In this document: positions 1 to 64,000 of the stretch, piece by piece | How the letters are laid out: the number at the start of each line of letters is the position of its first letter | Position numbering within the stretch: the first letter of the stretch is position 1 | Assembly (NCBI GenBank): GCA_050084515.1 | Contig: CM114271.1 | Coordinates: 10,726,001 to 10,790,000 of the forward strand | Reading direction: 5' to 3' | DNA: 64,000 bases | DNA from: Blasia pusilla | Taxonomy: Eukaryota | Made by a program: the position numbers and the translations under genes | Notes under the pieces: generated by a model | Told to the model about the DNA's origin: nothing | The model's database searches: none | What the model saw: the letters and a program-made list of their open reading frames with translations, nothing else

Positions 1-117
1 CCAACTCTTGAGCCTCCATTGGTAGTGACACCATTTTCACTTCTTGCAATTCCAAAAATCGGAGGGAGGGCAAGACTGAAAATAATTTTGGAAGAGCTCT
101 TGGACAATGATGAGTAA
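1..117 (+). pseudogene. C-terminal tail of the ParB-like/methyltransferase-like gene of copy C
   Basis: Reads PPLVVTPFSLLAIPKIGGRARLKIILEELLDNDE*, matching PPLVVTPSSLPTIPKIGRARPKVILQELSDDDE* that ends at 54723. Confidence 0.65.
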
Positions 118-612
118 GTTGAAAGTTTTCTCGGGTTCAATTGATTGAAGCATTTTGGAGTTGGGATTTAGTGGTTTCAAGCGGCGGAGCACATATTGAC
201 ACTGGATGGGTGTCACTTTGTAGAGCATACAAGATTTACTGTCGAGGAAGGCGTTGGGACTCAAATCATCACACATGGGACCGATATGGTGTACCTAGGG
301 GGGCAAGGCTCTCGAATTCCCCTACATTCTCAATCCCTATCTACAATCGGCCAGAGGAGCCACTAATATCCCAAGATATTCCTTTTGTACAAAAACCTAG
401 GAGAGTTACGAGTAAATTTGTAGATGACAAGGCTGAAGAAATCATAGAATAGATCAAATGTAAATTTCCGAGTTTCCCTCGGATGTAATAAAGAACTTGC
501 AGTTTTTCTACACCGATGGTTTCTGAAGTGTTTTTTGAACTGCTGTGCTTCTGTGTCTCATCGAGCTCGTTCTTGATTATGTCTTGATATCTCTATTTGA
601 TGGTCTTTGTAA

Positions 613-912
613 TGAAACCCGTCGGAATCCGACGGGTTGCAAACTAGGGACCAATTTTGCAACTTGTCAGATTTTGACGGATTGCAAACCAGGGACCAAG
701 TTTGCAACTTGTCGGATTCCAACGGGTTGCAAACCAAGGACCAAGTTTGCAACTGGTCAGGTTTCGACGAGTTGCAAACCAAAGACCAAGTTTGCAACTT
801 GTCTGATTCTGACGGGTTGTAAACCAGGGACCAAGTTTACAAATTGTCAGATTTGGACGGGTTGCAAACCAAAGACTAGGTTTACAACATGTCGGATTTC
901 GACAAGATGTAA
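613..912. repeat. 45-bp tandem array (~6-7 units): 29-bp palindrome + near-constant 16-bp spacer
   Basis: Unit approx. TGCAACTTGTCGGATTCCGACGGGTTGCA + AACCAGGGACCAAGTT. Visible as a 15-aa period in ORF 545-919. Confidence 0.9.
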
Positions 913-2336
913 GGGTTGACATTGTTTCTTCTCTTCTTATTTCTCCTCTCTGGGACTTGTCTGTAATGTTTTCTTAAATGACTTGAATGGTCCGTGTTTT
1001 GGGTTTCTCCTTTGTTGTGGTAATCTCTAGTGGACATTTGTTTTTCCATCTTCCAACCCGTTGCACTTCGACATGATGCAAGCCAAAAATGGAACTTGGA
1101 TGACTAAAGATGTATACAGAAATTCTCCTGTCTTGCGATATTTGCAGACCTCGACATAAATTCTCGTTTCTTGCAATATTTGCGACGAGATGATAAGCAC
1201 TTCTTCTCTTGACGTGTCTTGCAACCCGTCGGATTCCAAGAGGTTGCATATCTTGATGCAGCTTGTGAAGCTCTCTTTTTCAATCCTTTTTTATTTCTTG
1301 ATTTGATTCAACCTGTCGGATTTCGATAAGTTGCATGTGAGGACTCAATATTGTGAATTTTTGGGACCCTTCCCTCCATGGTTGCATAAAAATGGACAAG
1401 TCCTTCCCTATGACAGATACTGACACACAAGTCCGGACATATCCACGGACATGGGTTCCAATAAGTGGGACCCGCACTTATAATTCATGTTGGAAGGCAA
1501 GGCAAGGCAAGGATAAGTGGAGCAATGAGGGAGGAGGGAGTGGAGTTGGAGGGAGGAATAAATGGGGGAGTATGTATGAAACACGAAGGCAAGTAAGGGG
1601 AAGGAGAAAGAAGGGAAAGGTGGGGCCCATATGGACAAGTCCTTCCATAGGACGGACATAAGTCCACGGACATGGACTTTGTCCACACGCAACCTTACTT
1701 CCTTCTATATCTTTTTTCGTACCTAGGTTATGTCACGAGTAAAAACTCTATTGAAACAGGGTAGGTCTTCATAACATGCCTTGTTTTTTAACCCTTATGA
1801 ATCTTAATCTTGTCATGCAACTTATCAGAATCCAACATGTTGTAGGTCCAGATGATTGGTTGGTTGCAGGTCTGGATGATTGACTGCTATTGCAACCCGT
1901 CGGTTAGCGATGGGTTGCTTATCTAGAGGCAGCCAGTGGAGGTCTCCTTCTGAGCCCTTTTTGTTTTCATGATGTCATTCAATTTGTCGAATTCCGACAA
2001 GTTGCACGTCCTGATTACTCACAACTGTGAATTTCTGATGACTTCCCTCTTTCAAATTTTTTTTACCTACCAAGGTTATAGCATGAGTAACAAAAATTTT
2101 GAAACATGAAATCTCTTGATAATTTTTTCTTTTATTGTTACCCTTATGAATCTCAATCCTGGCATGCAACTTGTTGGTATCCGATAGGTAGAAGCTCTGG
2201 AGGATTGCATGGTGTTGCAATCCGTCGATTTCCAACATGTTGCATGTCTAGAGGAAGCCTGTGGAGGACTGCTTCTGAGGGCCGCCAACTCATACGAGAA
2301 GAAGTTTCTAAACAAATGTTGGTGCAACCGATCAAA

Positions 2337-2731
2337 GCAGAGGCCACCAACTCATATGAGAATAGGTCTCTAAGATTTGTCCCTAGGAATTTTCATGGAT
2401 CTGTGCTTGGAGGGAGGGAAAATTCCCCGGCATTGAGAAAGACCCTCGTGAAGCTCTGCTTGAGAACTAGTGACTTGATCCTAGATCTCGTAAGGCTTTT
2501 CCGGGCGAGTGTTAGAGCCGTATGGCAGAGTGGAAGAAACATTCTTCCAATGGAGGGGAAGAGGAAGCAACTATTTGCACTCTGCCAAGAGGCAAAGGCA
2601 GATTACAAGAGAGCATATGGGAGTTTACTAGTCGCCTCCACGGCCAATTAAGCGCACCCGACTTCTTTTAAGTTCATGACTACTTGTTGACATATCAGAG
2701 ACCTCTTCTCATATGAATTGGTGACCTCTGC
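2337..2731 (+). pseudogene. Methyltransferase motif X/I fragment flanked by 35-bp inverted repeats
   Basis: GGRENSPALRKTLVKLCLRTSDLILDLV...AVWQSGRN aligns to GGREKLPALMQTLIELCSRPGDLVFDLV...AWLSGRN (54300-54430). Arms 2337-2371 and 2697-2731 are reverse complements with 3 mismatches. Confidence 0.7.
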
Positions 2732-3234
2732 AAATATTTTGCCACAAATTACCTTTACTTTAACTTCACCTCTCATATTTCAGCCTCCCTATTTTGCCCT
2801 ACAATACGGAAATTCCACCTATAAATTCGTTGATAATGGGGGTTGGTCTCTCTAGCAGGAGAGAGATGATAAACTCTCATTCACCTTCAAGACTGATTGT
2901 TGACGTTAACATTTTCATCTTCACATCTTGGTTTGAGAAAATGTGGTTAGTTTTTCCCCCAAAGTGGTGCACTTCTTACTCTCTTTTAAAAATTTCTTGC
3001 ATTTGAAGTAGGGGAGAAACCTCAAAAATTGAAGAAAGTTCTGAAGAGAGGTTAAGGGTTTGGCTCTATTTTTTGAAGAGAGACTCTCCTCTCTTCCTCT
3101 GTTCCTCTCTCATGCCAGAATACCAGCCCCCTCGGTTTTCGACGGGTTGCAAGTAGGAGAAAAGTTTTCCCATGAATGTCTATGTGCAACCCATCAAAAT
3201 TGGACGGGTTGTAAGTAGGAGACAAGTTTGTCCT

Positions 3235-5170
3235 TGAACTTCCAACATCTTTTGCTTTTACCTCACAGAAAAAAATGGTTTTGAGTCCCTTCTGCATATG
3301 GTCGTAAACGTGCACACCCATGGTCAACCATCCATTCAACACCCTGTAGCAAATATCAAAGCTTACTCAATTGCCAAAGAGATCTTCGCCTTCCCTCATT
3401 CTATCAATAAGATCGAGGCCACTGGACGGCCCTATAGTAGATATTTTGAAGACATAAAATCTGGATCCCTTGCCTCCCTGGCCCATAAACTGCCATCTCT
3501 GAATAAACGGAAACCTAGAGTTAGCCTTGATCTTGGCGATGGCATCTATTTTGGTTGTCTTTCCATCAAGAATTCGTATTTGACGCAACAAGTTCTTGAA
3601 GCATTCAAGATAAGCGAGAAATGCCAGATTTTCCCCTAGTTGTTTCTCTTCAACTGCCGTGATTTTCCCTTGGTTAGGGATTCCAAGCAGTTGTTCACAA
3701 ATTTGTGATGCCGTTGTCAATTTGATCACTCCGAGGTTTGATCCCATAGAGTTTCTATATACCTCAGCCACTTTCTTTGCCACATCCTCCTTGATGTGTC
3801 TTTGAACTGTACCGGTAATAGGATGAGTGTGGGATCTAACATGAACTGCCAGCCTAGTGTACTTAGATGTAAAATTGTAGTCGTGCACAATGAAAAAAAT
3901 GTATGCAAAACACGCTCCAACACAGAAAGGGGAGGCCTAACAATGAGGACATGGATGGCCAGTTGGTGGTATGATCCCACCAACCTCATAAGGAGTTTAT
4001 GCATTTTAGGAAGGAGGGGAGGGGCGGGGGTGGTAATTCAGACGTATTGACTTGCCCATTGCACTCTAGAAACGGGCAGCTAGAACTTCTATACTCCAGG
4101 GCTCCAATGAATTGGCGGCAAGAAACAATCCAAGGACCACTTGGGATTGAAGAACTCGTTCGTTGTAGCCTGCACCATCGATGACAGTCGGACTTTCTGT
4201 CCACACCCTTCAAGCGTCCTCCATCTTTCTTTTGAGCACGATCCAACAAGTGGAGGCAATTCAAAAATACAATTTCCATCATGCCCTTGAAAATCTTCAA
4301 GGGCAAAGACGACAATAAATTATTGCCCTGAACTCGCAATAGGAATGAGTATGCAGAGGCACAGTTTGGTTGGTGTCCAACAAATCCCGTGAGGTCAACA
4401 ACATCCAGAATGTCTTCATTGTCACGAACGTATGAGGGCAAGATTTGCTGCCATGAGTACTGTATGCCACGAGTACTATATGTTCCATGTCATTTTTTGT
4501 GAAATAGAATTAAAAAAGAATATGGTGTTTATTTTGCTCATTAGATGGCTCATTTTTAGACATTGATATACAACTACATGTCAAGTAACTTGAATTAAAG
4601 TGGCTTCCTATTAGTCCTAGAAAAGATATCATTATTCATATTAATAAACAAGTATCTAATTGTGACTCCACCACCGTGTAAGTAACTCACGAGACACTAG
4701 GCTGGTTTTGGAGTAACTAATAGTAGTTGCAATGACTCTTAGTAACACGAGTCACAAAGCTATGGGTTTAAAAGGACCCCTTTTCTACTAGTGGTTGGAG
4801 TCGATGCTGGATCTCCAAAGGTAGGGGTGGCAAATATGGAGCCCGGTGCATTTGGAAGTTGTAGACCATCAACTTGAGAAACAAAGGGCTTCACATGCAA
4901 GCCATACACTCTGTAATGTCCATTTGTGTAAGGTAAGAGATTCCATACTTTGGAGTCTCCAATCCTTGGCTGGAATGTTCCACCTTTAACGTCCTCCGTT
5001 CTGTCCACCCTGACATCCTTGGAAACAAAGATTGTTCTAATTTGGAGAAGAAATCAGAGTGAGAGGAAATTTTCATCCATTTGTACATAAGAATCACCAA
5101 CTTGCGGTCGAATTATTTTGGATTGAGGAAGGGCCACTAGATGACAGCCACATGTGAGATTCACATAATT
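3235..5170 (-). pseudogene. Degenerate GCM/WRKY-like + MULE-type transposase (N-terminal half)
   Basis: ORFs 3986-4441, 3367-3888 and 3052-3342 align to ORFs 17582-18640 (KSDCHRWC, ALExRSxxCP, LAVHVxSHTH, GWLTMG). Frameshifts and stops present. Confidence 0.8.
4443..4793. mobile_element. CACTA terminal fragment inserted in the copy D transposase
   Basis: Ends ...TTTTCTACTAGTG (reverse complement CACTAGTAGAAAA). GACTC/GAGTC subterminal motifs. Transposase homology resumes on both sides. Confidence 0.6.
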
Positions 5171-5319
5171 ATCCCTTTGGAGATGACAACAACGATGATT
5201 CCAGTAGGGCAAAAATAAGAATTAGAATGAGAATGAGAATGAGAATAAGAATGAGAATATTCAATTTAAAGTGAATAGTGACCGTTAAAATTCTGACAAA
5301 AATTGTCTAACAAGCAGTT

Positions 5320-6481
5320 GGTTGGTATGTGAGACGATCGGTCATTGTCAAGACCAAGAAAAGTGCATTCCTAAAAATTCACTGTTATACCCACAATTTT
5401 GTAATCTTGAAGAATATATCTTTTTATTCAACGAAGACTCTTGTATATTATGATTATGATTATGATTATTCATTATTATGAAGAAGAATAAGTGAGTCAC
5501 CAAGCTCCTAAGACAAGGCAGAGAGATGGAAGATCAAGGATTTGCCTTAGAGGAGAATCAAAAGCTCAACGAAGCTCTGTATACAAAGTACTTCGCTCTT
5601 AAATGAAGAGCGAAGCACGAAGCACAAAGCACGAAGAGCGAAGCACGAAGCACGAAGAGCGAAGCACGAAGACGAAGAAGAATGAAGAACTTCGTCCTCC
5701 GGAAATTTAGCGCAACGAAGCTCAGCATGATTGTGATTCGAACCGACACATCATTAGAACAATTAGACTAGGAAAGGGCGCGACCCTTTGTATCAAATTG
5801 GTAGTTAGAACAGTTTTGTACCGCGGATTCACAGGGATCATAGGAAAAGGAACACACACCACAGATCTAGGTAGTTACAGATATTGAAGAGACACCAACT
5901 TCATCAAGAACGCTTTGGATCTTAGAAACGCTCCTACTCTCGAGAATATTTAAGAAACAGAACAGAAGCTATTACCATCATTCGCTCATAAAGTCCTTAT
6001 GCTGTAGGAATGGTCCGAGCAAGAGAGTTGTACCCTCTTGAACTTGTATATACTTTGAAGTCTTCCAATTCTTGATGGAGTAGTAAAACATTCATTCATT
6101 CATTCTAATGTGCGATGCTTATGTCTGAATATTCTTTTTGGGTCTGCCGAGTGAAGAGTGAATCAGGCGAACCTTTCTCATCAATGGAATAATCAACATA
6201 AAGTTGTATGAAATCTGTTTGACAGAGAGTAACCTACCCCAACGGATTGAGTTCCGAAAGTAGGAGAAGCCAATTTTATTCTTGAGGTCTCTGTGAGGTT
6301 CCTAGATGTCGAGAGAACAAATTGCTTGAGCGTACTTTAAACTCCAATCGAGAGAATTGAAGAAGAAAAGATAGGTACTAAAATGGATCGGAAGATGTTA
6401 CTGGAATATTACATTTGAATTACATAATCAATTACACTTTTACAACATAATCATCACTTTATACTCTCTTTTCATCCAACA
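5320..6481. mobile_element. Putative solo-LTR-like insertion
   Basis: Interrupts copy D homology. Begins (G)GTTGGTATG and ends CATCCAACA. Internal GAAGCAC/GAAGAGC short tandem repeats at ~5600-5680. No coding motif and no TSD confirmed. Confidence 0.35.
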
Positions 6482-6619
6482 ATGATCCTCTTGGGGATCG
6501 AACTCTACAATTGACTGTAAATAAGAAACACTTAGACATTACATTTACCTTAGGGATTAAACACGTTGAATTGTTATGACAGTGTCCACATTGCCTCAAT
6601 TAGGCCATTCACGAGGTTA

Positions 6620-6970
6620 GTTCAACCCATCGAATTCCAACAGGTTGCAAGCCATCGGATTCCGTCAAGTCGCAACCTATCGGATTCCGACAAGTTGGAA
6701 ACCGTTAGATTTTGACACGTTGCAAACCGTCAAAATCTGTCTTGTTACAAACCTTTGAATTTCGATAGATTTCAAATTGTTGGAATCCATCTAATTGCAA
6801 ACCTTCGGATCCCAATAGGGTGCAAACCGTTGGAATCTGTCTGGTTGCAAACCGTCGGATTTTGACTGGTTGCAAACCATCGAAATCCGTGTGATTGCAA
6901 ACCGTTGGCATCCGTCTGGTTGCAACACGTCGGATTCCATTTGGTTGCAATCCATCTGAATCCAATTGGT
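6620..6970. repeat. 25-bp-period tandem array of abutting palindromes (~14 degenerate units)
   Basis: Units like GCAACCTATCGGATTCCGACAAGTT recur every 25 bp; neighbouring units share the TGCA. Confidence 0.85.
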
Positions 6971-7889
6971 CCCAGAAAAAATTGAAATGGTGGATGAGAA
7001 AGTGAGAAAGTTTGTCATAGTGGAATCCCTCGCAGTCCGACGGGTTGCATGGGGACAGCCAAAAAGGGGATTGGGCTGGCTAGGTGTTCTTGTCACAACC
7101 CCTCAACATGTTCCATGCTATTCCCCGGGATGACAGACCTAAATCGTGGGACAATCCACTATCACTAAAGCAACCCGTATGGTTGCAAAAGGTGGCAAAC
7201 TTACCACCGAGAGGACGGACTAGTTTGATCCCGACCCCCATGCAAACCATTGGAGTCTGACGGCTTGCATGGGTTTCTTGGGAAGTACGAGCGTCGCCGT
7301 GCAGCCCGTCAGAATCCAAAAATTTGCACACGGTCATTGGCGAGCTTCGTCCTTGCAACCCGTCGGACTCTGACGGATTGCATGGCGACGCTTTAGCATT
7401 ATAATGCGTGAACCCAATGCAAACCATCGGAGTCCAATGGGTTACATGGGGTTCTTGGGTCGTACCAGCTAGATGTGCAACCCGTCTCATTCCTACAAGT
7501 TGCACGCGGCCGTTTATCAACTTCGTCCTTGCAATCCCTCGGACTTCGACGGGTTGCACATTAACGTTGTACCATAACAATGCGTGGAACCCGTGTAACC
7601 CATTGGAGTTCGACAAGTTGCATGGTTCCCACGTGGATAGCACCGTAACAGCCACACATCACTATCGGTCGAACGATTCACTAGAACCAACAATCAGCTC
7701 AACGGCTAAAAAAGTATATAAGCCCAAACTTTGCTCATTTCTCTTTTCCATTCCGCGATTTCATTTCGAGCTCTTTGTCCTCCAATGACTCCTATCGGCA
7801 ATTAAGCACCCCGAGTCTTCTTGTCACAACGGTTACCATCAAAATCCCTTTGCTAGAAGGTGACAACGCTCCAAGTGAGGACGCTTCGA

Positions 7890-8291
7890 GGTTTGACACA
7901 TCACGTCCACTTCTCTTAGCACCATTAATCTGATCGGCCCCCTTGTATGAGGAGAAGCCTAGATTGATGGTTCCAACTTAGACGTCGAAGGAGTCATAGT
8001 AATATGACGTAGGTGGTTTCAGGAGTAGCGTTACTAGGATTATCTAACCCTATATTGCATCAGGGTGCGGGGCACCTTGATGCAATATAGGGTTAAAAAT
8101 AGGTTAAAACTTAGTTTCCAGAGTAGTAAAATAGTCGGGAGCCGCAGCGGTAGCGCATTCTTGTATGTCCAATTATCTCCTGTTCAGGTTCCATCGAAGC
8201 TCTTCAGTGAGTGCACGGACGGACTAGGCCACTTTGTATCTCTAAGTTTTGTAAAAATTTCAGTGATTTCGTCACTTTCTGTTTTCTCACA
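7890..8291 (+). repeat. Copia 5' LTR
   Basis: Direct repeat of 37619-38039; ends TTTCTCACA, followed by the PBS. Confidence 0.9.
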
Positions 8292-8303
8292 TGGTATCAA
8301 AGC
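8292..8303 (+). promoter_or_regulatory. Primer binding site (tRNA-iMet type)
   Basis: TGGTATCAAAGC, one mismatch to canonical TGGTATCAGAGC, directly after the LTR's CA. Confidence 0.85.
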
Positions 8304-8437
8304 AATAGGTTTTCTAGTATTTTGTATCTGGCGATCTAGTGTGTTTGCACAAAATATTGAGAGATGGCTACTTCTTTGTCAGTTTGTGCTCGCCCTCCTC
8401 CGCTGGGTGAAGGGAAGTTAGTGGGTCTAACTATACA

Positions 8438-9013
8438 TTGTGGAAGGGGCTGGAGATTTGGCAACAGTCAGATTCTATTTTTTTCTTTCAGCAAAAGTAT
8501 GCTAGAGAAATCTTGAAGGCATTCGGAATAACCGAGTGTAAAGCAGTGGTCTCGCCAATGGAGGTAGAGTTGAAACTCTTGATGGAGGATGTTTCACCAT
8601 TGGTAGATGAAAAGTTGTACAGAAAGCGTGTAGACAGTTTGATATTTTTGTGTAACACTAGAACAGACATTAGCTTTGCTGTGGGAGTGTTGAGTAGGTT
8701 CCAAACTAAGCCTCGTGAGAACCATTGGAAGGCAGGGATGCGTGTGTTGAAGTACATCAAAGGCACTATCGAGTACAACGTCACCTATGGAGTAGGGTCG
8801 GAAATGACAACTTTTTGTGACTCGGATTGGGCAGGAGATTCAGATTCTCGAAGATCAGTTTCGGGTTATTGCTTCTTGGTAGGATTAGATGTGGTGTCAT
8901 GGGTCAGCAAGAAGCAACCTACAGTGGCTCTTTCTTCTACTGAGGCAAAGTACAAGGCGGCTTCTTATGCTTCTTATGAAGCAGTATGGTTGAGATGGAT
9001 ATTAGAGGACATA
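8438..9013 (+). pseudogene. Copia RT C-terminus / RNase H N-part (continues 37328-37588)
   Basis: QQKYAREIL, FCDSDWAGDSDSRRSVSGY, WVSKKQPTVALSSTEAKY. Confidence 0.92.
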
Positions 9014-9768
9014 TGTCGTGCGCATACCTATCGCTACACAACATACATCGTTGGTCACATCTACACCACACAACACCGATCTTCCCCACACACGGGTCGA
9101 TCCACACATGTACAAAAATAAACTCATACATATACATGGAGATCACACAAGAAAAATGAAGAGTAATAAAAATGGCACAACCGGCCTAAAACTCCACTCC
9201 TCAATCTACATCTGCATATTAAGCCTCGTCCACCCTGTGCTATCAAGGAATCCGGACGCTACCACCCTAGTCCTATCTCACACACATACAAGAGAGGTGC
9301 TCCAACGGCCCAACATGAGAAAGATGGCTTAGGAAAGCCATCTTCCTCTCTTATATAGGGTTGGGAAGAGCCAAAAAGCTCTTCCCCCAAAAATAGCCAC
9401 CCTTGATAACCAACGCGCACAAGTTATCAGGGGCGGGTGACCTGGTCAACAAGTCACCCGGTTGTGAAAGACCTCAACATGAAAGTTGTCAGAAACGACG
9501 TTCCTGACACAATGAACCTATTCTCAACCTCATCTGACACCGTGGGATAAAGTTATACTCAAGATAGTCCGCTGGCTCCTACGCCCTATGCACGATAGAT
9601 CTCGACCTATCGGCTATTCAGATGTGACAGCTGTCGTGCGCATACCTATCGCTATACAACATACATCGCTGGTCACATCTACACCACACAACCTTGATCT
9701 TCCCCACATACGGGTCGATCCACACATGTACAAAAATCAACTGATACATATGTATGGAGATCACACAA
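9014..9768 (-). repeat. 3' terminal B-A-B repeat block of element 1
   Basis: B (137 bp) at 9014-9150 and 9632-9768. A at 9151-9629 matches ~36857-37323. Junction CAGCTG at 9628-9633. PPT-like TTAGGGGGGTGG at 9769-9780 (minus strand). Confidence 0.9.
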
Positions 9769-9845
9769 CCACCCCCCTAACTGGCAGTTGGATCCTCCCA
9801 ACTCCAGATAGAAAAAATCACATCTCTCTGACATGACCCACTACC

Positions 9846-10631
9846 CTATACACATCTCGGACACATCCATCGTCCCGTGGGAACCACATCAAGAGGGGGG
9901 GTCAGACAAGACATATGCCACCCGTGAGAACAACCATCACATACCAACATGGTGGCTGCATTCCTCGCAGATCCGCACAACATACACCTCAAGCCCGTAG
10001 GTCCCACTGCCAAGCTCGGATCCACCGTCTTGTCTACGTTTGCAAGATGACATGGCGCATATTTGCGCACATGATCCTTCCAAACCATTGCATCCCGTCC
10101 CTCCAACATAAGTTCTCCGATCGGTAATACCTTGCGCACACGTAGGATCGTGCGTCCTATAGTGACATCTAGCATCGTGGGTAGCGCCTGCTGTAAATAG
10201 AGGTAATCTCCAGGATGAAACCTCCTAATCCCTGGACAATAACCTCCTCCACGAATGGTCCCGTACCTCGATGTATCTCTATGCTGAGCAATAGCTAAGT
10301 TCTCAAAGGCCATAGGCATAACTCGACGAAAAACCTCAGCCCTGTGAGAACACGCTTGTACCCACACATCTCAATCATCAAGATCTAACATCTCTGCCAT
10401 GTCACGTCAAATTGCTGTAGGTAAATCTGGCTCTCTCCCAAAGAGCAAAAAGTATGGTTAAAATGACGCCAAGGATGCCTGTCGACTAAAGCGATAACCC
10501 ATAGCCAACCATGGCAACTATAGGTCCCACTCCCTCAACTGTCCTCACTGCAAGCCATACCTGCGCAATTCTCTCTTTACTGTCTGTACCACTCTCTCCA
10601 TCAACCCATCCGCCTCAGGATGATCTCTGGA
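9846..10631 (-). pseudogene. Integrase C-terminal part + PHD finger
   Basis: HPEADGLMERVVQTVK integrase core. C4HC3 pattern CMLC..LVCDGC..GWHMSCLTPPL..VPTGRWMCPRC. Confidence 0.9.
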
Positions 10632-11604
10632 GGGGGCTGGTATTCTGGCAGGAGAGAGTAAGAGAGGAGAGTCTCTCTTAAAAAAAAAGGGCCAAATCCG
10701 CCTCCTCTCTTCAAAACTTTTTGACATATTTGAAAATTTTGTTTGCTTTCAAATTCAGGAAATCTTTAGAAGAGAGTATTTAGTGGTCCACATTTGGCCC
10801 TAAAAAAACCTCCTCTTTCCTGGGGGCGAGAAAAAAGGAGACATCATAAGACCACTACAAACATTTTTCCATCACTCTCCACGTGAGCCTAAGTTTCTTA
10901 ACATTCCCTGTCTCGGTCAACAAAAAACAGTGCCCTTGGTATTTTTGTTGCAGGACCACCCGGATGCCAACCTCTCTTTTTGCACGGATTGTTTCCTGCA
11001 TCATGGCCTCCCCTAAATTGCCCCATAACCAACTTTCTGTTGGTTATGAATGGTGTCTGCTCAAGACCAACTTTGTGAAATGTGAACACATAAGATCCTA
11101 AGGTGAGAAACCGAGAAGCTGCACCCCTCCCAACCCGTAAGAAAGCTCATCATAAGAAAGGAAAGATTTTTAGAAGTGATTTTCTTCCACCCTGCACCCA
11201 CGACGATCTAACAGGTTGGGAATCCGAAATGGAAATCCGACAAGTAGTAGGAATCCTGCACATCTTAGACAAGAAAAGAAGCCTACAACTGGTTTGACAA
11301 ATGAAGGGGAACAAGCCAAAAGTCAAGAAGCCCGCCACAATGCGTCAAAAGTTGGTCTCACCGGGATAGAGTCCGATCACTCAAGCAGTCAACTTGTCGG
11401 AATCCGACAGGTTTCCTGGAAATGGTAAAAAAGTTGCAGTGGGCAAAAAGCAAAAAGTTGGAACCCGTCGGAATCATACGGGTTGCAGAATTGTAATTCT
11501 GAGTAGCTAAACGAACACAATCCACAAGTCCAAAAAAATATTCCAGCAAACTTTTACAAACACCATTATGGGTTGAAAAAATCTCGTCCTTTATTACCTC
11601 TATC

Positions 11605-14600
11605 TAATTGTACAAACTATCTAAGCTGTACCCATCTGAGCATGGATCCACAGGATCCTGGATCTTGAACACCTCGAAATTGTGCTCGGGCCGAACGGCA
11701 AAGACACGCGTAGGGAGTGGTCCATCTCAGAATCAAGACGTTGGAAACAATGTCAGCAACTAAAGAAGTCGGCTTGAGAACATTTTCAATTACTGACATT
11801 GGATCAACCTATCGGAGTCCGACGGGTTGTCTTGTCCCGGACCAACCCGTCGGAAGGCGACGGGTTGGTCAAGGACTAAAACAACCCGTCGGGCTCCGTT
11901 GTTTTTGTCCATGAGCAACCCGTCGGAAGGCGACGGGTTGCTGGCCTAGAGCAGCCCATGCTCGCCTGAGAGCAACCCGTTGCTATCAGGCAGGTTGCAT
12001 CCAAAAACCAAAAGCAACTCGGAAAAACCAAAAGCAACTGCAACCCGTCAGGTTCTGACGGGTTGGAGGTACACCGCGGTTTTCCCTGTGTATGTGGGAA
12101 AGATGCAACCCGTCAGAAACTGACGGGTTGCTCTTTGCCGAGCATGGCCGCTCTAAGCCGTAAAACCCGCCGCTTCCGACGGGTTGCTCACACAAAACCC
12201 CAGATTGACACTCATTATACTCACTCAACAGAGATGAACACTCATTATACACATCATTAAAATATAATTGAAATTATAGTACAGGAATTGAGCCTTACCC
12301 GAATCTGACTCGTCGCGGATCGGAGTGGGTACTCGTTTTTGATGATCCACGATTGCGTCGTCCTCCACTTTAGCGACCTCTTGACGCACTGGAGGTTGAA
12401 GCACTCTTGACGCACTTTAGCGTCCTCGCTCCCTCCAGTCAACACCAAGAAGCAGCCCCTGTCACTCAGATAGGCGTCTGCAAAGGAGAACAAAAGCGCA
12501 ATCTGGTCATAAGAGAGCGGCACATTCCACTCAGGCACCTCGTCCGATGGATTCTCGCCCCAAAGTCGCAACCCCGAGGGCAGATCGGCGATCAAGAGAT
12601 CCACCGCAACCTCTTCGACCACTCCATTCACCGTCAAGGCAGCGTGCCCGTTTTGTTGGAGCTTCCGTCCTAGCGTTCTCAATTTTTTGATGGCTGGTGT
12701 CGACGCTTGAGAACTGAAGCTCTTTAGCTCATCCAGTAAAGGAGTGAACTGAAGGAGGACGCTTGTCCGGGTCGTTGTTTGTCTGTGTCTTCCCAAGGAT
12801 GATGGATTGTATTCTCCTTGGGACAACCCGGGCACCTCTCGCTTCCGCTTCTCCCTAGTCTGCGAACGGCTTGTCGGGGTCTCTATGACCTCAGACTTTG
12901 GTGGGGTTTTTTTCGCCGAGGACCTGGTCCGACCCTCTCTCCCCGCTCGCCCGGACGATTCCGCCTTTGGCCTTGAATCTTCAGCCTCTCTTTGGGAAGA
13001 CTCGGCCTCTGAATTTTTCCCTCCCCTCGCCTTGCCTTTGAGACCCGCTGTGGATTTGTCTTTGGTTGTGCGGACCTTGGAAGCCAACTCAGCTGTCTCG
13101 TGGGCCTGCTCTTCTGCATCTCCTCCGTAGAAGTCTTCAGGCTGGACGAAATTGGGGATGTCGTCTTGTCCTGAGGCCACTGCATCATGAAGCACTCGTA
13201 AATTCTTATCGATGATGTCTTCAGGGTCGTTGAAGTCGAGCCAAATGGGGCAATTCTCCACCTCCCAATCGGACATGTGTTGCCCCATCTCCATGTCGTA
13301 CATGGAGAATGTCTCTGCATCCGGCGGCAAAGCCCACAATTTCAAGGCTACCGGTAATTTTCCCCACGTACTTGCATTCTTACATTGGACGAGGTACCTG
13401 AAGACCATCCGTTGGGCAGCTTTTAGTCAAACACAATCGGCCGTCTGCTCCTGTAGATCTCGCTTCTTCTTCGCTTGATCCCGTTCGTTCCCCTCTACTT
13501 CTTCGTCAAGCTCTGCCTGAGGGAGGACGCAAACCTTGAACATGGTCTTGAATCCTGGGTTTTTGGTTGGCTTGTCCTGGATGTGGTCGAGCCAAACCTC
13601 GAAATCTCCAGAACTTTCAAGGTTTGCTTCATCCGGGATGGGCTCTTATCTTCTGAGCTCCGTTTGTAGACCATCCAGCACGGAGTTCCCGATAACCCGC
13701 AACGCGTCCCAGAACGACCATACGCGTATCCAGTGCGAGATCATTGGATCGGACACACCCGGAGGATGGTGTGTCGCCCTCTTCTGGGCCTCTGAGCCCT
13801 TGAGACTGATTTTCATCAGTCGGATCCTCCTAAACTCGCTTATGCCGGACAACGCAAACCGATGCACGCAATCCAGGGACACTTTCTCCCCAATCCGACC
13901 ATGCAGATCTTCATCCCTTTTCGGGCGCTTGATAATCGCCTTGGCTCCTTTGTAGAACTCCGGACCAAGTTCGGGGTTGAGAATCTTGATGTATCGCGCA
14001 TCTTGCTCGCCGTGTATTTCGTTGTCGCAGATATCGCAGCCTTGATGAATTTCGCGGCGCCAGACGCAGATACCTTCTCCCTCCGCTCCAGCTCCATCTG
14101 CAGCGCTTTTCTTGCGGCATGTATCTTCGACCAAAGCAAAGGATGGTTCTGGCCGCATCTTGGGAAATAAACTTATTTGCCCAAGTTTTTTTTTTAACTG
14201 AGCACCCTTTGCAAGCATCTGATTGACAAGGGCATTGCCCAAGAACCCCTATACTCTCCCGGTGCGTCGTAAGCACCTTCCTCATCCGATCGCAGTCATG
14301 GATCCAGTGGTGGGTGACATTTCCCTCCGATACAATCCTGCTTTCGGCCAAAAACAGTTTCGAGGCAAGCAACCCGTCGGACTCCGACGGGTTGCTTTGG
14401 GGAAAAAACCTTCTAAACTGCAGCTCGTTCGAACAACTCGCCGGAGTCCGACGAAGTTGCATTCTTCAAAAAACATCCTCACAAGGCGGCGAGTCGAACA
14501 ACCCGTCAGACTCCGACTGTTTGCTTTGGGCCAAAAACTAATTAAATCTGTGGTCAATCAAACAACTCGCCGGAGTCCGACAAGTTGCATTCTTAAAAAA

Positions 14601-15916
14601 ACATCCGAAAAAATGTGCAGTCGAGCAACCCGTCGGAGTCCGACGAGTTGCTTTCGGCAAAAACAAACCTAACCCATTCATCAATCGAGCAACTCGTCGG
14701 AGTCCGACGAGTTGCGTAAGTGTTACAGATTCTCACGTGTTCATGGCATGCATTGTCATCTCCACCATCGCCATGTGATGAGGGAATGGGTGAAGGACCA
14801 CTGCCTTCACGCATAAATGTGCCTCCAATGAGTTGGGCCGCTCCTCCGCAAACTTGGTCCATGCCATGAACCTGTGATTTCCATCCCAGATGAAGAAATG
14901 CAGATTCCTCATCCAGCTGAATTCCGTGCCCTCAACTTGCCTTCTGAAATCCTAGTCTCGCATCCTCCAGAATGTGTCGAGCTTTTCCAAGTCCTCCTCC
15001 ATAACCAGAGCTTGGGTTCCATGCTTGTCGTAAGGCTGAACATAGAAGGGAGGAAAGCGTCGGCGACGAGGATGTTTGTCGCCGATTGTTTAAGCTTTCG
15101 CGATGTCCCTCGTCGGATCGAATTTCGCGGACGTATTCCATTGTCCACAATCGCGAGTGGAATCCTCGGGCTAGGGTGGCGTCCATGAGTGCCATATGCT
15201 TTTCCACCTGTCAGAACCAGGACAAGATGAATAAGCTACACTGAATTTCCAATGAATTGCAATTCACATAATTCAAAAAACCCATATCCTCTCTTACCCG
15301 CTCGAAAATGGGGTCGGTTTCTTGACCAGCTAACTTGTCTGAGACAGAAGCTGGAAAATCGACTAGGAACTCGTCGATCCGATAGAGGTCGATGTCCTCC
15401 GCCGGGCTTGGAGTCGAATGACCGCTCTCCGCTTCTTCGCCATGTCCACCATCTCCACGCTGGCGGTCCTCATGACCTCGTCGTCATCGATTTCAACTTC
15501 TGGCGTTTCCACTATGTTGATTGTGTCCCCAGACTTCGTGGGGGACATTTCCCGCATCTCAACACTTTCAGTTGGACGGGCAGGGCTATCGCTTTTTCCC
15601 TCCTCGCTTTAGCCAATTCTGCCCTCCTCACCAACGCGTCCAGACGCTTCTTTTCTCTCTTTTCGTCGGCGATCCTTTTCTTCAAGGCCTGCGACGTCTC
15701 AGCCTCTGCGTTCTGTTTATCTTTATCTAGCGCCTCTTGAATACGTCTCGCAAGAAGCACTTGGTTGTGCATCTCTGCTTCCCTTTCCCGCTCCTCGATT
15801 TCCCGCTGCCTAATTTCATTCGCCGAACGAGGCCTAGGAGATGCTGACGTAGGAGTCCTAATGGACTTCGGAGTGAAGCTCCCAGACTTGTTGGCTTGTG
15901 ATTTTTTCCTCGTCAT
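11605..15916 (-). pseudogene. Spliced gene: coiled-coil + ParB/Srx-like + beta-class amino-methyltransferase-like domain (3' part deleted in this copy)
   Basis: ATG (MTRKKSQ) at 15916. FFIWDGNHRFMAW at ~14871-14888. VDLLIADLPSG at ~12575-12600. GT donors at ~15297, ~14737 and ~12297. Frameshifted; lacks the segment matching 54258-55545. Confidence 0.7.
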
Positions 15917-16299
15917 TTTTTCCGGAAATGCCTCCACCTATGTCCACGACAAATCCCTTGATCAGTCGCCTTGCTGATGTCGAGATGGGGAGCTCGAATC
16001 ACCTTGATGGGTAGCTCGAATGGTCCCGCGATCGCTCAGTCGAACCGTCTCGTTGTCGTTCGGTCGAACCGTCTGGCTCTCGTTCCCTCCTATCGATTCG
16101 CAATGTGTCGCCGTGTGAAACGCCCCTTCGTATCTGATCAGCTCCTGCGCGGGAGAGTGAGGAATGAAGATGGCAAAATGAGAAACCGGAAATGAGCGAT
16201 TTTTGCCCTATTTATACTTTTCTAGCCGTTGGGCTGACCGTTGGGTCCCGTCGTCCTTTCGACGGTGACCTGCCGGAGGTTACGGAAGTCCGGACGTGA

Positions 16300-16810
16300 A
16301 AAATGGCAACCCGTCGGAGTCCGACAGGTTGCGCGCCTCTGCCATCCTGGGTACGACGCCACGTGCGCGAGCAACCCGTCGGAGACCGACATGTTGCGCG
16401 CCTCTGCCGTGTTTGGGACGAGAACGGGACGTATCTTGGGCAATCCGTCGGAGACCGTTGGGTTGCACGCTTCCCTCATCAAGGTTCAAGAACGCGGGCT
16501 TCCCGTGCAAGTCGTCAGAGTCCGGCTGGCTGCACACAAGGCGAGGCCCTTGCGCAACCCGTTGGAGGGCGACAGGTTGCACGCCTCGTTGTCTTTGGGC
16601 AAATAGGTGAGGCACCCGCGGAAGTCGTCGGGAACAGACGGTCTGCACGCCTTCGGCATCTTCGGGCAAGAAGGAGCGGTATCCGAGCAACTCGTCGGAG
16701 AGGGACGGGTTGCTCGCTTTGACAATGTTTGGCAGAAGCGTGCAACCTGTCTGAAGCCGTCGGTTAGCTTCGGGTAATTTTTGAGTTACCAGGACTCCGA
16801 CGGGTTCCAA
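16300..16810. repeat. Intergenic palindrome cluster between the two divergent genes
   Basis: About 9 palindrome copies with variable spacers, flanked by outward-facing TATA-like boxes (GTATAAATA on minus at ~16209-16217; CTATAAAT at ~16963). Confidence 0.8.
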
Positions 16811-17027
16811 GTGTGATGCACAACCCTCTGCTTCCCAAATCCAGTAACATATTGAAATAGAATTGAATGTGTTACAGAATTGGATCCATTGTGTCAGACA
16901 ATATCACCCACCGAATTCATCTTGTCCGTAAAAATCTGTCAGGAGTTTTTGTTTCCTATTCACTATAAATTAAAAATTCTCACTCTCATTCTCATTCTCA
17001 GTCTCCTCCTGTTGGAATCTTATTGGA

Positions 17028-20000
17028 ATGGATAATTATGTTAAGCTCACTTGTGGCAATCATCAGCCGGCCCTTCCTCAATCAGAAATCATTCGACCCC
17101 AAGCTCGTGAGTCTTTCATAGCAATGGATGAAAATTTTCTGTCTGTTCGATTTCTTCTCCAAATTGGAACCATCTTTGTATCCAAAGATTTTAGGGTGGA
17201 CGGTACGGAAGACATAATAGGTGAGACGGTCCAGCCAAAGTGACCTCAGCATCGTAAAGTATGGAATCTCCTACCTCTAGCAAATGGTCAATACAGAGTT
17301 TACGGCCCGCTCGATTGCCTCTGTTTCCCAAGTAGACGGTCTAGAATTTCCTAGTGCTCAGAGCTCACGTTTGCAACTCCAAGCTCTGCAGATCCGGCGT
17401 CGACTCAACCAGACGCCTCGTAATAATGTTGTTCATCCCGAAGAGATTCCGGATGTTATCAACCTCGTGGATCTGGCTTGACACCAATCGGTCCCTCGTC
17501 CGCCTACGTTCCTCTTGCGAGTATCTAGAAATAGTTTGTTGTCTCGGCCTTGAAAATGTTCAAGCACATTCTTGTTGACGAGTGGTGCCCACGCACGATG
17601 GTAATTGCATTTTTGAGTTGCCTCCACTTGCGGCTCTGCTCAAAAGAAGGATGGAGGACGCTGAAGGGTATGGACAGAAAAAGTCCGATTGTCATCGATG
17701 GTGCAGCTTCAACGGACCAAAGTGCTTCAATTCCAGATGGTCCTTGATTGTCTCCCGCCGCCAATGCGTGGGAGCCTTGGAGTGTAGAAGTCCAGCATGC
17801 CCGTATCTAGAGCGCAACGGGCGAGTCAATACGTCGCAATTCCCTCCCAAGAATGCAGAAACTCCATACGAGGTCGGTGCCACCATACCGCCGGGAGGCC
17901 ATCGATGTCCTCATTGTCAGACATCGCCCTTCTACGTTGGAGCGTGTCCTGCATACATATTTTTCATTGTCCACGACTTGGGCTCCACGTCAGAGTATAC
18001 AAGGCTGGCAGTCCATGTTGACTCCCACACTCATCATGTGACCGATGCAATTCAAAGACACATCAAGGAGGATGTGGCGAAGAAAGTAGTTGAGGTCTAT
18101 AGAAACTCTCCGGGTTCAAAGCCCGGAGTGATCAAGCTCACATCGGCATCACAAATTTGTAAACAATTGCTTGGAATCCCTGGACAGGGTGAGATCACGG
18201 CGGTTGAGGAGAATCAACTCTGGGAAAATCTCGCATTTCTCGCTGATCCTGAATGCTTCCGGAAATTTGCTGCATCAAATACGAGTTCTGGATGGAAAGA
18301 CGGCCGAAATGGATGCCATCGCCACAATCAAGGCCAACTCCAGATTTCCATTCATTCAGAGATGGCAGTTCATGGGCCAAGGAGGCGAGGGATCCAGGGC
18401 CTATGTCTTCAAAATGTCAACCACAGGTCCGTCGAATGGCCTCAATCTTATAGATTGAATGAGGGAAGGGAAAGATCTTTACGGGAGCTGGGTAAGCTTT
18501 GATATTTGCTATAGAGTGCTGAACGGATGGTTGACGATGGGTGCTCACCTTTATGACCATGTGGAGAAGGGACTCAAAACTAGATTTGTCTCTGAAGTAA
18601 AGGCAGAAGACGTTGGCAGTTTGAAGATGTGCTGGTTACTCTTATTGGAGGTGGTGAAGGAAAAAAAAAGGCCACCTCCGGAAATTTATGGGTTCATGGC
18701 GGACAATGCACAACCAAGGTGGATTGCTATCCGGGAAGTGTTCTGGGGTGGAGAGGTTCAACCGGAGAGGGAAAGGTCGGATGCTTTCCATTGGCAACAG
18801 TATGTGACCCGGTACACCAAATCTTGCATCAAGGAGAATAAGAGGACAGAGCATGTGACTCTACTCCAACGCTGCAAGGACAGAAAAACCTTGAAGCAGG
18901 CCATGGAATGCCAGGAAGAACTTCATGGGTGGTGGAGGAAGCATGCGATTGAGGGGAAGTACAAAGAGTTGTGCTCTTGGTTGAGTTGGTGGACTGTACG
19001 TATGAGACAATGGGGAAACTTCATGCGGCAGGTGAGTTCACTATTTTTTCTTGTCAAGCTCACGCTGAGAATTGTTTGTAAAGTTGTAGCTCAGGGTGAG
19101 AAGCGTGGGAATTATATGGATTTCAAACCCAAGAAACCAAGCAAGCTGTCGGATGCGACGGGTTGCCCGAGTGTGCAACCCGACGGAAACCGATGGGTTG
19201 CCCGATTGTGCAACCCAAGTGTGCAACCCGTCGGGACCAGATGGGTCAAAGAGTCGTTCATGGGATGCCTCGGCCTTGCAACCCGTCTGGTTCCGACGGG
19301 TTGCAGTAGGTGGGCTTAAGGTTACAACACGTCGGGACCCGACGGGTCGCAGAGTCGTTCATGGGATGCCTCGGGCTTACAACCCATCTGGTTCCGATAG
19401 GTCGCTTATTTCTTTGACTCCTGAGTTATTTTCGTTCCCTTCTAACATTGCCGTCGTTGCAGGGATTGAACGTTCATGAAAATGCCCTCTGCCCCAACAC
19501 AAGTGGAGCGAAAGTGTTCATTCCTCTTGAGGTCGTCACAAGCATGCCAACGAATTTCACTTGTGGAGGCATGCCAACAAGACCAGGCAAGAGCAATGCT
19601 ACAGTCTGCAGCATCCCATATCTTCCTCACAAAAGGCATAACAAAAGGAAAGGGGCCGTCGATCTACGAGCTCTATGTCAGGGCGGCTGTGAGATCTGGT
19701 GATGAAAAAATGTAGGTGGAAGCCTTCAACCGGTGCGTATCTGGAACTCCACTCGAGCAAGACGTACACATTGGTGGGGATATTTGTGGGCGGGTTTCAA
19801 GACGTCCCACACAGATGGTGGTAGAGCGATCGAGCGAGACTCGTGGAGACCAGATAAGTATCTTGACTTCAGGCAGGTGAAGAGGCAGCATCGAGGAACG
19901 AATCCGATGATTGATTTGGATGAGGAAATTACACCGCCCTGGTATTCGGGGACCCCGAACCCGTCCCAAATCCGTGATGGAGTTACTTCTGCAAAATCAG

Positions 20001-20485
20001 TGAATGTTTTATTTCAAAAGCCCTCCGTTGCTGGAAGTTTGCAACATCCTGTCACTCGGGTGGTTCAACAATATGGGATTCCGGTAATGGAGGTGGATTG
20101 CAACCTAAAACGGTGGCATATATCTCGAGCAACCAGACGTGGACCCACCTACTGTGGTTGGATCTGATGGCATTAGGAGAGCATGCGGCACTTTCCTAAA
20201 TAAGAACTGCATAAGGATCGACGACCCTTGCATGGGTTTTGGGGACTCAAAACCTTTGATCGTTTCACGAGGACCGGGGATCAATTGAAGTACTTCTTCT
20301 GCCCAAATGAATCTTGCGTTTTCCGGAAGTCTTATCCGGTTGCCATTGGAGCTCTCGGGAATACCCCCACAATTTGGCCCATCGCCGCAGGTACGAACTG
20401 CACTCAAGACGAAGTGGACAATCTTACAAGTGCCGGTTTCATACTTGTAGACGGGGGAAGTTCGGAGCATGTTCGCATTACATAG
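17028..20485 (+). pseudogene. MULE-like DDE transposase with N-terminal GCM/WRKY-like Zn domain and Cys-rich C-terminus; one intron (~19033-19462)
   Basis: C..C..CPHC..CP..HxxxHTH N-domain. Candidate catalytic motifs VSFD, GFMADN, DAFHWQQ (CxxH-like) and frameshifted NTSGA(E)SVHS. GTGAGT donor and TTGCAG acceptor. Several stops and frameshifts. Confidence 0.7.
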
Positions 20486-20566
20486 ACCTTCGCATTTCGT
20501 ATTCAACCCAAGCATTGGTGGTGCACACGCACTAGAGTGAAGTGCAGCTCCTCGATTCAAAAAAAG

Positions 20567-20760
<194 letters not shown>

Positions 20761-21921
20761 CTCTCAGTTCTTGATTGGACTTGGAGTTCCGAGATCATTG
20801 TGATTTTGCTCGCCTTTTGTGACGATGAGGACGAAGCATCTAGCCATTACTTGGCTTCCTACGCAAAATTCGTATTCCTCAGAGCAAGAGCATATGCTGA
20901 TATTGCTAAGCTGGTAGCACTAGAATTGTTCAAGGTACCTTCTTCACTTGCTTCTCTCTCTACACCCATCCCGCTCTCAAGCACCGTCCAACCAGGGCAT
21001 GGGGTCTATGGTCGCAAGGCTACGACAGGCACTATTTGATAGTATAGTCTTTCTCTCTCTCCTTTTGGTAGTACCAGAATTGTTCAACACATTCAGTAGC
21101 CTTGATTCATTGCCCAAAGCTACTGCAGTGGTAAATAATGTCTATTGGGGATCCCAATCAGGTAAAGTAGATGGTCTGGTGAATAGTTTCTTGGATGACA
21201 CGTGGAAGCTTCGCACAAACACGTTGTTTAGTCAACACTCACACTATATGAGAGTGTCTCCCTCCTCTCATATAGTATCTTCTTCACTTGCTTGTCTTTC
21301 TACACCCATTCGAGCAACAAGTGCTTTCTTGCTTTCCATACATTATAACTCTTTTTTATATATATACATATCGCGCCGACCATGGAATTGGTTGAATTTG
21401 GCTCAACTAGTGTTGTGTATCAAGTACAAGAGCAAAGTAAGACTCAAATATCACGGAGGGGACCGAGACATTCACTCCTTGACCTACCAAGTACTTACTT
21501 GTACGTCACTCTTCTCCTTGTTCTCCTTGCGCCTTCACATAGGTTAGTCACTTGCTTTAGTTGCTGGAAAAATACATTAGACCAGGGCCATAATAAAGTG
21601 TATATATCAAAGGATTGAATCATTATCTAAAGTTGGGTGTGTTATATTTGTCATTCAGGAATGTCATTTGAAGCGTTGGACCACATCGGTGAGGATTGTT
21701 AGTGATGATTGATGATTGAGATCTCCATCGAGATAAGAACCAGGTTAGGTATATGTGCCTTATCATACTTGTCTTGACTTCACGTGGGTATGCATTCAGA
21801 TGATAGCTTTTTCCATTAGATCTTTGTGGAATTTGTTATTGAGGCAAGATGTCATGGTTTTGGATGTGTTTGGAATGTTTCAGTTCACAGTTTGCGGGAA
21901 TTCACTTCCAATCCCCTTAGA

Positions 21922-24900
21922 ATGGATTTGAACCACCCAGTTAGAGTAAAGGCACACGATTCCAAGTTGTGGCAACAGGAAAGCACACGAGCTAGAGTGT
22001 TGGGCTGTAAAAGATTGCGGTGTCCGTGCAATGACTGTAAGGGTGGGTCTACGTTGTCCATCGGCAAGGTGGAAGCACATTTGAGAAAAAATGGACGCTC
22101 GGCGCTTTGTCAAGTGCCAAAATCTAGGGATGGATGGGACTCTTCAGATGAAGAGTGGCTTATGCATGATCTTGCTGAAAAAAGAAGCCAAGAGGATAAG
22201 ACAATGGAGTCAGCCCCCACCTTCCATGTGGATGGAAGGGGAGATTTTCCATGGCAGATATAGACGAGCACATTGACGTTCATAAAATGCTCAATGATAT
22301 TTTCCAGAAATACGACTATATACACGAGGATGAGACTGCAGAGACATCTCTCCCATATGATGAATTACCAGAACCGGGAATATCAAACGAAGAATCACTA
22401 TTCAATCATGGAGATGAATATGAGGAGCTTGCTGAAGCTTGCAAACCCTTGTTCCCTACAGCGAAAACATCTGTTTTGGCTTTTATCATGTTACTATTCA
22501 ACATTCAAACCACCCATGGCGTCCCAAATGTAGCTATTGACGATTTTTTGAAACTCCTTTGTAAGTTGGTCCTACCAACAGGGAACTTGGCGCCACCGAG
22601 TTATTATGTAGCAAAAAAACTCATTGGTAAACTAGGCTTAGGTTCCAACAGTATCCATGCGTGTCCAGCTGGATGTGTTTTATTCTGGGGTTATTAGGCT
22701 GAAGGTGAGATCTGTCCATTATGTGGGAAACCAAAGTTCCGGAAAGTGGGTAGAACGTTGGTACCATGTAAGGTATTAAGGCATTTTCCTGTCATACCTC
22801 GGATGAGACGTATGTTTAGATGCAAGACGTTGTCTGAATTGTTAACCTGGGCCCCCTTGAATCAGAGCAAGGATGGCTTAGTAAGACATACAGCTGATTG
22901 CAAGGCATGGCGCCACATGGACAACTTATATCCGGACTTTGCCGAGGAGAAGAGGAATTGCAGGTTTGGGCTAGCTTTGGACGGAGTGAATCCATTTTCA
23001 GACAAGTTGAGTTCGTGGTCAACATGGCCCGTGCTTCTTGTTAATTATAACTTGCCTCCCTGGCTCCAGACCAAAAAATTCTTTGTGATGCTCTCTTTGA
23101 TCATACCAGGAAAGGAGAGTGTAAATGGGAAAAACATAGACACATACTTGCTTCCTCTAGTGGAAGAGTTCCAAGAAATGTGGAAAGGGGTTCAATTTCA
23201 TGACGTACGGAAGGTAGGCGGAAGTTGGAACTTCATGTTCAGGGCTACCTTACTATGGACCATAAATGATTACCCGGCATACGGAATCAGAGAGGGCGTA
23301 ACCATGGTGGAAAACTAGGATGTACTATATGCGGGCCTCGAGTGGATTCTGATTTTTCAAAGTCTTGTGGCAAGCCCATATACGGTTGTCATCGTCGACA
23401 TCTCCCATTGAGCCATCCATGGAGGACCCGCAGGTATGGATCTCACTTCAACGGGAGTGCAGAACTTAGACCACGCGTGCCTAGACTACTTTCCAGAGAG
23501 ATTATTGGATGGGAAAATGAAAAATATGCATATGATGAGAGTGGGGGTCGAGAAGACGGCCCTACTGATCCCTACAAGAGAATTGGGGTGAAAAGGCTGA
23601 GTATACTATATTTTTTGCCATATTGGCCAGTATCCTGCTTCTTCTCTATATTATCCATTCTTTATGTTATGAAATAGTGGCTATAGAGGAGGATAGCTTT
23701 TGTTTGATTTGATTGTGGATACTAGCTATCATGTTGAAGTTGTGAGATGTCCATGCTTCCTTGACGATACAATCAGAATTTGCTTATACACCATACGTTA
23801 GATGTAATGCACGTTGAGAAGAATATCGTTGAGAATCTAGTCAAGACCTTATTTGGAGTGAAAGATACTGTGAAAGTAAGGAGAAATCTGGAGGCTCGTG
23901 GGATTCGATCCCATTTGTGGTTGCAACCCCATCCTAGTAAACCTCAAGTTTTGCTTAAACCAGATTCCGATTATTGTCTATCTCCCTGTGACTTGAACAC
24001 TTTCCTTTTGAGGATTCAAAACTTGAAAGTGCCATCTGGATATTGTGGAGAACTCTCCAAGCATGTGGTTAATCAAAAATTGGGCAATATGAAATCACAT
24101 GATTACCATGTCTTCATTCAGCAAGTCCTTCCTTATTGCATCCGTGGTCTTCTGAAGGACCACGTGACAATGGTGGTTATTAGATTATCCGGCATTTTTA
24201 GAATGGTGTGTACAAAGGTATATGATCCAGCTTTATTTGACAAACTCTTGGAAGAGACTGCCATAACCCTTTGTCTATTTGAAATGCACTTCCCTCCATC
24301 TTTCTTCGACGTGATGACACATTTGTTGATTCATGTCATAGAAGAGTTGGACATGTGTGGGCCAGTAGCATGTCGATGGATGTATCCAATGGAGCGATAT
24401 ATGGGGTACATGAAGAAATATATACGGTCTAAAGCTAGACCAGAGGGGTGTATGGGCGAGTAAGGGTATGTGAAGGACGAGGCATTAGGGTTTGTGACTG
24501 AGTATATGAAAAGGTTTGAAGACGTGCGGAAGCGAGTGTGGGATGATGGGGAGGAAGAGGGGGTCGTTGGTGAGGAGCTAGAAGGTGCAGACACTCCAGT
24601 TCGACTTTCGCGAGAAATGATCAACTTAGCACATCATTATGTGTTGCATAGTACAGAGGTCATGGTTGATTGGCAAAGGTAAAACTCTCCAATATATGCT
24701 TTTCAAGATTATAGTTATGTGAATTACGGTTCAGACTCTCAAAGTGTAGATTATTTTGGTATTGACACATTAAATACAAAATAATGTACTAATACCATTA
24801 ACATTGTTATTGAACAGGAAATATCAGTCATGTTTGAGAGACATTCCTTTTGAAAAGTGGATTCGCCTTGCCATTACACAGGATGCAATTGACAACTCAA

Positions 24901-25611
24901 AAGATCCTGATGCTCACCTACTATCGTTAGCTATACCTCCTAATAGTAGGGCATTGTCATTCAAGAGTATGAAAGCCTACGGAAACCACTTTAGGGTAGA
25001 AGGGCCAAGTGGTGCGACACCCTTCTCCACTTATGATAGTGGAATAGGTGTGATTTGTTGATGAAAAAGTTCCAACCAGAATTGTTTATACTCATATGTT
25101 GGGGTGTTGGTTGATATTCTCTTACTTGATTATGGGGTTGTAGAACAACCCATAATACTAATGCGAGGGCGGTGGGTTAAAGCATATTGGGATTCAAGAG
25201 TAGGATCCATGAAATTAGATAAGGAGGGTTTTCTGTTGGCCAACTTGAGGTCATGCGAGCCATTAGATCACCAGCCATTTGTTTTTCCCATCACAAGTGC
25301 AACAAGTGTTTTATGGAGATGCCGATGAGGGTGGAGGATGGAAAGTGGTAATGAGGAAGGAAGCTAGAGCCCAGAGAGTTTATTTTGTTGACTTAGAGTC
25401 GCTAGATGGAGCTTGTAATATTTTGCCCACCTTCCATGCCACATGCATGGAACCAGGGAATCTACCAGATGCAAGTACCTTAGGAGCTAGAGTCCTAAGT
25501 GATGCAGAGATGGAAACTACTAGAGTGGATGTGCAACATGTGCCAATAATCCATGTATGCGATATGATAGAATATGTTGATTCAGACTCTAATAACTCAG
25601 AATCAGATTAG
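21922..25611 (+). pseudogene. CACTA Tnp2/TnpD-type transposase (multi-exon, stops and frameshifts)
   Basis: RCPCNDC, IHACPAGC, LRHFPVIPR, FGLALDGVNPF, WTINDYPAYG, LDVMHVEKN, MKSHDYHV, FPPSFFDVMTHL, WMYPMERYM, F..SQVQQVFY. Confidence 0.93.
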
Positions 25612-25723
25612 ATTAATTCATAGTTGTTTTTTTGGTACTCATCATTGTGTTTTTTTTTTGGTATGATTCAAATAATTGACTTTTTTTACGAGGATGTAAG
25701 TGAATTCTGGTGTTGTTGGGCAT

Positions 25724-28700
25724 AATGGAATGAAACTCTACGGCAACAAGTAGAACTCTCAAATTTCCGTCAAGTTAGGTGTTATTCTTGCTAACTTGTC
25801 GTCTACAGAGGGAGGGAGGCGCTTGGAACGGTGTACCTGATATAACTGAAGAGATTGTGGAATCCAATCAGAGTTCATCTTGGGATGGTATAGATAATGT
25901 TCAACAAAGTCCTAATCCATACGAAGAAGAAAGGAATCATAGAGTGAAAGAGAGAAAGGCCAAAGAGGCGGAGTTGTTTGGTGGGTTGAAGGATTCGTAA
26001 GTATGATCTTGGATAATATTTTTCTTTTGCTTTATTTGGTCAAGTGTATCATGTTCATATAGTGGTTGTACATTATGAAATATGACAGAATTTGTGTGAT
26101 CATATTTTGAAGGTTTGTTGCTCCAAGGGTTGTGAAAGAGCGCAAGCCTTTGCCATATTGGAATCCTTCCCTTCCACAAAGACGCAGCTTACGGTTCGAG
26201 GAGAAGGCCACTAACTAAAGTGTAATCCCCGAGGAGATTCGAAAAGATTGTTCAGATAGTGATTCCAAAGACCCCTATTATAATCCACTCCTTGAGATGG
26301 ACTTCTTGGGGATTGAAGAGGATGACGACTTGTGGCTGGAGGATGGGAGGGTACTTTCTCTTCACATCTTGTTGTTTTGCTACTCTCTTCAGATTTCAGA
26401 ATTATGACTACTGTGTTTAGTCACAATGAAATGTCTGTTTTGAATAGCCTCAAGCAAAGGAGCGTCCAATCGAACCATCCAAACAAGGAAGTGTACGAAA
26501 TTCCAGCAATACAAACGATGCGGTAATATAATTGTAGACATGGAGGAATATTCAATTATCTCTATATGTATGATTGGTATGTAATAAATTGAGTGGTAGA
26601 AGCCTGTCATTATGACTTCACTAATCTTTGCTCATCAAATGGTCTCTAGTTTAGTTTATTCACCCATTTACTTGCATGTGCAGCCCATGGATGGAACTCC
26701 ATCACAACCCATAATGCCTTCGCAAGCATATCCCCCTCATCCACCCCCATGGGCACAGAGCCAGATGCCGTGGTGGGTACCAATGATGATGCAATCACCG
26801 ATGGGTTATGGAAGTCAATTTCAGCCACCATGGACCAATGGAGCTCAATCATCCATGAACATCCCACCCCCATGGGTAAGTAGGCTTACTATTCTGTTGT
26901 TTCTTGTTTTGCACACGGGAATTCAATTAATTGGAAGTCTAACTAGTTAATTGTATTTCTTTTGTGGACACAAGGGACATGGGCCATCCCAACCGCCATC
27001 CCCAACACCGTTGGCACCTCCATTCACCAACGGGAATACGGATGACGAATTATACCGTAGTACGTCTCAATCTTGCACAACACCAAGCCCATCATAAAAT
27101 TTGACCCCGCAAGCAGGTGCATCTAAAGGTGACTTCTCACTTGGTTCCGAGTTTGCAAATTTATACTAAAATAGGTTGTTGTATTATGAAAGGTGTGAAA
27201 CTGTTACTAGTATAAGTTGGTCTTATAGTTAATATAGTTCAACATAATTATGATTTGGTGAGTTTATAATCGTCGGCCCTACATTTTTTACATTTGAGAA
27301 TTGGGATGGTGGTATATTTGTAGGAGAGCGGCAGAGTCGCACAAAGCGTGATTTGTGGACTCATGATGTCTCCATTAGGAAGGAGCAAAACTTAAAACCT
27401 AGATGTGAGCTCATGCCAAATGGTATTCCGTCGCCTAGAGTTCCTGGTTATGAGCCTTGGCTAAATGAATTGAAGGTATGGGTGATGAGGTACTTGGACT
27501 TATCATGCATTGAGATTGGTAAATAGAATTCTATTAGCATGGCTGTTGTTCAGAATCACATCCTTGAGGCATACACATATGTGGGTGCATCATCTCTTTC
27601 ACTTGATTTCATGAAGAAAAAATAGCACAACTATTGAAAACCGAGCGATCCAATGTCAAGAACTATTGGACATTACATGGGGCTCATTGAGCAGTCCCAT
27701 GTCACCGTGATACCAATGAGGAGTCATAGAATCGATTAGTAGATTATTGGCTCTCCGAGGAGGGCAAAATAAAGGCAGAAAAGATGGCTCGAGCAAGGGC
27801 CAAGGTCCAGACTTTAAATTTCTCCGCCGTGCAGGTGTTGGGATGGACTTGATGTAAGTCATCTTGGCATTCCCTAGTTTTCTTGCTAAAGTTATGTAAT
27901 GGTAGAAAACTTCCATTATTGTTTCATTTCCATATTTGCATTGAATCCTTTCACATGCATGAATTTCATAATTAATGTATTTAAGAAGCATGTGCAGGTG
28001 CAACAACGTACCTCAAAGGAGTCCTTGGGCACGGGGCTAGAATGTATGGAGAGAAACGAGTTGCCTAAGCAACCAAGTTTCACACAATTGAGTTCATCGG
28101 TAAATGTAAATGCATAACTCTTTTCTTACCCGTTGGCTTGACATGGCTAGTATTATGACCTTCATCTGATTGGATCGTGGAGTTAGTATCATATCCTTAA
28201 TCATGTTGAATTATGGTGTTAGTATCATGATTGTATCTAAGTGTGTAATTGCAAAACCATAGTTTTTTGGTACCTAATTGATCGTTGGATTATATATGCA
28301 GAGTGTGGAATCTAGAATAACTATTCAATTGGAAGAAGTGGAAAAGAAGTGGAGCGCAGATTTGGATGATGTGAAGTTGCAGATGGAACGGCAGAACAAG
28401 GCATTAAGTGTACTCATGGGAATGGTGTCCAAACTTACTTCAAAGGATGTGTCTTCAACACCACACCAAATTTCTGGTTTCTCGCCATCCAATTCTCAAC
28501 CATATGCAACAACAGATGAGAAGCTCACATCAGGTAGCCCATTCTCATTCTTCCGCCCTTGGTTTTCAATGGTTATAACTACTTGTCCTTTCCAGCATGA
28601 GCATTTCACAACTGACTTTCTTTGTTTTGAGTAACTTACGATCCTTTGTTGAACCTATACCAACGTCTATAGCCGGACAATTAGGGAAGAGGAAGATCTC

Positions 28701-29690
28701 CACACAAAAAGAGGCAATGGCAACTACACAATCTGGTGGTAAGTAGAGAATTTAGCTTCACTACATGTAGGGTCTTATAATATAATTACTTGTTGAAGTG
28801 AAGAATCTGGTTTTACAATTCATTTCTCAATACTTGGGTTGTTTGTTGAAGTGCGTAACGGAGCAACAAAAGGAGAAGTTCCACAGAAAAAGTGCAGATG
28901 GTGATACTCGAATCACTCGTAAGTATGTCATCCTTGGCATAATGAATTTATCTGTGGCATAGTTTTCAAACTATCCACGAAACAAAACTCATTTCTTCCT
29001 ACAACCTTCAATGGACTTTGTCGTGCATAATGTGCAGAAAACGTGAGTATGGATAGCCAAGCCAAATCATCACCAGCCAAAAGAAAGAAGTCTAGGCTAC
29101 AATCTGATGGTTTGAATGAGCAGGAAAGTGAAATCAGATCAGGCTCGTCTAAGAAAATAACTAAGGTAATTTATCTCATCTATAATGGCCTCTTCTATTC
29201 AAGGTTTATATGACGACACTGATAATTCTTGTTGTGGACAGTCAAATGGTTGTCTAGGACTTGTGAACTTTTTACATCATCTTCCGAAATGGGGATGGTC
29301 TTTCAAACAGGTATATCATAGCAATTTTTTATTTTCAGATTAATGGTGCAAATGCATGTGGAAAGAATTTGAATTGATACTAACTAAATGCACGTGTATT
29401 TTTTTAGCTACGAATTGGTGATCACGTATTACTCACCAAGCCAAAGTTGAGTAGGATGGTGCTTGGGTCAGGAGTTATATCAGGTTTTGGTGGAAGAGAC
29501 AAGTTCCATGCCAAAGACATCCCTTTAGGCGTGGTGAGGGTTGATCTAAACGAGGTGTTCGAACCAGAACATGCTTTGTGGATGCCGAATTTGATAGACG
29601 AACCTGCACAAGAAACATTTGGTGATGCTCTTGGTTCAAGCATGCTGTGACTAGAGATGCATATGAGAAAGGTGATTCAATAGAATAGTC
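25724..29690 (+). pseudogene. Second CACTA gene (TnpA-like position), many short exons
   Basis: Short exon-like blocks with GT/AG borders between Tnp2 and the right TIR. Last block reads GVISGFGG..FHAKDIP..VVRVDL. Identity inferred mainly from position. Confidence 0.5.
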
Positions 29691-30722
29691 TTTTCTTTTG
29701 GCACCCAACTATCTAAGGTGCAATAACTTTATTTTCATGGATGACATAATCTCTCTTGCTCTTTCAAGATGAGATCATAAACCCTACTATATTTGATCTT
29801 TGTTTTTTTTATCTATTTTTTAATGATAACCCCATGTAATAATGATTAATTTTGTAATTTGGTGTATGGAAGCTACTCTTAAGTGACATTCCACCCCTCA
29901 AAATCTGTTTTCAAAAGAGGATTTCAATAATTCAGATCCATTCATTCTTGCACCGTTCAAAAGGCATAATAAACATCCCAAAATATCCGAAATTTATATT
30001 CCCACTAGTCATATCAATATAACTTGCACAGTATTCTTCAAAAACTAAAGTAGTAAGCTTCAAGTTCTCTCTAGTCATAATTGTATGACTCATGCAGTTC
30101 TGTTGCAATGGCTATATAATTTCTGCTACTCACATAGTCATATCTTCGTGACTAAACCAGTTGTGTCCTCTTTTAGAGTAGTCACGTAACTCTACTCTTC
30201 TAGTCATAGTACATGACTACAGGAGTCCATACCAACATTTCAATAAAATAAAATGACTACATGAGTTGCCAACTATAACTCAATGGAGTATACTTGGTGC
30301 ATTTTTATAGGATATTATGAACTTTTGCACACCAACCATGACTAAAGGAGTCGTTGGTGGTAACTAGAAAAATATACACATATGACTAGACGAGTCGTAC
30401 TCAAGTCCACATCATCAGTGACATGTCACAGCAATAGTCCATGTCATCAGTGACACATCACACTAAATAGTCCATGTCATTGATGATGTGTCATTATTCC
30501 ACATCATCTGAGTGACGTGTTAGTCATGGCCTCATGACTACACCCTCGAGTCATATACCAACCTCCATCTAAGCTGACCATCCTAGTTAGCCTAGTCGCC
30601 AAAAAAATATGACTTGGCTTTTGTGTCTAAAGTAGTCGTTAGTCATTGTTAGTCGTGGTATGTTAAATATGACTCATATGAGTCATATAACCTAGTCATA
30701 AAACCACGGATTTCTTCTAGTG

Positions 30723-32352
30723 AGCTGAAGTGTTGACCGACCAGGGTACAGAGTTTCAAGGTGAGTTTTAGGTCTTGTGTGACAAGGTGTTGATTGATCA
30801 TCGGACCACATCTCGAGATCATCGAGAGGCAGATGGTTTGGCTGAGCGTGTGGTTCAGACACTGAAGAGGGCATTGCGCAAGTATGGCCTACAAAAGGGG
30901 CATCTTGGAGACAGGGTTATTCAGTTGCCATGGTTAGCCATGGGGAATAGGTTCAATCGCCAAGCATCCTTGGCTTCCTTCTCACCTTATTTTTTGTTAT
31001 ACGGCCGAGATCATGACTTGCCAGCAGCAATTCGTTGGGAGTCTAGTAAGGTGGTGAACCTTGACAACCCAGAGATGTGGATGAGAGTGTGTTCTCAGCG
31101 GTCAGAGCCCTTCCGAAGAGTTATGCCAATATTCTTTGAGAATCTTGCCATTGCTCTACACAGGGATACGTTGCGGTATGCAACCATTCGGGGTGGAGGT
31201 TATCGAACATCGATTCGTAGGTTCCGTGTGGGGGACTATGTCTATTTTCAGCAGATTGCACCGACAACGTTGGATGTGACGGCACGCCGCTCTATTTTAC
31301 GAGTGCGCGAGGTGTTAGCTAGTGGAGTTCTCATGTTGGAGGTTCGTGATGGAGTTGTTTGGAAGGACCATGTGCGTAATTGTGTGCCATATCATCTTCC
31401 AAATGTGGATGGTAGTGTTGACCCAAGCTTAGCCATGATACGTGCTAGCTTGAGGTGTATGTTGTGTGGGTCTGCTGGTAACGCAGCCCATATGTTGGTG
31501 TGTGATCGGTGTTCTAGGGGTTGGCACATGATGTGTTTGACTCCACGTATGGATGTTGTTCCTACTGGAAGGTGGGTTTGTCCTCGATATACTTAGGAGG
31601 GATATATAACTTGATCTTTGCATAATATGGATTATAGATGTGCAACTAACGATGGGGCAACCTAGCACCCGGCCTTCTGATTCGTGCACCCCCGAAGGTG
31701 TATAGCATGTAGTAGATGTATAGGGCTACTTGGGAGTTAGAGGGACCTAACCGCCAGTTAGGGGGGGCGAGTTATGGTACACTTGTGTTTGTGGATGCTC
31801 TCCTCTATGTTATGTATGTAGGTGAGTATGGTATGTCAGCAATGTATGTTGTATGACGATGTGGATTCGCACGACAACTATCATGACCCTACGGATTATG
31901 TCGTAGAGTATAGTGTGCTAGTAGAGGCCGTACCTTATGTAGGGCCGTAGTGTCTAGGTAGAGATGTAGTTTCATACATAGGGTTGGGGGTTACTCCATT
32001 GAGGGTGACTTTTCCAGTAGGGCCCGCTCTTAGGTTGGAGGATATAGTGTGGAGTCCGCTCAAAGAACAGTTAGTTCTTTGAGTTGAGCTTATTGCGTTG
32101 GGAGTTAGCCTTGGTAGTGAGCAGAGCTCTTGGTTATGGTGGTTCCTGCAAGCTTCGACGTGGATTCTCCCATCGTGGAGTGGGTTTGGCTTGATTTTAT
32201 GTGATTCTATATGTGTTTTATGACAGTAGGTTTTTCATGGATTTTAGTTGTGGTACACTTCTGTTTGTGGATGCTCTTGTCTATGTGATGCATGTAGGTG
32301 AGTATGGTATGTGAGCGATGTATGTTGTATGACGATGTGGATTCGCACGATA
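30723..32352 (+). mobile_element. 3' part of gypsy-type element 2a: integrase-PHD + B-A-B end
   Basis: VLTDQGTEF, DGLAERVVQTLK, PHD at ~31455-31590. PPT at ~31758-31771. B at 31772-31876 and 32248-32352; A at 31879-32247; junction CAACTA (mutated CAGCTG). Confidence 0.9.
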
Positions 32353-35300
32353 GAGTGTCTCCCAACAACAGAACGTTCTCCAAAATTTACGTTGGAGAAC
32401 ATGTCTGACTCTCCTGCAAATGTCGTACTACTCGTAGCATCTCCCAAAACATCCCTAACCTAGGATCTTGCAATCCAAATCCTCGGCCAGTTGATGAATG
32501 ATCCTGACATGGCCATCTAGCAATTACCAAGTGAATGGTGCCAACTCTATCCAGATCGTGCGCCCCCACCAAAGAGATGTGGACGGGTAGTGTATGCTGA
32601 TTTTCCCGTACTGCAGATACCGACAACAACTCACGATACCTCTGGACCAATCTCGCCACATGACATAATGATACTCGTTGCGCAATCTCATCTCTCTCTA
32701 TATAAAGGTGTTGATGCACCCGTATGCCTTCCTGCACAATTGCAGCCAATCCGGTGCTAATCCCTCCGAAGAGATCTAACACCCTAACACCCTCCTCTGG
32801 GCACTCCCACACAACGGATTAGGTATCTAGTGGGATCAACGTCTCCACTCCAAGAGCCCGATCACCACATGACTCTCGCTGCTCCGGGATAAAGGCACGA
32901 CTCCACGCCTGCCTCACGAGGTTTTCGGCACTCCTCAATAGCTCTCAAGTCGTACCCCACAATGGTGAAGAGGTCTCGCCAATATGGGAAGAGACACCCG
33001 CCATGGCCTGTCTCTCCGTGGGACTATCCGCTACTGGGACATCCTCCGCATGTGCGTTCCCCTCCAAAAACTCTTCTGGCTAGCTAACACTACTTGTGAA
33101 AGCTTCCAACGTGGTCACAGACTCGCCTCGTGATCGACCACCTCATCCCGCAAACTGCACGGGTAACTGTCTCATCCGCCCGTCACTTGACCGCCACCCT
33201 GGCCGATAAGCAATGGTCTCCTCCCAAAAGCCAAGGATGAATCCTAGGGGATATAATACTGTACTCCCCACCAACATATCATACGACTCAATTGGTGTCA
33301 TAATCGCACGTGTGCGCACCATAGCACTATTCGTCGCATGCTCTAGTTGGACTCTGACAACTATCTCCTATCGAGTCATATACTGTGTGGGTGACACGCC
33401 CCCAATTGAGGTCTGTATCTCGAAGGGACAAGGCTCAATGTCGGCCTTCCGTAACCCCAACGCTAAACACGCCTCCTTCCCTAACATCAAGGGTTGCGCT
33501 CCCGAATCAAGTAGGACGCGCTGCAGGTGGTATACTGTCCCCGTGGGACTAACCAAGCGAAATACTCCGGCTCGGTTATTCGGTAACACTACTCAAGGTG
33601 TCACCACTGCTCGCTCTATGGCTGGTCGAGCTGGCATATCTACCAACTTCGCCGCCACCGCATGCCATGACTTTGTGGGGAACGTCCCGAGCACCGGCTC
33701 TGAGGGCAAGTCCACCACCTCCTCAACTACCTCTGAACAAGAAGCAGTCATCTCTCCACGCTCACACAACGTGGCGGCTAGCAAGAACACCTCAGATGGT
33801 CCAACTCCCAACGTCGCCAACTCTATGGCGGAGAATAGTGGAGTCTGACTCACTGTGGTGGCCATCTCCAACACTATGGTCGACATTGACTCCACTCGAG
33901 CAAGCATAGGAGTTGTCACTCCAACTCCTCATGATGTCAACGCACCTGCCTGAGCTATAGGCACCGCTGGTCGTCGAGTCACCATCGATGGTGTGTGTAG
34001 TGCCTCCAACAATGTGAATGACTGTGGAACCCTGGCCTGCCGCCCATCAGTCCCCTCTGGTGGGTCAATCTCAACTCCACCTCTCGATGGCTCGGTGCCT
34101 CTCGCAGCACCTCAATTCACCATTGTAGCTGCCTCAACCCCTGGGCTGCACTACACATAAACCCCATACTGGCAAGATCCTCACCCGAGTCAGGGTAAGA
34201 GGTAGAAGCTGGAGCCACACTAGCTGCTCGCGGCTCCGTGCCTTCCCTCAACTCCATCATCGTCATGGCAGCAATCCTATGCTCCAATTGATCGATGCAT
34301 GAGAGAAGTGCAGGCTCTGGTGCTCCTGCTCCATCTCCTCTGGCTGGTGGTGGTCCTCTACCACCACGTTCAAGAAGAACTCCCCGACCTCCTCTAGGAT
34401 GACCGCCCCCAGGCCCTCAACTTACCTCTGGACGTGCCTCTCGGCGAAGGTCAAAACACTTATCCCTAGTGTGACCATATTTGTGGCAATAGTCACACTG
34501 GTGCTGTGGTGGGGCCATCCTCTGTGGATTGCTATAATTTGAGCATATTGAGCTCAACATGAGTGAGGAGCAGGTAGTGACCGTTGGATTTTCTCGAGAG
34601 TCAACAAGAGGCGCTCGTGGTCCTCTCCCATGTTGTGAGTAGTCTCTCTGCCTATGGGCCCCTCCACACGTCCAACAAGACCACATCGATCCCTGCTGGG
34701 CAACATATGTAGGTACGGGTTGTTGCCTCATAGGCTTACGGTACCCGCCCTGCTCTCTAGGCACACCGGCCCACTCCCGTGGTATTGGTGCTCGTTGTGG
34801 CACCTATGGGGTCACCGGCGCTCATGGACCCATCGACTCTCGAGAAAATCCAGCGGTCACTACCAGCTCCTCACTCATGTTGAGCTCAATACGCTCAGAC
34901 AACTCAAAGACCACCTTCAATGTGGGCTTCGCTGTGTGAATCAGCACCCCATCTCGGACTCTCCTCCGTAGTTCTCGATCTAGAATCCCATACCAATACT
35001 GGACTGACTGCGCCTCGGTCACTTCATAGGTAGCAATGATCAACATCCTCATGCGTATGAATGCCTCTCTCAGACTCTCACCCGATCGTCACTGAAAATC
35101 TTGTAGACTCTTCAGCTTGTTGATGCGTACGCCCTAGCAGCTCTTCCCCAAGTGTCGGAAGAACTCCTGGGTGGCCCTCTACCACCAAAGGTCTCTGCCA
35201 TATCGCGTGTCTCACTGCCCTCCTCTCCATCTAGTCTTCGGGCTGATGGTGTGGGTCTCTCTCCTCTCACAATCCCATCATATGCCTCGCGACCACTAGT

Positions 35301-35726
35301 GAACACATACCTGGAGCCCAATACATCCTCTAGGCATTGATCTCTACTGAATATAGTGATCGAAAATCCATGTAGTCATCAGTCGGAGGACCCTCCAAGT
35401 GCTGGAACAACCCCTTCCATGCCATGAAAGGGTTGAACCTGTCGGGGTCCGTATCTCCTAGAAGTCGCACACGTGTCAAACTCCTGGATAAAATCATCTA
35501 AGTCAATGGTGTCCACTGCACCCAAGAAACGACGCATGCCCCGATGGCCCATGTCGTCCATCTCTTGCCAAGTACTACTGTCTCTGTCCGCGATCTTGTC
35601 ACCAGACCCAGTGTCTAGTGATGAAGATCCAGCCACGGATGGATGTCGAGGTAGCTCCTCACTGGTAACCCCTCGGTATCTCACTCCACTCCGTGTCACA
35701 CCACTACCACTACCCTGTTCTTCCAA
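32353..35726 (-). pseudogene. Element 1 gag - aspartic protease - C5 DNA methyltransferase (degenerate)
   Basis: Zn knuckles CWTCGGAH and CDYCHKYGH..C. VLLDSGAQP. VRVLDLFGGIST, IARWPCQ, LENV. Confidence 0.88.
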
Positions 35727-36856
35727 ACACTCAAAGAACGCCGTGATGACAAAACCTATCTCACCCGCTCAAGCACTGAGACTCACCAAGAGTCTCCCAC
35801 ACTCCTCACTAGCTCACCTATGCTTACATCAATCTCGTGATGACATACCCGGCCTCACACACCCTCAACACTTGGGCTCACCATGAGCCTCCCAACTGAC
35901 TCACCTAACCTAGCAACACTCTCTCGGATCATACACGCAACCCCCACTTGGAAACCGCCGTATATCCACCAACATGCTACACATGAAAAGAATCTACACT
36001 CGTCACCATCACTGCACCCACCTAGCACTAGCTACTACCCGATACCCAGCTCTCTAAATCACACATGAAAAGTGTGGGAAAAGGGACTCAAATGGGTAAC
36101 CTGATCATGCCCTCCAACCTACGGTATCGTCAACACGCACTCCCCCATGTGACACGGCAACCTCTGCAACACGACACTCCCCCATGTAACACGGCAACCT
36201 CTGCAACACGACACTCTCCTCGACCAACACGTCAATCCTCCCGTCATCAAATGCGGACAACCCGTCGGCGTCATGCGCACTGACACTCCATCGTCAATTT
36301 TTGCAAATCCCCGTCACGCCCGAAAGCATCATGTCGCGCAAACCTCTTTGCCTATCCCCACACGCGGCTTGTAACCTGAATCAACCTGGTCTGGCTCCAC
36401 TCCTACCACGTACTCAGATCCACCACATCCACCCCCACTTGGTAGCCTTCTCACCACGTCGACCTTCTTCCACGTCCGGTCCTACCACGTTGGAGGGGGT
36501 TGGTTGCGGCTCCGCACCCGGCCGTCTCCGCAACCTAAATGCGACCTACATGCCTATGCAACCTTTCCTCCGCCTCCGCCTCTGCAACCTTTCCTTCCTG
36601 CTCTTTCTTGACACTCTCGCTACTCTCGACGATGCACTTGCCGCCCCACTCCGTACTACACTCTGCCATTGTCCTCAATCCCTGTGCACTAGCAAACTCT
36701 GAGAAAAATGGACAGCGCTTCTGCCCACGGCCTTCCGGACAGAAAAATGACCAACACCCGCAACAAACGCATCTCCAGGGGCTCCCAACCAAGGCAACTT
36801 GCTTACCTACCTGCAAACAACAAATTCCCACCAGCCCCCCGACATCTTTCTCATAT

Positions 36857-37323
36857 AAAAATAAAGAGTAGTTAAAATGGCACACCCGGCCTAAAACTCC
36901 ACTCCTCAATCTACATCGGCATATCGAGCCTCGTCCACCCTGTGCTATCAAGGAATCCGGACGCTAGCACCCTAATCCTATCTCACACACATAGAAGAGA
37001 TGTGCTCCAATGGCCCAACATGAGAAAGATGGCTTAGGAAAGCCATCTTCCTCTCTTATATAGGGTTGGGAAGAGCCAAAAGGCTCTTCCCCCAAAATAT
37101 CCATCCCCTTGGTAACGTGCGCGCACAGGTTACCAGGGGCAGGTGACCTGGTCAACAAGTCACCCGACTGTGAAAGACCTTAACATGAAATTTGTCAAAA
37201 ATGACCTTCCTGACACAATGGACCTATCCGACAGCGTGGGACAAAGTTACACTCAAGATAGTCGGCCGGCTCCTACGCCGTATCCATGATAGATCTCGGC
37301 CTATCGGCTACTCAGATGTAACA
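36857..37323 (-). repeat. 5' terminal A repeat of element 1
   Basis: Matches 9151-9629, with no B segment attached. Sense strand starts TGTTACATC. Confidence 0.9.
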
Positions 37324-37327
37324 CATA

Positions 37328-37588
37328 GGAGAAGCACCAGAAAGTGCTATTGTAATGTGGTGTGACAATTAGAGTTGCATTGCCATAGCACATAATCTTG
37401 TGTTTCATGCTCGTACAAAGCACATAGAGATCCAATATCATTTTGTTCGTGAATTGATCGAGAGAGAGGTTTTGAAGTTAGTCTATTGTCCAACAGAGGA
37501 TAATCGTGCAGACATCTTCATGAGTGCTTTGAGCGGAGATAAGCTTCACCGACATCTAAAGGGTCTTGGCATAGGTCCAAGACAGTAG
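37328..37588 (+). pseudogene. Copia RNase H C-part
   Basis: WCDN, FHARTKHIEIQYHFVRE, ADIFM. Confidence 0.92.
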
Positions 37589-37618
37589 TCCACATGACAG
37601 TGGATATTGAAGGGGGGG

Positions 37619-38039
37619 TGTTGGATATTCAACATCCACTTCTCTAAGCACCATTAATCTAATCGGCCCCCTTGTATAAGGAGAAGCCTAGATTGATGGT
37701 TTCGACTTAGACGTCAAAGGAGTCATAATAATATGATGTAGTTGGTTTCAAGAGTAGCGTTACTAGGATTATCTTATCCTTTATTGCATCAAGGTGCGGG
37801 GCACCTTGATGCAATGATCTTTCTATTAATAGAAATAAAGTAAAATAGGTAAAAACCCTAGTTTCCCAAGTAGTGAAATAGTTGGGAGCCGCAGCGGTAG
37901 CGTATTCTCGTATGTCGAGTTATCTCCATGTTCACGTTCCATCAAAGCTCTTTTGTGAGCACATAGATGGACTAGGCCACTTTGTATCTCTAAGTTTTTT
38001 AAAAATTTCAGTGATTTCGTCACTTTCTGTTTTCTCACA
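37619..38039 (+). repeat. Copia 3' LTR
   Basis: TG...CA directly after the PPT; matches 7890-8291. Confidence 0.92.
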
Positions 38040-38098
38040 CGATTCATTTTTCCACTAAGGTCTGAGGAGTGCTAATCTGCACATCTTCGACAACTACA

Positions 38099-38205
38099 AT
38101 GACGAGAAAAAAGTCACAAGCCACGAAGGTTGGGAGCATCACTGCCAAGTTCATCAAGACTCCTTTGTCGGCTTCTCCTCTATCACGTCTTTTAGGATAG
38201 ATTCG
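38099..38205 (+). pseudogene. N-terminus of the ParB/MTase-like gene of copy D, truncated by gypsy element 3
   Basis: MTRKKSQATKVGSITAKFIKTPLSASP versus MTRKKSQANKSGSFTPKSIRTPTSASP in copy A. Confidence 0.75.
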
Positions 38206-38696
38206 TGAGATCTAATAGAGTGCCTTCGTGAGTAGTGGAGGACACGCTTAGTAGGTCGCGGATGACCTGCTGAGAACCCAGGAAACCTGAGAGAGAGCAG
38301 GTTTCCCCTTCGTTTCGGCTCATTTGGAGCCATATTGAGGAACTTACTATTTTAGGTAAGTACCATTTTGAGTATATGATCGACTTTCTATTTTTGGTAA
38401 GTAGCCCTTGACCTCCTACATCAGGTCAAGAGCCAAGGAGGTGACTTGGGAGAATAGGTTACCATGGAGAGAGCTTGGGAGAGGGGAGGGGTATACCTCA
38501 AGGAGAGAGAGCTTGAGAGCTCATTCTCTCTTTGTAAAGTAAGATCCAATCTCTCTCTCCACCATCTCACACCATAGCTCTCAAAGGTGTGCACTCTGTC
38601 TCATGTCAAACCAAACCCACTCTCCTAATGAGAGGCTCGGGTTACACTCACAAGGCAAGGGACCATAGCTCCGCCGCCTCATGCCAAGAGGTTCAA

Positions 38697-38915
38697 CAAA
38701 GAGAGAATGAGAGAGTGAGAGAGCGTCATGGGGGAGCTCGCTGGTCACTCGCTGTTTTTGCAGGTTGGGGACCGTGTTCCCCGTTCAGCGGCTCATGGGA
38801 GCTTACTTTACAAAGAGAGAATGAGAGAGTGAGAGAGCTTCATGGGGGAGCTCGCTGGTCACTCGCTGTTTTTTCAGGTTGGGGACCGTGTTCCCCGTTC
38901 AACGGCTCATGAGAG
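38697..38915. repeat. 114-bp tandem duplication in the element 3 leader
   Basis: CAAAGAGAGAATGAGAGAGTGAGAGAGC...CGGCTCATG occurs at 38697 and 38811. Confidence 0.9.
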
Positions 38916-41900
38916 TGCTCACCGGAGCAAGGGCTGCTTTCATTATTCTTTGCATTTGCCAATTTTTTGTGTGAAACAGTGGCGCGGAAGCGCTGCCCAA
39001 TTTTTGATAGGGATTGAGTATGGGGGCGGGTTGCCCCATGCTGATGCTCTTGGGAGCACCATGTAGCTTTCTGATTTGTATTTTTACAGATGTTACATTT
39101 TCGTTCAGAGAAATCAGCGCGGGAGCGCTGGCGAATTTTGTGTAGGAGAAAGAGACATTGGGCTTTACGACAGTCCCTGTCAGTTTTTACTGAAATATCC
39201 GATTTTAAATATTTTTTGATGCTGGCGTAGATCGTGAAGCTATGCAACAAACAGTGCGCAATTTGGAGTTGCGAGCAAAAAGTTATGGTCAATCTTGTAA
39301 AGCTGCCATTGCTAGGCGATTTTTAGGGTTAAATTGTGCAAACCCTAAATCAGCCGCCACACCGGCAGCGGCCGTTGCCATCATAGTCACCGTCAACGGT
39401 CAACGGTCATCGTTGATGGTCAACCGTCACCGTCATCGGTCGGCCATCACCATCAGCGTTCAACGGTCCACCGTCCATTGTCCACCCTTTGGGTGCCATT
39501 GCCGCCATTACGGAGTGGAGGGTCTTCCACGACGTTTGTTGATTCCTTGACTTGCGTCGCCATCACGTACTTTGTTTTGGCCGCCACCGTCATCGTAGTT
39601 TCTTCATCAACCAGTGATGGCAGATGACCTCCGGTTATGGTGTTTCAGTTTTGATTTCATGCTGCTATGTTGTGATTGGTAGCTGCTCGACAACGATCGA
39701 GTATCGTGCCGTGACGCCCGTAGCCAAAACGCGCCGCCGATTGCCGAGCCGTGCCGCTCGTGGCCGCACCGCACCGTCTCAATCACGGAGCCGCACCGTC
39801 ATTGTGGAGCAGAGTGTGGGATTATTATTGATTGAGGAGGGTATGCCGCCGAGTGCCGCATCCCACCATCGAGGGCCGTGCCGTTCAGTAGCCGCCCCGT
39901 CGCCGCCGCAACGCCGACCGTTCATTGGGACCGCATTGTCTATCGAGGAGTTTTGAGCAAAGATCATCGACGGGAGGAGTATGACTTGCTGATTGGAGGA
40001 GTTGTCTCCACGATCGAGTTGGGGTCGAGATTTGCAGTTGCTGAGGAGCGACATCGACATGTGTTCAGGTTACCCATTCTAGTCATTTACCCTTCACGTG
40101 TGAGGGATTCTGGGATTTATTTGGGGATATTGGGTGTGTGGATGCTGAGAGCATCATTTATGTATGTGGTTTAGGGGACATAGACCTGTGTGGGATGTCC
40201 GGAGTTGAGGGTAGGTTGTCGATGAGATGATAGCCTGGTCGATTTGCCGCACCACGCCGCGTGTTGCCGCGACGTTACACGCTCGGGGAGAGAGTGTAGA
40301 TCGAGTGCCGCATGTTTGGGATGAGTGATTGAGGGATTCCTCACGAGGTTCAGAGTGATCGGGTGAGAGGGGCACGAGGGTCATCACGGAGTCCGTTCGG
40401 GACTTTGAGAGGCGAGGTGGTGAACCCGAGAGTAGCTCTAGAGGTTTTACGCGGAGTGGCGCGAGGTTCTAAGGGTCTCCACGTGAGGGACCACCTCGAC
40501 CTCCTTGTGTGTCATCGTCAGACGAGGGGGAGGGTGTAGAGGAGTTTGTGAGCATATCGCCACACGTTGTGAATGGTCCTACCAGTTGGGCGTACGAGAT
40601 GGACGACCGGGGTAGAGGACCGCGTAGGTTTTCAGGTGCAGTAGGCACGATTGAGTTGCACAATTTTATAGCAGAGTTTAGGAGTTGGTGCGACTCCCAG
40701 CGGGCCAGGAACTCTAGAGAGTTCAACCCATTTATAGCATGGAACGGTATGTTCCAGCATTTAGAGGGGGCGCCCATGGACGATTACCATGAGTTCTCTC
40801 AGAGATATGCATGTGAGATCGAGGCGTGGAGGCTCTACTATGACCCACATTATGTGTCATGGACGGAGCCGTTCCCAGATGAGGAGGAGAAGTCAGGAGA
40901 GGCTACTGCCTCTTCCACTAGTGACATTTTAGGAGGAGTCACTCACACAGGAGCAGTTGCACCATCTAGTCGGGTTCGTCCCAGGTTCAACCCTGTGGTT
41001 GAGTTCTTTGCTGAGTTGAGGGCGAGCTACCAGGGGGTACGGACGGAGAAGTTGCGGAGCATCCATGACTTCCAGAGGCGCCCGGGTGAGAGTTTGCGTG
41101 AGGCTTACACTCGCTTGCGCCGGTTGATCAACATCACTCAGGGGGTGACAGAGGCTCAGGCTATCGAGTCATGGTACGCGATGCTGGACCGGACCCTGCG
41201 GACACGGGTGCGGGAGGGGGTGCTTCTTATGAACACCTCCCCTACGTTGAGAGATGTTTTTAGGACCGCCGAGAACATTGAGCGCAACATGGCGGAGGAG
41301 AGCGTAGCCACCATGGGTTCTGGACGAGAGCAGTCACGATTGTCTACACTACCTGTGTAGCAACGTGGACTCCGAGATAGGTCGACTGTGGCACCACAAG
41401 CTCAGGGAGGATACCAGGAGGCCATGCCACAGAGACCTGCGCCTTCATATGCGGCTCAGCAGCAGCCGCCTACTATTACTTGTTGGTCATGTGGTGGAGC
41501 CCATCATCAGCACGATTGCACTCGTCAGGGTCATGGACGTGTGCCTCAGCATGGAGGAGGAGATGGTGTTGCACCAGGAGGTTATCAGTGTCACTATTGT
41601 CAGAGGTATGGTCATACACGCGCCAGGTGTTTCAATTTACATCCTGAGTTACGTCCGGACCGAGGGCCAGAGAGGGCACCTAATCGAGTAGCCGGTGTGG
41701 GTGGGCCTAGAGATCGTGCACCAGGTGGTCCCGTTGGGGGACGAGGAGCTGGAGTTGCCCGACAGGGTGGTGGAGTTGCCCGTGGAGGAGGTAGAGTACC
41801 ACCACCTAGACGCGCCGAGGAGACGGGGGACGTGGAGGCCGGGATGGTCGCCGATACTGCCAGCCTACTGAGGAGCAGATTACCGCTATGGCATTGAGGT

Positions 41901-43309
41901 TACCCGATGCCGGATCCATGGCATCGACATCATATGGAGCAGCCAGAGATCTGGAGGATCCTGGATGGATGTGCGGGGTTGCCCAGATGGAGGCCGCCGT
42001 AGTTGTGACGCGTGGAGCAGCCGCAGAGTTGGATCCACAGCGAGGAGAAGCCGGAAGACAGACTAGGCTTCCTCAGTCTTTGACGTTGTCCGAAGCGATG
42101 AGGACCCCATCGATGGGTCCTCATCAAAGTTCCTGGAGAGTTGGTGATGTTGTTGGTGTGTAGGCACGGAGGGCGATGGGAGAAGCGAGTGCGACGACTC
42201 CTATTGTTGATGCTCAGGAGGGGCATGTGTCGAAAGCACGTTGTTGGGGGGGCCACCGTTGTGTATCGCACTCCTTTATTTTTCGCTTCCGATGTTGTGA
42301 CGTTGAGGGCACGCCCGCCGAGGCTTTTTCGGCTGGCCGCTTCACTATGTGAGCGAGTTGGAGTTCTTGCATCACGTTGAGGTGATTGCAGAGGAGGTGA
42401 TGGACTGCCCTTGGAGCGGATGCTCGGGCCGCCCACGCCGATTCATGGCAGTCATGGGCCGCTAGGATGGCGGAGATGCCCGCTAGACCCGCGATAGATT
42501 GTGCCATGGCTTCTCCTGGTGTTGTGATGCTGGATAACCGAGGAGAGGTCTTCTAGTTGGTGAGTCCTAGAGGTATAGCTTTTAGTCCGCAGCACGTCTT
42601 GTTGGATTCAGGAGCGCAACCCTTGATGTTGGGGAAAGCGTCATTCAGAGGATTGGGCTTGACGAGAGCCGATGTGGAGCGTTGTCCATTCCGGATATAG
42701 ACATCCTTGGGTGGAGCGAGTACCACACAGTATATCACCGGACAGGAGGTCGTGGTGAGGATTCGCCCGGGACATCCTATAGATGAGTCCGTGGTGCGCG
42801 CCAAGGCGATAGTGACTGATGCAGAGTCCTACAACGTCTTGGTTGGTGGAGTAGTGTTATACCCGATGGGGTTTTCCCTGGATTACTAGGAGGAGTAAGC
42901 TTCCTACAGACCAGGATGGCAGTCAGGTGATGGGCGCCTTAGCTCATTACCCGTTCGATTCACAGGTGTAGTGATCGAGCAACGGCCAGGAGAGATGGCG
43001 ACCTTAGCAGCATTTAGCAGTGCCATCACTTGGCCTAGTGATTTGATTGAGGGACATGTCCATGCAGAGGATACTCCCGTTCCTGACATTTCTATGGAGA
43101 GGAGTGTTATGGTAGCTGCATCATTCCGTGGAGGAGAGGTGCCGTTGTGGGGCTCGACTGAGGAGCTTCAACGATTGGCAGATGAGCACGTGCAGACCGC
43201 GTGGAGCGAGGCGTTTGCACCGGAGTGTGATGGGTTTGAGGAACCCGAGGTAGCAAGGAGTGCTACGATGACACCCTTGGATACCACACCCATTGTGTGG
43301 TGTACCCCA

Positions 43310-44230
43310 GAGGAGGGTATTCGAGTGTTAGATCTCTTTGGAGGGATTAGCACCGGGTTAGCTGCTGTTTTGCAGGCAGGAGTGTGAGTAGAGCAGTACC
43401 TGTATGTGAAGAGTGATGATGTTGCGACGCGCGTCTCACTACGACATGTGGCGCAATTATGGTTACGTTTTCCCGACTTATTGTCTACGTCCGCAGTACA
43501 GGGGTACCAGAGTTCCCTACCGAGGGATATTTTGTTGTTGGGGGTGTAGGACTTAGAGCGGGTAGGGACCATTGATTTGGTCATTGCCGGTTGGCCATGT
43601 CAGGGCCAATCGAGTGCTAGACGAGGCAGCGGGTTGGCTGACACTCGGTCCAGGTTGTTTTGGGAGATGTTGAGGGTCTTACGGCAGTTGCAGGAGCACC
43701 AATCTTGTTCTCCAGCCTACATTTTGGAGAATGTGCTGATCTTAGGAGACTCCAGGTCGCGGGTGGTGACGAGTGCTCATCAGGTGCATGCCTCGATCGG
43801 CCCAGCAGTGTTCTTGGATGCGGCGAGTGTAGGTTCTAGAGCCCATCGCCCGCGTCTATGGTGGACCAACTTAGTGCCCCATGCGGTGTTATGGAGGGCG
43901 TATGCGAGAGTGGAGCGCTCCTCCCATTTGTTAGTGGATTCCATTCTGGATCCAGGTCGTCGATCACAGGCAGTGAGGCACGATGATCAACCACCGTTGA
44001 TCGGGTCAACAGTAGGTAGGCAGCCGCGGCGCCTTGCCCACGTTTGTGAGTTTTTCCGCTTCCTATGCATACAAGGAGGCCGGTCTTGGCTTGGTTTGGG
44101 ATGACCAGGTTCAGCGGTTGGTGGAGCCCAACGCCCAAGCGAGAGAGAGCGGCGATGGGATTTCCACAGGAGTGACGGCAGTACCATCAAGTGTCGAGGC
44201 ATCACGACGCCATGTCTTGGGTCAGCGATG
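43310..44230 (+). pseudogene. C5-cytosine DNA methyltransferase domain within gypsy pol
   Basis: Motif I IRVLDLFGGISTG, motif IV IDLVIAGWPCQG, motif VI YILENV, motif VIII AHRPRLWWTN, in canonical order. Confidence 0.92.
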
Positions 44231-47200
44231 GACTGAATCGCTTGACATGGATCTCGGCTTGGGAGTCGGCGGCGTCGTATGAGATCGCGACAAATCACGG
44301 CCGGTTGTGTTGGTGAGCCCCATGCCTACCGAGACGGTGGAGGTGGAGTGGTTTGGGGCGAGACCCGAGGAGATCTACGCACCAGGGAGATCGGGAGAGA
44401 CACCCTTGGACTTCTTGGGATGTTTTGCAGGTAGGCAAGGAGATGATAGCCACAACATCGAGCGTGGTTTCGGGCACTGCACGTGGAGGAGATTAGAGTT
44501 TGCAGTTGGCTGCAGGAGAGCGGCCGAGTGTTGTTGTTCGAGACGGGGTTGCACCATAGCAACCACCAATACCCGCGCCGGAGATTCCTACCGTAGTCAC
44601 GATGGAGACTTGGGAGCCAGATATGGGCCCTAAGTTGACAGGAGGAGAGCGGCGCCGAATACATCAGTTCCTCAGGAGTTATAGGAGCTACTTTGCGTTT
44701 AGCATGGAGGATTTGGGTATGCTGAAGGGACCGGGGATCCGCATTGAGTTGTCGAGTGATATGCCGATCTTCCGACGACCCTACAGGTAGAGTGATATGG
44801 AGAGGGCTCTGATTCAGAGTAGGAGCCATGACTTGGTCGGAGTAGGACTAGTGGAGATGTCGCATGGGGAGTATGCATCTGCCATTGTCATGCCCGCCAA
44901 GAAGGATGTGCATGGCAACTGGACGGATAGGCGGATGTGTGGGGATTACCGACCTATCAATCGGCAGACGAAGTCCGATAGGTATTCCATGCCCACCCCT
45001 GAGGAGATCTTTGATGCGATTGATCACGCCAAGATCTTCAGTTCATTGGATTTGCGAGCCGGATACCATCAGCTGCCTATCAGATTGGAGGACACGCAGA
45101 AGACGGCATTTTGGGGCATCGATCCTCACGGGAAGGATTGTTTGTACCAGTGGCGGTTCTTACCATTTGTTAAAGAACGCCCGGCTGAGTTTCGTGAGGG
45201 TCATGGATAGGATCTTGGTGGTCTGGATTTTGCTAGGTGTTATATTGATGACATCGTAGTCTTTAGCGCCACGGTTGAGGAGCATGAGCAACATCTAGAG
45301 GAGGTGTTTCGACGATTGCAATTACATGGGCTGAAGCTACATCCAGGCAAGTGCAAGTTCTTCTACGACCAGATTGAGTACTTGGGTCATACGATATACC
45401 CAGGGGGCTTTGGTGTTCAGCAGACGAAGGTAGAGGCTATCTCACGCATTCCACGCCCTGCAAATGTGAGCCGTGTTTGCGCATTCATGGGATTTGCGAA
45501 CTTCTATCGGCGATACGTCAAGGGATTCAGTTCGATTGCGAAGCCGCTGACCTTGCTGACCAAGGTGGATCACGAGTGGCACTGGGGGGATGATTGGAAT
45601 GACAGTAGAAGATGATGGTCTGATTTTATTCACTCTTCAAGGCCTTCCAAAGGATTACAAGTCCTTTGAGACCTCTGTCTCTGTGAGAGAGAAGTATCCA
45701 ACCTTTCAAGAGTTAGCCCCACTATTAATCAGTGAAGAGATGCGCATAGTAGGCAGCGGTAGCTCGTCTAGTCTACAAGAGAGTGCGCTATTTGCAGGTT
45801 ATGGATCAAATAGAGGCAGGGGTCGTGGTAGAAGCTTTTGTGGTTGTGGTGGATATCAAACATGTGGAAGAGGAGTCACTCAATATAATGTCACTTGATT
45901 AACTACGAATCAGTACTAGACACAATCACAAGGTGGTGACGGCGGAAAACCGTTGGGGTTGAGATCAACAGTAGAGGATGCCTAGATCTTGCAAATACTG
46001 TGGGATAAAGGGTCACTATGCAAAGTTTTGCTTCAAGAAGAAAGCAGATATGAGAATAGGAGCCTTATAGCAACAAAACTATGTGGAGCAACAACACCAA
46101 GGGCAGTACCAAGAACAACAACATTCACAAACTAAGCATCTCTTGGTCATGACTCATCATATGGGAGCAATGGTCAAGAAAGACTCCACAGAAGATTGGT
46201 ACATTGACTCTGGTGCATCAAATCACATGACCTCACAAGCTAAATGGTTAAGTAGTATGGAGCCGATGAAAGATCATGGAATTGTACTCATCGCAAATGA
46301 CACTCAACATCATATCACGCATACCGATAAAGTTCCAATAACATCAGATAGTCTTTGTGCTCTTGGAAATGTTCTCTATGCTCCTACCATTGCAAGAAAC
46401 TTGATCTCTGTAAGACAGATAGAAGAACATGATTATCAAGTGAAGTTTAACACCGATGGTTGTTTTATTGAAACAATGGATGACCAGACTTTGATATCCA
46501 AAGGAACTAGATTTGGCAGAATGTTCAAATTAGATGTTTCTATGCCAAAGATTCAAACAACAATGTATGGTCAATCTGGCCAACAAGTCACAGATCTAAA
46601 TGTGTGGCATAAGAGAATTGGACAAATGAATCTTCAAATATTACAGAGTCTTTCATCATCTAATATAGATAGGACTTCCTAAATTAGCGAGTCCTGCTAC
46701 GTTAGAGGTATGTCCTACTTGCCAATTTGGAAAATAAGCTAGATTTCGTTTTCCAAAGCAAGGTAGAAGAGCATCCAAGATATTGGAGTTGATTCACAAT
46801 GATGTCTGGACAACATCACAACATAGCCTTAGTGGTTGCCAGTACTTTGTTTCATTTATTGATGACTTCTTTAGGTATATATGGATATATATTGATGATT
46901 ATTTACGTTAGAGTGACATCCAACATCAAGTGACTTGCCGTTACACTCCACAAAAAAATGGAGTGGTTAAGAGGAAGAACCGACATATTGCTGAGGCGGT
47001 ACGAGCTATGCTGAATGAGAAGAACATGGCTAAAGAAGTATTGGGCAAAGGCTGTAGCGTATGTAGTCTTCTCAATCAACCAAACTCCAACAGTAGGAGT
47101 TCATGATAAGACTTCATTCAGAGTCTTGAGAGGAAGTAAACATGATTTTTCCTTCCTTAAAGTATTGGGTTGCATTTGTTATGCTCATATTTCTTCTGAA

Positions 47201-48728
47201 AGACGTAAAAAATTAGACGTCAAATCTGAAAGATGTATATTCATTGGCTACGCCAATGGAACTAAGGGATATAAGTGTTACATTCCATCCTCTACGCAAC
47301 TTATTATTAGTCGTGATGTTATCTTTAATGAGCTACAGTCATGGTGTGCTCCATCTGAGCCTATTCCACCTCTAAACTTGTCTGTTGAGGGGGAGAATAT
47401 GATTGTAAACCAACAGAAATTATTTTTAAATTTCCCAAGTACTAGCGCACGATTAGGAGAGGTCATAGATTCTTGAGTTAAATCTGTGAGTCCATGGACG
47501 GGAAGAGTACATATTCAGTCCGTTGACACTAGTCAGAGCTCGAGTCAGGTGTGAGAGGCATTTACCTCTGAACAACAACTTCTTAGATCAAGTAGAGTCA
47601 CACATCCTGTTCATAGATTCATAAATGAAGGTTTCCTTGTGACACATCATGCATATATGATGACTACCCTTCAAGAACAGGAGCTGAGTTGTTTTGAAGA
47701 AGCTGCAAGTAGATTCGAATGGATTGAAGCTATGGAGGAAGAACTTGTTGCATTAAGACATCAACAAACTTGGGAGCTGGTTGATATACCTTTCGGTAAG
47801 AAAGCTATTGGTTGCAAATGGGTTTACAAAATCAAGCGCAATTAAGATGGTATAGTTAATAGATTATGAGGAAACTTTTAGCCGTGTTGCAAAGATGGCG
47901 ACTATGAGAAGAGTGGTTGCAGTTGCATTAAGTAAGAAGTAGAGATTATATCACATGGATGTCAAGAATGCCTTCTTGAATGGAGATCTATATGAGGAGG
48001 TTTATCTGACTTGACCATCTGGATACGAGCATCATGAGTTTCCATTTTGCGTATGCAGGTTGAAGAAAGCTTTATATACGTGCTCAAACAAGCTCCAAGA
48101 GCTTGGTATGGCAAGATTACATACGTCTCACAAGAGTTGGGTTTTAGGATATGTGATTCTGACTCGTTGTTATATGTCTTGAGAGGACAAGATCATACGG
48201 TTATCATTGTGTTGTATGTTGACCACCTCTTGATTACTCGGAGTACTGAGGATATGGTACAACAAGTCAAGCTAAAATTACAAGAAAAATTTGATATTAA
48301 GGACGTGGGAGAACTCAAGTACTTCCTTGGTATTGAGTTTATCAAGGTTGGAGAGAGCATGTGGCTACTACAATGATAATATGCTCTTCATATGCTTTCA
48401 AAATATGGTATGACGGCTTGTAAGCCAATCTCTACACCGTTGGATCAGAGTGTGAAGCTAAGAGTGGATGAAGGAGAGTTGCTTGCAGATTCTAATATAT
48501 ACATACAGGCACATGGTTGGAAGTTTGATCTATATGAGTACAACCAGACCAGATTTGAGCTATGTAGTTGGTCTAGTGAGCCAATTTATGCAAGCATCTC
48601 GAAAACCTTACCTTGATGCTGTGAGGAGGATTATGCGGTATGTGAAATTCTCTGTTCAATTCGAGCTTCAATTTGAACCTTCTCCGAGTTTACAATTACA
48701 GGGATTCACAGATGTTGATTAGGTAGGA

Positions 48729-51700
48729 GGAGTCCTGGTAACTCAAAAATTACCCGAAGCTAAACGAAGCCTGCAACCCGTCGAATTCGGATGGGTTGCA
48801 CGCTTCTGCCAAACATTGTCGAAGCGAGCAACCCGTCGCTCTCCGACGAGTTGCTCGGATACCGCTCCTTCTTGCCCGAAGATGCCGGAGGCGTGCAAAC
48901 CGTCTGTTCCCGACGAGTTCCGCAGGCGCCTCACCTATTTGCCCAAAGACAGCGAGGCGTGTAACCCGTCGCCCTCCAACGGGTTGCGCAAGGGCCTCGC
49001 CTTGTGGTGCTTACATGAAGTGTGCAGCCAGCCAGACTCCGACGACTTGCACGGGAAGCCCGCGTTCTTAACCCTTGACGAGGGAAGCGTACAACCCAAC
49101 GGTCTCCCACGGATTGCCTGGGTACGTCCCATTCCCGTCCCAAACAAGGCGGAGGCACGCAACATGTCGGTCTCCGACGGGTTGCGCGGGTACCTCGCGT
49201 TCTTTTCCGAAGACGACGGAGGCGCTCAACCCGTCGGTCTCCGACGGGTTGCTCGCGCACGTGGCGATGTACCCAGGATGGCGGAGGCGCTCAACTTGTC
49301 GGACTCCGACGGGTTGCCATTTTTCACCTCCGGACTTCCGTAACCTCCGGCACGTCGCCGTCGAAAGGACGACGGGACCCAACGGTCAGCCCAACGGCTA
49401 GAAAAGTATAAATAGGGCAGAAATCGCTCATTTTTGGTTTCTCATTTCACGATCTTCATTCCTCACTCTCCCATGCAGCAGCTGATCAGATACAAAGGGG
49501 CGTTTCACACAGCGACACATCGCGAGTCGATAGGAGGGAACGAGAGCGAGACGGTTCGACCGGACGACAGCGAGACGGTTCGACTGAACGATCGTGAGAC
49601 GATTCGAGCTACCCATCAAGGCGATTCGAGCTACCCATCTCGACATTAGCAAGGCGACTGATCAAGGGATTCGTCGTGGACATAGGTGGAGGCATTTCTG
49701 GAAAAAATGACGAGGAAAAAATCACAAGCCAGCAAGTCTAGGAGCTTCACTCCGAAGTCCATTAGGACTCACAAGATCTCCTGGGCCTCGTTCGGAATGA
49801 AATTAGGCAAAGCAGGAAATTGAGGAGTGGGAAAGGGAAGTGGAGATGCACAACCAAGTGTGCTTTAGTAGACGTGTTCAAGAGGCGCTTGATAAACGAG
49901 TAACGCAGAGGCCGAGACGTCGCAGGCCTTGAAGAAAAGGATCGCCGACGAAAAGAGAGAAAAGAAGCGTTTGGACGCGTCGGTGAGGAGAGCAGAATTG
50001 GCTAAAGCGAGGAGGGGAAAAGCGATAGCCATTGACGATAGCCCTGCCTGTCCAACCGAAAGTGTTGAGATGCGGGAAATGTCCCCCATGAAGTCCAGGG
50101 ACACAATCAACATAGTGGAAACGCCAGAAGTTCAAATCGATGACGACGAGGTCATGAGGACCGCCAGTGTGGAGATGGTGGACATGGCCAAAGAAGCCGG
50201 AGAGCGGTCATTCTCGACTCCAAGCTCGGCGGAGGACATCGACCTCTATCGGATCGACGAGTTCCCAATCGATTTGCCAGCTTCTGTCTCAGACAAGTTG
50301 GCTGGTCAAGAAACCGACCCCATTTTCGAGCGGGTAAGAGAGGATCTGGGTGTTTTGAATTATGTGAATTGCAATTCATTGGGAATTCACTGTAACTTAT
50401 TGATCTTGTCCTGGTTCTGACAGGTGGTAAAGCAGATGGTACTCATGGAGGGCCACAACGCCCCGAGGATTCCACTCTGCCAATTGCGGACAATGGAATA
50501 CGTCCGCGAAACTCAGTCCGACGAGGACATCGCGAAGCTTAAACAATCGGCGGCGACATCATCCTACGTCGACAACTTTCCTCCCTTCAATTAACTGCCT
50601 TACGACGAGCATGGAACCCAAGCTCTGGTTACGGAGGAGGACTTGGAAAAGGTCGACACATTCTGGAGGATGCGAGACCAGGATTTCAGAAGGCAAGTTG
50701 AGGGCACGAAATTCAGCTGGATGAGGAATCTGCATTTCTTCATCTGGGATGGAAATCACAGGTTCATGGCGTGGACCAAGTTTGCAGAGGAGCGGCCCAA
50801 CTCATTGGAGGCACATTTTTGCGTGAAGGCGTGGTCCTTCACCCATTCCCTCATCACATGGCGACGGTGGAGATGGCAATGCATGCCATGAACACGTGAG
50901 TATCTTTAACACTTACGCAACTTTCGTCGGGGACGGTTGTTGGGATGTTTTTAACACTTACGCAACTCGCCGGACTCCGCGAGTTGCTCGATTGATGAAT
51001 GGGTTAGGTTTTTTTGCGAAAGCAACTCGTCGGACTCCGACGGGTTGCTCGACTCGACGCTTTTTCGGATGTTTTTTTAAGAATGCAACTCGTCGGACTC
51101 CGACGAGTTGTTCGATTGACCACAGATTTAATTAGTTTTTGGCCCAAAGCAAACCGTCGGAGTCCGACGGGTTGCTCGACTCGCCGCCTTGTCAGGATGT
51201 TTTTTGAAGAATGCAACTCGTTGGACTCCGACGAGTTGTTCGACTGACCGCAGGTTTAGAATGTTTTTTGCCCAAAGCAACCCGTCAGAGTCCGACGGGT
51301 TGCATTCGGAAGTTGGTTCCCCAAATTTCGCGTCAAATTGCAAGTTTCCATTCAATTGTGCAACCTGTCGGACTCCGACGGGTTGCTATGTTCACGTTAG
51401 TATGTTCAGTTGCACAACCCGTCAGGGTCCGACGGGTTGAAACCAGGCATTAGCAAATCTGAATGCAATCCGTCGGACTCCGACGGGTTGCATCATTTAG
51501 CTCGTTCCTAGAATCCGACCTTGAGCTGTGACGACCCGTCGAAGTCCGACGGGTTGCAAGAACCCATGTAATTTCCTGACGGGTTGAGTTTGGATGTGCA
51601 GGATTGTATCGGAGGGGAATGTCACCCACCACTGGATCCAGGACTGCGATCGGGTGAGGAAGGTGCTTACGACGCACCCAGGAGAGTACAGGGGTTCTTG

Positions 51701-54700
51701 GGCGATGCCCTTGTCAATCCGATGCTTTCAAAGGGTGCTCAGATTAAAAAGAAAACTTGGGCAAATAAGTTTATTTCCCAAGATGCAGCCGTAACCATCC
51801 TTTGCTAGTCGAAGATACAGCCGCGAAGAAGAGCGCCTGACCGAGCCGGAGCGAGGGAGAAGGTATCTGCGTCGGCGTCGCGGAAATTCATCAAGCCGCA
51901 GATTCGCAACAACGAAATACACGGCGAGCAAGATGCGATACATCAAGCAATCTCAACCCCGAACTTGGTCCGAGTTCTACAAGGAGTCAAGGCGATTATC
52001 AGCGCGCCAAATGAAAAGGGATGAAGATCCGCATGGTCGGATTGGGGAGAAAGTGTCCCTGGATCGCGTGCATCGGTTTGCGTTGTCCGGAATAAGCGAG
52101 TTTAGGAGGATCCGACTGATGAAAATCAGTCTCGAGGGCACAGAGGCCCAGAAGAGGGCGGCACATCATCCTCCGAGTGTGTCCGATCCAGTGATCTCCT
52201 AGTGGCTACGCGAATGGTTGTTCTGGGATGCGTTGCGGGTTATCGGGAAGTCTGTGTTGGACGGTCTGCAAGCGGAGCTCAGAAGATTAGAGCCCATCCC
52301 GGATGAAGCAAACCTTGAAAGTTCTGGAGATTTTGAGGTTTGGCTCGACGACATCCGGGACAAGCCAACCAAAAACCCAAGATTCAAGACAATGTTCAAG
52401 GTTTGCGTCCTCCCTCAAGCAGAGCTTGACGAAGAAGAAGAGGGGAACAAACGGGATCAAGCGAAGAAGAAGCGAGATCTACAAGAGCAGACGGCCGATT
52501 CTGTTTGACTAAAAGTTGCCCAACGGATGGTCTTCAGGTACCTCGTCCAGTGTAAGAATGCAGGTACGTGGGGAAAATTACCGCCAGCCTTGAAATTGTG
52601 GGCTTCGCCGCCGGATGCAGAGACATTCTCCATGTACGACATGGAGATGGGGCAGCACATGTCCGATTGGGAGGTGGAGAATTGCCCCATTTGGCTCGAC
52701 TTCAACGACCCTGAAGACATCACCGATAAGGATTTACGAGTGCTTCATGATGCAGTGGCCTCAAGACAAGACAACATCCCCAATTTTGTGCAGCCTGAAG
52801 ACTTCTTCGGAGGAGATGCAAAAGAGCAGGCCCACGAGACAGCTGAGTTGGCTTCCAAGGTCCGGACAGCCAAAGACAAATCCACAGCGGGTCTCAAAGG
52901 CAAGGCGAGGGGAGGGAAAAATTCAGAGGCCGAGTCTTCCCAAAGAGAGGTGAAGATTCAAGGCCGAGGCGGAATCGTCCCGGCGAAAGGGAGAGAGGGT
53001 CGGACCAGGTCCTCGGCGAAAAAACCCCACCAGAGTCTGAGGTCATAGAGACCCCGACAAGCCGTCCGCAGACTCAGGAGAAGCGGAAGCAAGAGGTGCC
53101 AGGGTTGTCCCAAGGAGAATACAGTCCATCATCTTTGGGAAGACACAGACAAACAACGACTCGACAAGCGTCCTCCTTCAATTCACTCCTTTACTGGATG
53201 AGCTGAAGAGCTTCAGTTCTCAAGCGTCGACACCAGCCATCGATAAATTGACAACGTTGGGACGGAAGCTCCAACGAAACGGGCACGCTGCCTGGACGGT
53301 GAATGGAGTGGTCGAAGAGGTTGCGGTGGATCTCTTGATCGCTGATCTGCCCTCGGGGTTGCGACTTTGGGGCGAGAATCCGTCGGACGAGGTACTTGAG
53401 TGGAATGTGCCGCTCTCTTATGACCAGATTGCGCTATTGTTCTCCTTTGCGACGCCTCTCCCGAGTGACGATGGTGGGGGCTCGCTTGGTGTTGACGGAG
53501 GGAGCGAGGACGAGCTCTTCAACCTCCAGTGCGTCAAGAGGTCGCTAAAGTGGAGGACGGCGCAATCATGGATCATAAAAAACGAGTACCCACTCCGATC
53601 CGCGACGAGTTAGATTCGGGTAAGGCTCAATTCCTGTACTATAATCTCAATTATATTTTAATGATGTGTATAATGAGTGTTCATCTCCGTTGAGTGAGTA
53701 TAATGAGTGTCAATCTCCATTTTTTTTTGTCCGTGAGCAACCCATCGGAAGGCGACGGGTTGCTGGCTTAGAGCAGCCCATGCTCGGCTGAGAGCAACCC
53801 GTCGGTTTCCGACGGGTTGCATCTTTCCCACATACACAAGGAAAACCGTGGTGTACCTGCAACCCGACGGGTTGCAGTTGCTTTTGGTTTTTCCCTGTGT
53901 TTTCGGAAAGCTGCAACCCGTCTGATAGTGACGGGTTGCTCTCAGGCGAGCATGGGCTGCTCTAGGCCAGCAACCCGTTGCCTTCCAACGGGTTGCTCAC
54001 GGACAAAATCAATAGAGCCCGACGTGTTGGTGCGGGACAAAACAACCCGTTGGACTTCGACAGGTTGATCCAAAGTTGAAAATGTTCTCAAGCCGACTTC
54101 TTTAGTTGCTGACATTGTTTCCAACGTGCTTATTTACATATGGACCACTCCTACGTGTACTGCTTCGTTCAGCCCGAGCACAATTTCCAGGTGTTCAAGA
54201 TCCAGGATCCTGTGGATCCATGCTCAGATGGGTACAGCTTAGATAGTTTGTACAATTCCCCCTCGGGAATTTACATGCAAGACAGTACCCTGCTTCTGGG
54301 AGGAAGGGAAAAGTTGCCTGCCCTGATGCAAACGCTCATCGAGCTCTGCTCAAGGCCGGGTGACTTGGTGTTCGACTTAGTGGGACTTTCAGGGGCAAGT
54401 ATCAAAGGCGCCTGGCTGAGTGGCAGGAACTGTTTGACCTTTGCCTCGAGGGAAGGGAACTGCCTCGGAAGGGAAGGCATTTCTCGCCTCAAGGGAAGGT
54501 AGAACTGTTCGCCTCAAGGAAGGCAGAATCGCTTGACCTTTGCAAGGAGGCAAAGGCAGAATACGAAAGGCTCGTTGGGGTATACAACTCTCCACCGAAG
54601 CCAAGAGCTCCGGTTCCAGACCCACCCTTGGTAGTGACTCCATCGTCACTTCCAACGATTCCAAAAATCGGGAGGGCAAGGCCGAAAGTAATTCTGCAAG

Positions 54701-56532
54701 AGCTCTCGGACGATGACGAGTGAGTTCAAAGAACTCAACGACCCAGCTTGACTGCAGCGTTTGGAGTAGGGAGTTTTTTGATGATGAGGCAAAAGATTTC
54801 ATAGAATAGATCAAATGTACAATTCCGAGCTTTTTTCAGATGATATAAAGCAGAAGATTTTTTCGAACGATGGTGGTGCTTGTAAAAGTTTGTTGAACAT
54901 TTTTTGTCTTTTCGAATGTGATCGTCTTTGTACTCCGCGGACTTCTATTTTGCAACCCGTCGGATTTCTCCTGCTTGCAACTTTTCACTTTTTGACCACT
55001 GCAACCCTTCGGATTTCTCCTGCTTGCAACTTTTCACTTTTTGACCACTGCACTTTTTTACCACTTCCAGAAACTGGCCGGATTCGACAGTTGCCTCGAT
55101 CGGACTCTTTTCCTGTTTGTCCAACTTAAGAGCCGGTCGGCGGGCTTTTTCCTTGGCACTTTCCCTCAACTCGTAAAGGCGGCGAGGCTTCTTTTCTTCT
55201 CTCGGGACGTGTTGGATTCCTACTACCTGTGCGATTGCCATAATGGTATTAACGGGGACGGAGCACATATTGATACTGGATGGGTGTCACATTGCAAAGC
55301 GTACAAGGTATACTGCCGAGGAAGGCGGTGGGACTCAAATCAGGTTACATGGGACCGTTATGGTGTACCTAGGGGGGGGCCAAGGCTCTCGAATTCACCA
55401 ACATTTTCGATCCCCGTCTACAATCGGCCAGAGGAGCCACTTGTATCCGAGGACATTCCTTTGGTACTCTCACTGAGGAGAGTTAGATGACGAGGCTGAA
55501 GAAATCATAGACTAGGTCAAATGTACATTTCCGAGGTTCCTTCGGAGGTAATAAAGGACGAGAGTTTTTCAACCCATAATGGTGTTTGTAAAAGTTTGCT
55601 GGAATATTTTTTTGGACTTGTGGATTGTGTTCTTTTAGCTACTGAGAATTACAATTCTGCAACCCGTATGATTCCGACGGGTTGCAACTTTTTGCATTTT
55701 GCCCACTACAACTTTTTAACCATTTCCAGGCAAGCTGTCGATTCCGACAGGTTGACTGCTTGAGTGATCGGACTCTTTCCCTGTGAGACCAACTTCTAAT
55801 GCATTGTGGCGGGCTTCTTAACTTTTGGCTCGTTCCCCTACATTTGTCAAACCAGTTGTAGGCTTCTTTTCTTGTCTAAGATGTGCAGGATTCCTACTAC
55901 TTGTCGGATTGCCATTTCGGATTCCCAACCTGTTAGATCGTCGTGGGTGCGTGGTGGAAGAAAATCACTTCTAAAAATCTTTCCTTTCTTATGGTGAGCT
56001 TTCTTACGGGTTGGGAGGGGTGCAGCTTCTCAGTTTCTCAGCCTTAGGATCTGATGTGTTCACATTTCACAAAGTTGGTCTTGAGCAGACACCATTCATA
56101 ACCAACAGAAAGTTGGTTATGGGGCAATTTAGGGGAGGCCATGATGCAGGCAACAATCCCTGCAAAAAGAGAGGTTGGCATCCGGGTGGTCCTGCAACAA
56201 AAATACCAAGGGCACTGCTTTTTGTTGACCGAGACAGGGAATGTTAAGAAACTTAGGCTCACATGGAGAGTGATGGAAAAATGTTTGTAGTGGTTTTATG
56301 ATGTCTCCTTTTTTCTTGCCCCCAGGAAAGAGGAGGTTTTTAGGGCCAAATGTGGACCACTAAATACTCTCTTCTAAAGATTTCCTGAATTTGAAAGCAA
56401 ACAAAATTTTCAAATATGTCAAAAAGTTTTGAAGAGAGGAGGCGGATTTGGCCCTTTTTTTTTAAGAGACACTCTCCTCTCTTCCTCTCTTCCTCTCCTC
56501 TCTTACTCTCTCCTGCCAGAATACCAGCCCCC
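48729..56532 (+). mobile_element. Palindrome-rich MULE-like transposon, copy B (transposase side missing)
   Basis: Inverted near-identical copy of 10632-16800, plus a ~1.3-kb segment absent from A. Ends CCAGAATACCAGCCCCC at 56532. Left break falls inside a palindrome. Confidence 0.88.
49707..54723 (+). pseudogene. Full-length-looking spliced ParB/Srx-like + beta-class amino-methyltransferase-like gene (frameshifted)
   Basis: WDGNHR at 50745-50762. DLPS at 53344-53355. REKLPALMQTLIELCSRPGDLVFDLVGLSGASIKGAWLSGRN at 54305-54430. Introns at ~50334-50423, ~50896-51601 and from ~53620. Stop at 54721-54723. Confidence 0.75.
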
Positions 56533-56680
56533 GGATCCAAGTGCCAACTAGGGGGGTAGTTGTGTGATCTCCATGTATATGTATGAGTTAATTTCTATAC
56601 ATGTGTGGGAAAGATCGGTGTTGTGTGGTGTGGATGTGATCAGCGATGTATGTTGTGTAGCGATGTGTATACGCACGAAA
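56533..56680 (+). mobile_element. 3' tip of a family-1 gypsy-type element: PPT + single B repeat
   Basis: Reverse-complement match to 9632-9795. Ends ACGCACGAAA with no A segment following. Confidence 0.8.
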
Positions 56681-57365
56681 CTATCTCTAAACAAAATGCA
56701 ATTGCTTCACCATCATAAAATGTTTGTCTCTGTGCAAGAGACTCTGCACTGATGAATCCAACTGGCAAACCCCTTTTCCTAAAATTATTTTCCTTCTCTT
56801 TATCATATATATATGCTTTTTCGTGAAATTGGTAAAGCAATTTCAAATAAGTTTGGGATTTTGACACGCTTTGGGTTTACCATATCTTGTCCTACACTCT
56901 AGAAACGTGTCTGATCGACACTCCACATCTGGTTATTCATTTACTCTAGGAAGCACAACTATAAGTTGGGCTTCAAAGAAGCAACCTACAATTGCTTTAT
57001 CTTCAACAGAGGTTGAATACAAAGGAGCAACATGTGAGGCGATGTGGCTTCATGGATTACTTGTTGAGATTGGTGTTAGTAACTTAGGACCTAGTGTAAT
57101 ATATGCAGACAATATTAGTAGCATCAAGGTTGCTAATAACCTTATGTTTCATGCTCGTACAAAGCATGTTGAGGTACACGATCATTTTATCAGAGAGAAA
57201 GTGCTTGCAAAAGAAATTATTCTTCAGTATATAGGTATAGATCAGCAAATTGCTGACATCTTTACAAAGGCATTGTCTAGAGATAAGTTTGAAATGTTTA
57301 GAAATGATTTAGGCGTTAGAGATATCGATATGAGTTTGAGGGGGAGTATTGAAGATTGAGCTATA

Positions 57366-60300
57366 TGTCGTGTGAATCCACATCGTCATACAACATACAT
57401 CGCTGACATACCATACTCACATACGTACATAACATAGACGAGAGTATCCACAAACGCAAGTGTACCACAATTGAAATCCGTGAAAGACCTACTGTCATAA
57501 AACACGTTTACAATCACATACAATCGAGCCAAACCCACTCCACGATGGGAGAATCCAGGTCGAAGCTTGCGGAAAACACCATAGCCAAGAGCTCTACTCA
57601 CTACCAAGGCTAACTCCCAACGCAACAGGCTCAACTCAAAGAACTGACTGTTCTTTGAGTGCTTATATCCTCCAACCTAAGAGCGGGCCCTACTGGGAAA
57701 CTCACCCCCAACTGAGTAACCTCCAACCCTATGTATGGAACCGCATCTCTACCAAGCCACTACGGTCCTACATAAGGAATGACCTCTACTAGCACACTAT
57801 ACTCTACGACATAATCCGTATGGTCATGACAGCTGTCGTGCGAATCCACATCGTCATACAACATACATCGCTGACATACCATACTCACATACGTACATAA
57901 CATAGACGAGAGTATCCACAAACGCAAGTGTACCACAACTCGCCCCCCTAACTGGTGGTTAGGTCCCTCTAACTCCCAGGTAGCCCTATACATCTACTAC
58001 ATGCTATACACCTTCTTGGGTGCCCGAATCAGAAGGCCGGGTGCTAGGTTGCCCCATCGTTAGTCGCACATGTGTAATCCATATCATGCAAAGATCAAGT
58101 CATCTACCTCTCCTAAGTACATCGAGGACAAACCCACCTTCCAAAGAGGGAACAACATCCAAACGTGAGTCAAACACATCATGTGCCAACCCCTAGAACA
58201 CCGATCACACACAACATACGGGCCTGCGTTACAAGAGACCACACAACATGCACCTCAAGCTAGCACGTATCATGGCTAAGCTTGGGTCAAGACCATCCAC
58301 ATTTGGAAGATGACATGGCGCACAATTATGCACATGGTCCTTCCAAACAACTCCATCACGACCCTCCAACATGAGAACTCCGAAGCTAACACTCGCGCGA
58401 CGTAAAATAGTGCGGCCTGCCGTCACATCCAACGTTGTCGGGGAAATCTGCTGCAAATACACATAGTCCCCCACATGGAACCTACGAATCGATGGTCGAT
58501 AACCTCCACCTCGAATGGTTGCATACCGCAACGTATCCCTGTGTTGAGCAATGGCAAGATTCTCAAAGGCTGTTGGCATAACTCTCCGAAAGAGCTCCGC
58601 CCATTGAGAACACACCCTCATCCACATCTCTGGGTCATCAAGGTTCACCACCTCACTAGACTCCCGGCGAATTGCTGCTGGCAAGTTTGGATCTCGGCCG
58701 TATAACAGAAAATAAGGTGAGAAGGAAGCCAAGGATGCTTGGCGATCGAACCTATACCCCATGGCTAACCATGGCAACCGAATATCCTGGTCTCCAAGAT
58801 GCCCTTCAGAGGCCATACTTGTGCAATGCCCTTTTCACCGCCTCGAACCACACGCTCAGCCAAACCATCCGCCTCTGGATGATCTCGAGACGTGGTCCGA
58901 TGATCAATCAACGCCTTGTCACACAAGACCAAACTCACCCAAACTCAGACTCGGTCGGTCAAGACTTCACGGTGGTGCACCAAAATGACTAAGCACTCTA
59001 TCCAGAAATGCATACGCGTTCCTCACTCGCTTTGTCCGTAATGCCACCAACTCAATCCACTTGGAGAAGTGCTCCACCATCACCAACACATACCGATGAT
59101 GTCGTACAGTCAACGGTGACGGTCCCGCAAAGTCCACACTCCAACGGTAACCCAACCCCATAATAGGCAAGGGGTGTAATTGTGGTGTATGGGCATTAAA
59201 TGATGCCCTCACCCGGTCACAAACCATACAACGTGACACCAATCGCTGCACTGAGTATGCATGCCACGCCACCAATACTGGCCAAGGAGTAAGCTATACA
59301 TACGCTTTACCCCAAAATGTCCCAACTCTTCATGGGAATGTCGCACAATGCGCTCTCTCTGAGCCAAATGTGGCACTACTCGTACTCTACCATCCTCCCA
59401 CACGCGGAGAATATGTGTTCCCTCCAATCGATACCTCTTAGCACGTTGAAGAACACGGTCTCGCTCCTTGGCACTCACTATGCCCGGCACCCCCTGGTCC
59501 GTAGGAACTCCAACACCAACGCATCATCATGAATATCACGCTGATCCGCACCACCATCTCCAACCTTAGGATCTCAAGGTGGCCATCTACCCCTCGACTA
59601 GAGTAAGATATCATGTGGTCCTCCATACTAGAGTCCACCCCTAACCAACATAAAAAGGCGGATGCATGCCAACCTGGCACCATCTCCTCATCAACCTCGC
59701 CATGCCATCTAGCCCCTGTTGTATCCTCTTGGCTAGTACATGGGTTCCTACTCAACCCATCAGCATCAAGGTTGGCAACTCCAGGTCTATGTACCACCTG
59801 GAAGTCATACTCCTGCTCATCATCATGTTGTGTCAACACCGCTCCAAGTCCCAACCTACTCCAATCAGTGTGTAACTGAAATAGGCGCCCTCTGATAGGT
59901 CTCCTCAAGATAGGCGCCGCCACCAACTCGGGCCTTAAGCTCCACAAAAGCTCTCTCTGATCATCTCCCGGTGCCACTCTTGATCTGATTTCAGCAATTG
60001 GTTCAAAGGCTTTGCCATAGCACTAAATCCCTTCACATACCTCCGATAGTAGTTCGCCAATCCCATGAATGCCCGAACTCTACTCACATCTACCGGACGC
60101 GGAATAAGTGCAATAGCCTCCACCTTTGCTTGCTAAACTCCCAAACCACCTGGATAGATCACATGACCCAAGTACTCAACATCCTCATGAAAGAACTTAC
60201 ACTTTCCTAGATGCAAACGTAGACCATGAGCTTTCAACCGCTCAAACACCATCTGCAAATGTATGTGATGCTCCTCCACCGTGTTACTGAACACCAAGAT

Positions 60301-63300
60301 ATCATCAATGTAACACCGAACAAAATCCAACCCTGCTAGGATCCTGTCCATCACTCTTTGAAACTCGGCAGGTGCATTCTTCAACCCAAAGGGTAAGAAT
60401 TTCCAATGGTACAAACAATCCTTGCCATGAGAGTTGACACCCCAAAATACTGTCTTGGCCTTGTCACTCTCCCGAATCGGCAATTGATGGTATCTCGCTC
60501 AAGATCCAAAGTACTGAAAATCTTTGCCTGTCCCACCACATCAAAGATCTCTCAGTGTAGGCATGGCATACCTATCGGCCTTGGTTTGCCGATTGATAGG
60601 ACGGTAATCTCCACACATCCGCCTATCCGTAGTTGCCATGCATATCCTTTTAGCGAGCATGACAGTTGGTCGATGCATACTCTCCATGCGACAACTCCAC
60701 TAATCCAGCCTCCAAAAGGTCCAACGCCCTACTCAATCAAGTCCTCTCCATATCACTATATCGGTAGGGACGACGGAAGATTGGCGATCACTAGCCAAAT
60801 CAATCCGTATACCGGTCCAACCAGAGAACCCAACTCCTTCATGCTAAAGGCAAAACAACTCCTATAAGCACGAGGAACCGTGTCAGCGCCGTTTCTCACC
60901 TCCCGTAAGCTTGGGCCCAAGTAATGGCTCCCAAGTCTCCTCCACCTTTGGCACACTAGAGGGAGAGGCGATGCCATTGGTGCTAGGCAACCCCTCACAA
61001 GATGGTACACCCTTAGCTACACCATCATCTCAAGAAATAACTCCTCCACCAAAGATGAGCAACCAACTCCACATGCCCACCATTACATCCCATTTACTCC
61101 AAGGATGCAAAATACTACTCTCCTCGCTTCACCGATGCCTCTACCGCCCCGGTAGCCATCGAGCTCATTACAAGGGGTGGAAGACCCACGACATAGTCCA
61201 AGTCGACGCTCGCCATACCAAGACTCAAAATCCAAGTCAAACAATTCAGGTCCATGGCCTGACCCAACACATGACGTCGTGAAGCCTCGAAATAGAAGCA
61301 ACCATTTGTCACACCAATAGCAAATCCCATCGCACGCTATCTCTCATCAGCGTTAGGCTCCACCAATCGCCGCACATGAGAATCCCATACAAGCCCCGGA
61401 CCACCTCAGAGGCATGTGACGAGGAAAACTCACAAATGTGGGTAGTGCCATCCTAGGTGGCCCACACGGTTCACCACGCCATGGGTGACCGATCAATAAC
61501 CCTCACCACTTGAGAAAGTCGCCAAGATATCAAGATACTATCCACCGTAAGGCGAGGATCCCATTTGCCAGACCGCATTATATGCTCGACGAGAACCTCC
61601 CTAGGCAACAAGTTTGTCCACCACAAGCGTGGGCGATGTGCACGCGAGCCAACTCTCAGGCCAGATCCAACAACACCGCTGGTCCAATCCAAGACCGCAC
61701 CTCATGAACACTCGCCATCATCCGGTCCGAGTGTCACCCAACAATGGAACATTCTCGAATGTAAGCTAGAGCACGTGCTCGATGGACTGAAGATGTCGTA
61801 ACACCCGTAACATCTCCCAAAACAATCGAGACCTAGGGTCATGTAATCCCTCACCACGACCAAAGACGTGTATGACCCGACATGGCCATCCAAAGAATCA
61901 CCAAATCCACAAGAGCAATTCTCTCAAGGTCCTGCGCCCCAACAATGCAATGTGTGATGGTAAAGCACGCTGGTACCCACGAATAGCCGATGGCGGCAAC
62001 AACTCAGGATACCTCCGCATCAATCGACCAATATGTCGGGATGAGACTCTCGGGCCGTCTCATCTCGCTCCACATACACGTATCTCTCCGCACAAATACC
62101 GCCCGCAACATCTGTGCCAAACCAAAGTGCTAATCCCACCAAAGAGATCTAACACACAAATGCCCTCCGGCGGATATCGCCATACAATGGGTGTAGTATC
62201 CAAAGGAGATAACCTAATGGGCAGAAGTAGGAGTCCGCCGTGGGGCCTCCTCTTCCTCGTGAGGTATAATGACCTCACACCAAGCCTCTGCACTAGGCGA
62301 TCAGCCTCTTGCCGTAGTGCACCGCTTTGAACTCCAAAGTGGCACATCCAACGATGAGGATGCCATTGCTGCAAAAATAGGGACCTGCTCTACCTCCTCA
62401 TGCGCAAGAGAATCCATAGCAGAAACATTACCCTCCAAAAAGTCTCTGGCCAAGTGACTACTCCACTAAAACCAGCCACAGATGCTAACATCTTGTTGGG
62501 GAAGACCCTCCTGGTCGAGCCCCGTAAATAAATCTCACAGAACTTGGCTCATACGTCCATCCCGGATCGCCAACCAGGTAAGTAGAAGACGCTGTCTCAC
62601 CCAATAATCCATCTGAAAACCCATCGGGTACAATCGCTCCTCCAACTAGTACATCATACGACTCGGTGATGTGACTACCGCAGATACTCCCAACCGGGAG
62701 TTATCGCATGATCCGGTCTCAACTATACAGAAAACTTTTCCCGTGTCATGAATTGAGACTTATCATTGGCTCCTCCAAGTGATGTTTGAACTGGAATGGG
62801 CAAGGCTCAAGCTCGACCTCCGAATACCCAAACCAATACATGCCGCTTTCCCAACATCAAAGGTTGGGCACCGTGGTCTAACAAGACTCTATCGGTCTAT
62901 ACACTGTCTGTCAGAGGACTCACCAATCGGAAGATCCCACCGGTTGTCCAACATACATACACCAGGTGTAAGCCTCTCACGATCAATGGCTGGCCGGGCC
63001 GGTAATGCATCCATCTTCGCCGCCGCTCGCCAAGTAGCACCGGGTACTCAATGCTACTCTCGACATAGAGGGTCGCTCCACCGCAACACCCTCATCCACC
63101 TCAACACGTAGCAAGAATACACCCCACGTTCACACAACGTGGTCGCTAATCAAATACAGGAGCTAAGTCAACTCCTAAAGCCATCGCCTCCGTGGCCGAA
63201 AACAATAGGGATCCTAACACCGGTTGCCATCCCACATCGCATTGATGCCGCATCCGTGTCTACTACACGCGATGTAGATGCCTCGCCCCCCACTGCCGGC

Positions 63301-64000
63301 TCAATAGGCTGCGAGGAACCATGGATGGAGTCCTAAGCACCTCAGACAACAAGAATGACTGGGAAGCCTAGCTCGCCTCCCCCTCACCCCTCTATGGGTC
63401 CAACTCCACAGAGCACCACGTGGCTCGACGCCGAGTGGCTCCTCTCAGAATCGCGGTGATGCCTCAACCTCGGTCGCACTCGCCATATAAGAGAGATCAT
63501 CCCTCCATAAGAGGTGGAAGCCCCGCTCCCGAACTCCGATCTATCTTTGGATACCGACCATAGTAGCCAACTCGCTCCAACTACTCAATCTTGGCGACCA
63601 TAGTCGACTCTGTCAGTAGTGGTAGGGGTAGCCACCGTAGGCTCTCCAACCACCGGTCCACCTCTACCACCCCTACCACCTCTACCACCTCGGCCTCTGA
63701 GCTACTCCACCACGGCCACGGCCCGATCTCAACTCGGGATGGAGATCAAAGCAACGCTCTCGAGGATGACCTAGTCTCCCGCAATGATCACACCGAGTTG
63801 GGGCCGACGAGGCCCATCCTCCAAAGTCCGTCTCCCATCCTCTTGGGGACAAAACTTCCTAACATGATCACCTCCACATGTCCAACATGATCGCCCCTTG
63901 CTGCGGGGCAGCAAATGAAGGCAATGGTCTCTGCACAAATGTCCCTCTAGGACTTGACTGAGGTCGCGTGTACCCCCCACGACTCCCACTACTACTACCA
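57366..64000 (-). mobile_element. Gypsy-type element 2b (gag end, PR, DNMT, RT, RH, IN, PHD, B-A-B end); 5' end beyond window
   Basis: B at 57366-57470 and 57834-57938, A at 57471-57831, CAGCTG at 57830-57835. IN motifs HEELGHFG..CMVC and WSVDFAGP. RH LHTDWS. RT YIDDI. DNMT VLDLFGGIST and AHRPRLWWTN. Heavily frameshifted. Confidence 0.92.

Follow-up and report, generated by a model that had tools for sequence, protein, structure and literature searches.

Positions 9014-37323 of the window, the whole 64-kb stretch of DNA that was analysed, very probably represent an old, nested and internally deleted copy (element 1) of a streptophyte Ty3/gypsy lineage, as judged from its identity and anatomy. 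The terminal repeats of this copy are arranged as A-genes-B-A-B, and this insertion layout is a trait of the lineage, not a nesting artefact. When identity and anatomy are combined with a mechanism that integrates a permuted cDNA, the whole account is one towards which we lean, with some reserve.

Anatomy of element 1

In sense, which is the minus strand, element 1 consists of A1, a leader, gag, half of a DNMT domain, about 21.7 kb of mostly foreign DNA, the C-terminal end of the integrase with a PHD finger, the PPT, B1, GC, A2 and B2, and its termini are TG...CA (Table 1). The split repeats A...B-A-B and the CATA/CATA flanks described in the original prediction are borne out: A1 (36857-37323) and A2 (9152-9629) are 88.3% identical over 480 alignment columns, and B2 (9008-9150) and B1 (9626-9768) are 91.6% identical over 143 columns, with the exact borders of the repeats set by motif coordinates. 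Residues 18-69 of a Copia RNase H frame (56865-57359) align to the left flank, ending at 9013 (E 3e-18), and residues 69-151 align to the right flank, from 37325 (E 8e-21). The two flanks abut to the codon in this frame, so the whole of 9014-37323 is the product of a single integration event, and the 4-bp CATA/CATA TSD is more than a chance match.

RT, RNase H and the integrase core are missing from this copy. Neither an HHCC nor a DDE core is present in 9014-37323, where the only pol-like pieces are 10631-9852, which comprises the end of rve, the C-terminal part and the PHD finger, and a foreign family-2 fragment at 30724-31587. The HHCC+DDE integrase attributed to the element is found in the family-2 copy (59523-58967), and not in the flagged copy itself. 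The two recognisable parts of element 1 are separated by 10632-32352, about 21.7 kb of the 28.3 kb, and the pieces identified there are foreign; 18622-30725 is characterised in part only. No recognised protein domain was found in Unit X by Pfam.

Table 1. Coordinates of element 1, of the DNA inserted into it and of its relatives in the window
Feature	Position	Strand	Evidence or remark
TSD, 5' side of element 1	37324-37327	-	CATA on +, TATG in sense; flank continuity in Copia RNase H frame
A1, 5' terminal repeat	36857-37323	-	starts TGTTAC; 88.3% identical to A2
TATATAAG (TATA box) in A1	37062-37055	-	motif coordinates
Predicted RNA 5' end CATCTTTCTCAT in A1	37031-37020	-	motif coordinates
Predicted self-priming PBS ATGAGAAAGATG	36843-36854	-	2 nt past A1 end; perfect complement of 37031-37020
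5' internal part of element 1	32353-36842	-	leader, gag-like region, zinc-finger region, N-terminal half of C5 cytosine methyltransferase
Gag-like region, element 1	about 35807-34654	-	tblastx vs family 2; blastn vs family 4
C5 cytosine methyltransferase, N-terminal half, element 1	32893-32353	-	cut off at 32353; Pfam DNA_methylase match in 32387-32818
3' internal part of element 1 (last integrase portion, C-terminal PHD finger)	9783-10631	-	tblastn with P0014 residues 1253-1513, 54% identity, E 4e-79; PHD E 1.4e-11
Polypurine tract (PPT) AGTTAGGGGGGTGG	9769-9782	-	adjoins B1 on its upstream side
B1, ending ...CGCACGACA (CGACA)	9632-9768	-	91.6% identical to B2
GC spacer between B1 and A2	9631-9630	-	motif coordinates
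B/A junction ACA-GC-TGT	9627-9634	-	palindrome with both integrase end sequences back to back; motif coordinates
A2	9152-9629	-	starts TGTCAC; TATATAAG at 9357-9350
Filler base C between A2 and B2	9151	-	single extra base
B2, 3' terminal repeat	9014-9150	-	ends ...CGACA at 9014
TSD, 3' side of element 1	9010-9013	-	CATA on +
Unit X, 6.2-kb repeat, sharp boundaries	10632-16798	-	second copy 48727-56532, opposite orientation, 89-94% identical
Further DNA that separates the parts of element 1	16799-30725		repeat and CACTA-type transposase found in parts
Repeat common to 16956-18621 and 3237-5278	16956-18621		lies between parts of element 1
CACTA-type transposase	Transposase_21 22698-23318; DUF4218 23765-24463		domain matches
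fam2b, nested 5'-truncated family-2 copy	30726-32352	+	89.8% identical to 58969-57368; PHD match; alignment
fam2b PPT	31754-31767	+	preceded by integrase C-end with PHD
fam2b B'-A'-B' end	B' 31772-31876, spacer AC, A' 31879-32247, B' 32248-32352	+	alignment, motif coordinates
fam2a, family-2 copy running off window	57366-64000	-	Pfam, tblastx, tblastn, alignment
fam2a gag/zinc finger	63934-62600	-	
fam2a DNMT	62266-61259	-	tblastx and tblastn
fam2a RT	60940-59968	-	
fam2a RNase H	60022-59438	-	
fam2a integrase HHCC (Integrase_H2C2)	59523-59209	-	Pfam
fam2a rve	59293-58967	-	Pfam
fam2a PHD region	58890-58113	-	
fam2a PPT	57955-57943	-	
fam2a B'-A'-B' end (57366-57938)	B' 57938-57834, GC, A' 57831-57471, B' 57470-57366	-	
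Family-4 copy, 5' part only	38520-45606	+	cut by Copia insertion
Family-4 predicted RNA 5' end; PBS	38520-38535; 38696-38711	+	16-nt perfect complement
Family-4 gag	about 40320-41504	+	
Family-4 DNMT	43268-44225	+	DNA_methylase match 43550-44104
Family-4 RT	44596-45606	+	

Relatives and lineage

The relatives of element 1 in the window carry gag, DNMT, RT, RNase H, HHCC/DDE integrase and PHD; where relatives are intact, their coding capacity runs from gag and protease through a DNMT3-like methyltransferase, RT and RNase H to an HHCC+DDE integrase and a C-terminal PHD finger. The C5 cytosine methyltransferase domain sits inside the gag-pol coding region, both in the window copies and in the relatives. 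The gypsy assignment made in the original prediction agrees with the order RT - RNase H - HHCC/DDE integrase, by which the lineage is Ty3/gypsy-like, and the closest solved structure is that of Ty3 Gag-Pol (7q5b, E 2e-94). At the C terminus lies a PHD finger; Pfam scans of the window ORFs and the long proteins gave no match to a Chromo family. The best match of the integrase-PHD ORF of the window is from Marchantia polymorpha (80%), and the host is liverwort-like.

The Klebsormidium nitens protein P0045, which carries DNMT, RT, RNase H, HHCC and rve domains, is 50% identical to this integrase-PHD ORF over 66% of the query (E 1.9e-41); it is marked partial and has no PHD match, unlike the window lineage. 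By its sequence, element 1 very probably belongs to the "Gypsy-DNMT3" lineage first seen in Klebsormidium, as it combines a methyltransferase domain, homology to the K. nitens element and a DIRS-like repeat layout with Gypsy domains. The features of ordinary Ty3/gypsy elements are found in part. Element 1 has TG...CA termini with a TSD in the 4-5-bp range, and a PPT before the 3' repeat and a predicted PBS after the 5' repeat, but these two signals delimit B-GC-A rather than the inserted ends, and the ends are not two equal LTRs, with A only at the 5' end and B-GC-A-B at the 3' end. With the DIRS order it has in common the split direct repeats A1...B1-A2-B2, but not a tyrosine recombinase ORF or the absence of a TSD.

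The repeat layout matches that of tyrosine-recombinase elements (PMC8969392), which raises the question of whether such an enzyme, acting in trans or overlooked, integrates the element as in DIRS, Ngaro and PAT, leaving the DDE integrase as a relic. The domain search that the original prediction had called for found no Phage_integrase match among the 67 window ORFs (Pfam) or the nine long proteins, which include two nearly whole elements, and the integrase is well preserved. Integrase_H2C2 and rve are both present in eight of the nine long proteins (in the ninth, L048, whose ORF ends prematurely, H2C2 alone was matched), and both are kept in distant relatives with many invariant alignment columns. 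TG...CA ends with a 4-bp TSD are the mark of DDE integration. Both are present here, whereas DIRS-type elements are described as lacking TSDs (PMC8969392), and integration by a tyrosine recombinase is thus very improbable.

Repeat layout across relatives

The B-A-B end recurs, as originally reported, in both copies of family 2 (31772-32352 and 57366-57938), which follow the same repeat design as element 1 with an A that is otherwise unrelated. An alignment of 14 polyproteins retrieved 80 related metagenome loci, in which the layout was also followed; their contigs are short-read assemblies from unknown hosts. A pol-B-A-B end is present in 25 of the 80 loci (19 once near-identical loci are removed), and A lies upstream of the genes in 17 loci, none of which has B before that A. 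Identical full LTRs at both ends, named beforehand as the arrangement that would speak against the prediction, were not found: none of the 80 loci has the standard LTR layout. Three candidate exceptions (L024, L073 and L075) were rejected, as they are deletions from the PHD region into A2. The proposed tabulation of termini and TSDs could also be carried out: among nine two-ended elements, compared by eye, the TSD matches at four of four bases in four, at three of four in three and not at all in two. Family 2 keeps the ACA-N2-TGT junction, as do 22 of 23 rows compared, with GC as the spacer in 14, AC in six, AT in one and GT in one.

It is scarcely credible that ordinary two-LTR elements acquired the layout through nesting, unequal recombination or the duplication of part of an LTR. 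Element 1 is very degraded and, with its pol core lost and so much DNA inserted, invites such a reading, and a 4-bp match alone could be due to chance; its flanks, however, abut to the codon. The layout, the PPT before B1 and the conserved palindrome recur at the two 3' ends of family 2, and the survey counts point the same way, with many B-A-B ends, no B before an upstream A and no standard form. The Klebsormidium elements are also drawn with the same layout in the published figure (PMC5890265).

In 20 of the 80 loci, pol-B is followed by unrelated DNA, and B ends exactly at ...CGACA. These B-only loci may be what integration first produces, or they may reflect deletion between two B copies (B x B) or a collapse in assembly. 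If they were primary, A-genes-B would be cut from a linear (B-GC-A)...(B-GC-A) cDNA at two inner sites, and B-A-B would be a minority by-product and the only form able to replicate. Their number and exact ends suit this idea, as do a perfect CCAA TSD at one of them (L025) and a copy in the window (copy 2) that has a PPT plus B without A. B x B recombination and assembly collapse would, however, give the same picture. Two loci (L011 and L012) whose sequences agree to more than 98.5% across 1.5 kb or more differ in exactly this respect, one ending in B-A-B and the other in B only, and three of the four element ends in the assembly of the window, which has only one element with both ends, are B-A-B. 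We regard A-genes-B as an improbable primary product, and A-genes-B-A-B is taken as the inserted form in what follows.

Priming signals and RNA

No TGG-type PBS directly follows A1, as had been noted earlier, and one TGG occurs 23 nt further on. The bases just past A1 instead form a predicted Tf1-type self-priming site. In family 1, to which element 1 belongs, the PBS and A share a 12-nt perfect complement that is reached in 0 of 2000 shuffles, with its start 31 nt past the initial T of the TATA box, and in family 4 the complement is 16 nt long (0 of 1000 shuffles reach 16 nt). Complementarity of 10-17 nt is found in 12 of the 17 A1-bearing loci (0-3 of 500 shuffles reach it), and in ten of these 12 it lies 31-34 nt after TATA[AT]A. 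Four different sequence pairs of PBS and 5' end co-vary. For family 2, the leader was taken by eye from the consensus of loose DNA ends beyond A', and its complement lies at 57646-57635. In several loci the last 3-6 nt of A are part of the complementary stretch, so that the exact U5 end is uncertain.

The position and G-run of the PPT are the same in family 2 and in the metagenome relatives. Two RNA runs with the same species label contain sense reads over integrase-PHD, PPT, B', GC and A', at a depth of 26-309 compared with 0-13 for antisense reads. RNA depth drops across the transcribed part of A toward its end without doubling, which may be an edge effect, as the mapped stretch ends there, and no transcription start site stood out in read depth over A.

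Proposed mechanism

In the proposed mechanism, transcription would start approximately 30 nt after the TATA box inside A1, and the first 10-17 nt of the RNA would fold back on the complementary site just after A1 and prime the minus strand, as described for Tf1 (PMC7175516). Plus-strand synthesis would begin at the G-rich PPT directly before B1. Because the PPT adjoins B and the predicted self-priming PBS adjoins the end of A, reverse transcription should end at the start of B and the end of A, and its product would be (B-GC-A)-genes-(B-GC-A). These outer ends are predicted not to serve as substrates of the integrase, whose end sequences (...ACA and TGT...) would instead stand back to back, 2 bp apart, inside the RT-defined LTR. 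With the integrase sites inside this B-GC-A unit, the inserted copy is expected to be circularly permuted. The joint between the end of A and the start of B, found once per inserted copy, would represent the two joined ends of the RT product, and the integrase would open the end-joined molecule, probably a 2-LTR circle, at the B/A palindrome and insert it as A...B-A-B. Several details fit a joint newly formed through imprecise end joining: A-end/B-start joints in most rows of DNA contigs from run X1 carry varying fillers of 1-3 letters, family 1 has the filler C, and in L054, L055 and L062 B2 is missing 5 nt that B1 has and carries an extra G.

The original prediction had proposed a circularly permuted, probably circular cDNA. 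Permutation is supported independently by the placement of the PPT and PBS, but the circle is called into question. A 2-LTR circle holds two identical B/A palindromes, and if these were opened at random, A-B-A-genes-B (the mirror form) and A-genes-B-A-B should be equally frequent, whereas the mirror form was seen in 0 of 17 loci. The circle model thus holds only if one of the sites is preferred or mirror forms are lost quickly; otherwise a linear route has to be assumed. In such a linear route, priming would be the same and no circle would form; RT would add an extra B to the right end of the linear cDNA, perhaps through a jump from the A end of the minus-strand template to the start of B, and the integrase would process the outermost A-start and B-end. 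From a linear molecule that contains three palindromes, A-genes-B-A-B, A-genes-B and A-B can arise but not the mirror form, and this fits the missing mirror forms and the many B-A-B and B-only ends, and the variable A/B fillers fit non-templated addition at template jumping. Against this, the integrase would have to cut 105-180 nt from the left end, no sequence mark indicates where the jump would stop, and we know of no retroelement that makes such a jump regularly. The linear route is a doubtful alternative, and opening of an end-joined, probably circular molecule remains the favoured reading.

Comparison with known systems

The layout had already been described. KnitGypsy-Dnmt3 of K. nitens has the repeat structure of DIRS elements with the domain composition of Gypsy elements (de Mendoza et al. 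2018, PMC5890265, Fig. 4c legend) and, like the window lineage, a Gypsy pol with an inserted DNMT3-like domain (PMC5890265). As far as the passages on this alga go, the layout was noted there, once before, without explanation of mechanism; the text on KnitGypsy-Dnmt3 gives no TSD, palindromic junction, PPT/PBS placement or replication model (PMC5890265). SymbioDIRS-Dnmt3, on the side of the DIRS-order elements, also has a DNMT3 domain (PMC5890265). What is new here is the complementarity of the bases after A1 to a site in A that follows the TATA box by approximately 30 nt.

Tf1/sushi and Tcn1-type elements carry a chromodomain, and their two LTRs are equal and bounded by TG...CA. The window lineage differs from them in its predicted integrase sites inside the RT-defined LTR and in a PHD finger as C-terminal reader. 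It resembles them in lacking a tRNA-type PBS and in having, past the 5' repeat, a complement to the predicted first RNA bases (Tf1: PMC7175516), and the self-priming Tcn1 clade has been reported from mosses and club mosses (PMC6317226).

The A1-internal-B1-A2-B2 layout of Ngaro/PAT/TOC1-type elements (PMC8969392) is common to the window lineage. Those elements carry a tyrosine recombinase and have no TSD, whereas the window lineage has an HHCC+DDE integrase, TG...CA ends and a 4-bp TSD.

The palindrome of retroviruses forms in the circle only, and the provirus carries normal LTRs. The window lineage, in contrast, has the palindrome in every inserted copy, with a 2-bp and not a 4-bp spacer, and the permuted form is inherited. 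The likeness lies in the cleavage step: as proposed here, a palindrome of two viral ends back to back, the 2-LTR junction, is cut to processed ends by the foamy-virus integrase (PMC1180852), and HIV-1 has been reported as a second case of integrase cleavage at the palindromic junction of 2-LTR circles (PMC1905944).

Architecture of the Flagged Insertion

The sense strand of element 1, the family 1 copy at 9014–37323, is the minus strand, along which A1, internal DNA, PPT, B1, GC, A2, C and B2 follow one another. In the self-comparison of the window, A1 (36857–37323) and A2 (9152–9629) are 88.3% identical over 480 columns, while B2 (9008–9150) and B1 (9626–9768) are 91.6% identical over 143 columns. 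The B end and the A start form the palindrome ACAGCTGT, and TATATAAG is present within A of family 1. The element is flanked on both sides by one Copia element, whose direct repeats (7903–8291 and 37632–38039, 86% identical) are read as its LTRs, and whose left side contains a weak RVT_2 match (8411–9121). With a further Copia RNase H frame of the window (56865–57359) as reference, its residues 18–69 align to the left flank up to position 9013 (E 3e-18) and its residues 69–151 align to the right flank from position 37325 (E 8e-21), the single shared residue corresponding to the 4-bp duplication. As the flanks are continuous in this frame, 9014–37323 arrived as one piece ending in the A start and the B end; it is a single insertion and not a patchwork. 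The split direct repeats described in the original prediction are confirmed by the self-comparison.

Features of element 1 and of two related copies in the window
Feature	Position	Strand
TSD, 5′ side (TATG in sense)	37327–37324	minus
A1, first bases TGTTAC	37323–36857	minus
5′ part of element 1: leader, gag-like region, zinc-finger region, first half of cytosine methyltransferase	37323–32353	minus
3′ part of element 1: last part of integrase, PHD finger, PPT, B-GC-A-B	10631–9014	minus
PPT AGTTAGGGGGGTGG	9782–9769	minus
B1, last bases CGCACGACA	9768–9632	minus
Spacer GC	9631–9630	minus
A2, first bases TGTCAC	9629–9152	minus
Single filler C between A2 and B2	9151	minus
B2, last bases CGACA	9150–9014	minus
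TSD, 3′ side (TATG in sense)	9013–9010	minus
Family 2 copy: gag/zinc finger, DNMT, RVT_1, RT-RNase H, Integrase_H2C2, rve, PHD region, PPT, B′, GC, A′, B′	57366–64000	minus
Family 4 copy: gag, DNMT, RT, then cut by Copia	~38520–45606	plus

The two halves of element 1 are parted by ~21.7 kb (10632–32352), in which all identified pieces are foreign: unit X (a repeat described below), a repeat common to 3237–5278, a CACTA-type transposase and a 5′-truncated family 2 element; 18622–30725 is only partly characterised, and "foreign" applies to the identified pieces. The B-A-B end of the nested family 2 element (31772–32352) adjoins the broken methyltransferase of element 1. The transposase fragments, of CACTA/En-Spm type, lie at 22698–24463 (Transposase_21, E 1.7e-49; DUF4218, E 3.2e-28). 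In a tblastn search of 9014–37323 with a full relative (P0014), neither an RT nor an RNase H nor the core of an integrase was found, and the HHCC and DDE integrase originally attributed to this copy is therefore a property of the family and not of the flagged copy.

Layout across the Lineage

Eighty metagenome loci were retrieved with an alignment of 14 polyproteins, and all were annotated with a library of A and B segments drawn from loci showing a B pair. The order pol-B-A-B was found at the 3′ side of 25 of the 80 loci (19 once near-identical loci are merged), and in L043 an additional B-A-B sits within a pol match that is interrupted. In four loci, pol-B-A is followed by a cut or a truncation, with a 29-nt B2 remnant retained in one of them (L008), and L024, L073 and L075, the last two being one locus, carry deletions from the PHD region into A2. 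In another 20 loci, pol-B is followed by unrelated DNA; these may be primary products of two inner sites, B × B deletions or assembly collapse, and of the near-identical pair L011 and L012, one has a B-only end and the other a B-A-B end. In the remaining loci, the 3′ end was not reached or no library segment matched. An A copy is present 4–5 kb upstream of the pol match in 17 loci, none of which has a B preceding it. None of the 80 loci has equal LTRs, and the refuting case named in the original prediction, in which most copies carry full LTRs at both ends and the A...B-A-B arrangement is a nested or recombined artefact, therefore does not hold.

The metagenome junctions match the design in the window, with a G-run PPT adjoining B, a B end of CGACA and an A start of TGTCATG; the 2-nt spacer between B and A is GC in 14, AC in 6, AT in 1 and GT in 1 of 23 rows, the other row having no B pair. 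Among the nine elements having both ends, TSDs were read by eye and are perfect in four (TATG in the window, ACAA in L080, CCAA in L025 and CCAC in L008), match at three of four bases in three (L055, L041 and L037) and are absent in two (L057 and L023). The metagenome contig L001 contains two long open frames, gag-protease-DNMT and then RT-RNaseH-integrase-PHD, followed at 8540–8665 by the PPT, B, a GT spacer and TGTCAC; its ends overlap in sequence, as expected from assembler collapse of A1 and A2 in a young copy.

Predicted Primer Binding Site and RNA Start

The sequence that begins directly 3′ of A1 is reverse-complementary to a site within A, ~30 nt downstream of a TATA box, where transcription should be expected to start. 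In family 1, ATGAGAAAGATG (36854–36843) is complementary to CATCTTTCTCAT (37031–37020), a 12-nt match reached by 0 of 2000 shuffles, and in family 4 the complement extends to 16 nt (38696–38711 with 38520–38535; 0 of 1000 shuffles). A complement of 10–17 nt, reached by 0–3 of 500 shuffles, is found in 12 of the 17 metagenome loci with A1, and in 10 of these 12 it lies 31–34 nt after TATA[AT]A; three others are degraded (8–9 nt), and it is absent in two entries, which are one locus. For family 2, whose 5′ end lies beyond the window, the leader was taken as the common sequence of loose ends at 57472 of DNA contigs from the same organism, and its first 12 nt (by eye) are complementary to 57646–57635, 30 nt after the TATA box. 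The four pairs of predicted PBS and RNA 5′ end thus differ in sequence with the pairing kept, and such co-variation appears to be the signature of Tf1-type self-priming (PMC7175516), a mechanism predicted for a Tcn1 clade in mosses and club mosses (PMC6317226).

A TGG lies 23 nt past A1 in family 1 and at the same distance (by eye) in the family 2 leader consensus, but was rejected as a TGG-type PBS because a U5 reaching that far would have to follow A2, which is not seen. Sensitive blastn found no B remnant past A1. A short hairpin in families 1 and 2 (37062–37020, also 9357–9315; 57670–57635; 32059–32083) has the predicted RNA 5′ end as its 3′ arm; its 5′ arm, just upstream of the predicted start, resembles the PBS itself and is absent from moss-type relatives. 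Family 4 carries a 96% identical tandem duplication (38696–38801 and 38810–38915) covering the PBS and the first ~100 nt of the leader.

A Proposed Model of Replication

As the PBS adjoins the A end, that base would be the last of U5, and as the PPT adjoins B, U3 would start at the first B base. If reverse transcription follows its usual course, it would then yield (B-GC-A)-genes-(B-GC-A), the expected outer ends of which (left TTGTG... or ATACATG..., right ...ATTTTT or ...TTTAAT) are without TG and CA; the integrase TG and CA lie back to back within the B-GC-A LTR. The inserted form, A-genes-B-GC-A-B, would correspond to this cDNA with its ends joined, creating an A–B joint, and then opened at the left-hand palindrome. 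Contigs of DNA run X1 contain A–B joints with differing fillers of 1–3 letters; across related loci the joint is mostly precise, with one added base in some and a loss of 5 nt and gain of 1 in L054, L055 and L062, and in family 1 of the window it has an extra C. The variable fillers and the differing joints among relatives fit with a joint formed afresh through inexact end joining. Foamy virus (PMC1180852) and HIV-1 (PMC1905944) provide precedents for an integrase that cleaves a palindromic LTR–LTR junction.

Opening of the other, identical palindrome of a two-LTR circle would be expected to give the mirror form A-B-A-genes-B, but none was seen among the 17 upstream A copies, which does not fit the circle model unless the integrase prefers one palindrome or the mirror form, whose two A copies would be long and close together, soon disappears. 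The main rival explanation invokes no circle and has a linear molecule gain the additional B. The circularly permuted cDNA proposed in the original prediction is strengthened by the placement of the predicted PBS and the PPT. Tentatively, and at somewhat less than even probability, this streptophyte Ty3/gypsy lineage must pass through an end-joined cDNA, probably a two-LTR circle, opened by its own DDE integrase at a built-in ACA-GC-TGT palindrome, the layout having arisen independently of tyrosine recombinases from the position of the integrase sites in the LTR.

Transcription

Among the indexed runs, no RNA run was listed as containing the sequence; the RNA evidence comes from the raw reads of two non-indexed runs, labelled with the species of the DNA run that best contains it. 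Sense RNA covers the integrase-PHD region, PPT, B′, GC and A′ of family 2 at a depth of 26–309, compared with 0–13 in antisense, and this coverage shows that the B–A joint is transcribed and that the family is expressed. The joint from A to B2 is not among the RNA matches listed for the two runs. Depth drops across the transcribed part of A, and the reads of the two runs give no convincing RNA start or end, which may be an edge effect, as the surveyed stretch ends there. An apparent RNA beginning at 57670 was rejected as a start and read as clipping caused by an 8-nt indel between the window copy and the expressed copies. A few reads (4 in run X22, 9 in run X23) join 57798 to 57518, from near the A′ end back by 281 to 35 nt past the A′ start.

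Proteins and Genomic Setting of the Lineage

Families 1 and 2 have unrelated A repeats; conserved between them are the PPT, ~40 nt at the end of B, the GC and the first A bases. The family 2 integrase-PHD ORF matches proteins of Marchantia polymorpha (80% identity), other liverworts and many metagenome proteins, as well as a DNMT-RT-RNaseH-integrase protein of Klebsormidium nitens (50% identity), and the lineage occurs in Klebsormidium as well as in DNA that is liverwort-like or moss-associated. Nine long proteins (four from the family 2 ORF protein search and five ORFs of metagenome loci) contain protease, DNMT, RT, RNase H, HHCC, rve and PHD domains by Pfam, and none of the nine matches a tyrosine recombinase family in Pfam; the closest solved structure to a lineage protein is Ty3. 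The DNMT precedes the RT in P0014, P0045 and L001 and lies between RNase H and integrase in P0042 and P0035, and is a domain relocated or twice acquired within the lineage. By analogy with the chromodomains of chromoviruses, the C-terminal PHD finger might steer integration to a chromatin state.

All four lineage insertions in the window (9014, 32352/32353, ~48728 and 57366) lie inside other transposons: two family 1-type 3′ units and one family 2 copy in or just past the 3′ part of Copia pol, and the remaining family 2 copy inside the family 1 methyltransferase. The two host Copia elements occupy 7903–9013 with 37324–38039, and 45590–48728 with ~56905–57359; the first is internally deleted, with the end of RT coming almost at once after the left terminal repeat, which is taken to be an LTR.

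Unit X is a repeat of ~6.2–7.8 kb whose two copies (10632–16798 and 48727–56532) are 89–94% identical with the same sharp boundaries. Neither copy has a Pfam domain match, and an LTR or TIR element was rejected as no terminal repeat was found. Both copies lie just upstream of a family 1 3′ region: copy 1 adjoins the integrase C-end, whereas in copy 2 the PPT comes next without a gap, then one B-like repeat (56533–56678), beside which sensitive blastn found no A, and then ~226 nt of uncharacterised DNA. The copy 2 assembly is inserted in Copia, between RT and RNase H. Unit X may be a passenger, or else may form the core of a non-autonomous relative; a third piece of it is present at 2959–3131. 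Tandem arrays occur with a 45-nt period at 568–927 and with units of ~64–129 nt at 14361–14715 and 51060–51303, one inside each unit X copy.

Relation to Known Elements

LTR finders would be expected, as originally predicted, to mis-annotate such elements by pairing A1 with A2 and missing B2 and the TSD, mis-dating or mis-classing copies, and the lineage will have escaped surveys that require equal LTRs. The family is expressed, and the tractable model Marchantia has the closest relatives at the protein level.

KnitGypsy-Dnmt3 of Klebsormidium nitens was described by de Mendoza et al. 2018 (PMC5890265), whose Fig. 4c legend assigns it a DIRS-type repeat structure together with Gypsy domains, and later papers mention streptophyte Gypsy-DNMT3 only in passing; an account of TSDs, palindrome, priming sites or a replication model for the lineage was not found in the literature covered, which took in few subscription journals and main texts without supplements. 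The present element is a liverwort-like addition to a kind already in print. What is new, as read from sequence signals, is a probable reason for the layout, in that priming sites and integrase sites would set different ends, and an oddity from one figure legend becomes a testable replication model.

Split direct repeats are the textbook mark of tyrosine-recombinase elements, and equal LTRs that of DDE-integrase elements. The lineage breaks this link between repeat layout and integration enzyme, and touches two old questions: by what means retroelements with split repeats restore their ends, and whether an integrase can use a circle junction in vivo. If the model is true, integration of this lineage would require as its substrate a molecule that in retroviruses is a dead-end by-product.

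Follow-up and report, generated by a model that had tools for sequence, protein, structure and literature searches.

In the textbook model, retroviruses and LTR retrotransposons insert linear cDNA that terminates at the edges of the LTRs and loses 2 nt by trimming, and two-LTR junctions are regarded as dead ends. In insertion sequences of the IS3/IS30 type, which encode integrase-like DDE transposases, TG...CA ends abut across a spacer of a few base pairs in an active circular or tandem intermediate. A 1984 circle-junction model of retroviral integration was tested with an internal junction in SNV, and the internal copy was proposed as the integration site; the same source, in its excerpted text, gives linear DNA as the normal retroviral precursor (PMC11054761). 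Excerpts of two further papers describe restriction-like cutting of a palindromic two-LTR junction by the integrases of foamy virus and HIV-1 (PMC1180852, PMC1905944). In Klebsormidium nitens, the element KnitGypsy-Dnmt3 combines a DIRS-type repeat structure with Gypsy domains, as stated in the legend of Figure 4c of de Mendoza et al. (2018, PMC5890265); the passages and legends consulted there describe neither a junction sequence nor a target duplication, primer sites or a mechanism. Apart from this record of DIRS-like repeats in a Gypsy element, full-text literature searches listed no title or abstract on the junction, and we encountered no account of the duplications or of a mechanism.

The elements described here occur in a 64-kb window (the whole stretch of DNA that was analysed) and in metagenome loci, and all copies studied are old and broken. 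Their genomic layout is A1-coding-B1-GC-A2-B2, where B is a short and A a longer repeat; it is seen in three complete metagenome elements and in the window element gamma+alpha. In place of two like LTRs, the 5' end consists of A alone and the 3' end of B-A-B, with B absent beside A1 in L019, L037, L065 and window gamma. On the minus strand, A1 of gamma+alpha occupies 36857-37323, starting with TGTTACA at 37323 with no adjoining B, and the terminal block of copy alpha spans 9014-9767 (B1 9632-9767, spacer 9630-9631, A2 9151-9629, B2 9014-9150); the 3' end of this copy is corrected from about 8997 to 9014. The block of copy epsilon, also on the minus strand, spans 57366-57940 and comprises B1 (57834-57940, 107 bp, 99% identical to B2), A2 (57471-57831) and B2 (57366-57470), which ends in ...CACGACA at base 57366 and is followed by the flank TATAGC. 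That of copy beta, on the plus strand, spans 31770-32352 (B1 31770-31876, A2 31879-32245, B2 32246-32352). Copy zeta (56551-56680, plus strand) is a short form in which a G-run is followed by a single B ending in ...CACGAAA and then by flank, with no A2-B2. Nested and rearranged copies are abundant in the window, and its three junctions are mutually homologous.

The true termini are defined by their flanks. In the window copies the 3' end ...CACGACA is followed by unrelated sequence (TATG.., TATA.. and GAGT..), and the 5' end TGT(T/C)ACA is preceded by an unrelated flank (window 37323). Nine complete elements have TG...CA ends, each with a 4-bp target duplication that is perfect in six (ACTA, TACA, TCCC, CATA, AAAG and TATG) and imperfect in the others, with three of four bases alike in two elements and two of four in one. 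For gamma+alpha, the duplicated TATG (sense, minus strand) lies at 37324-37327 on the 5' side and at 9010-9013 on the 3' side, and the two flanks are adjoining parts of one copia-type pol gene. The whole A-coding-B-A-B unit is found in about 16 distinct insertions, each with different flanks. After collapsing of copies, the short form A-coding-B is at least as common, with about 19 distinct insertions versus about 16 for the long form.

These elements are Ty3/gypsy retrotransposons of the streptophyte Gypsy-DNMT3 group. Their gene content is gag, a DNMT in some lineages, RT, RNase H, and an integrase with H2C2 and DDE segments that carries a PHD finger at its C-terminus. Copy epsilon has a decayed pol (58087-60498, minus strand) that retains the Ty3/gypsy order of RT, RNase H and integrase with H2C2 and a DDE (rve) core: Pfam identifies RVT_1 at 60136-60498 (3.6e-25), RT_RNaseH_2 at 59441-60022 (4.9e-8), Integrase_H2C2 at 59212-59523 (1.8e-11) and rve at 58970-59293 (7.4e-6; 26.6 bits, under the 32.6 cut-off), and a C-terminal ORF at 58087-58834 contains a PHD finger remnant. 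The corresponding matches in L019 are RVT_1 (5e-24), RT_RNaseH (1.1e-34), H2C2 (1.7e-14) and rve (4.1e-13), and PHD ORFs are present in alpha (9849-10370, minus strand) and beta (30772-31593, plus strand). Membership in the Gypsy-DNMT3 group is indicated by the DIRS-like A-coding-B-A-B layout together with a C-5 cytosine methylase within pol. The methylase (PF00145) is found at 43550-44101 in a third related copy, delta (plus strand, 1.5e-10), upstream of RT (44791-45612), as a second remnant at 32390-32818 in copy gamma (minus strand, 1e-4) and at 6462-7070 in L019 (4.1e-5); Pfam lists none in L037 or in that portion of copy epsilon which lies within the window. A search for the 5' end of delta (about 38040-40470) revealed nothing recognisable. 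The best named match to the window integrase C-terminus is from Marchantia polymorpha (80%), and the K. nitens protein KFL_009030040 is 50% identical over 66% of the query.

The A1...B1-A2-B2 arrangement is also that of DIRS-type elements, and one could read the junction as the point at which a tyrosine-recombinase element recombines, as a circle, with its target. We regard this as so improbable as to be nearly negligible. Tyrosine-recombinase families are absent from three Pfam scans (123, 130 and 34 ORFs, in overlapping sets), and a DDE integrase is present; chromodomains are likewise unlisted in those scans, whereas the PHD finger is present. The 4-bp duplications are variable, whereas the model in the excerpted text of PMC7192593 expects the junction trinucleotide on both flanks. 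Moreover, GC follows the 3' end in just two of 23 listed single-B flanks (L024, and one flank shared by L045 and L047), which is approximately the chance rate. DIRS/Ngaro tyrosine-recombinase identity is rejected because of the domains and the target duplications.

The junction hexamer CAGCTG forms the boundary B1|A2 of the block B1-2bp-A2-B2, with which the element terminates. Its plus-strand letters are found at 9628-9633 (copy alpha) and 57830-57835 (copy epsilon), both in copies whose sense is the minus strand and reads ...CACGACA-GC-TGTCA..., and a decayed form, CAACTA, lies at 31875-31880 in copy beta (sense plus); these are the positions and letters that the original prediction had given. 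In copy epsilon, CA (57835-57834) ends B1, GC (57833-57832) is the spacer and TG (57831-57830) starts A2. The bare hexamer is not rare, with 10 occurrences in the window against 16.05 expected and at least 10 in 95 of 100 shuffles. The 14-mer CACGACANNTRTCA, allowing at most one mismatch, occurs four times against 0.55 expected, a number reached by none of 100 shuffles; three of the four are the junctions and the fourth (9007-9020) is one copy's true 3' end with its flank. The prediction that the exact 3' end meets the exact 5' start here across 2 bp missing from the real termini is borne out, because the sequences beyond ...CACGACA and before TGT(T/C)ACA are unrelated to the element.

The spacer between B and the following A is 2 bp in all 26 metagenome loci in which A and B were located by repeat or BLAST homology, independently of the junction motif. 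Collapsing near-identical copies leaves 28 junctions, six of them from distant loci found with a motif that presupposes 2 bp, and in these the spacer reads GC in 18, AC in five, GT in three, AT in one and TC in one. The complete CAGCTG is intact in 14 of the 28, and departures from it are all C>T or G>A except two, G>T in L019 and A>G in L052. Judged from these letters, the ancestral spacer is GC and the other spellings are transition decay. Constancy of the hexamer and spacer, a point on which the original prediction could have failed, therefore extends to a 2-bp length in the 26 metagenome loci and the three window copies, with GC throughout apart from transition decay. The palindrome is also kept in distant lineages in which both arms have changed, as GGCA-GC-TGCC in L069 and as a 16-bp perfect palindrome in L034, and the layout is common to lineages with only 42-47% identity in the integrase C-terminus. 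In 16 additional loci, most of them distant and lacking a recognised B, a search for palindromes with 0-6 bp between the arms had a background too noisy to pick out lineages with another spacer. One locus, L077, reads integrase-G-run-B-GC-A-gag, which may reflect a tandem copy or assembly collapse of repeats, and was left out of the counts.

Given the nested, rearranged and mutually homologous copies in the window, the junction might be supposed to descend from a one-off rearrangement, such as a tandem or partial LTR or a self-insertion, inherited without a role in transposition and with the 2 bp as a target-site remnant. This is very improbable. The whole unit has inserted about 16 separate times with its own 4-bp duplications, the layout recurs in the divergent lineages above and in the Klebsormidium relative (PMC5890265, legend), and a single ancestral 2-bp spacer sequence contrasts with duplications of 4 bp. 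The self-insertion remnant that the original prediction had named as a possible refutation is ruled out, since real target duplications are 4 bp long and different at each site.

The transcribed B1-GC-A2 segment contains a perfect self-complementary sequence of 10-16 nt. Retroelement genomic RNAs dimerise via palindromes, and the palindrome could be kept mainly for such a function in RNA, possibly alongside a role for the integrase. We consider this improbable as the main reason, since the centre of the palindrome matches both genomic termini to the base, as the duplications of nine elements show, and its arms are the terminal inverted repeats that an integrase requires anyway.

Candidate primer sites for reverse transcription lie at other boundaries. 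A polypurine-tract-like G-run is located directly upstream of B1 in copy epsilon (57941-57951, minus strand, sense TTAGGGGGGCG), with counterparts in alpha (9772-9777, minus strand) and beta (31761-31767, plus strand). In one lineage, each of 13 distinct elements has a G-run that ends exactly at the start of B1, as is also the case in other lineages; in 12 of the same 13 elements, B2 begins with the same nucleotide as B1. At the 5' end of gamma+alpha (minus strand), A1 contains a TATA box (37062-37055) and a predicted RNA start, CATCTTTCTCAT (37031-37020), to which a predicted self-priming primer-binding site, ATGAGAAAGATG (36843-36854), located 2 nt after A1, is complementary. A2 of copy epsilon carries a TATA box (sense TATAAG, 57667-57662) and the self-primer sequence, AGTTCTTTGAG (57645-57635). 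The sequence that immediately follows A1 could base-pair with a site 31-32 nt past the TATA box over 15 nt in L037, 12 nt in L005 and 12 nt in window gamma, lengths that were reached by none of 500 shuffles in each case. The paired sites covary, with unrelated sequences in the three lineages. Complementarity is clearly above shuffles at four of ten 5' ends, including L019, which pairs with a different site; among the remaining ends, L004 shows partial complementarity of 9 nt at the homologous site, which lies 23 nt past the TATA box (11 of 500 shuffles are as long), and five of the ten are decayed.

RNA reads agree with a transcript that includes the junction. Depth is about 50-240 over the integrase, G-run, B1, junction and A2 (three runs, on the presumed sense strand, a call that assumes the usual stranded library). 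It drops within the last ~100 nt of A2, to 28-35 in the bin 57434-57550, and is 1-4 in B2, which has almost no reads. The reads thus span B1-GC-A2 and cease at about the A2 end, with start and end resolved no finer than the 117-nt bins. They derive from raw runs under the same species label and are pooled from all family members at least 88% alike.

Since the G-run adjoins B1, the predicted self-priming site adjoins A1 and the RNA ceases at about the A2 end, the expected product of reverse transcription is an LTR consisting of B-GC-A, of which B would be the start of U3. An LTR defined in this way is bordered by both a predicted polypurine tract and a predicted primer-binding site. The alternative definition, an LTR of A-B with the hexamer as the true U5|U3 circle joint, is ruled out: no B follows A1, and the G-run and primer site are at other boundaries. 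The description of the hexamer as an end-to-start junction accordingly holds as anatomy, but in terms of reverse transcription it would be an internal LTR site, and the true U5|U3 joint would be A2|B2. The new observations here are the G-run adjoining B1, the covarying, predicted Tf1-type self-priming site adjoining A1 and the end of the RNA at about the A2 end.

The hexamer is probably a site within the reverse-transcribed LTR where two integrase-recognised ends abut and where the integrase cuts internally. In the mechanism we propose, the RNA would start ~31 nt past the TATA box in A1, continue through the coding part, G-run, B1, GC and A2, and end at about the A2 end. Its first 12-15 nt are complementary to the sequence directly after A1 and would pair with it, implying Tf1-type self-priming, and the G-run before B1 would prime the plus strand. 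Ordinary reverse transcription would then yield B-GC-A / coding / B-GC-A. With this LTR, the genomic ends would lie inside it, at distances of 105-180 bp and 300-480 bp from where the cDNA ends; we know of no LTR-retrotransposon integrase that cuts 105-480 bp inside a cDNA end. Because genomic copies read A / coding / B-GC-A / B, the left-hand B must shift and the element must open at CA^GC^TG. The genomic copy would thus be LTR-coding-LTR in circularly permuted form, opened at the palindrome in the LTR next to the PBS, with the left-hand B shifted to the right of A2 and A2|B2 corresponding exactly to U5 end | U3 start, a two-LTR-type joint.

From this anatomy we infer cleavage by the integrase after CA on each strand of the palindrome, which would generate CA-3'OH ends with 2-nt GC 5' overhangs; insertion of these ends would involve a 4-bp stagger. 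Formation of the A|B joint might take place before cutting (as a two-LTR circle), after cutting (by joining of two free ends) or by template switching. The short form could arise if both palindromes were cut, from a one-LTR circle, or through later B1xB2 deletion. The original prediction of an att-like cleavage site opened from a circle is upheld in essence by the G-run, self-priming site and RNA end, with the free circle as only one of several candidate routes.

A two-LTR circle would hold two identical palindromes, and cutting of the other one would yield the isomer A-B-A-coding-B, which is found at none of ten distinct 5' ends; if its frequency equalled that of the long form, none would be found with a probability of roughly 0.02. 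The isomer could decay faster through AxA recombination. Its absence also fits a more direct route that we consider unlikely, in which the long form arises without it: both ends of a linear cDNA would be templated by the internal B1-GC-A2, using unconventional primers at the junction, with a minus-strand primer on the A2 start and a plus-strand primer ending at the B1 end, giving a linear A-coding-B-A-B with CA-GC-3' on both strands. The integrase would only trim 2 nt, and GC would be the trimmed dinucleotide. GC being self-complementary, both 3' ends would read ...ACA-GC and form a single substrate. Split-direct-repeat elements share this layout and need their internal copy to rebuild the ends, and the ICR of DIRS-1 is essential according to the excerpted text of PMC7192593. 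However, B2 could not be copied in place from an RNA that lacks it. The A start is conserved across lineages only as TGTCA(T/C), with no primer-binding stretch beyond, the B end is A/C-rich without a purine tract, and the conserved G-run and covarying self-priming site are located elsewhere, at the B start and A end.

To return to internal cutting at the inherited palindrome, the predicted primer sites, the span of the RNA, the termini and the target duplications jointly point to this as the place where the integrase would act, and to a U5|U3 joint that would be rebuilt in each cycle. It is possible, at a little short of even chances in our view, that in a whole streptophyte Ty3/gypsy lineage the integrase attachment sites have been relocated from the edges of the LTR to a palindrome within it, with insertion obligatorily via a tandem-LTR intermediate. 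If so, that intermediate, a two-LTR circle or an end-joined form, would be opened by the integrase in the fashion of a restriction enzyme at each productive insertion, in a natural and obligatory counterpart of the circle-junction model that was abandoned for retroviruses. This would be convergent with DIRS elements and with the circle junctions of bacterial IS. Insertions of the form A-coding-B, about half of the total, would be dead on arrival. The published puzzle of a Gypsy element with DIRS-like repeats would be accounted for, and a plant with genetic tools would allow a direct test of the old question of whether the junction can be the normal substrate of a retroviral-type integrase. Such elements will be mis-called by LTR finders designed around two similar terminal repeats, and in the short form terminal repeats are absent altogether.

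KnitGypsy-Dnmt3 (PMC5890265, excerpted text and legends) resembles the window elements in its Gypsy pol with a Dnmt3-type methylase and in its A-B-A-B layout; the window elements differ as liverwort-type relatives with a PHD finger after the integrase. Like Tf1/sushi-type elements, represented in plants by the Tcn1 clade (Neumann et al. 2019, PMC6317226, excerpted text), they lack a tRNA-type primer site and carry LTR-adjacent sequence able to pair with the first bases predicted for the RNA, but they have a PHD finger and no chromodomain is listed. The DIRS order (PAT, Ngaro and DIRS-1 with its ICR), as described in the excerpted sources, shares the layout A1-coding-B1-A2-B2, joined ends copied inside the transcript and a transcript without part of the termini; it uses a tyrosine recombinase, whereas the window elements have a DDE integrase, TG...CA ends, 4-bp duplications and a 2-bp spacer lost on insertion. 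The IS3/IS30 circle junction is similar in its abutted TG...CA ends, short spacer and integrase-like DDE fold, but belongs to bacterial DNA elements without reverse transcription, and its spacer comes from flanking DNA rather than from the element. In the retroviral junction, too, a DDE integrase cuts an internal palindrome of two abutted ends to give processed ends. There, in the published excerpts, the palindrome forms where U5 meets U3 in a circle that is a by-product, and four bases separate the cuts, whereas in the window element it is inherited inside the LTR, two bases would separate the cuts and its use is seemingly obligatory.

The hexamer CAGCTG joins repeat B1 to repeat A2 through a 2-bp spacer (GC) and occurs at 9628–9633 and 57830–57835, with CAACTA at 31875–31880 (sense +), exactly as originally predicted; both CAGCTG sites read ...CACGACA-GC-TGTCA... 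on the − strand. Bare CAGCTG is unremarkable (10 in the window versus 16.05 expected). The 14-mer around the junction is enriched, with four matches where 0.55 are expected, a count that none of 100 shuffles reached. Window self-comparison and a three-way alignment place each junction inside a block B1–2 bp–A2–B2 (alpha, 9014–9767, −; beta, 31770–32352, +; epsilon, 57366–57940, −) in which A spans 360–480 bp, B spans 105–155 bp, and B1 and B2 are 92–99% alike. The block is the end of the element, B2 being followed by unrelated flank. The alpha 3′ flank (TATGTCCTCTAATATCC, 9013–8997, −) is a near-match to the A start, owing to which BLAST extended the alpha B repeat ~17 nt beyond its true end; this A-like flank reflects either chance or a preference for self-like targets.

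On the sense strand upstream of 57366–57940, Pfam scans of open frames identify RVT_1, RT_RNaseH_2, Integrase_H2C2, rve and, in a C-terminal ORF, a PHD finger, and the other two blocks are likewise preceded by a PHD ORF. No tyrosine recombinase is present among the Pfam matches of the open frames scanned. C-5 cytosine methylase domains are found in retrotransposon pol, upstream of RT in a related window copy (43550–44101, +; Pfam), at 32390–32818 (−) and at 6462–7070 of L019, one of the metagenome loci carrying relatives of the element. The named proteins that match the integrase-PHD ORF best come from liverworts (Marchantia polymorpha at 80%, followed by Calypogeia and Riccia); a Klebsormidium nitens protein that combines methylase, RT, RNase H and integrase domains is a further match. 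These domains and protein matches place the element in the Gypsy-DNMT3 group of de Mendoza et al. 2018 (PMC5890265).

Metagenome contigs were scanned once with the integrase-PHD protein alignment, giving 80 loci. Repeats were located without use of the motif, as a direct repeat B1/B2 behind the PHD ORF; such a repeat 80–300 bp after the ORF was found in 21 loci, in all of which 2 nt separate B1 from a following T(G/A)TCA. The candidate L044 was rejected as a false positive. Loci with B after the integrase were classed by mapping A and B sequences from four lineages with BLAST: 23 have the long form B-GC-A-B (L070 and L071 placed by the direct-repeat search), three have B-GC-A with no B2 seen, in 24 the sequence after B is not A, and in one B is cut by the contig end. 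In the other 29, B is unrecognizable with these queries or the sequence is too short. L070, L071 and others of their lineage carry one to three tandem 15-bp units at the B end, ending ...CACGACA, and B1 and B2 within one element can differ by one unit.

Six more distant loci came from a motif search, which assumes a 2-nt spacer and therefore informs on motif conservation only, not on spacer length. Their junctions include ACACGACA-GC-TGTCACG (L017), the same arms with spacer GT (L018), the 16-bp palindrome CACGTGACA-GC-TGTCACGG (L034) and CACGGCA-GC-TGCCATG, with both arms changed (L069); L076 and L077 complete the set. Collapsing near-identical copies leaves 28 junctions, with spacers GC (18), AC (5), GT (3), AT (1) and TC (1). 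CAGCTG is intact in 14 of the 28, and the changes are, with two exceptions, C>T or G>A, a pattern that probably reflects decay of methylated CAG/CTG sites, as expected once copies are dead. The B1-GC-A2 junction is without length change in every copy, and the junction observation is confirmed as valid across lineages.

Both ends of the element are present in three long-form and five short-form (A-coding-B) loci. A1 begins TGTCATG with flank immediately before it, and the last B terminates CACGACA with flank immediately after. The metagenome elements show 4-bp flank repeats (ACTA, TACA, TCCC, CATA and AAAG) as well as imperfect ones, two at 3/4 bases and one at 2/4. In the window, TATG is common to gamma, an A1 at 37323–36857 (−), and the block ending at 9014, and the outer flanks of gamma and alpha match neighboring stretches of a single copia-type pol gene (the left flank projecting to reference position ~391, the right flank starting at 380). 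The gamma A1 and the alpha block are therefore opposite ends of a single old insertion that nested elements have lengthened to 28 kb. B is absent beside A1 in every element with both ends. The termini and duplication are characteristic of a DDE integrase rather than a recombinase.

Several other features surround these copies. Copia-type pol fragments lie at 45560–48373, 56865–57356 and 8411–9013 with 37324–37640 (all +); the target of the gamma–alpha insertion is one copia copy, whose LTRs may be the direct repeats 7903–8291 and 37632–38039 (86% alike). CACTA-type transposase remnants (Transposase_21, DUF4218 and a Transposase-associated domain; 21820–24460, +) are located between nested retrotransposon pieces, and tandem arrays occupy 20569–20765 (6-bp period, ~98% alike) and 568–927 (45-bp period, six listed copies). 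An inverted repeat pair of 6–7.7 kb (10650–16798 and 48729–56494; copies 85–96% alike), without Pfam match, shares its start base (GGAGTCCTGG...) with differing flanks. Both copies run in sense orientation straight into a retrotransposon 3′ part, one meeting the integrase C-terminus at 10627 and the other joining the 3′ part just before the G-run at 56533, and may represent the body of a non-autonomous derivative.

The predicted plus-strand primer is a G-run of 6–9, which in one lineage ends exactly at the B1 start in all 13 distinct elements; in 12 of the 13 the B2 start nucleotide is the same as that of B1, and the G-run|B1 arrangement also occurs in other lineages. The predicted minus-strand primer site immediately follows A1 and is complementary to a site in A, 31–32 nt downstream of a TATA box. 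The complementarity covers 15 nt in L037 (after A1, AATTCTAGAAAAACT; in A, AGTTTTTCTAGAATT), 12 nt in L005 (ACTCAAAGAACT and AGTTCTTTGAGT) and 12 nt in gamma (ATGAGAAAGATG, 36843–36854, and CATCTTTCTCAT, 37020–37031), lengths each reached by 0 of 500 shuffles. In L004 the homologous site, 23 nt beyond the TATA box, pairs over 9 nt (11 of 500 shuffles); L019 pairs over 11 nt but at a different site, and 5 of 10 5′ ends are decayed. Because pairing is retained in L037, L005 and gamma despite mutually unrelated primer-site sequences (covariation across three lineages), it appears to be the signature of Tf1-type self-priming with the predicted first 12–15 nt of the RNA. Such self-priming has been predicted for the plant Tcn1 clade (Neumann et al. 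2019, PMC6317226).

Raw reads of three RNA runs, which share their species label with the best-matching DNA data set, were mapped to 57200–60700 at 88% likeness, a first mate on + denoting RNA of the − strand (element sense) if the library is of the usual stranded type. Sense depth is ~50–240 from 60700 down through the integrase, G-run, B1, junction and A2, drops to 28–35 in 57434–57550 and is 1–4 in 57317–57433, which corresponds to B2. On this profile, the transcripts include B1-GC-A2 and end at about the end of A2. Each of the three runs contains reads with an RNA joint 57798>57518 (4, 8 and 5 reads); it goes back 281, from A position ~312 (end region) to ~32 (start region), with a 4-nt overlap and without splice signals, and none is listed among the DNA contigs. 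In addition, each run has 15–37 reads that lack 1001 bases within the integrase region (58578–59580), with identical 14 extra letters between the joined parts, and an internally deleted family derivative appears to be expressed.

The G-run at B1, the self-priming site at A1 and the RNA extent define the LTR limits: U3 would consist of B, GC and the beginning of A, with the remainder of A forming R(-U5), for a predicted cDNA B-GC-A/coding/B-GC-A. The genomic arrangement A/coding/B-GC-A/B is a circular permutation of this predicted cDNA. A2|B2 joins the last base before the primer site to the first base after the G-run and is thus a U5|U3 joint, as in two-LTR circles, which needs remaking each cycle because B2 is absent from the RNA. 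Variants in the L036 group (B2 without its first 5 nt and with one extra base; B1 complete) and the L053 group (A2 shortened to 73 bp) fit a joint made from free ends, though they may instead stem from later deletion.

The termini would then arise by opening the palindrome of the LTR adjoining the primer site, with cuts after CA on both strands yielding CA-3′OH ends and 2-nt 5′ overhangs. Integrase cleavage at CA^GC^TG, the core of the original prediction of an att-like site, is supported by the ends, primer sites and RNA extent; a circle as the substrate, a detail of that prediction, is unproven. A free two-LTR circle would carry the same palindrome twice, and cutting the second copy gives A-B-A-coding-B; none of 10 distinct 5′ ends shows this isomer. 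Either the palindromes are not equivalent at the time of integrase action, or the long A repeats cause the isomer to decay rapidly. The standard scheme makes the left LTR double-stranded long before the right, and one may speculate that this renders the palindromes non-equivalent. Direct priming at the junction would sidestep the missing isomer but is contradicted by the primer sites and RNA extent, which favor cleavage of the palindrome. The short form has its own target duplications and is at least as common (~19 versus 16 long distinct insertions after collapsing loci; one versus three among window copies). It could come from cutting both palindromes of linear cDNA, from a one-LTR circle, from template switching between B1 and B2 or from later B1×B2 recombination.

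A DIRS-like layout is already in print for a relative: the Fig. 4c legend of PMC5890265 describes repeats laid out as in a DIRS element with the domains of Gypsy. A 2026 preprint uses the term ‘streptophytes (Gypsy-DNMT3)’. The literature searched yielded no description of the junction, duplications, primer sites or permuted LTR, although figures and supplements of PMC5890265 may show more. Chromoviruses carry a chromodomain after the integrase, whereas a PHD finger occupies that place here. The CA-3′OH ends with 2-nt 5′ overhangs proposed here match a trimmed retroviral end in geometry, whereas 4-base extensions are predicted at the retroviral circle junction (PMC11054761). Foamy virus and HIV-1 integrases are able to cut a palindromic junction (PMC1180852, PMC1905944), and the integrase of this element probably cuts its own palindrome likewise.

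Follow-up and report, generated by a model that had tools for sequence, protein, structure and literature searches.

Arrays of a 27-bp dyad in the non-coding parts of a Blasia pusilla transposon family: candidate binding sites for an element-encoded protein

What is a palindrome doing when it is repeated, in array after array, through the introns and intergenic DNA of a transposon? The question is raised by a stretch of 64,000 nt from Blasia pusilla (GCA_050084515.1, CM114271.1, positions 10,726,001-10,790,000 of the forward strand), referred to here as the window. A preliminary description had pointed to a perfect palindrome at 14367-14397 and to a series of clusters of the same motif. The palindrome is present exactly as claimed: the 31-mer AAGCAACCCGTCGGA-C-TCCGACGGGTTGCTT comprises a perfect 27-bp dyad (14369-14395) and two further complementary bases on each side. 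The repeated unit is the 27-bp dyad, in which a 13-nt arm (GCAACCCGTCGGA), one free base and the inverted arm follow each other. With up to three mismatches the 31-mer has 11 matches on both strands, at six loci, and none in 100 shuffles, while a 17-nt core is matched 62 times against 0.07 expected. Half-sites, defined as the 13-nt arm with up to three mismatches, number 175 in the window and about 14 (10-23) in twenty block shuffles. There are 74 recognisable dyads, only two of which are perfect. All the clusters listed before were recovered, along with scattered copies beyond them (1053-2243, 3138-3212 and 54952-56014).

An offset of exactly 14 separates the half-sites in 63 of 69 plus-then-minus pairs lying within 40 nt, and hence 13-nt arms flank one central base. 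This base is free (T in 23, C in 18, G in 18 and A in 15 of the 74 dyads), and the best-kept arm positions are the CAA and T9. The CpG positions of the dyads decay by transitions (85 of 287 departures from consensus). GA-N-TC, found at the dyad centre, is the target of CcrM/HinfI-type methylases (PF01555). Because just 31 of the 74 dyads have this centre intact and the inner GGA ranks with the less well-kept positions, a methylase site of this type is retained only as a weak lead.

The dyads belong to three copies of one DNA transposon, which read depth identifies as a high-copy family: copy A (10632-20185 or further), copy B (48729-56532) and copy C (1-7625). The remaining 38.8 kb or so, including copia, gypsy-like and CACTA sequences, contain 8 half-sites, equal to the shuffle expectation. 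In copy A the sites form four non-coding blocks; the accessory-gene ORFs (3.2 kb) contain two weak sites with three mismatches each and the homology-supported transposase coding sequence (1.4 kb) contains none. Within the 64-kb window, the scope in which family restriction was assessed, the motif is thus confined to the non-coding parts of one family, as the preliminary description had proposed. Metagenome scans with the exact dyad and with a degenerate form returned 0 stretches each. The statement that the motif DNA stays CG-rich also holds, with a CpG observed/expected ratio of 0.89 in copy A and 0.95 in copy B versus 0.50-0.74 in neighbouring elements, a difference that is compatible with methylation loss of the VANC type yet confounded by age.

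Copy A lies on the plus strand, and its left end at 10632 was placed by self-BLAST, a terminus search and read depth. The 27-nt terminus GGGGGCTGGTATTCTGGCAGGAGAGAG (10632-10658, plus strand) recurs on the minus strand at 56506-56532 and 3105-3131, three matches against 0 expected, with different flanks in each copy, and RNA reads diverge exactly at 10632. This terminus occurs nowhere else in the window, and the three ends that it marks are alike in orientation. No right end was found for copy A; high DNA depth and family RNA extend rightward to at least 20185-20500, and the sequence downstream of the left end contains no inverted counterpart of that end's first 200 bp. Long terminal inverted repeats were not found, the two ends of copy B sharing at most about 9 of 13 bases. 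Some MULEs also lack long terminal inverted repeats. MULEs typically make target-site duplications of 8-11 bp. Copy B, the sole copy with two candidate ends, is bordered by GGA (3 bp) at either end and lacks nine identical flanking bases.

Two other delimitations were considered and rejected. Membership of CACTA/En/Spm fails on the terminus, which starts GGGGGCTGG, and on Transposase_21, which belongs to a separate, dyad-free neighbour; the CACTA-type ends are those of this neighbouring element (approximately 20918-30722), whose duplication is ambiguous. Nor do copies A and B form one element with giant inverted arms, given that no 9-bp duplication is common to their outer flanks and that the retroelement pieces on either side represent distinct copies.

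The transposon has two genes, which run divergently according to their ORFs and the strands of the RNA reads. Both genes are transcribed. The reads come from three raw RNA runs carrying the same species label, and most of those placed are 90-95% alike to the window and derive from other copies; they therefore show expression of the family rather than of copy A itself. The transposase coding region of copy A (17597-19031, plus strand) was outlined by tblastn of relatives (97 by HMMER, those with names being liverwort proteins), and a frame switch near 18255-18265 makes it degenerate. It is followed by a GT..AG intron of 431 nt (19032-19462, plus strand), whose splicing is seen in 1, 5 and 6 reads of the three runs (12 in total; joint 19027>19459, cut +4). 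The next exon (19463-19705, plus strand) is one base short in copy A. Family transcripts have an extra A after 19509 in 3 of 3, 3 of 8 and 0 of 6 reads, and this base yields the frame ..AESVH.., to be compared with ..SESVH.. in the relative P0064.

What kind of transposase is it? An AlphaFold model (mean pLDDT 74) has the RNase-H-like order β1-β2-β3-α1-β4-α2-β5, with acidic residues in β1 (the D of FDICY) and at the nearly invariant D82 (ADNA). Foldseek places the ISCth4 transposase (IS256 family) at ranks 1-5 (E 8e-6 to 2e-4), and Pfam Transposase_mut matches one of 28 relatives (E=8e-4). The Pfam MULE domain was found in 0 of the 28 relatives and in none of the window ORFs, Pfam returned nothing for 12 long relatives, the transposase profile gave only chance-level matches in the PDB (E about 0.9), and a word-indexed homologue search with the transposase ORF at near lengths gave nothing. 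The best matches and the modelled fold suggest that the protein is a Mutator/IS256-type DDE transposase, one captured by no Pfam family. Mutator-like transposases are characterised by an N-terminal zinc-finger DNA-binding domain of WRKY/GCM1/FAR1 type. The N-terminus of the Blasia protein has no Pfam match, and the Atlas leads for it are a FAR1 cluster (0.93), GCM (0.89) and a ZSWIM RNaseH-like cluster (0.87).

The second, accessory gene of copy A (12257-15937, minus strand) is defined by ORFs and by minus-strand family RNA. Its exon ORFs are 15937-15512, 15483-15211, 14951-14733 (containing IWDGNHRFMAW), 14248-13646 and 13426-12257 (containing DLLIADLPSG). A deletion at 11600/11606, recognised by comparison with copy B and by loose RNA ends at 11606, removes the last exon. 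In copy B the ORF list places the gene at 49896-54502 (plus strand), with ORFs at 49896-50420, 50595-50891 (DGNHR), 51795-53048 and 53041-53613 (DLLIADLPSG, with a stop at 53611 where copy A reads CAG), and a last exon at about 54191-54502 that resembles motif I of methyltransferases.

The similarities of the accessory protein are faint. The DGNHR exon resembles Pfam DUF1015, which we take to be a member of the ParB clan, with E=0.0065 in copy B and 0.096 in copy A, both below the cut-off; the Atlas gives ParB_N on 11% of one cluster (0.92), and the exon has no match in phage tblastn or in the PDB. For the last exon, Pfam N6_N4_Mtase scores E=0.0043 (17.5 bits against a cut-off of 26.7) over the motif-I region only, three PHROG DNA-methyltransferase families score 2e-4 to 7e-4, and M.RsrI scores E=1.7. 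Phage tblastn with this exon yields 236 records (best E 1e-2), and among the matches listed methylase genes account for 12 of 12. The methyltransferase similarity spans only some 40-60 residues. The motif-IV exon has no match in Pfam, the PDB or PHROG, and, read by eye, DLPS takes the place of the expected DPPY and DLVGLSGAS that of DxFxGSG, so that the catalytic and SAM-binding motifs of this beta-class methyltransferase-like part look degenerate. NCBIfam gives two non-significant matches (E 0.035 and 0.69), far below its cut-offs, and homologue searches with the 389-aa accessory exon at near lengths and with the motif-IV exon at longer lengths returned nothing. These residual signals hint at a gene in which a ParB-like (DGNHR) exon, the call for which is weak, precedes a DNA-methyltransferase-like part.

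How are the arrays placed with respect to these two genes? In copy A, array 1 (11389-12190; 18 half-sites) occupies what is predicted to be the last intron of the accessory gene. Array 2 (14367-14715; 11 half-sites; periods of 64 and 127 bp by TRF) begins with the index palindrome and lies in a predicted intron at about 14249-14738, between the DGNHR exon and the next; its candidate GT/AG ends were read from the sequence, the donor and phase are tentative, and the RNA reads contain no splice joint for it. Array 3 (16306-16808; 14 half-sites) is upstream of both divergent genes, and array 4 (19141-19405; 10 half-sites) is inside the transposase intron. The preliminary description had put the motif inside introns of both genes. 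This is correct if the genes are understood as those of the transposon and not of the host: the intron at 19032-19462 is proven by RNA and two others are predicted, whereas the cluster at 16300-16810 occupies the shared upstream region.

Copy B (minus strand, by self-BLAST) is inverted relative to copy A, with an identity of 89% along most of the element that rises to 94-96% in the terminal 1 kb, and the transposase part is missing. It is nested in a copia RNase H reading frame, the coding of which stops at 48728 and resumes near 56904; 371 bp lie between copy B and the resumed copia frame. Its arrays correspond to array 3 (48773-49317), array 2 (50962-51587; periods of 64 and 128 bp) and array 1 (53737-54068). 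The last lies inside a predicted intron (53620-54190) with GTAAGG and TTTCCAG ends and phase 0 at both, deduced from the in-frame GT..AG and the continuity of the ORFs. The older copy C consists of two pieces. C1 (1-3131, plus strand) is the accessory-gene end, runs off the window start and has its terminus at 3131; it carries an array at 613-912 (periods of 45 and 90 bp), scattered dyads as far as 2243, and an ORF (2103-2651) resembling the last accessory exon of copy B. C2 (3132-7625, minus strand) is the transposase part, 80% identical to 17593-18621 of copy A, with dyads at 3138-3212 and arrays at 6620-7625 (periods of 25, 50 and 176 bp).

What, then, are the arrays for? We favour, with a probability of about 55%, the reading that they are multimerised binding sites for a dimeric protein encoded by the element, and so a family-specific cis motif of the transposon. 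Tandem arrays of the 27-bp dyad occupy the shared upstream region and introns of both genes, and would grow and shrink by slippage and unequal exchange. Candidates for the binder would be, first, the accessory protein and, second, the N-terminal zinc-finger region of the transposase. Such a protein could recognise every member of its own family and act on it, for example by activating transcription, counteracting silencing or modifying its own DNA. A site for a dimeric protein, with a ParB-like or a GCM-like domain, had already been suggested. The two 13-nt arms around a fixed 1-nt centre fit it, and the genes of the element give weak ParB-clan signals and FAR1/GCM Atlas leads for the two domain types named; the binding itself is something we infer.

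The first alternative is that the arrays are a functionless, hairpin-prone minisatellite, which arose once, is driven by slippage and is tolerated in non-coding DNA. The dyads are indeed arranged in tandem higher-order units (64/128, 45/90 and 25/50 bp), and the length of the arrays varies between copies. Moreover, identity between copies A and B is 92.4% in the dyads, 90.9% in the array spacers and 92.3% in the rest of the element. With the three equally conserved, the near-identical copies A and B give no sign of selection, and at this level one observation that the preliminary description itself counted as refuting, a motif no better kept than its spacers, is realised. Equal conservation is expected under neutral decay after insertion and is equally what a functionless repeat would show. 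The case for maintenance of the dyad rests instead on the diverged copy C, in which 52 arms fit the same dyad consensus with its 1-nt centre while spacers and periods have been replaced: the periods are 25, 45, 50 and 176 bp in copy C but 64-67 and 127-128 bp in copies A and B, and BLAST at E<=1e-5 aligns none of the arrays of copy C with any array of copies A and B. Simple slippage would copy spacers as faithfully as motifs. Nor does a minisatellite readily account for an element having four or more distinct arrays, which occupy homologous non-coding positions in copies A and B, or for the arrays that copy C, too, has upstream of the transposase and in the transposase intron. We therefore regard the minisatellite as unlikely.

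Could the motif act instead as RNA, its hairpins in introns and pre-mRNA feeding small-RNA pathways or regulating splicing? All six dyads tested form stable hairpins as single-stranded DNA (-10.6 to -17.8 kcal/mol, z -3.6 to -6.0), the index palindrome being the most stable (-17.8 kcal/mol, z = -6.0). Three arrays are intronic and therefore transcribed, and RNA reads cover the dyads at 14619-14662. However, the arms do not covary. Double changes that compensate each other number 18, against 14.6 +/- 3.3 in shuffles (89 of 500 reach 18), the covariation score of 0.140 compares with 0.135 in shuffles and is attained in 135 of 500 of them, and asymmetric differences between arms outnumber symmetric ones by 240 to 18. 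The upstream array at 16306-16808 has little RNA depth, and Rfam has 0 matches at the gathering score in the whole window. Given the missing excess of covariation, which a minisatellite would also lack, nothing points to a selected hairpin of RNA or DNA, and the hairpin signal put forward in the preliminary description is very improbable.

A third alternative starts from the breakpoints. The dyads may be transposase recognition sites of the subterminal type, like those of En/Spm TnpA or Ac, which assemble the transposition complex and can be used as alternative ends or breakpoints. The edge of copy B, 48729, falls 3 nt within a dyad arm of which copy A has the complete form, and the nearest array of copy B starts 44 bp from it. 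The junction of C2 with C1 interrupts a dyad arm, and arrays are the outermost recognisable part of C2. In addition, 16 RNA reads join the dyad at 14394 to that at 16307, as if other copies bore dyad-to-dyad deletions. There are, however, just two such breakpoints, and the dyad-to-dyad joints can also be explained by ordinary repeat recombination or by mis-laid reads. Furthermore, the first 757 bp inside the shared terminus, the one well-defined end, contain no good half-site, which is not the layout of classical end-proximal transposase sites, and the arrays lie deep within the element, in introns. This makes the third alternative improbable, although less so than action as RNA.

The reading of the arrays as sites for an element-encoded protein can be taken further. 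It is possible, although we rate it as rather doubtful, that a Mutator/IS256-like transposon recruited a prokaryote-type ParB-methyltransferase fusion that has since lost catalysis. This protein would now serve as a dimeric self-recognition protein on the 27-bp dyads of the introns and promoter, a parS-like platform, shielding the element's own copies against silencing or re-marking them. A further role of the dyads would be as alternative ends or favoured breakpoints, from which transposase-less derivatives such as copy B would arise.

Are there precedents for such sites in other transposons? VANC motifs are about 9 nt long. In VANDAL21, VANC21 localises to introns and to intergenic and terminal non-coding regions, and the motifs are repeated in tandem upstream of VANA and within the introns of VANB and VANC (Hosaka et al., 2017, PMC5735166). 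The published account thus has in common with the Blasia element a short family-specific motif, in tandem in accessory-gene introns and upstream of the transposase gene, a Mutator-type transposase accompanied by one or more accessory genes, and arrays that vary among related copies. Differently from the 27-bp dyad, the VANC motifs are short and are not described there as dyads. The Blasia accessory protein looks ParB/methyltransferase-like and has no detected likeness to VANC, and binding and hypomethylation, which that account reports as shown for VANC, correspond to a presumed binding here.

The Plavaka elements of red algae offer a second comparison. Tandem inverted-repeat arrays adjoin their ParB-like PAG3 genes, and lie beside accessory and transposase genes as in Blasia; a ParB-like N-terminal part is fused to a domain of DNA-modifying type, the elements also contain a PF01555 methylase domain (PAG2), and the protein is proposed to bind and modify its own element (Petroll et al., 2025, bioRxiv 10.1101/2025.02.11.637652). 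As described, the ParB-like part of Plavaka is fused to a 2OG oxygenase, with PF01555 in another gene together with SET, whereas in the Blasia element the ParB-like and PF01555-like parts appear in one gene. The transposase is of the EnSpm/Plavaka type rather than of an IS256/Mutator-like fold, and the hosts are red algae, while the closest named protein relatives of the Blasia element are from liverworts. The likeness concerns the arrays as they are described there. In Ectocarpus, Sola1-1_Ec32 has an accessory gene that combines ParB-like and DNA-methyltransferase domains, the pair suggested for Blasia, in one protein and that, as in Blasia, runs on the strand opposite the transposase; the protein, too, is put forward as a binder and epigenetic modifier of its own transposon, the element belongs to the Sola1 superfamily, and the account describes no repeat arrays (PMC12477816). 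According to that account, its domains are found by standard tools, unlike the weak domains of the Blasia protein with their degenerate-looking catalytic motifs.

En/Spm carries subterminal 12-bp repeats that bind TnpA. As in Blasia, where binding is presumed, the motif is short, present in many direct and inverted copies and bound by an element-encoded regulator, and the inverted pairs suggest binding by a dimer (for TnpA in its context, see bioRxiv 10.64898/2026.08.24.746577). The Blasia termini are not CACTA, its transposase is not Transposase_21, and its arrays are internal and intronic rather than subterminal only. Bacterial parS sites measure 16 bp, and the ATPase ParA and ParB (HTH plus CTPase) act on a few of them per replicon. 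The dyads resemble them formally, as tandem, multi-copy inverted repeats with a motif of the ParB superfamily in the neighbouring gene, and no sequence likeness is claimed. That they should be a centromere of the bacterial type, segregating DNA by means of ParA and ParB, is scarcely conceivable: the site is 27 bp long and occurs dozens of times per element of a high-copy family, in the nuclear genome of a eukaryote, amid spliced genes and LTR retrotransposons; no ParA-like protein is encoded among the ORFs scanned; and the partner of the ParB-like exon is a methyltransferase-like part and not a partition protein. The palindrome, first described as a parS-like candidate, is no partition site of the bacterial type.

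To our knowledge, the VANDAL/VANC system is the only one in plants that has been shown by experiment to recognise and act on its own copies. If the arrays are inert, the Blasia family merely harbours an ordinary family-specific minisatellite inside a transposon. If instead they dock the element's own ParB/methyltransferase-like protein, they would reveal a further transposon with this ability, and would provide a concrete DNA target for the ParB-fusion accessory genes recently described in transposons of red and brown algae. As a candidate site, the 27-bp dyad with its fixed geometry is unusually well defined, and the genes for the candidate proteins adjoin it.

The perfect palindrome that the preliminary description placed at 14367-14397, AAGCAACCCGTCGGA-C-TCCGACGGGTTGCTT, is present. 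With up to three mismatches this 31-mer has 11 matches in the window, on both strands and at six loci (0 in 100 shuffles), and its 17-nt core has 62 matches against 0.07 expected. What repeats is a half-site of 13 nt, GCAACCCGTCGGA, found 175 times in the window at no more than three mismatches, compared with 10-23 times in 20 block shuffles. Where a plus half-site is followed by a minus half-site within 40 nt, the offset is exactly 14 in 63 of 69 pairs, which makes the unit a 27-bp dyad around a single central base. This base is free (T23, C18, G18, A15) across the 74 dyads with at most four mismatches per arm, only two of which are perfect.

The dyads belong to a DNA transposon family. A 27-nt sequence, GGGGGCTGGTATTCTGGCAGGAGAGAG, forms a sharp boundary at 10632 (plus strand), 56532 (minus) and 3131 (minus), with flanks that all differ, and RNA reads of other family copies part from the first of these copies exactly at 10632. 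From the sequence, the three boundaries are taken as those of three putative copies of one mobile element: copy A (10632 to at least 20185), copy B (48729-56532) and copy C, composed of C1 (1-3131) and C2 (3132-7625), which join inside a dyad arm. When the window is compared with itself, 10632-16798 and 56532-48729 pair as inverted copies, and an older relative lies at 1-7625. Copies A and B are ~89% identical over most of their length and 94-96% identical in the terminal 1 kb (10632-11600 versus 55545-56532), where summed DNA and RNA depth is also highest; this stretch may be common to many short derivatives, or may have been homogenised. A DNA run with the same species label placed 99,388 contigs on a 10-kb stretch, and the family is therefore high-copy. 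Copy B interrupts the RNase H frame of a copia element, which stops at 48728 (48462-48728, ..DVD*VG) and resumes near 56904 (56904-57071). GGA lies on either side of copy B and its ends are alike at ~9 of 13 bases, and a further 371 bp (56533-56903) stand between it and the resumed copia frame. Terminus searches in the window did not find the right end of copy A. A perfect (TC)95 microsatellite (20569-20758) lies just past the last part of copy A covered by RNA and DNA reads.

Beyond the three copies, ~38.8 kb of the window contains eight half-sites, equal to the shuffle expectation. As this sequence includes a CACTA element (Transposase_21, DUF4218), copia, and gag- and PHD-bearing retroelements, the earlier statement that the motif avoids copia, gypsy and CACTA sequence holds, half-sites there being at shuffle background. 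The CACTA element (~20918-30722; Transposase_21, E=1.7e-49) is without dyads and has candidate ends CACTAGAA at 20918 and ..CTAGTG at 30722, with an ambiguous 3-bp duplication. PHD fingers (E=1.4e-11 and 1.6e-9) stand at the C-terminal ends of ORFs in three copies of one retroelement, at 9846-10370 (minus), 30772-31596 (plus) and the related 57368-58969. An ORF at 43550-44104 (plus) matches C-5 cytosine DNA methylase (PF00145, E=1.5e-10) within retroelement-like sequence that is repeated near the window end (43274-44252 versus 62206-61230, 66% identity), and this region may be a methyltransferase-carrying retrotransposon.

What does the element encode? The transposase ORFs of copy A (17579-18502 and 18459-19319, plus strand) match no Pfam family. 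Exhaustive HMMER searching from the second ORF finds 97 relatives at E<=1e-3 and three at E<=1e-30; an organism is named for only three of eight clusters looked up, all of them liverworts (Calypogeia fissa, Riccia sorocarpa), and none of 12 long relatives contains a Pfam family. The relatives span 17597-19064 of copy A, with a frame switch near 18255-18265, as well as 3151-3996 of C2. An AlphaFold model built on a 28-sequence alignment (mean pLDDT 74) has an RNase-H-like order of strands and helices, and its five best Foldseek matches in the PDB are all chains of ISCth4, a transposase of the IS256 family (E 8e-6 to 2e-4). One of the 28 relatives matches Pfam Transposase_mut (E=8e-4), and the Atlas leads for the N-terminal ORF are FAR1, GCM and ZSWIM RNase-H-like clusters. 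On this basis, the protein is called a predicted Mutator/IS256-like DDE transposase, of a lineage missed by Pfam.

Three raw RNA-seq runs with the same species label were placed at 90% likeness, and most reads are 90-95% alike and hence derive from other copies of the family. In the three runs, 3 of 3, 3 of 8 and 0 of 6 reads have one additional A following 19509. When this base is included, the next exon gives ..AESVH.., comparable to ..SESVH.. at the end of P0064, a relative from the protein search; this is probably the motif that contains the third catalytic residue. Reads are biased to the plus strand in the transposase gene and to the minus strand in the accessory gene, and the two genes are therefore divergent.

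The accessory gene lies on the minus strand of copy A and the plus strand of copy B. In copy B, the exon with IWDGNHRFMAW matches Pfam DUF1015 under the cut-off (E=0.0065) and has ParB_N as its Atlas lead, and another exon contains DLLIADLPSG. Residues 66-110 of the last exon match Pfam N6_N4_Mtase, also under the cut-off (E=0.0043), three DNA-methyltransferase families of PHROG (2e-4 to 7e-4) and M.RsrI (E=1.7). With tblastn this exon finds 236 phage records (best E 1e-2), and among the matches listed 12 of 12 lie on DNA methylase genes, annotated in the record or its duplicate. The exon order leads from the DGxHR exon to a DPPY-like position (motif IV, by eye) and, ~175 residues on, to a motif-I-like segment. 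DGxHR, DPPY and motif I follow one another in this order where a methyltransferase of the beta class is fused to a ParB-like domain. Copy A is without the last exon owing to a deletion at 11600/11606, and in copy B a stop at 53611 replaces the CAG of copy A; both copies are decaying.

All clusters listed in the preliminary description recur among the half-site positions in the window. Tandem Repeats Finder gives periods of 64 and 127-128 bp for the arrays at 14370-14715 and 50962-51303, 67 bp at 49037-49317, 45 and 90 bp at 621-903, 25, 50, 75 and 100 bp at 6619-6963 and 176 bp at 7236-7558. The array at 19141-19405 is contained in a spliced transposase intron (19032-19462), whose GT..AG joint, skipping 431 nt, is crossed by 1, 5 and 6 reads in the three runs. 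A predicted intron of copy B (53620-54190; borders GTAAGG and TTTCCAG, phase 0 at both ends) encloses another array, and in the predicted intron at ~14249-14738 of copy A the array is flanked only by candidate GT and AG sites, with a tentative donor and phase. Both are placed between ORFs, and no splice joints for them are reported in the three RNA runs, where depth is low. A further array (16306-16808) is found upstream of both genes, 220-730 bp from the likely start of the transposase and 390-900 bp from that of the accessory gene, both start codons being predicted.

An RNA hairpin had also been proposed, and compensatory changes between the arms were among the checks suggested. The 74-dyad alignment has no excess of these (18 double changes versus 14.6 +/- 3.3, with 89 of 500 shuffles reaching 18), an arm covariation score of 0.140 versus 0.135 in shuffles, and 240 asymmetric versus 18 symmetric arm differences. 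The pairing of the arms is accounted for by the likeness of each to the consensus. Nor are dyads better kept than their spacers between copies A and B (dyads 92.4%, array spacers 90.9%, rest 92.3%); equal identity is expected under neutral decay after insertion and fits an absence of function equally. The main argument that the dyad would have been maintained while the family was active comes from copy C, where 52 arms match the same consensus in arrays with periods unlike those of A and B and with no alignment to A or B arrays at E<=1e-5 in a BLAST-type self-comparison. A methylation target was another proposal. The dyad contains four CpGs, and CpG transitions make up 85 of 287 deviations from consensus. 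CpG observed/expected is 0.89 in copy A (10632-20500), 0.95 in B (48729-56532) and 0.65 in C, whereas the CACTA element has 0.50 and retroelement regions have 0.73-0.74, a comparison confounded by age. The window contains no known RNA families (Rfam).

A role of the dyads as classical subterminal transposase sites is argued against by the 757 bp adjoining the one well-defined terminus, which are without a good dyad site. What speaks for an involvement of some kind with DNA ends is that copy B breaks off at 48729, 3 nt into a dyad arm, C2 is cut at 3132 within a dyad arm at the C1 junction, and 16 RNA reads connect two dyads 1.9 kb apart (14394/16307). Such boundaries and joints inside dyads may reflect breakage or recombination there. 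The favoured reading is that the arrays are putative clustered binding sites for a dimeric protein encoded by the element, because a rigid dyad private to the family, multiplied within introns and the upstream region of the transposon's own genes and beside candidate DNA-binding proteins, matches published cases. VANC21 is found at VANDAL21 introns, intergenic and terminal non-coding regions, and its motifs, organised as tandem repeats that evolve fast, occupy introns of VANB and VANC as well as sequence upstream of VANA (PMC5735166); the Blasia element likewise has motif arrays in introns and the upstream region of its own genes. In red-algal Plavaka elements, tandem inverted-repeat arrays adjoin a ParB-like accessory gene, and a PF01555 methylase domain is in a different accessory gene (bioRxiv 10.1101/2025.02.11.637652). 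The Ectocarpus Sola1 element has a ParB-like and DNA-methyltransferase gene opposite its transposase (PMC12477816), an arrangement that the Blasia element may resemble.

No description of such a system was found in the literature on liverworts or other land plants, and the supplements of the cited papers may show repeat sequences or land-plant homologues that bear on this. This type of system is already known or proposed elsewhere; what would be new here is the host lineage, the transposase lineage, the fused architecture of the accessory gene and the intronic placement.
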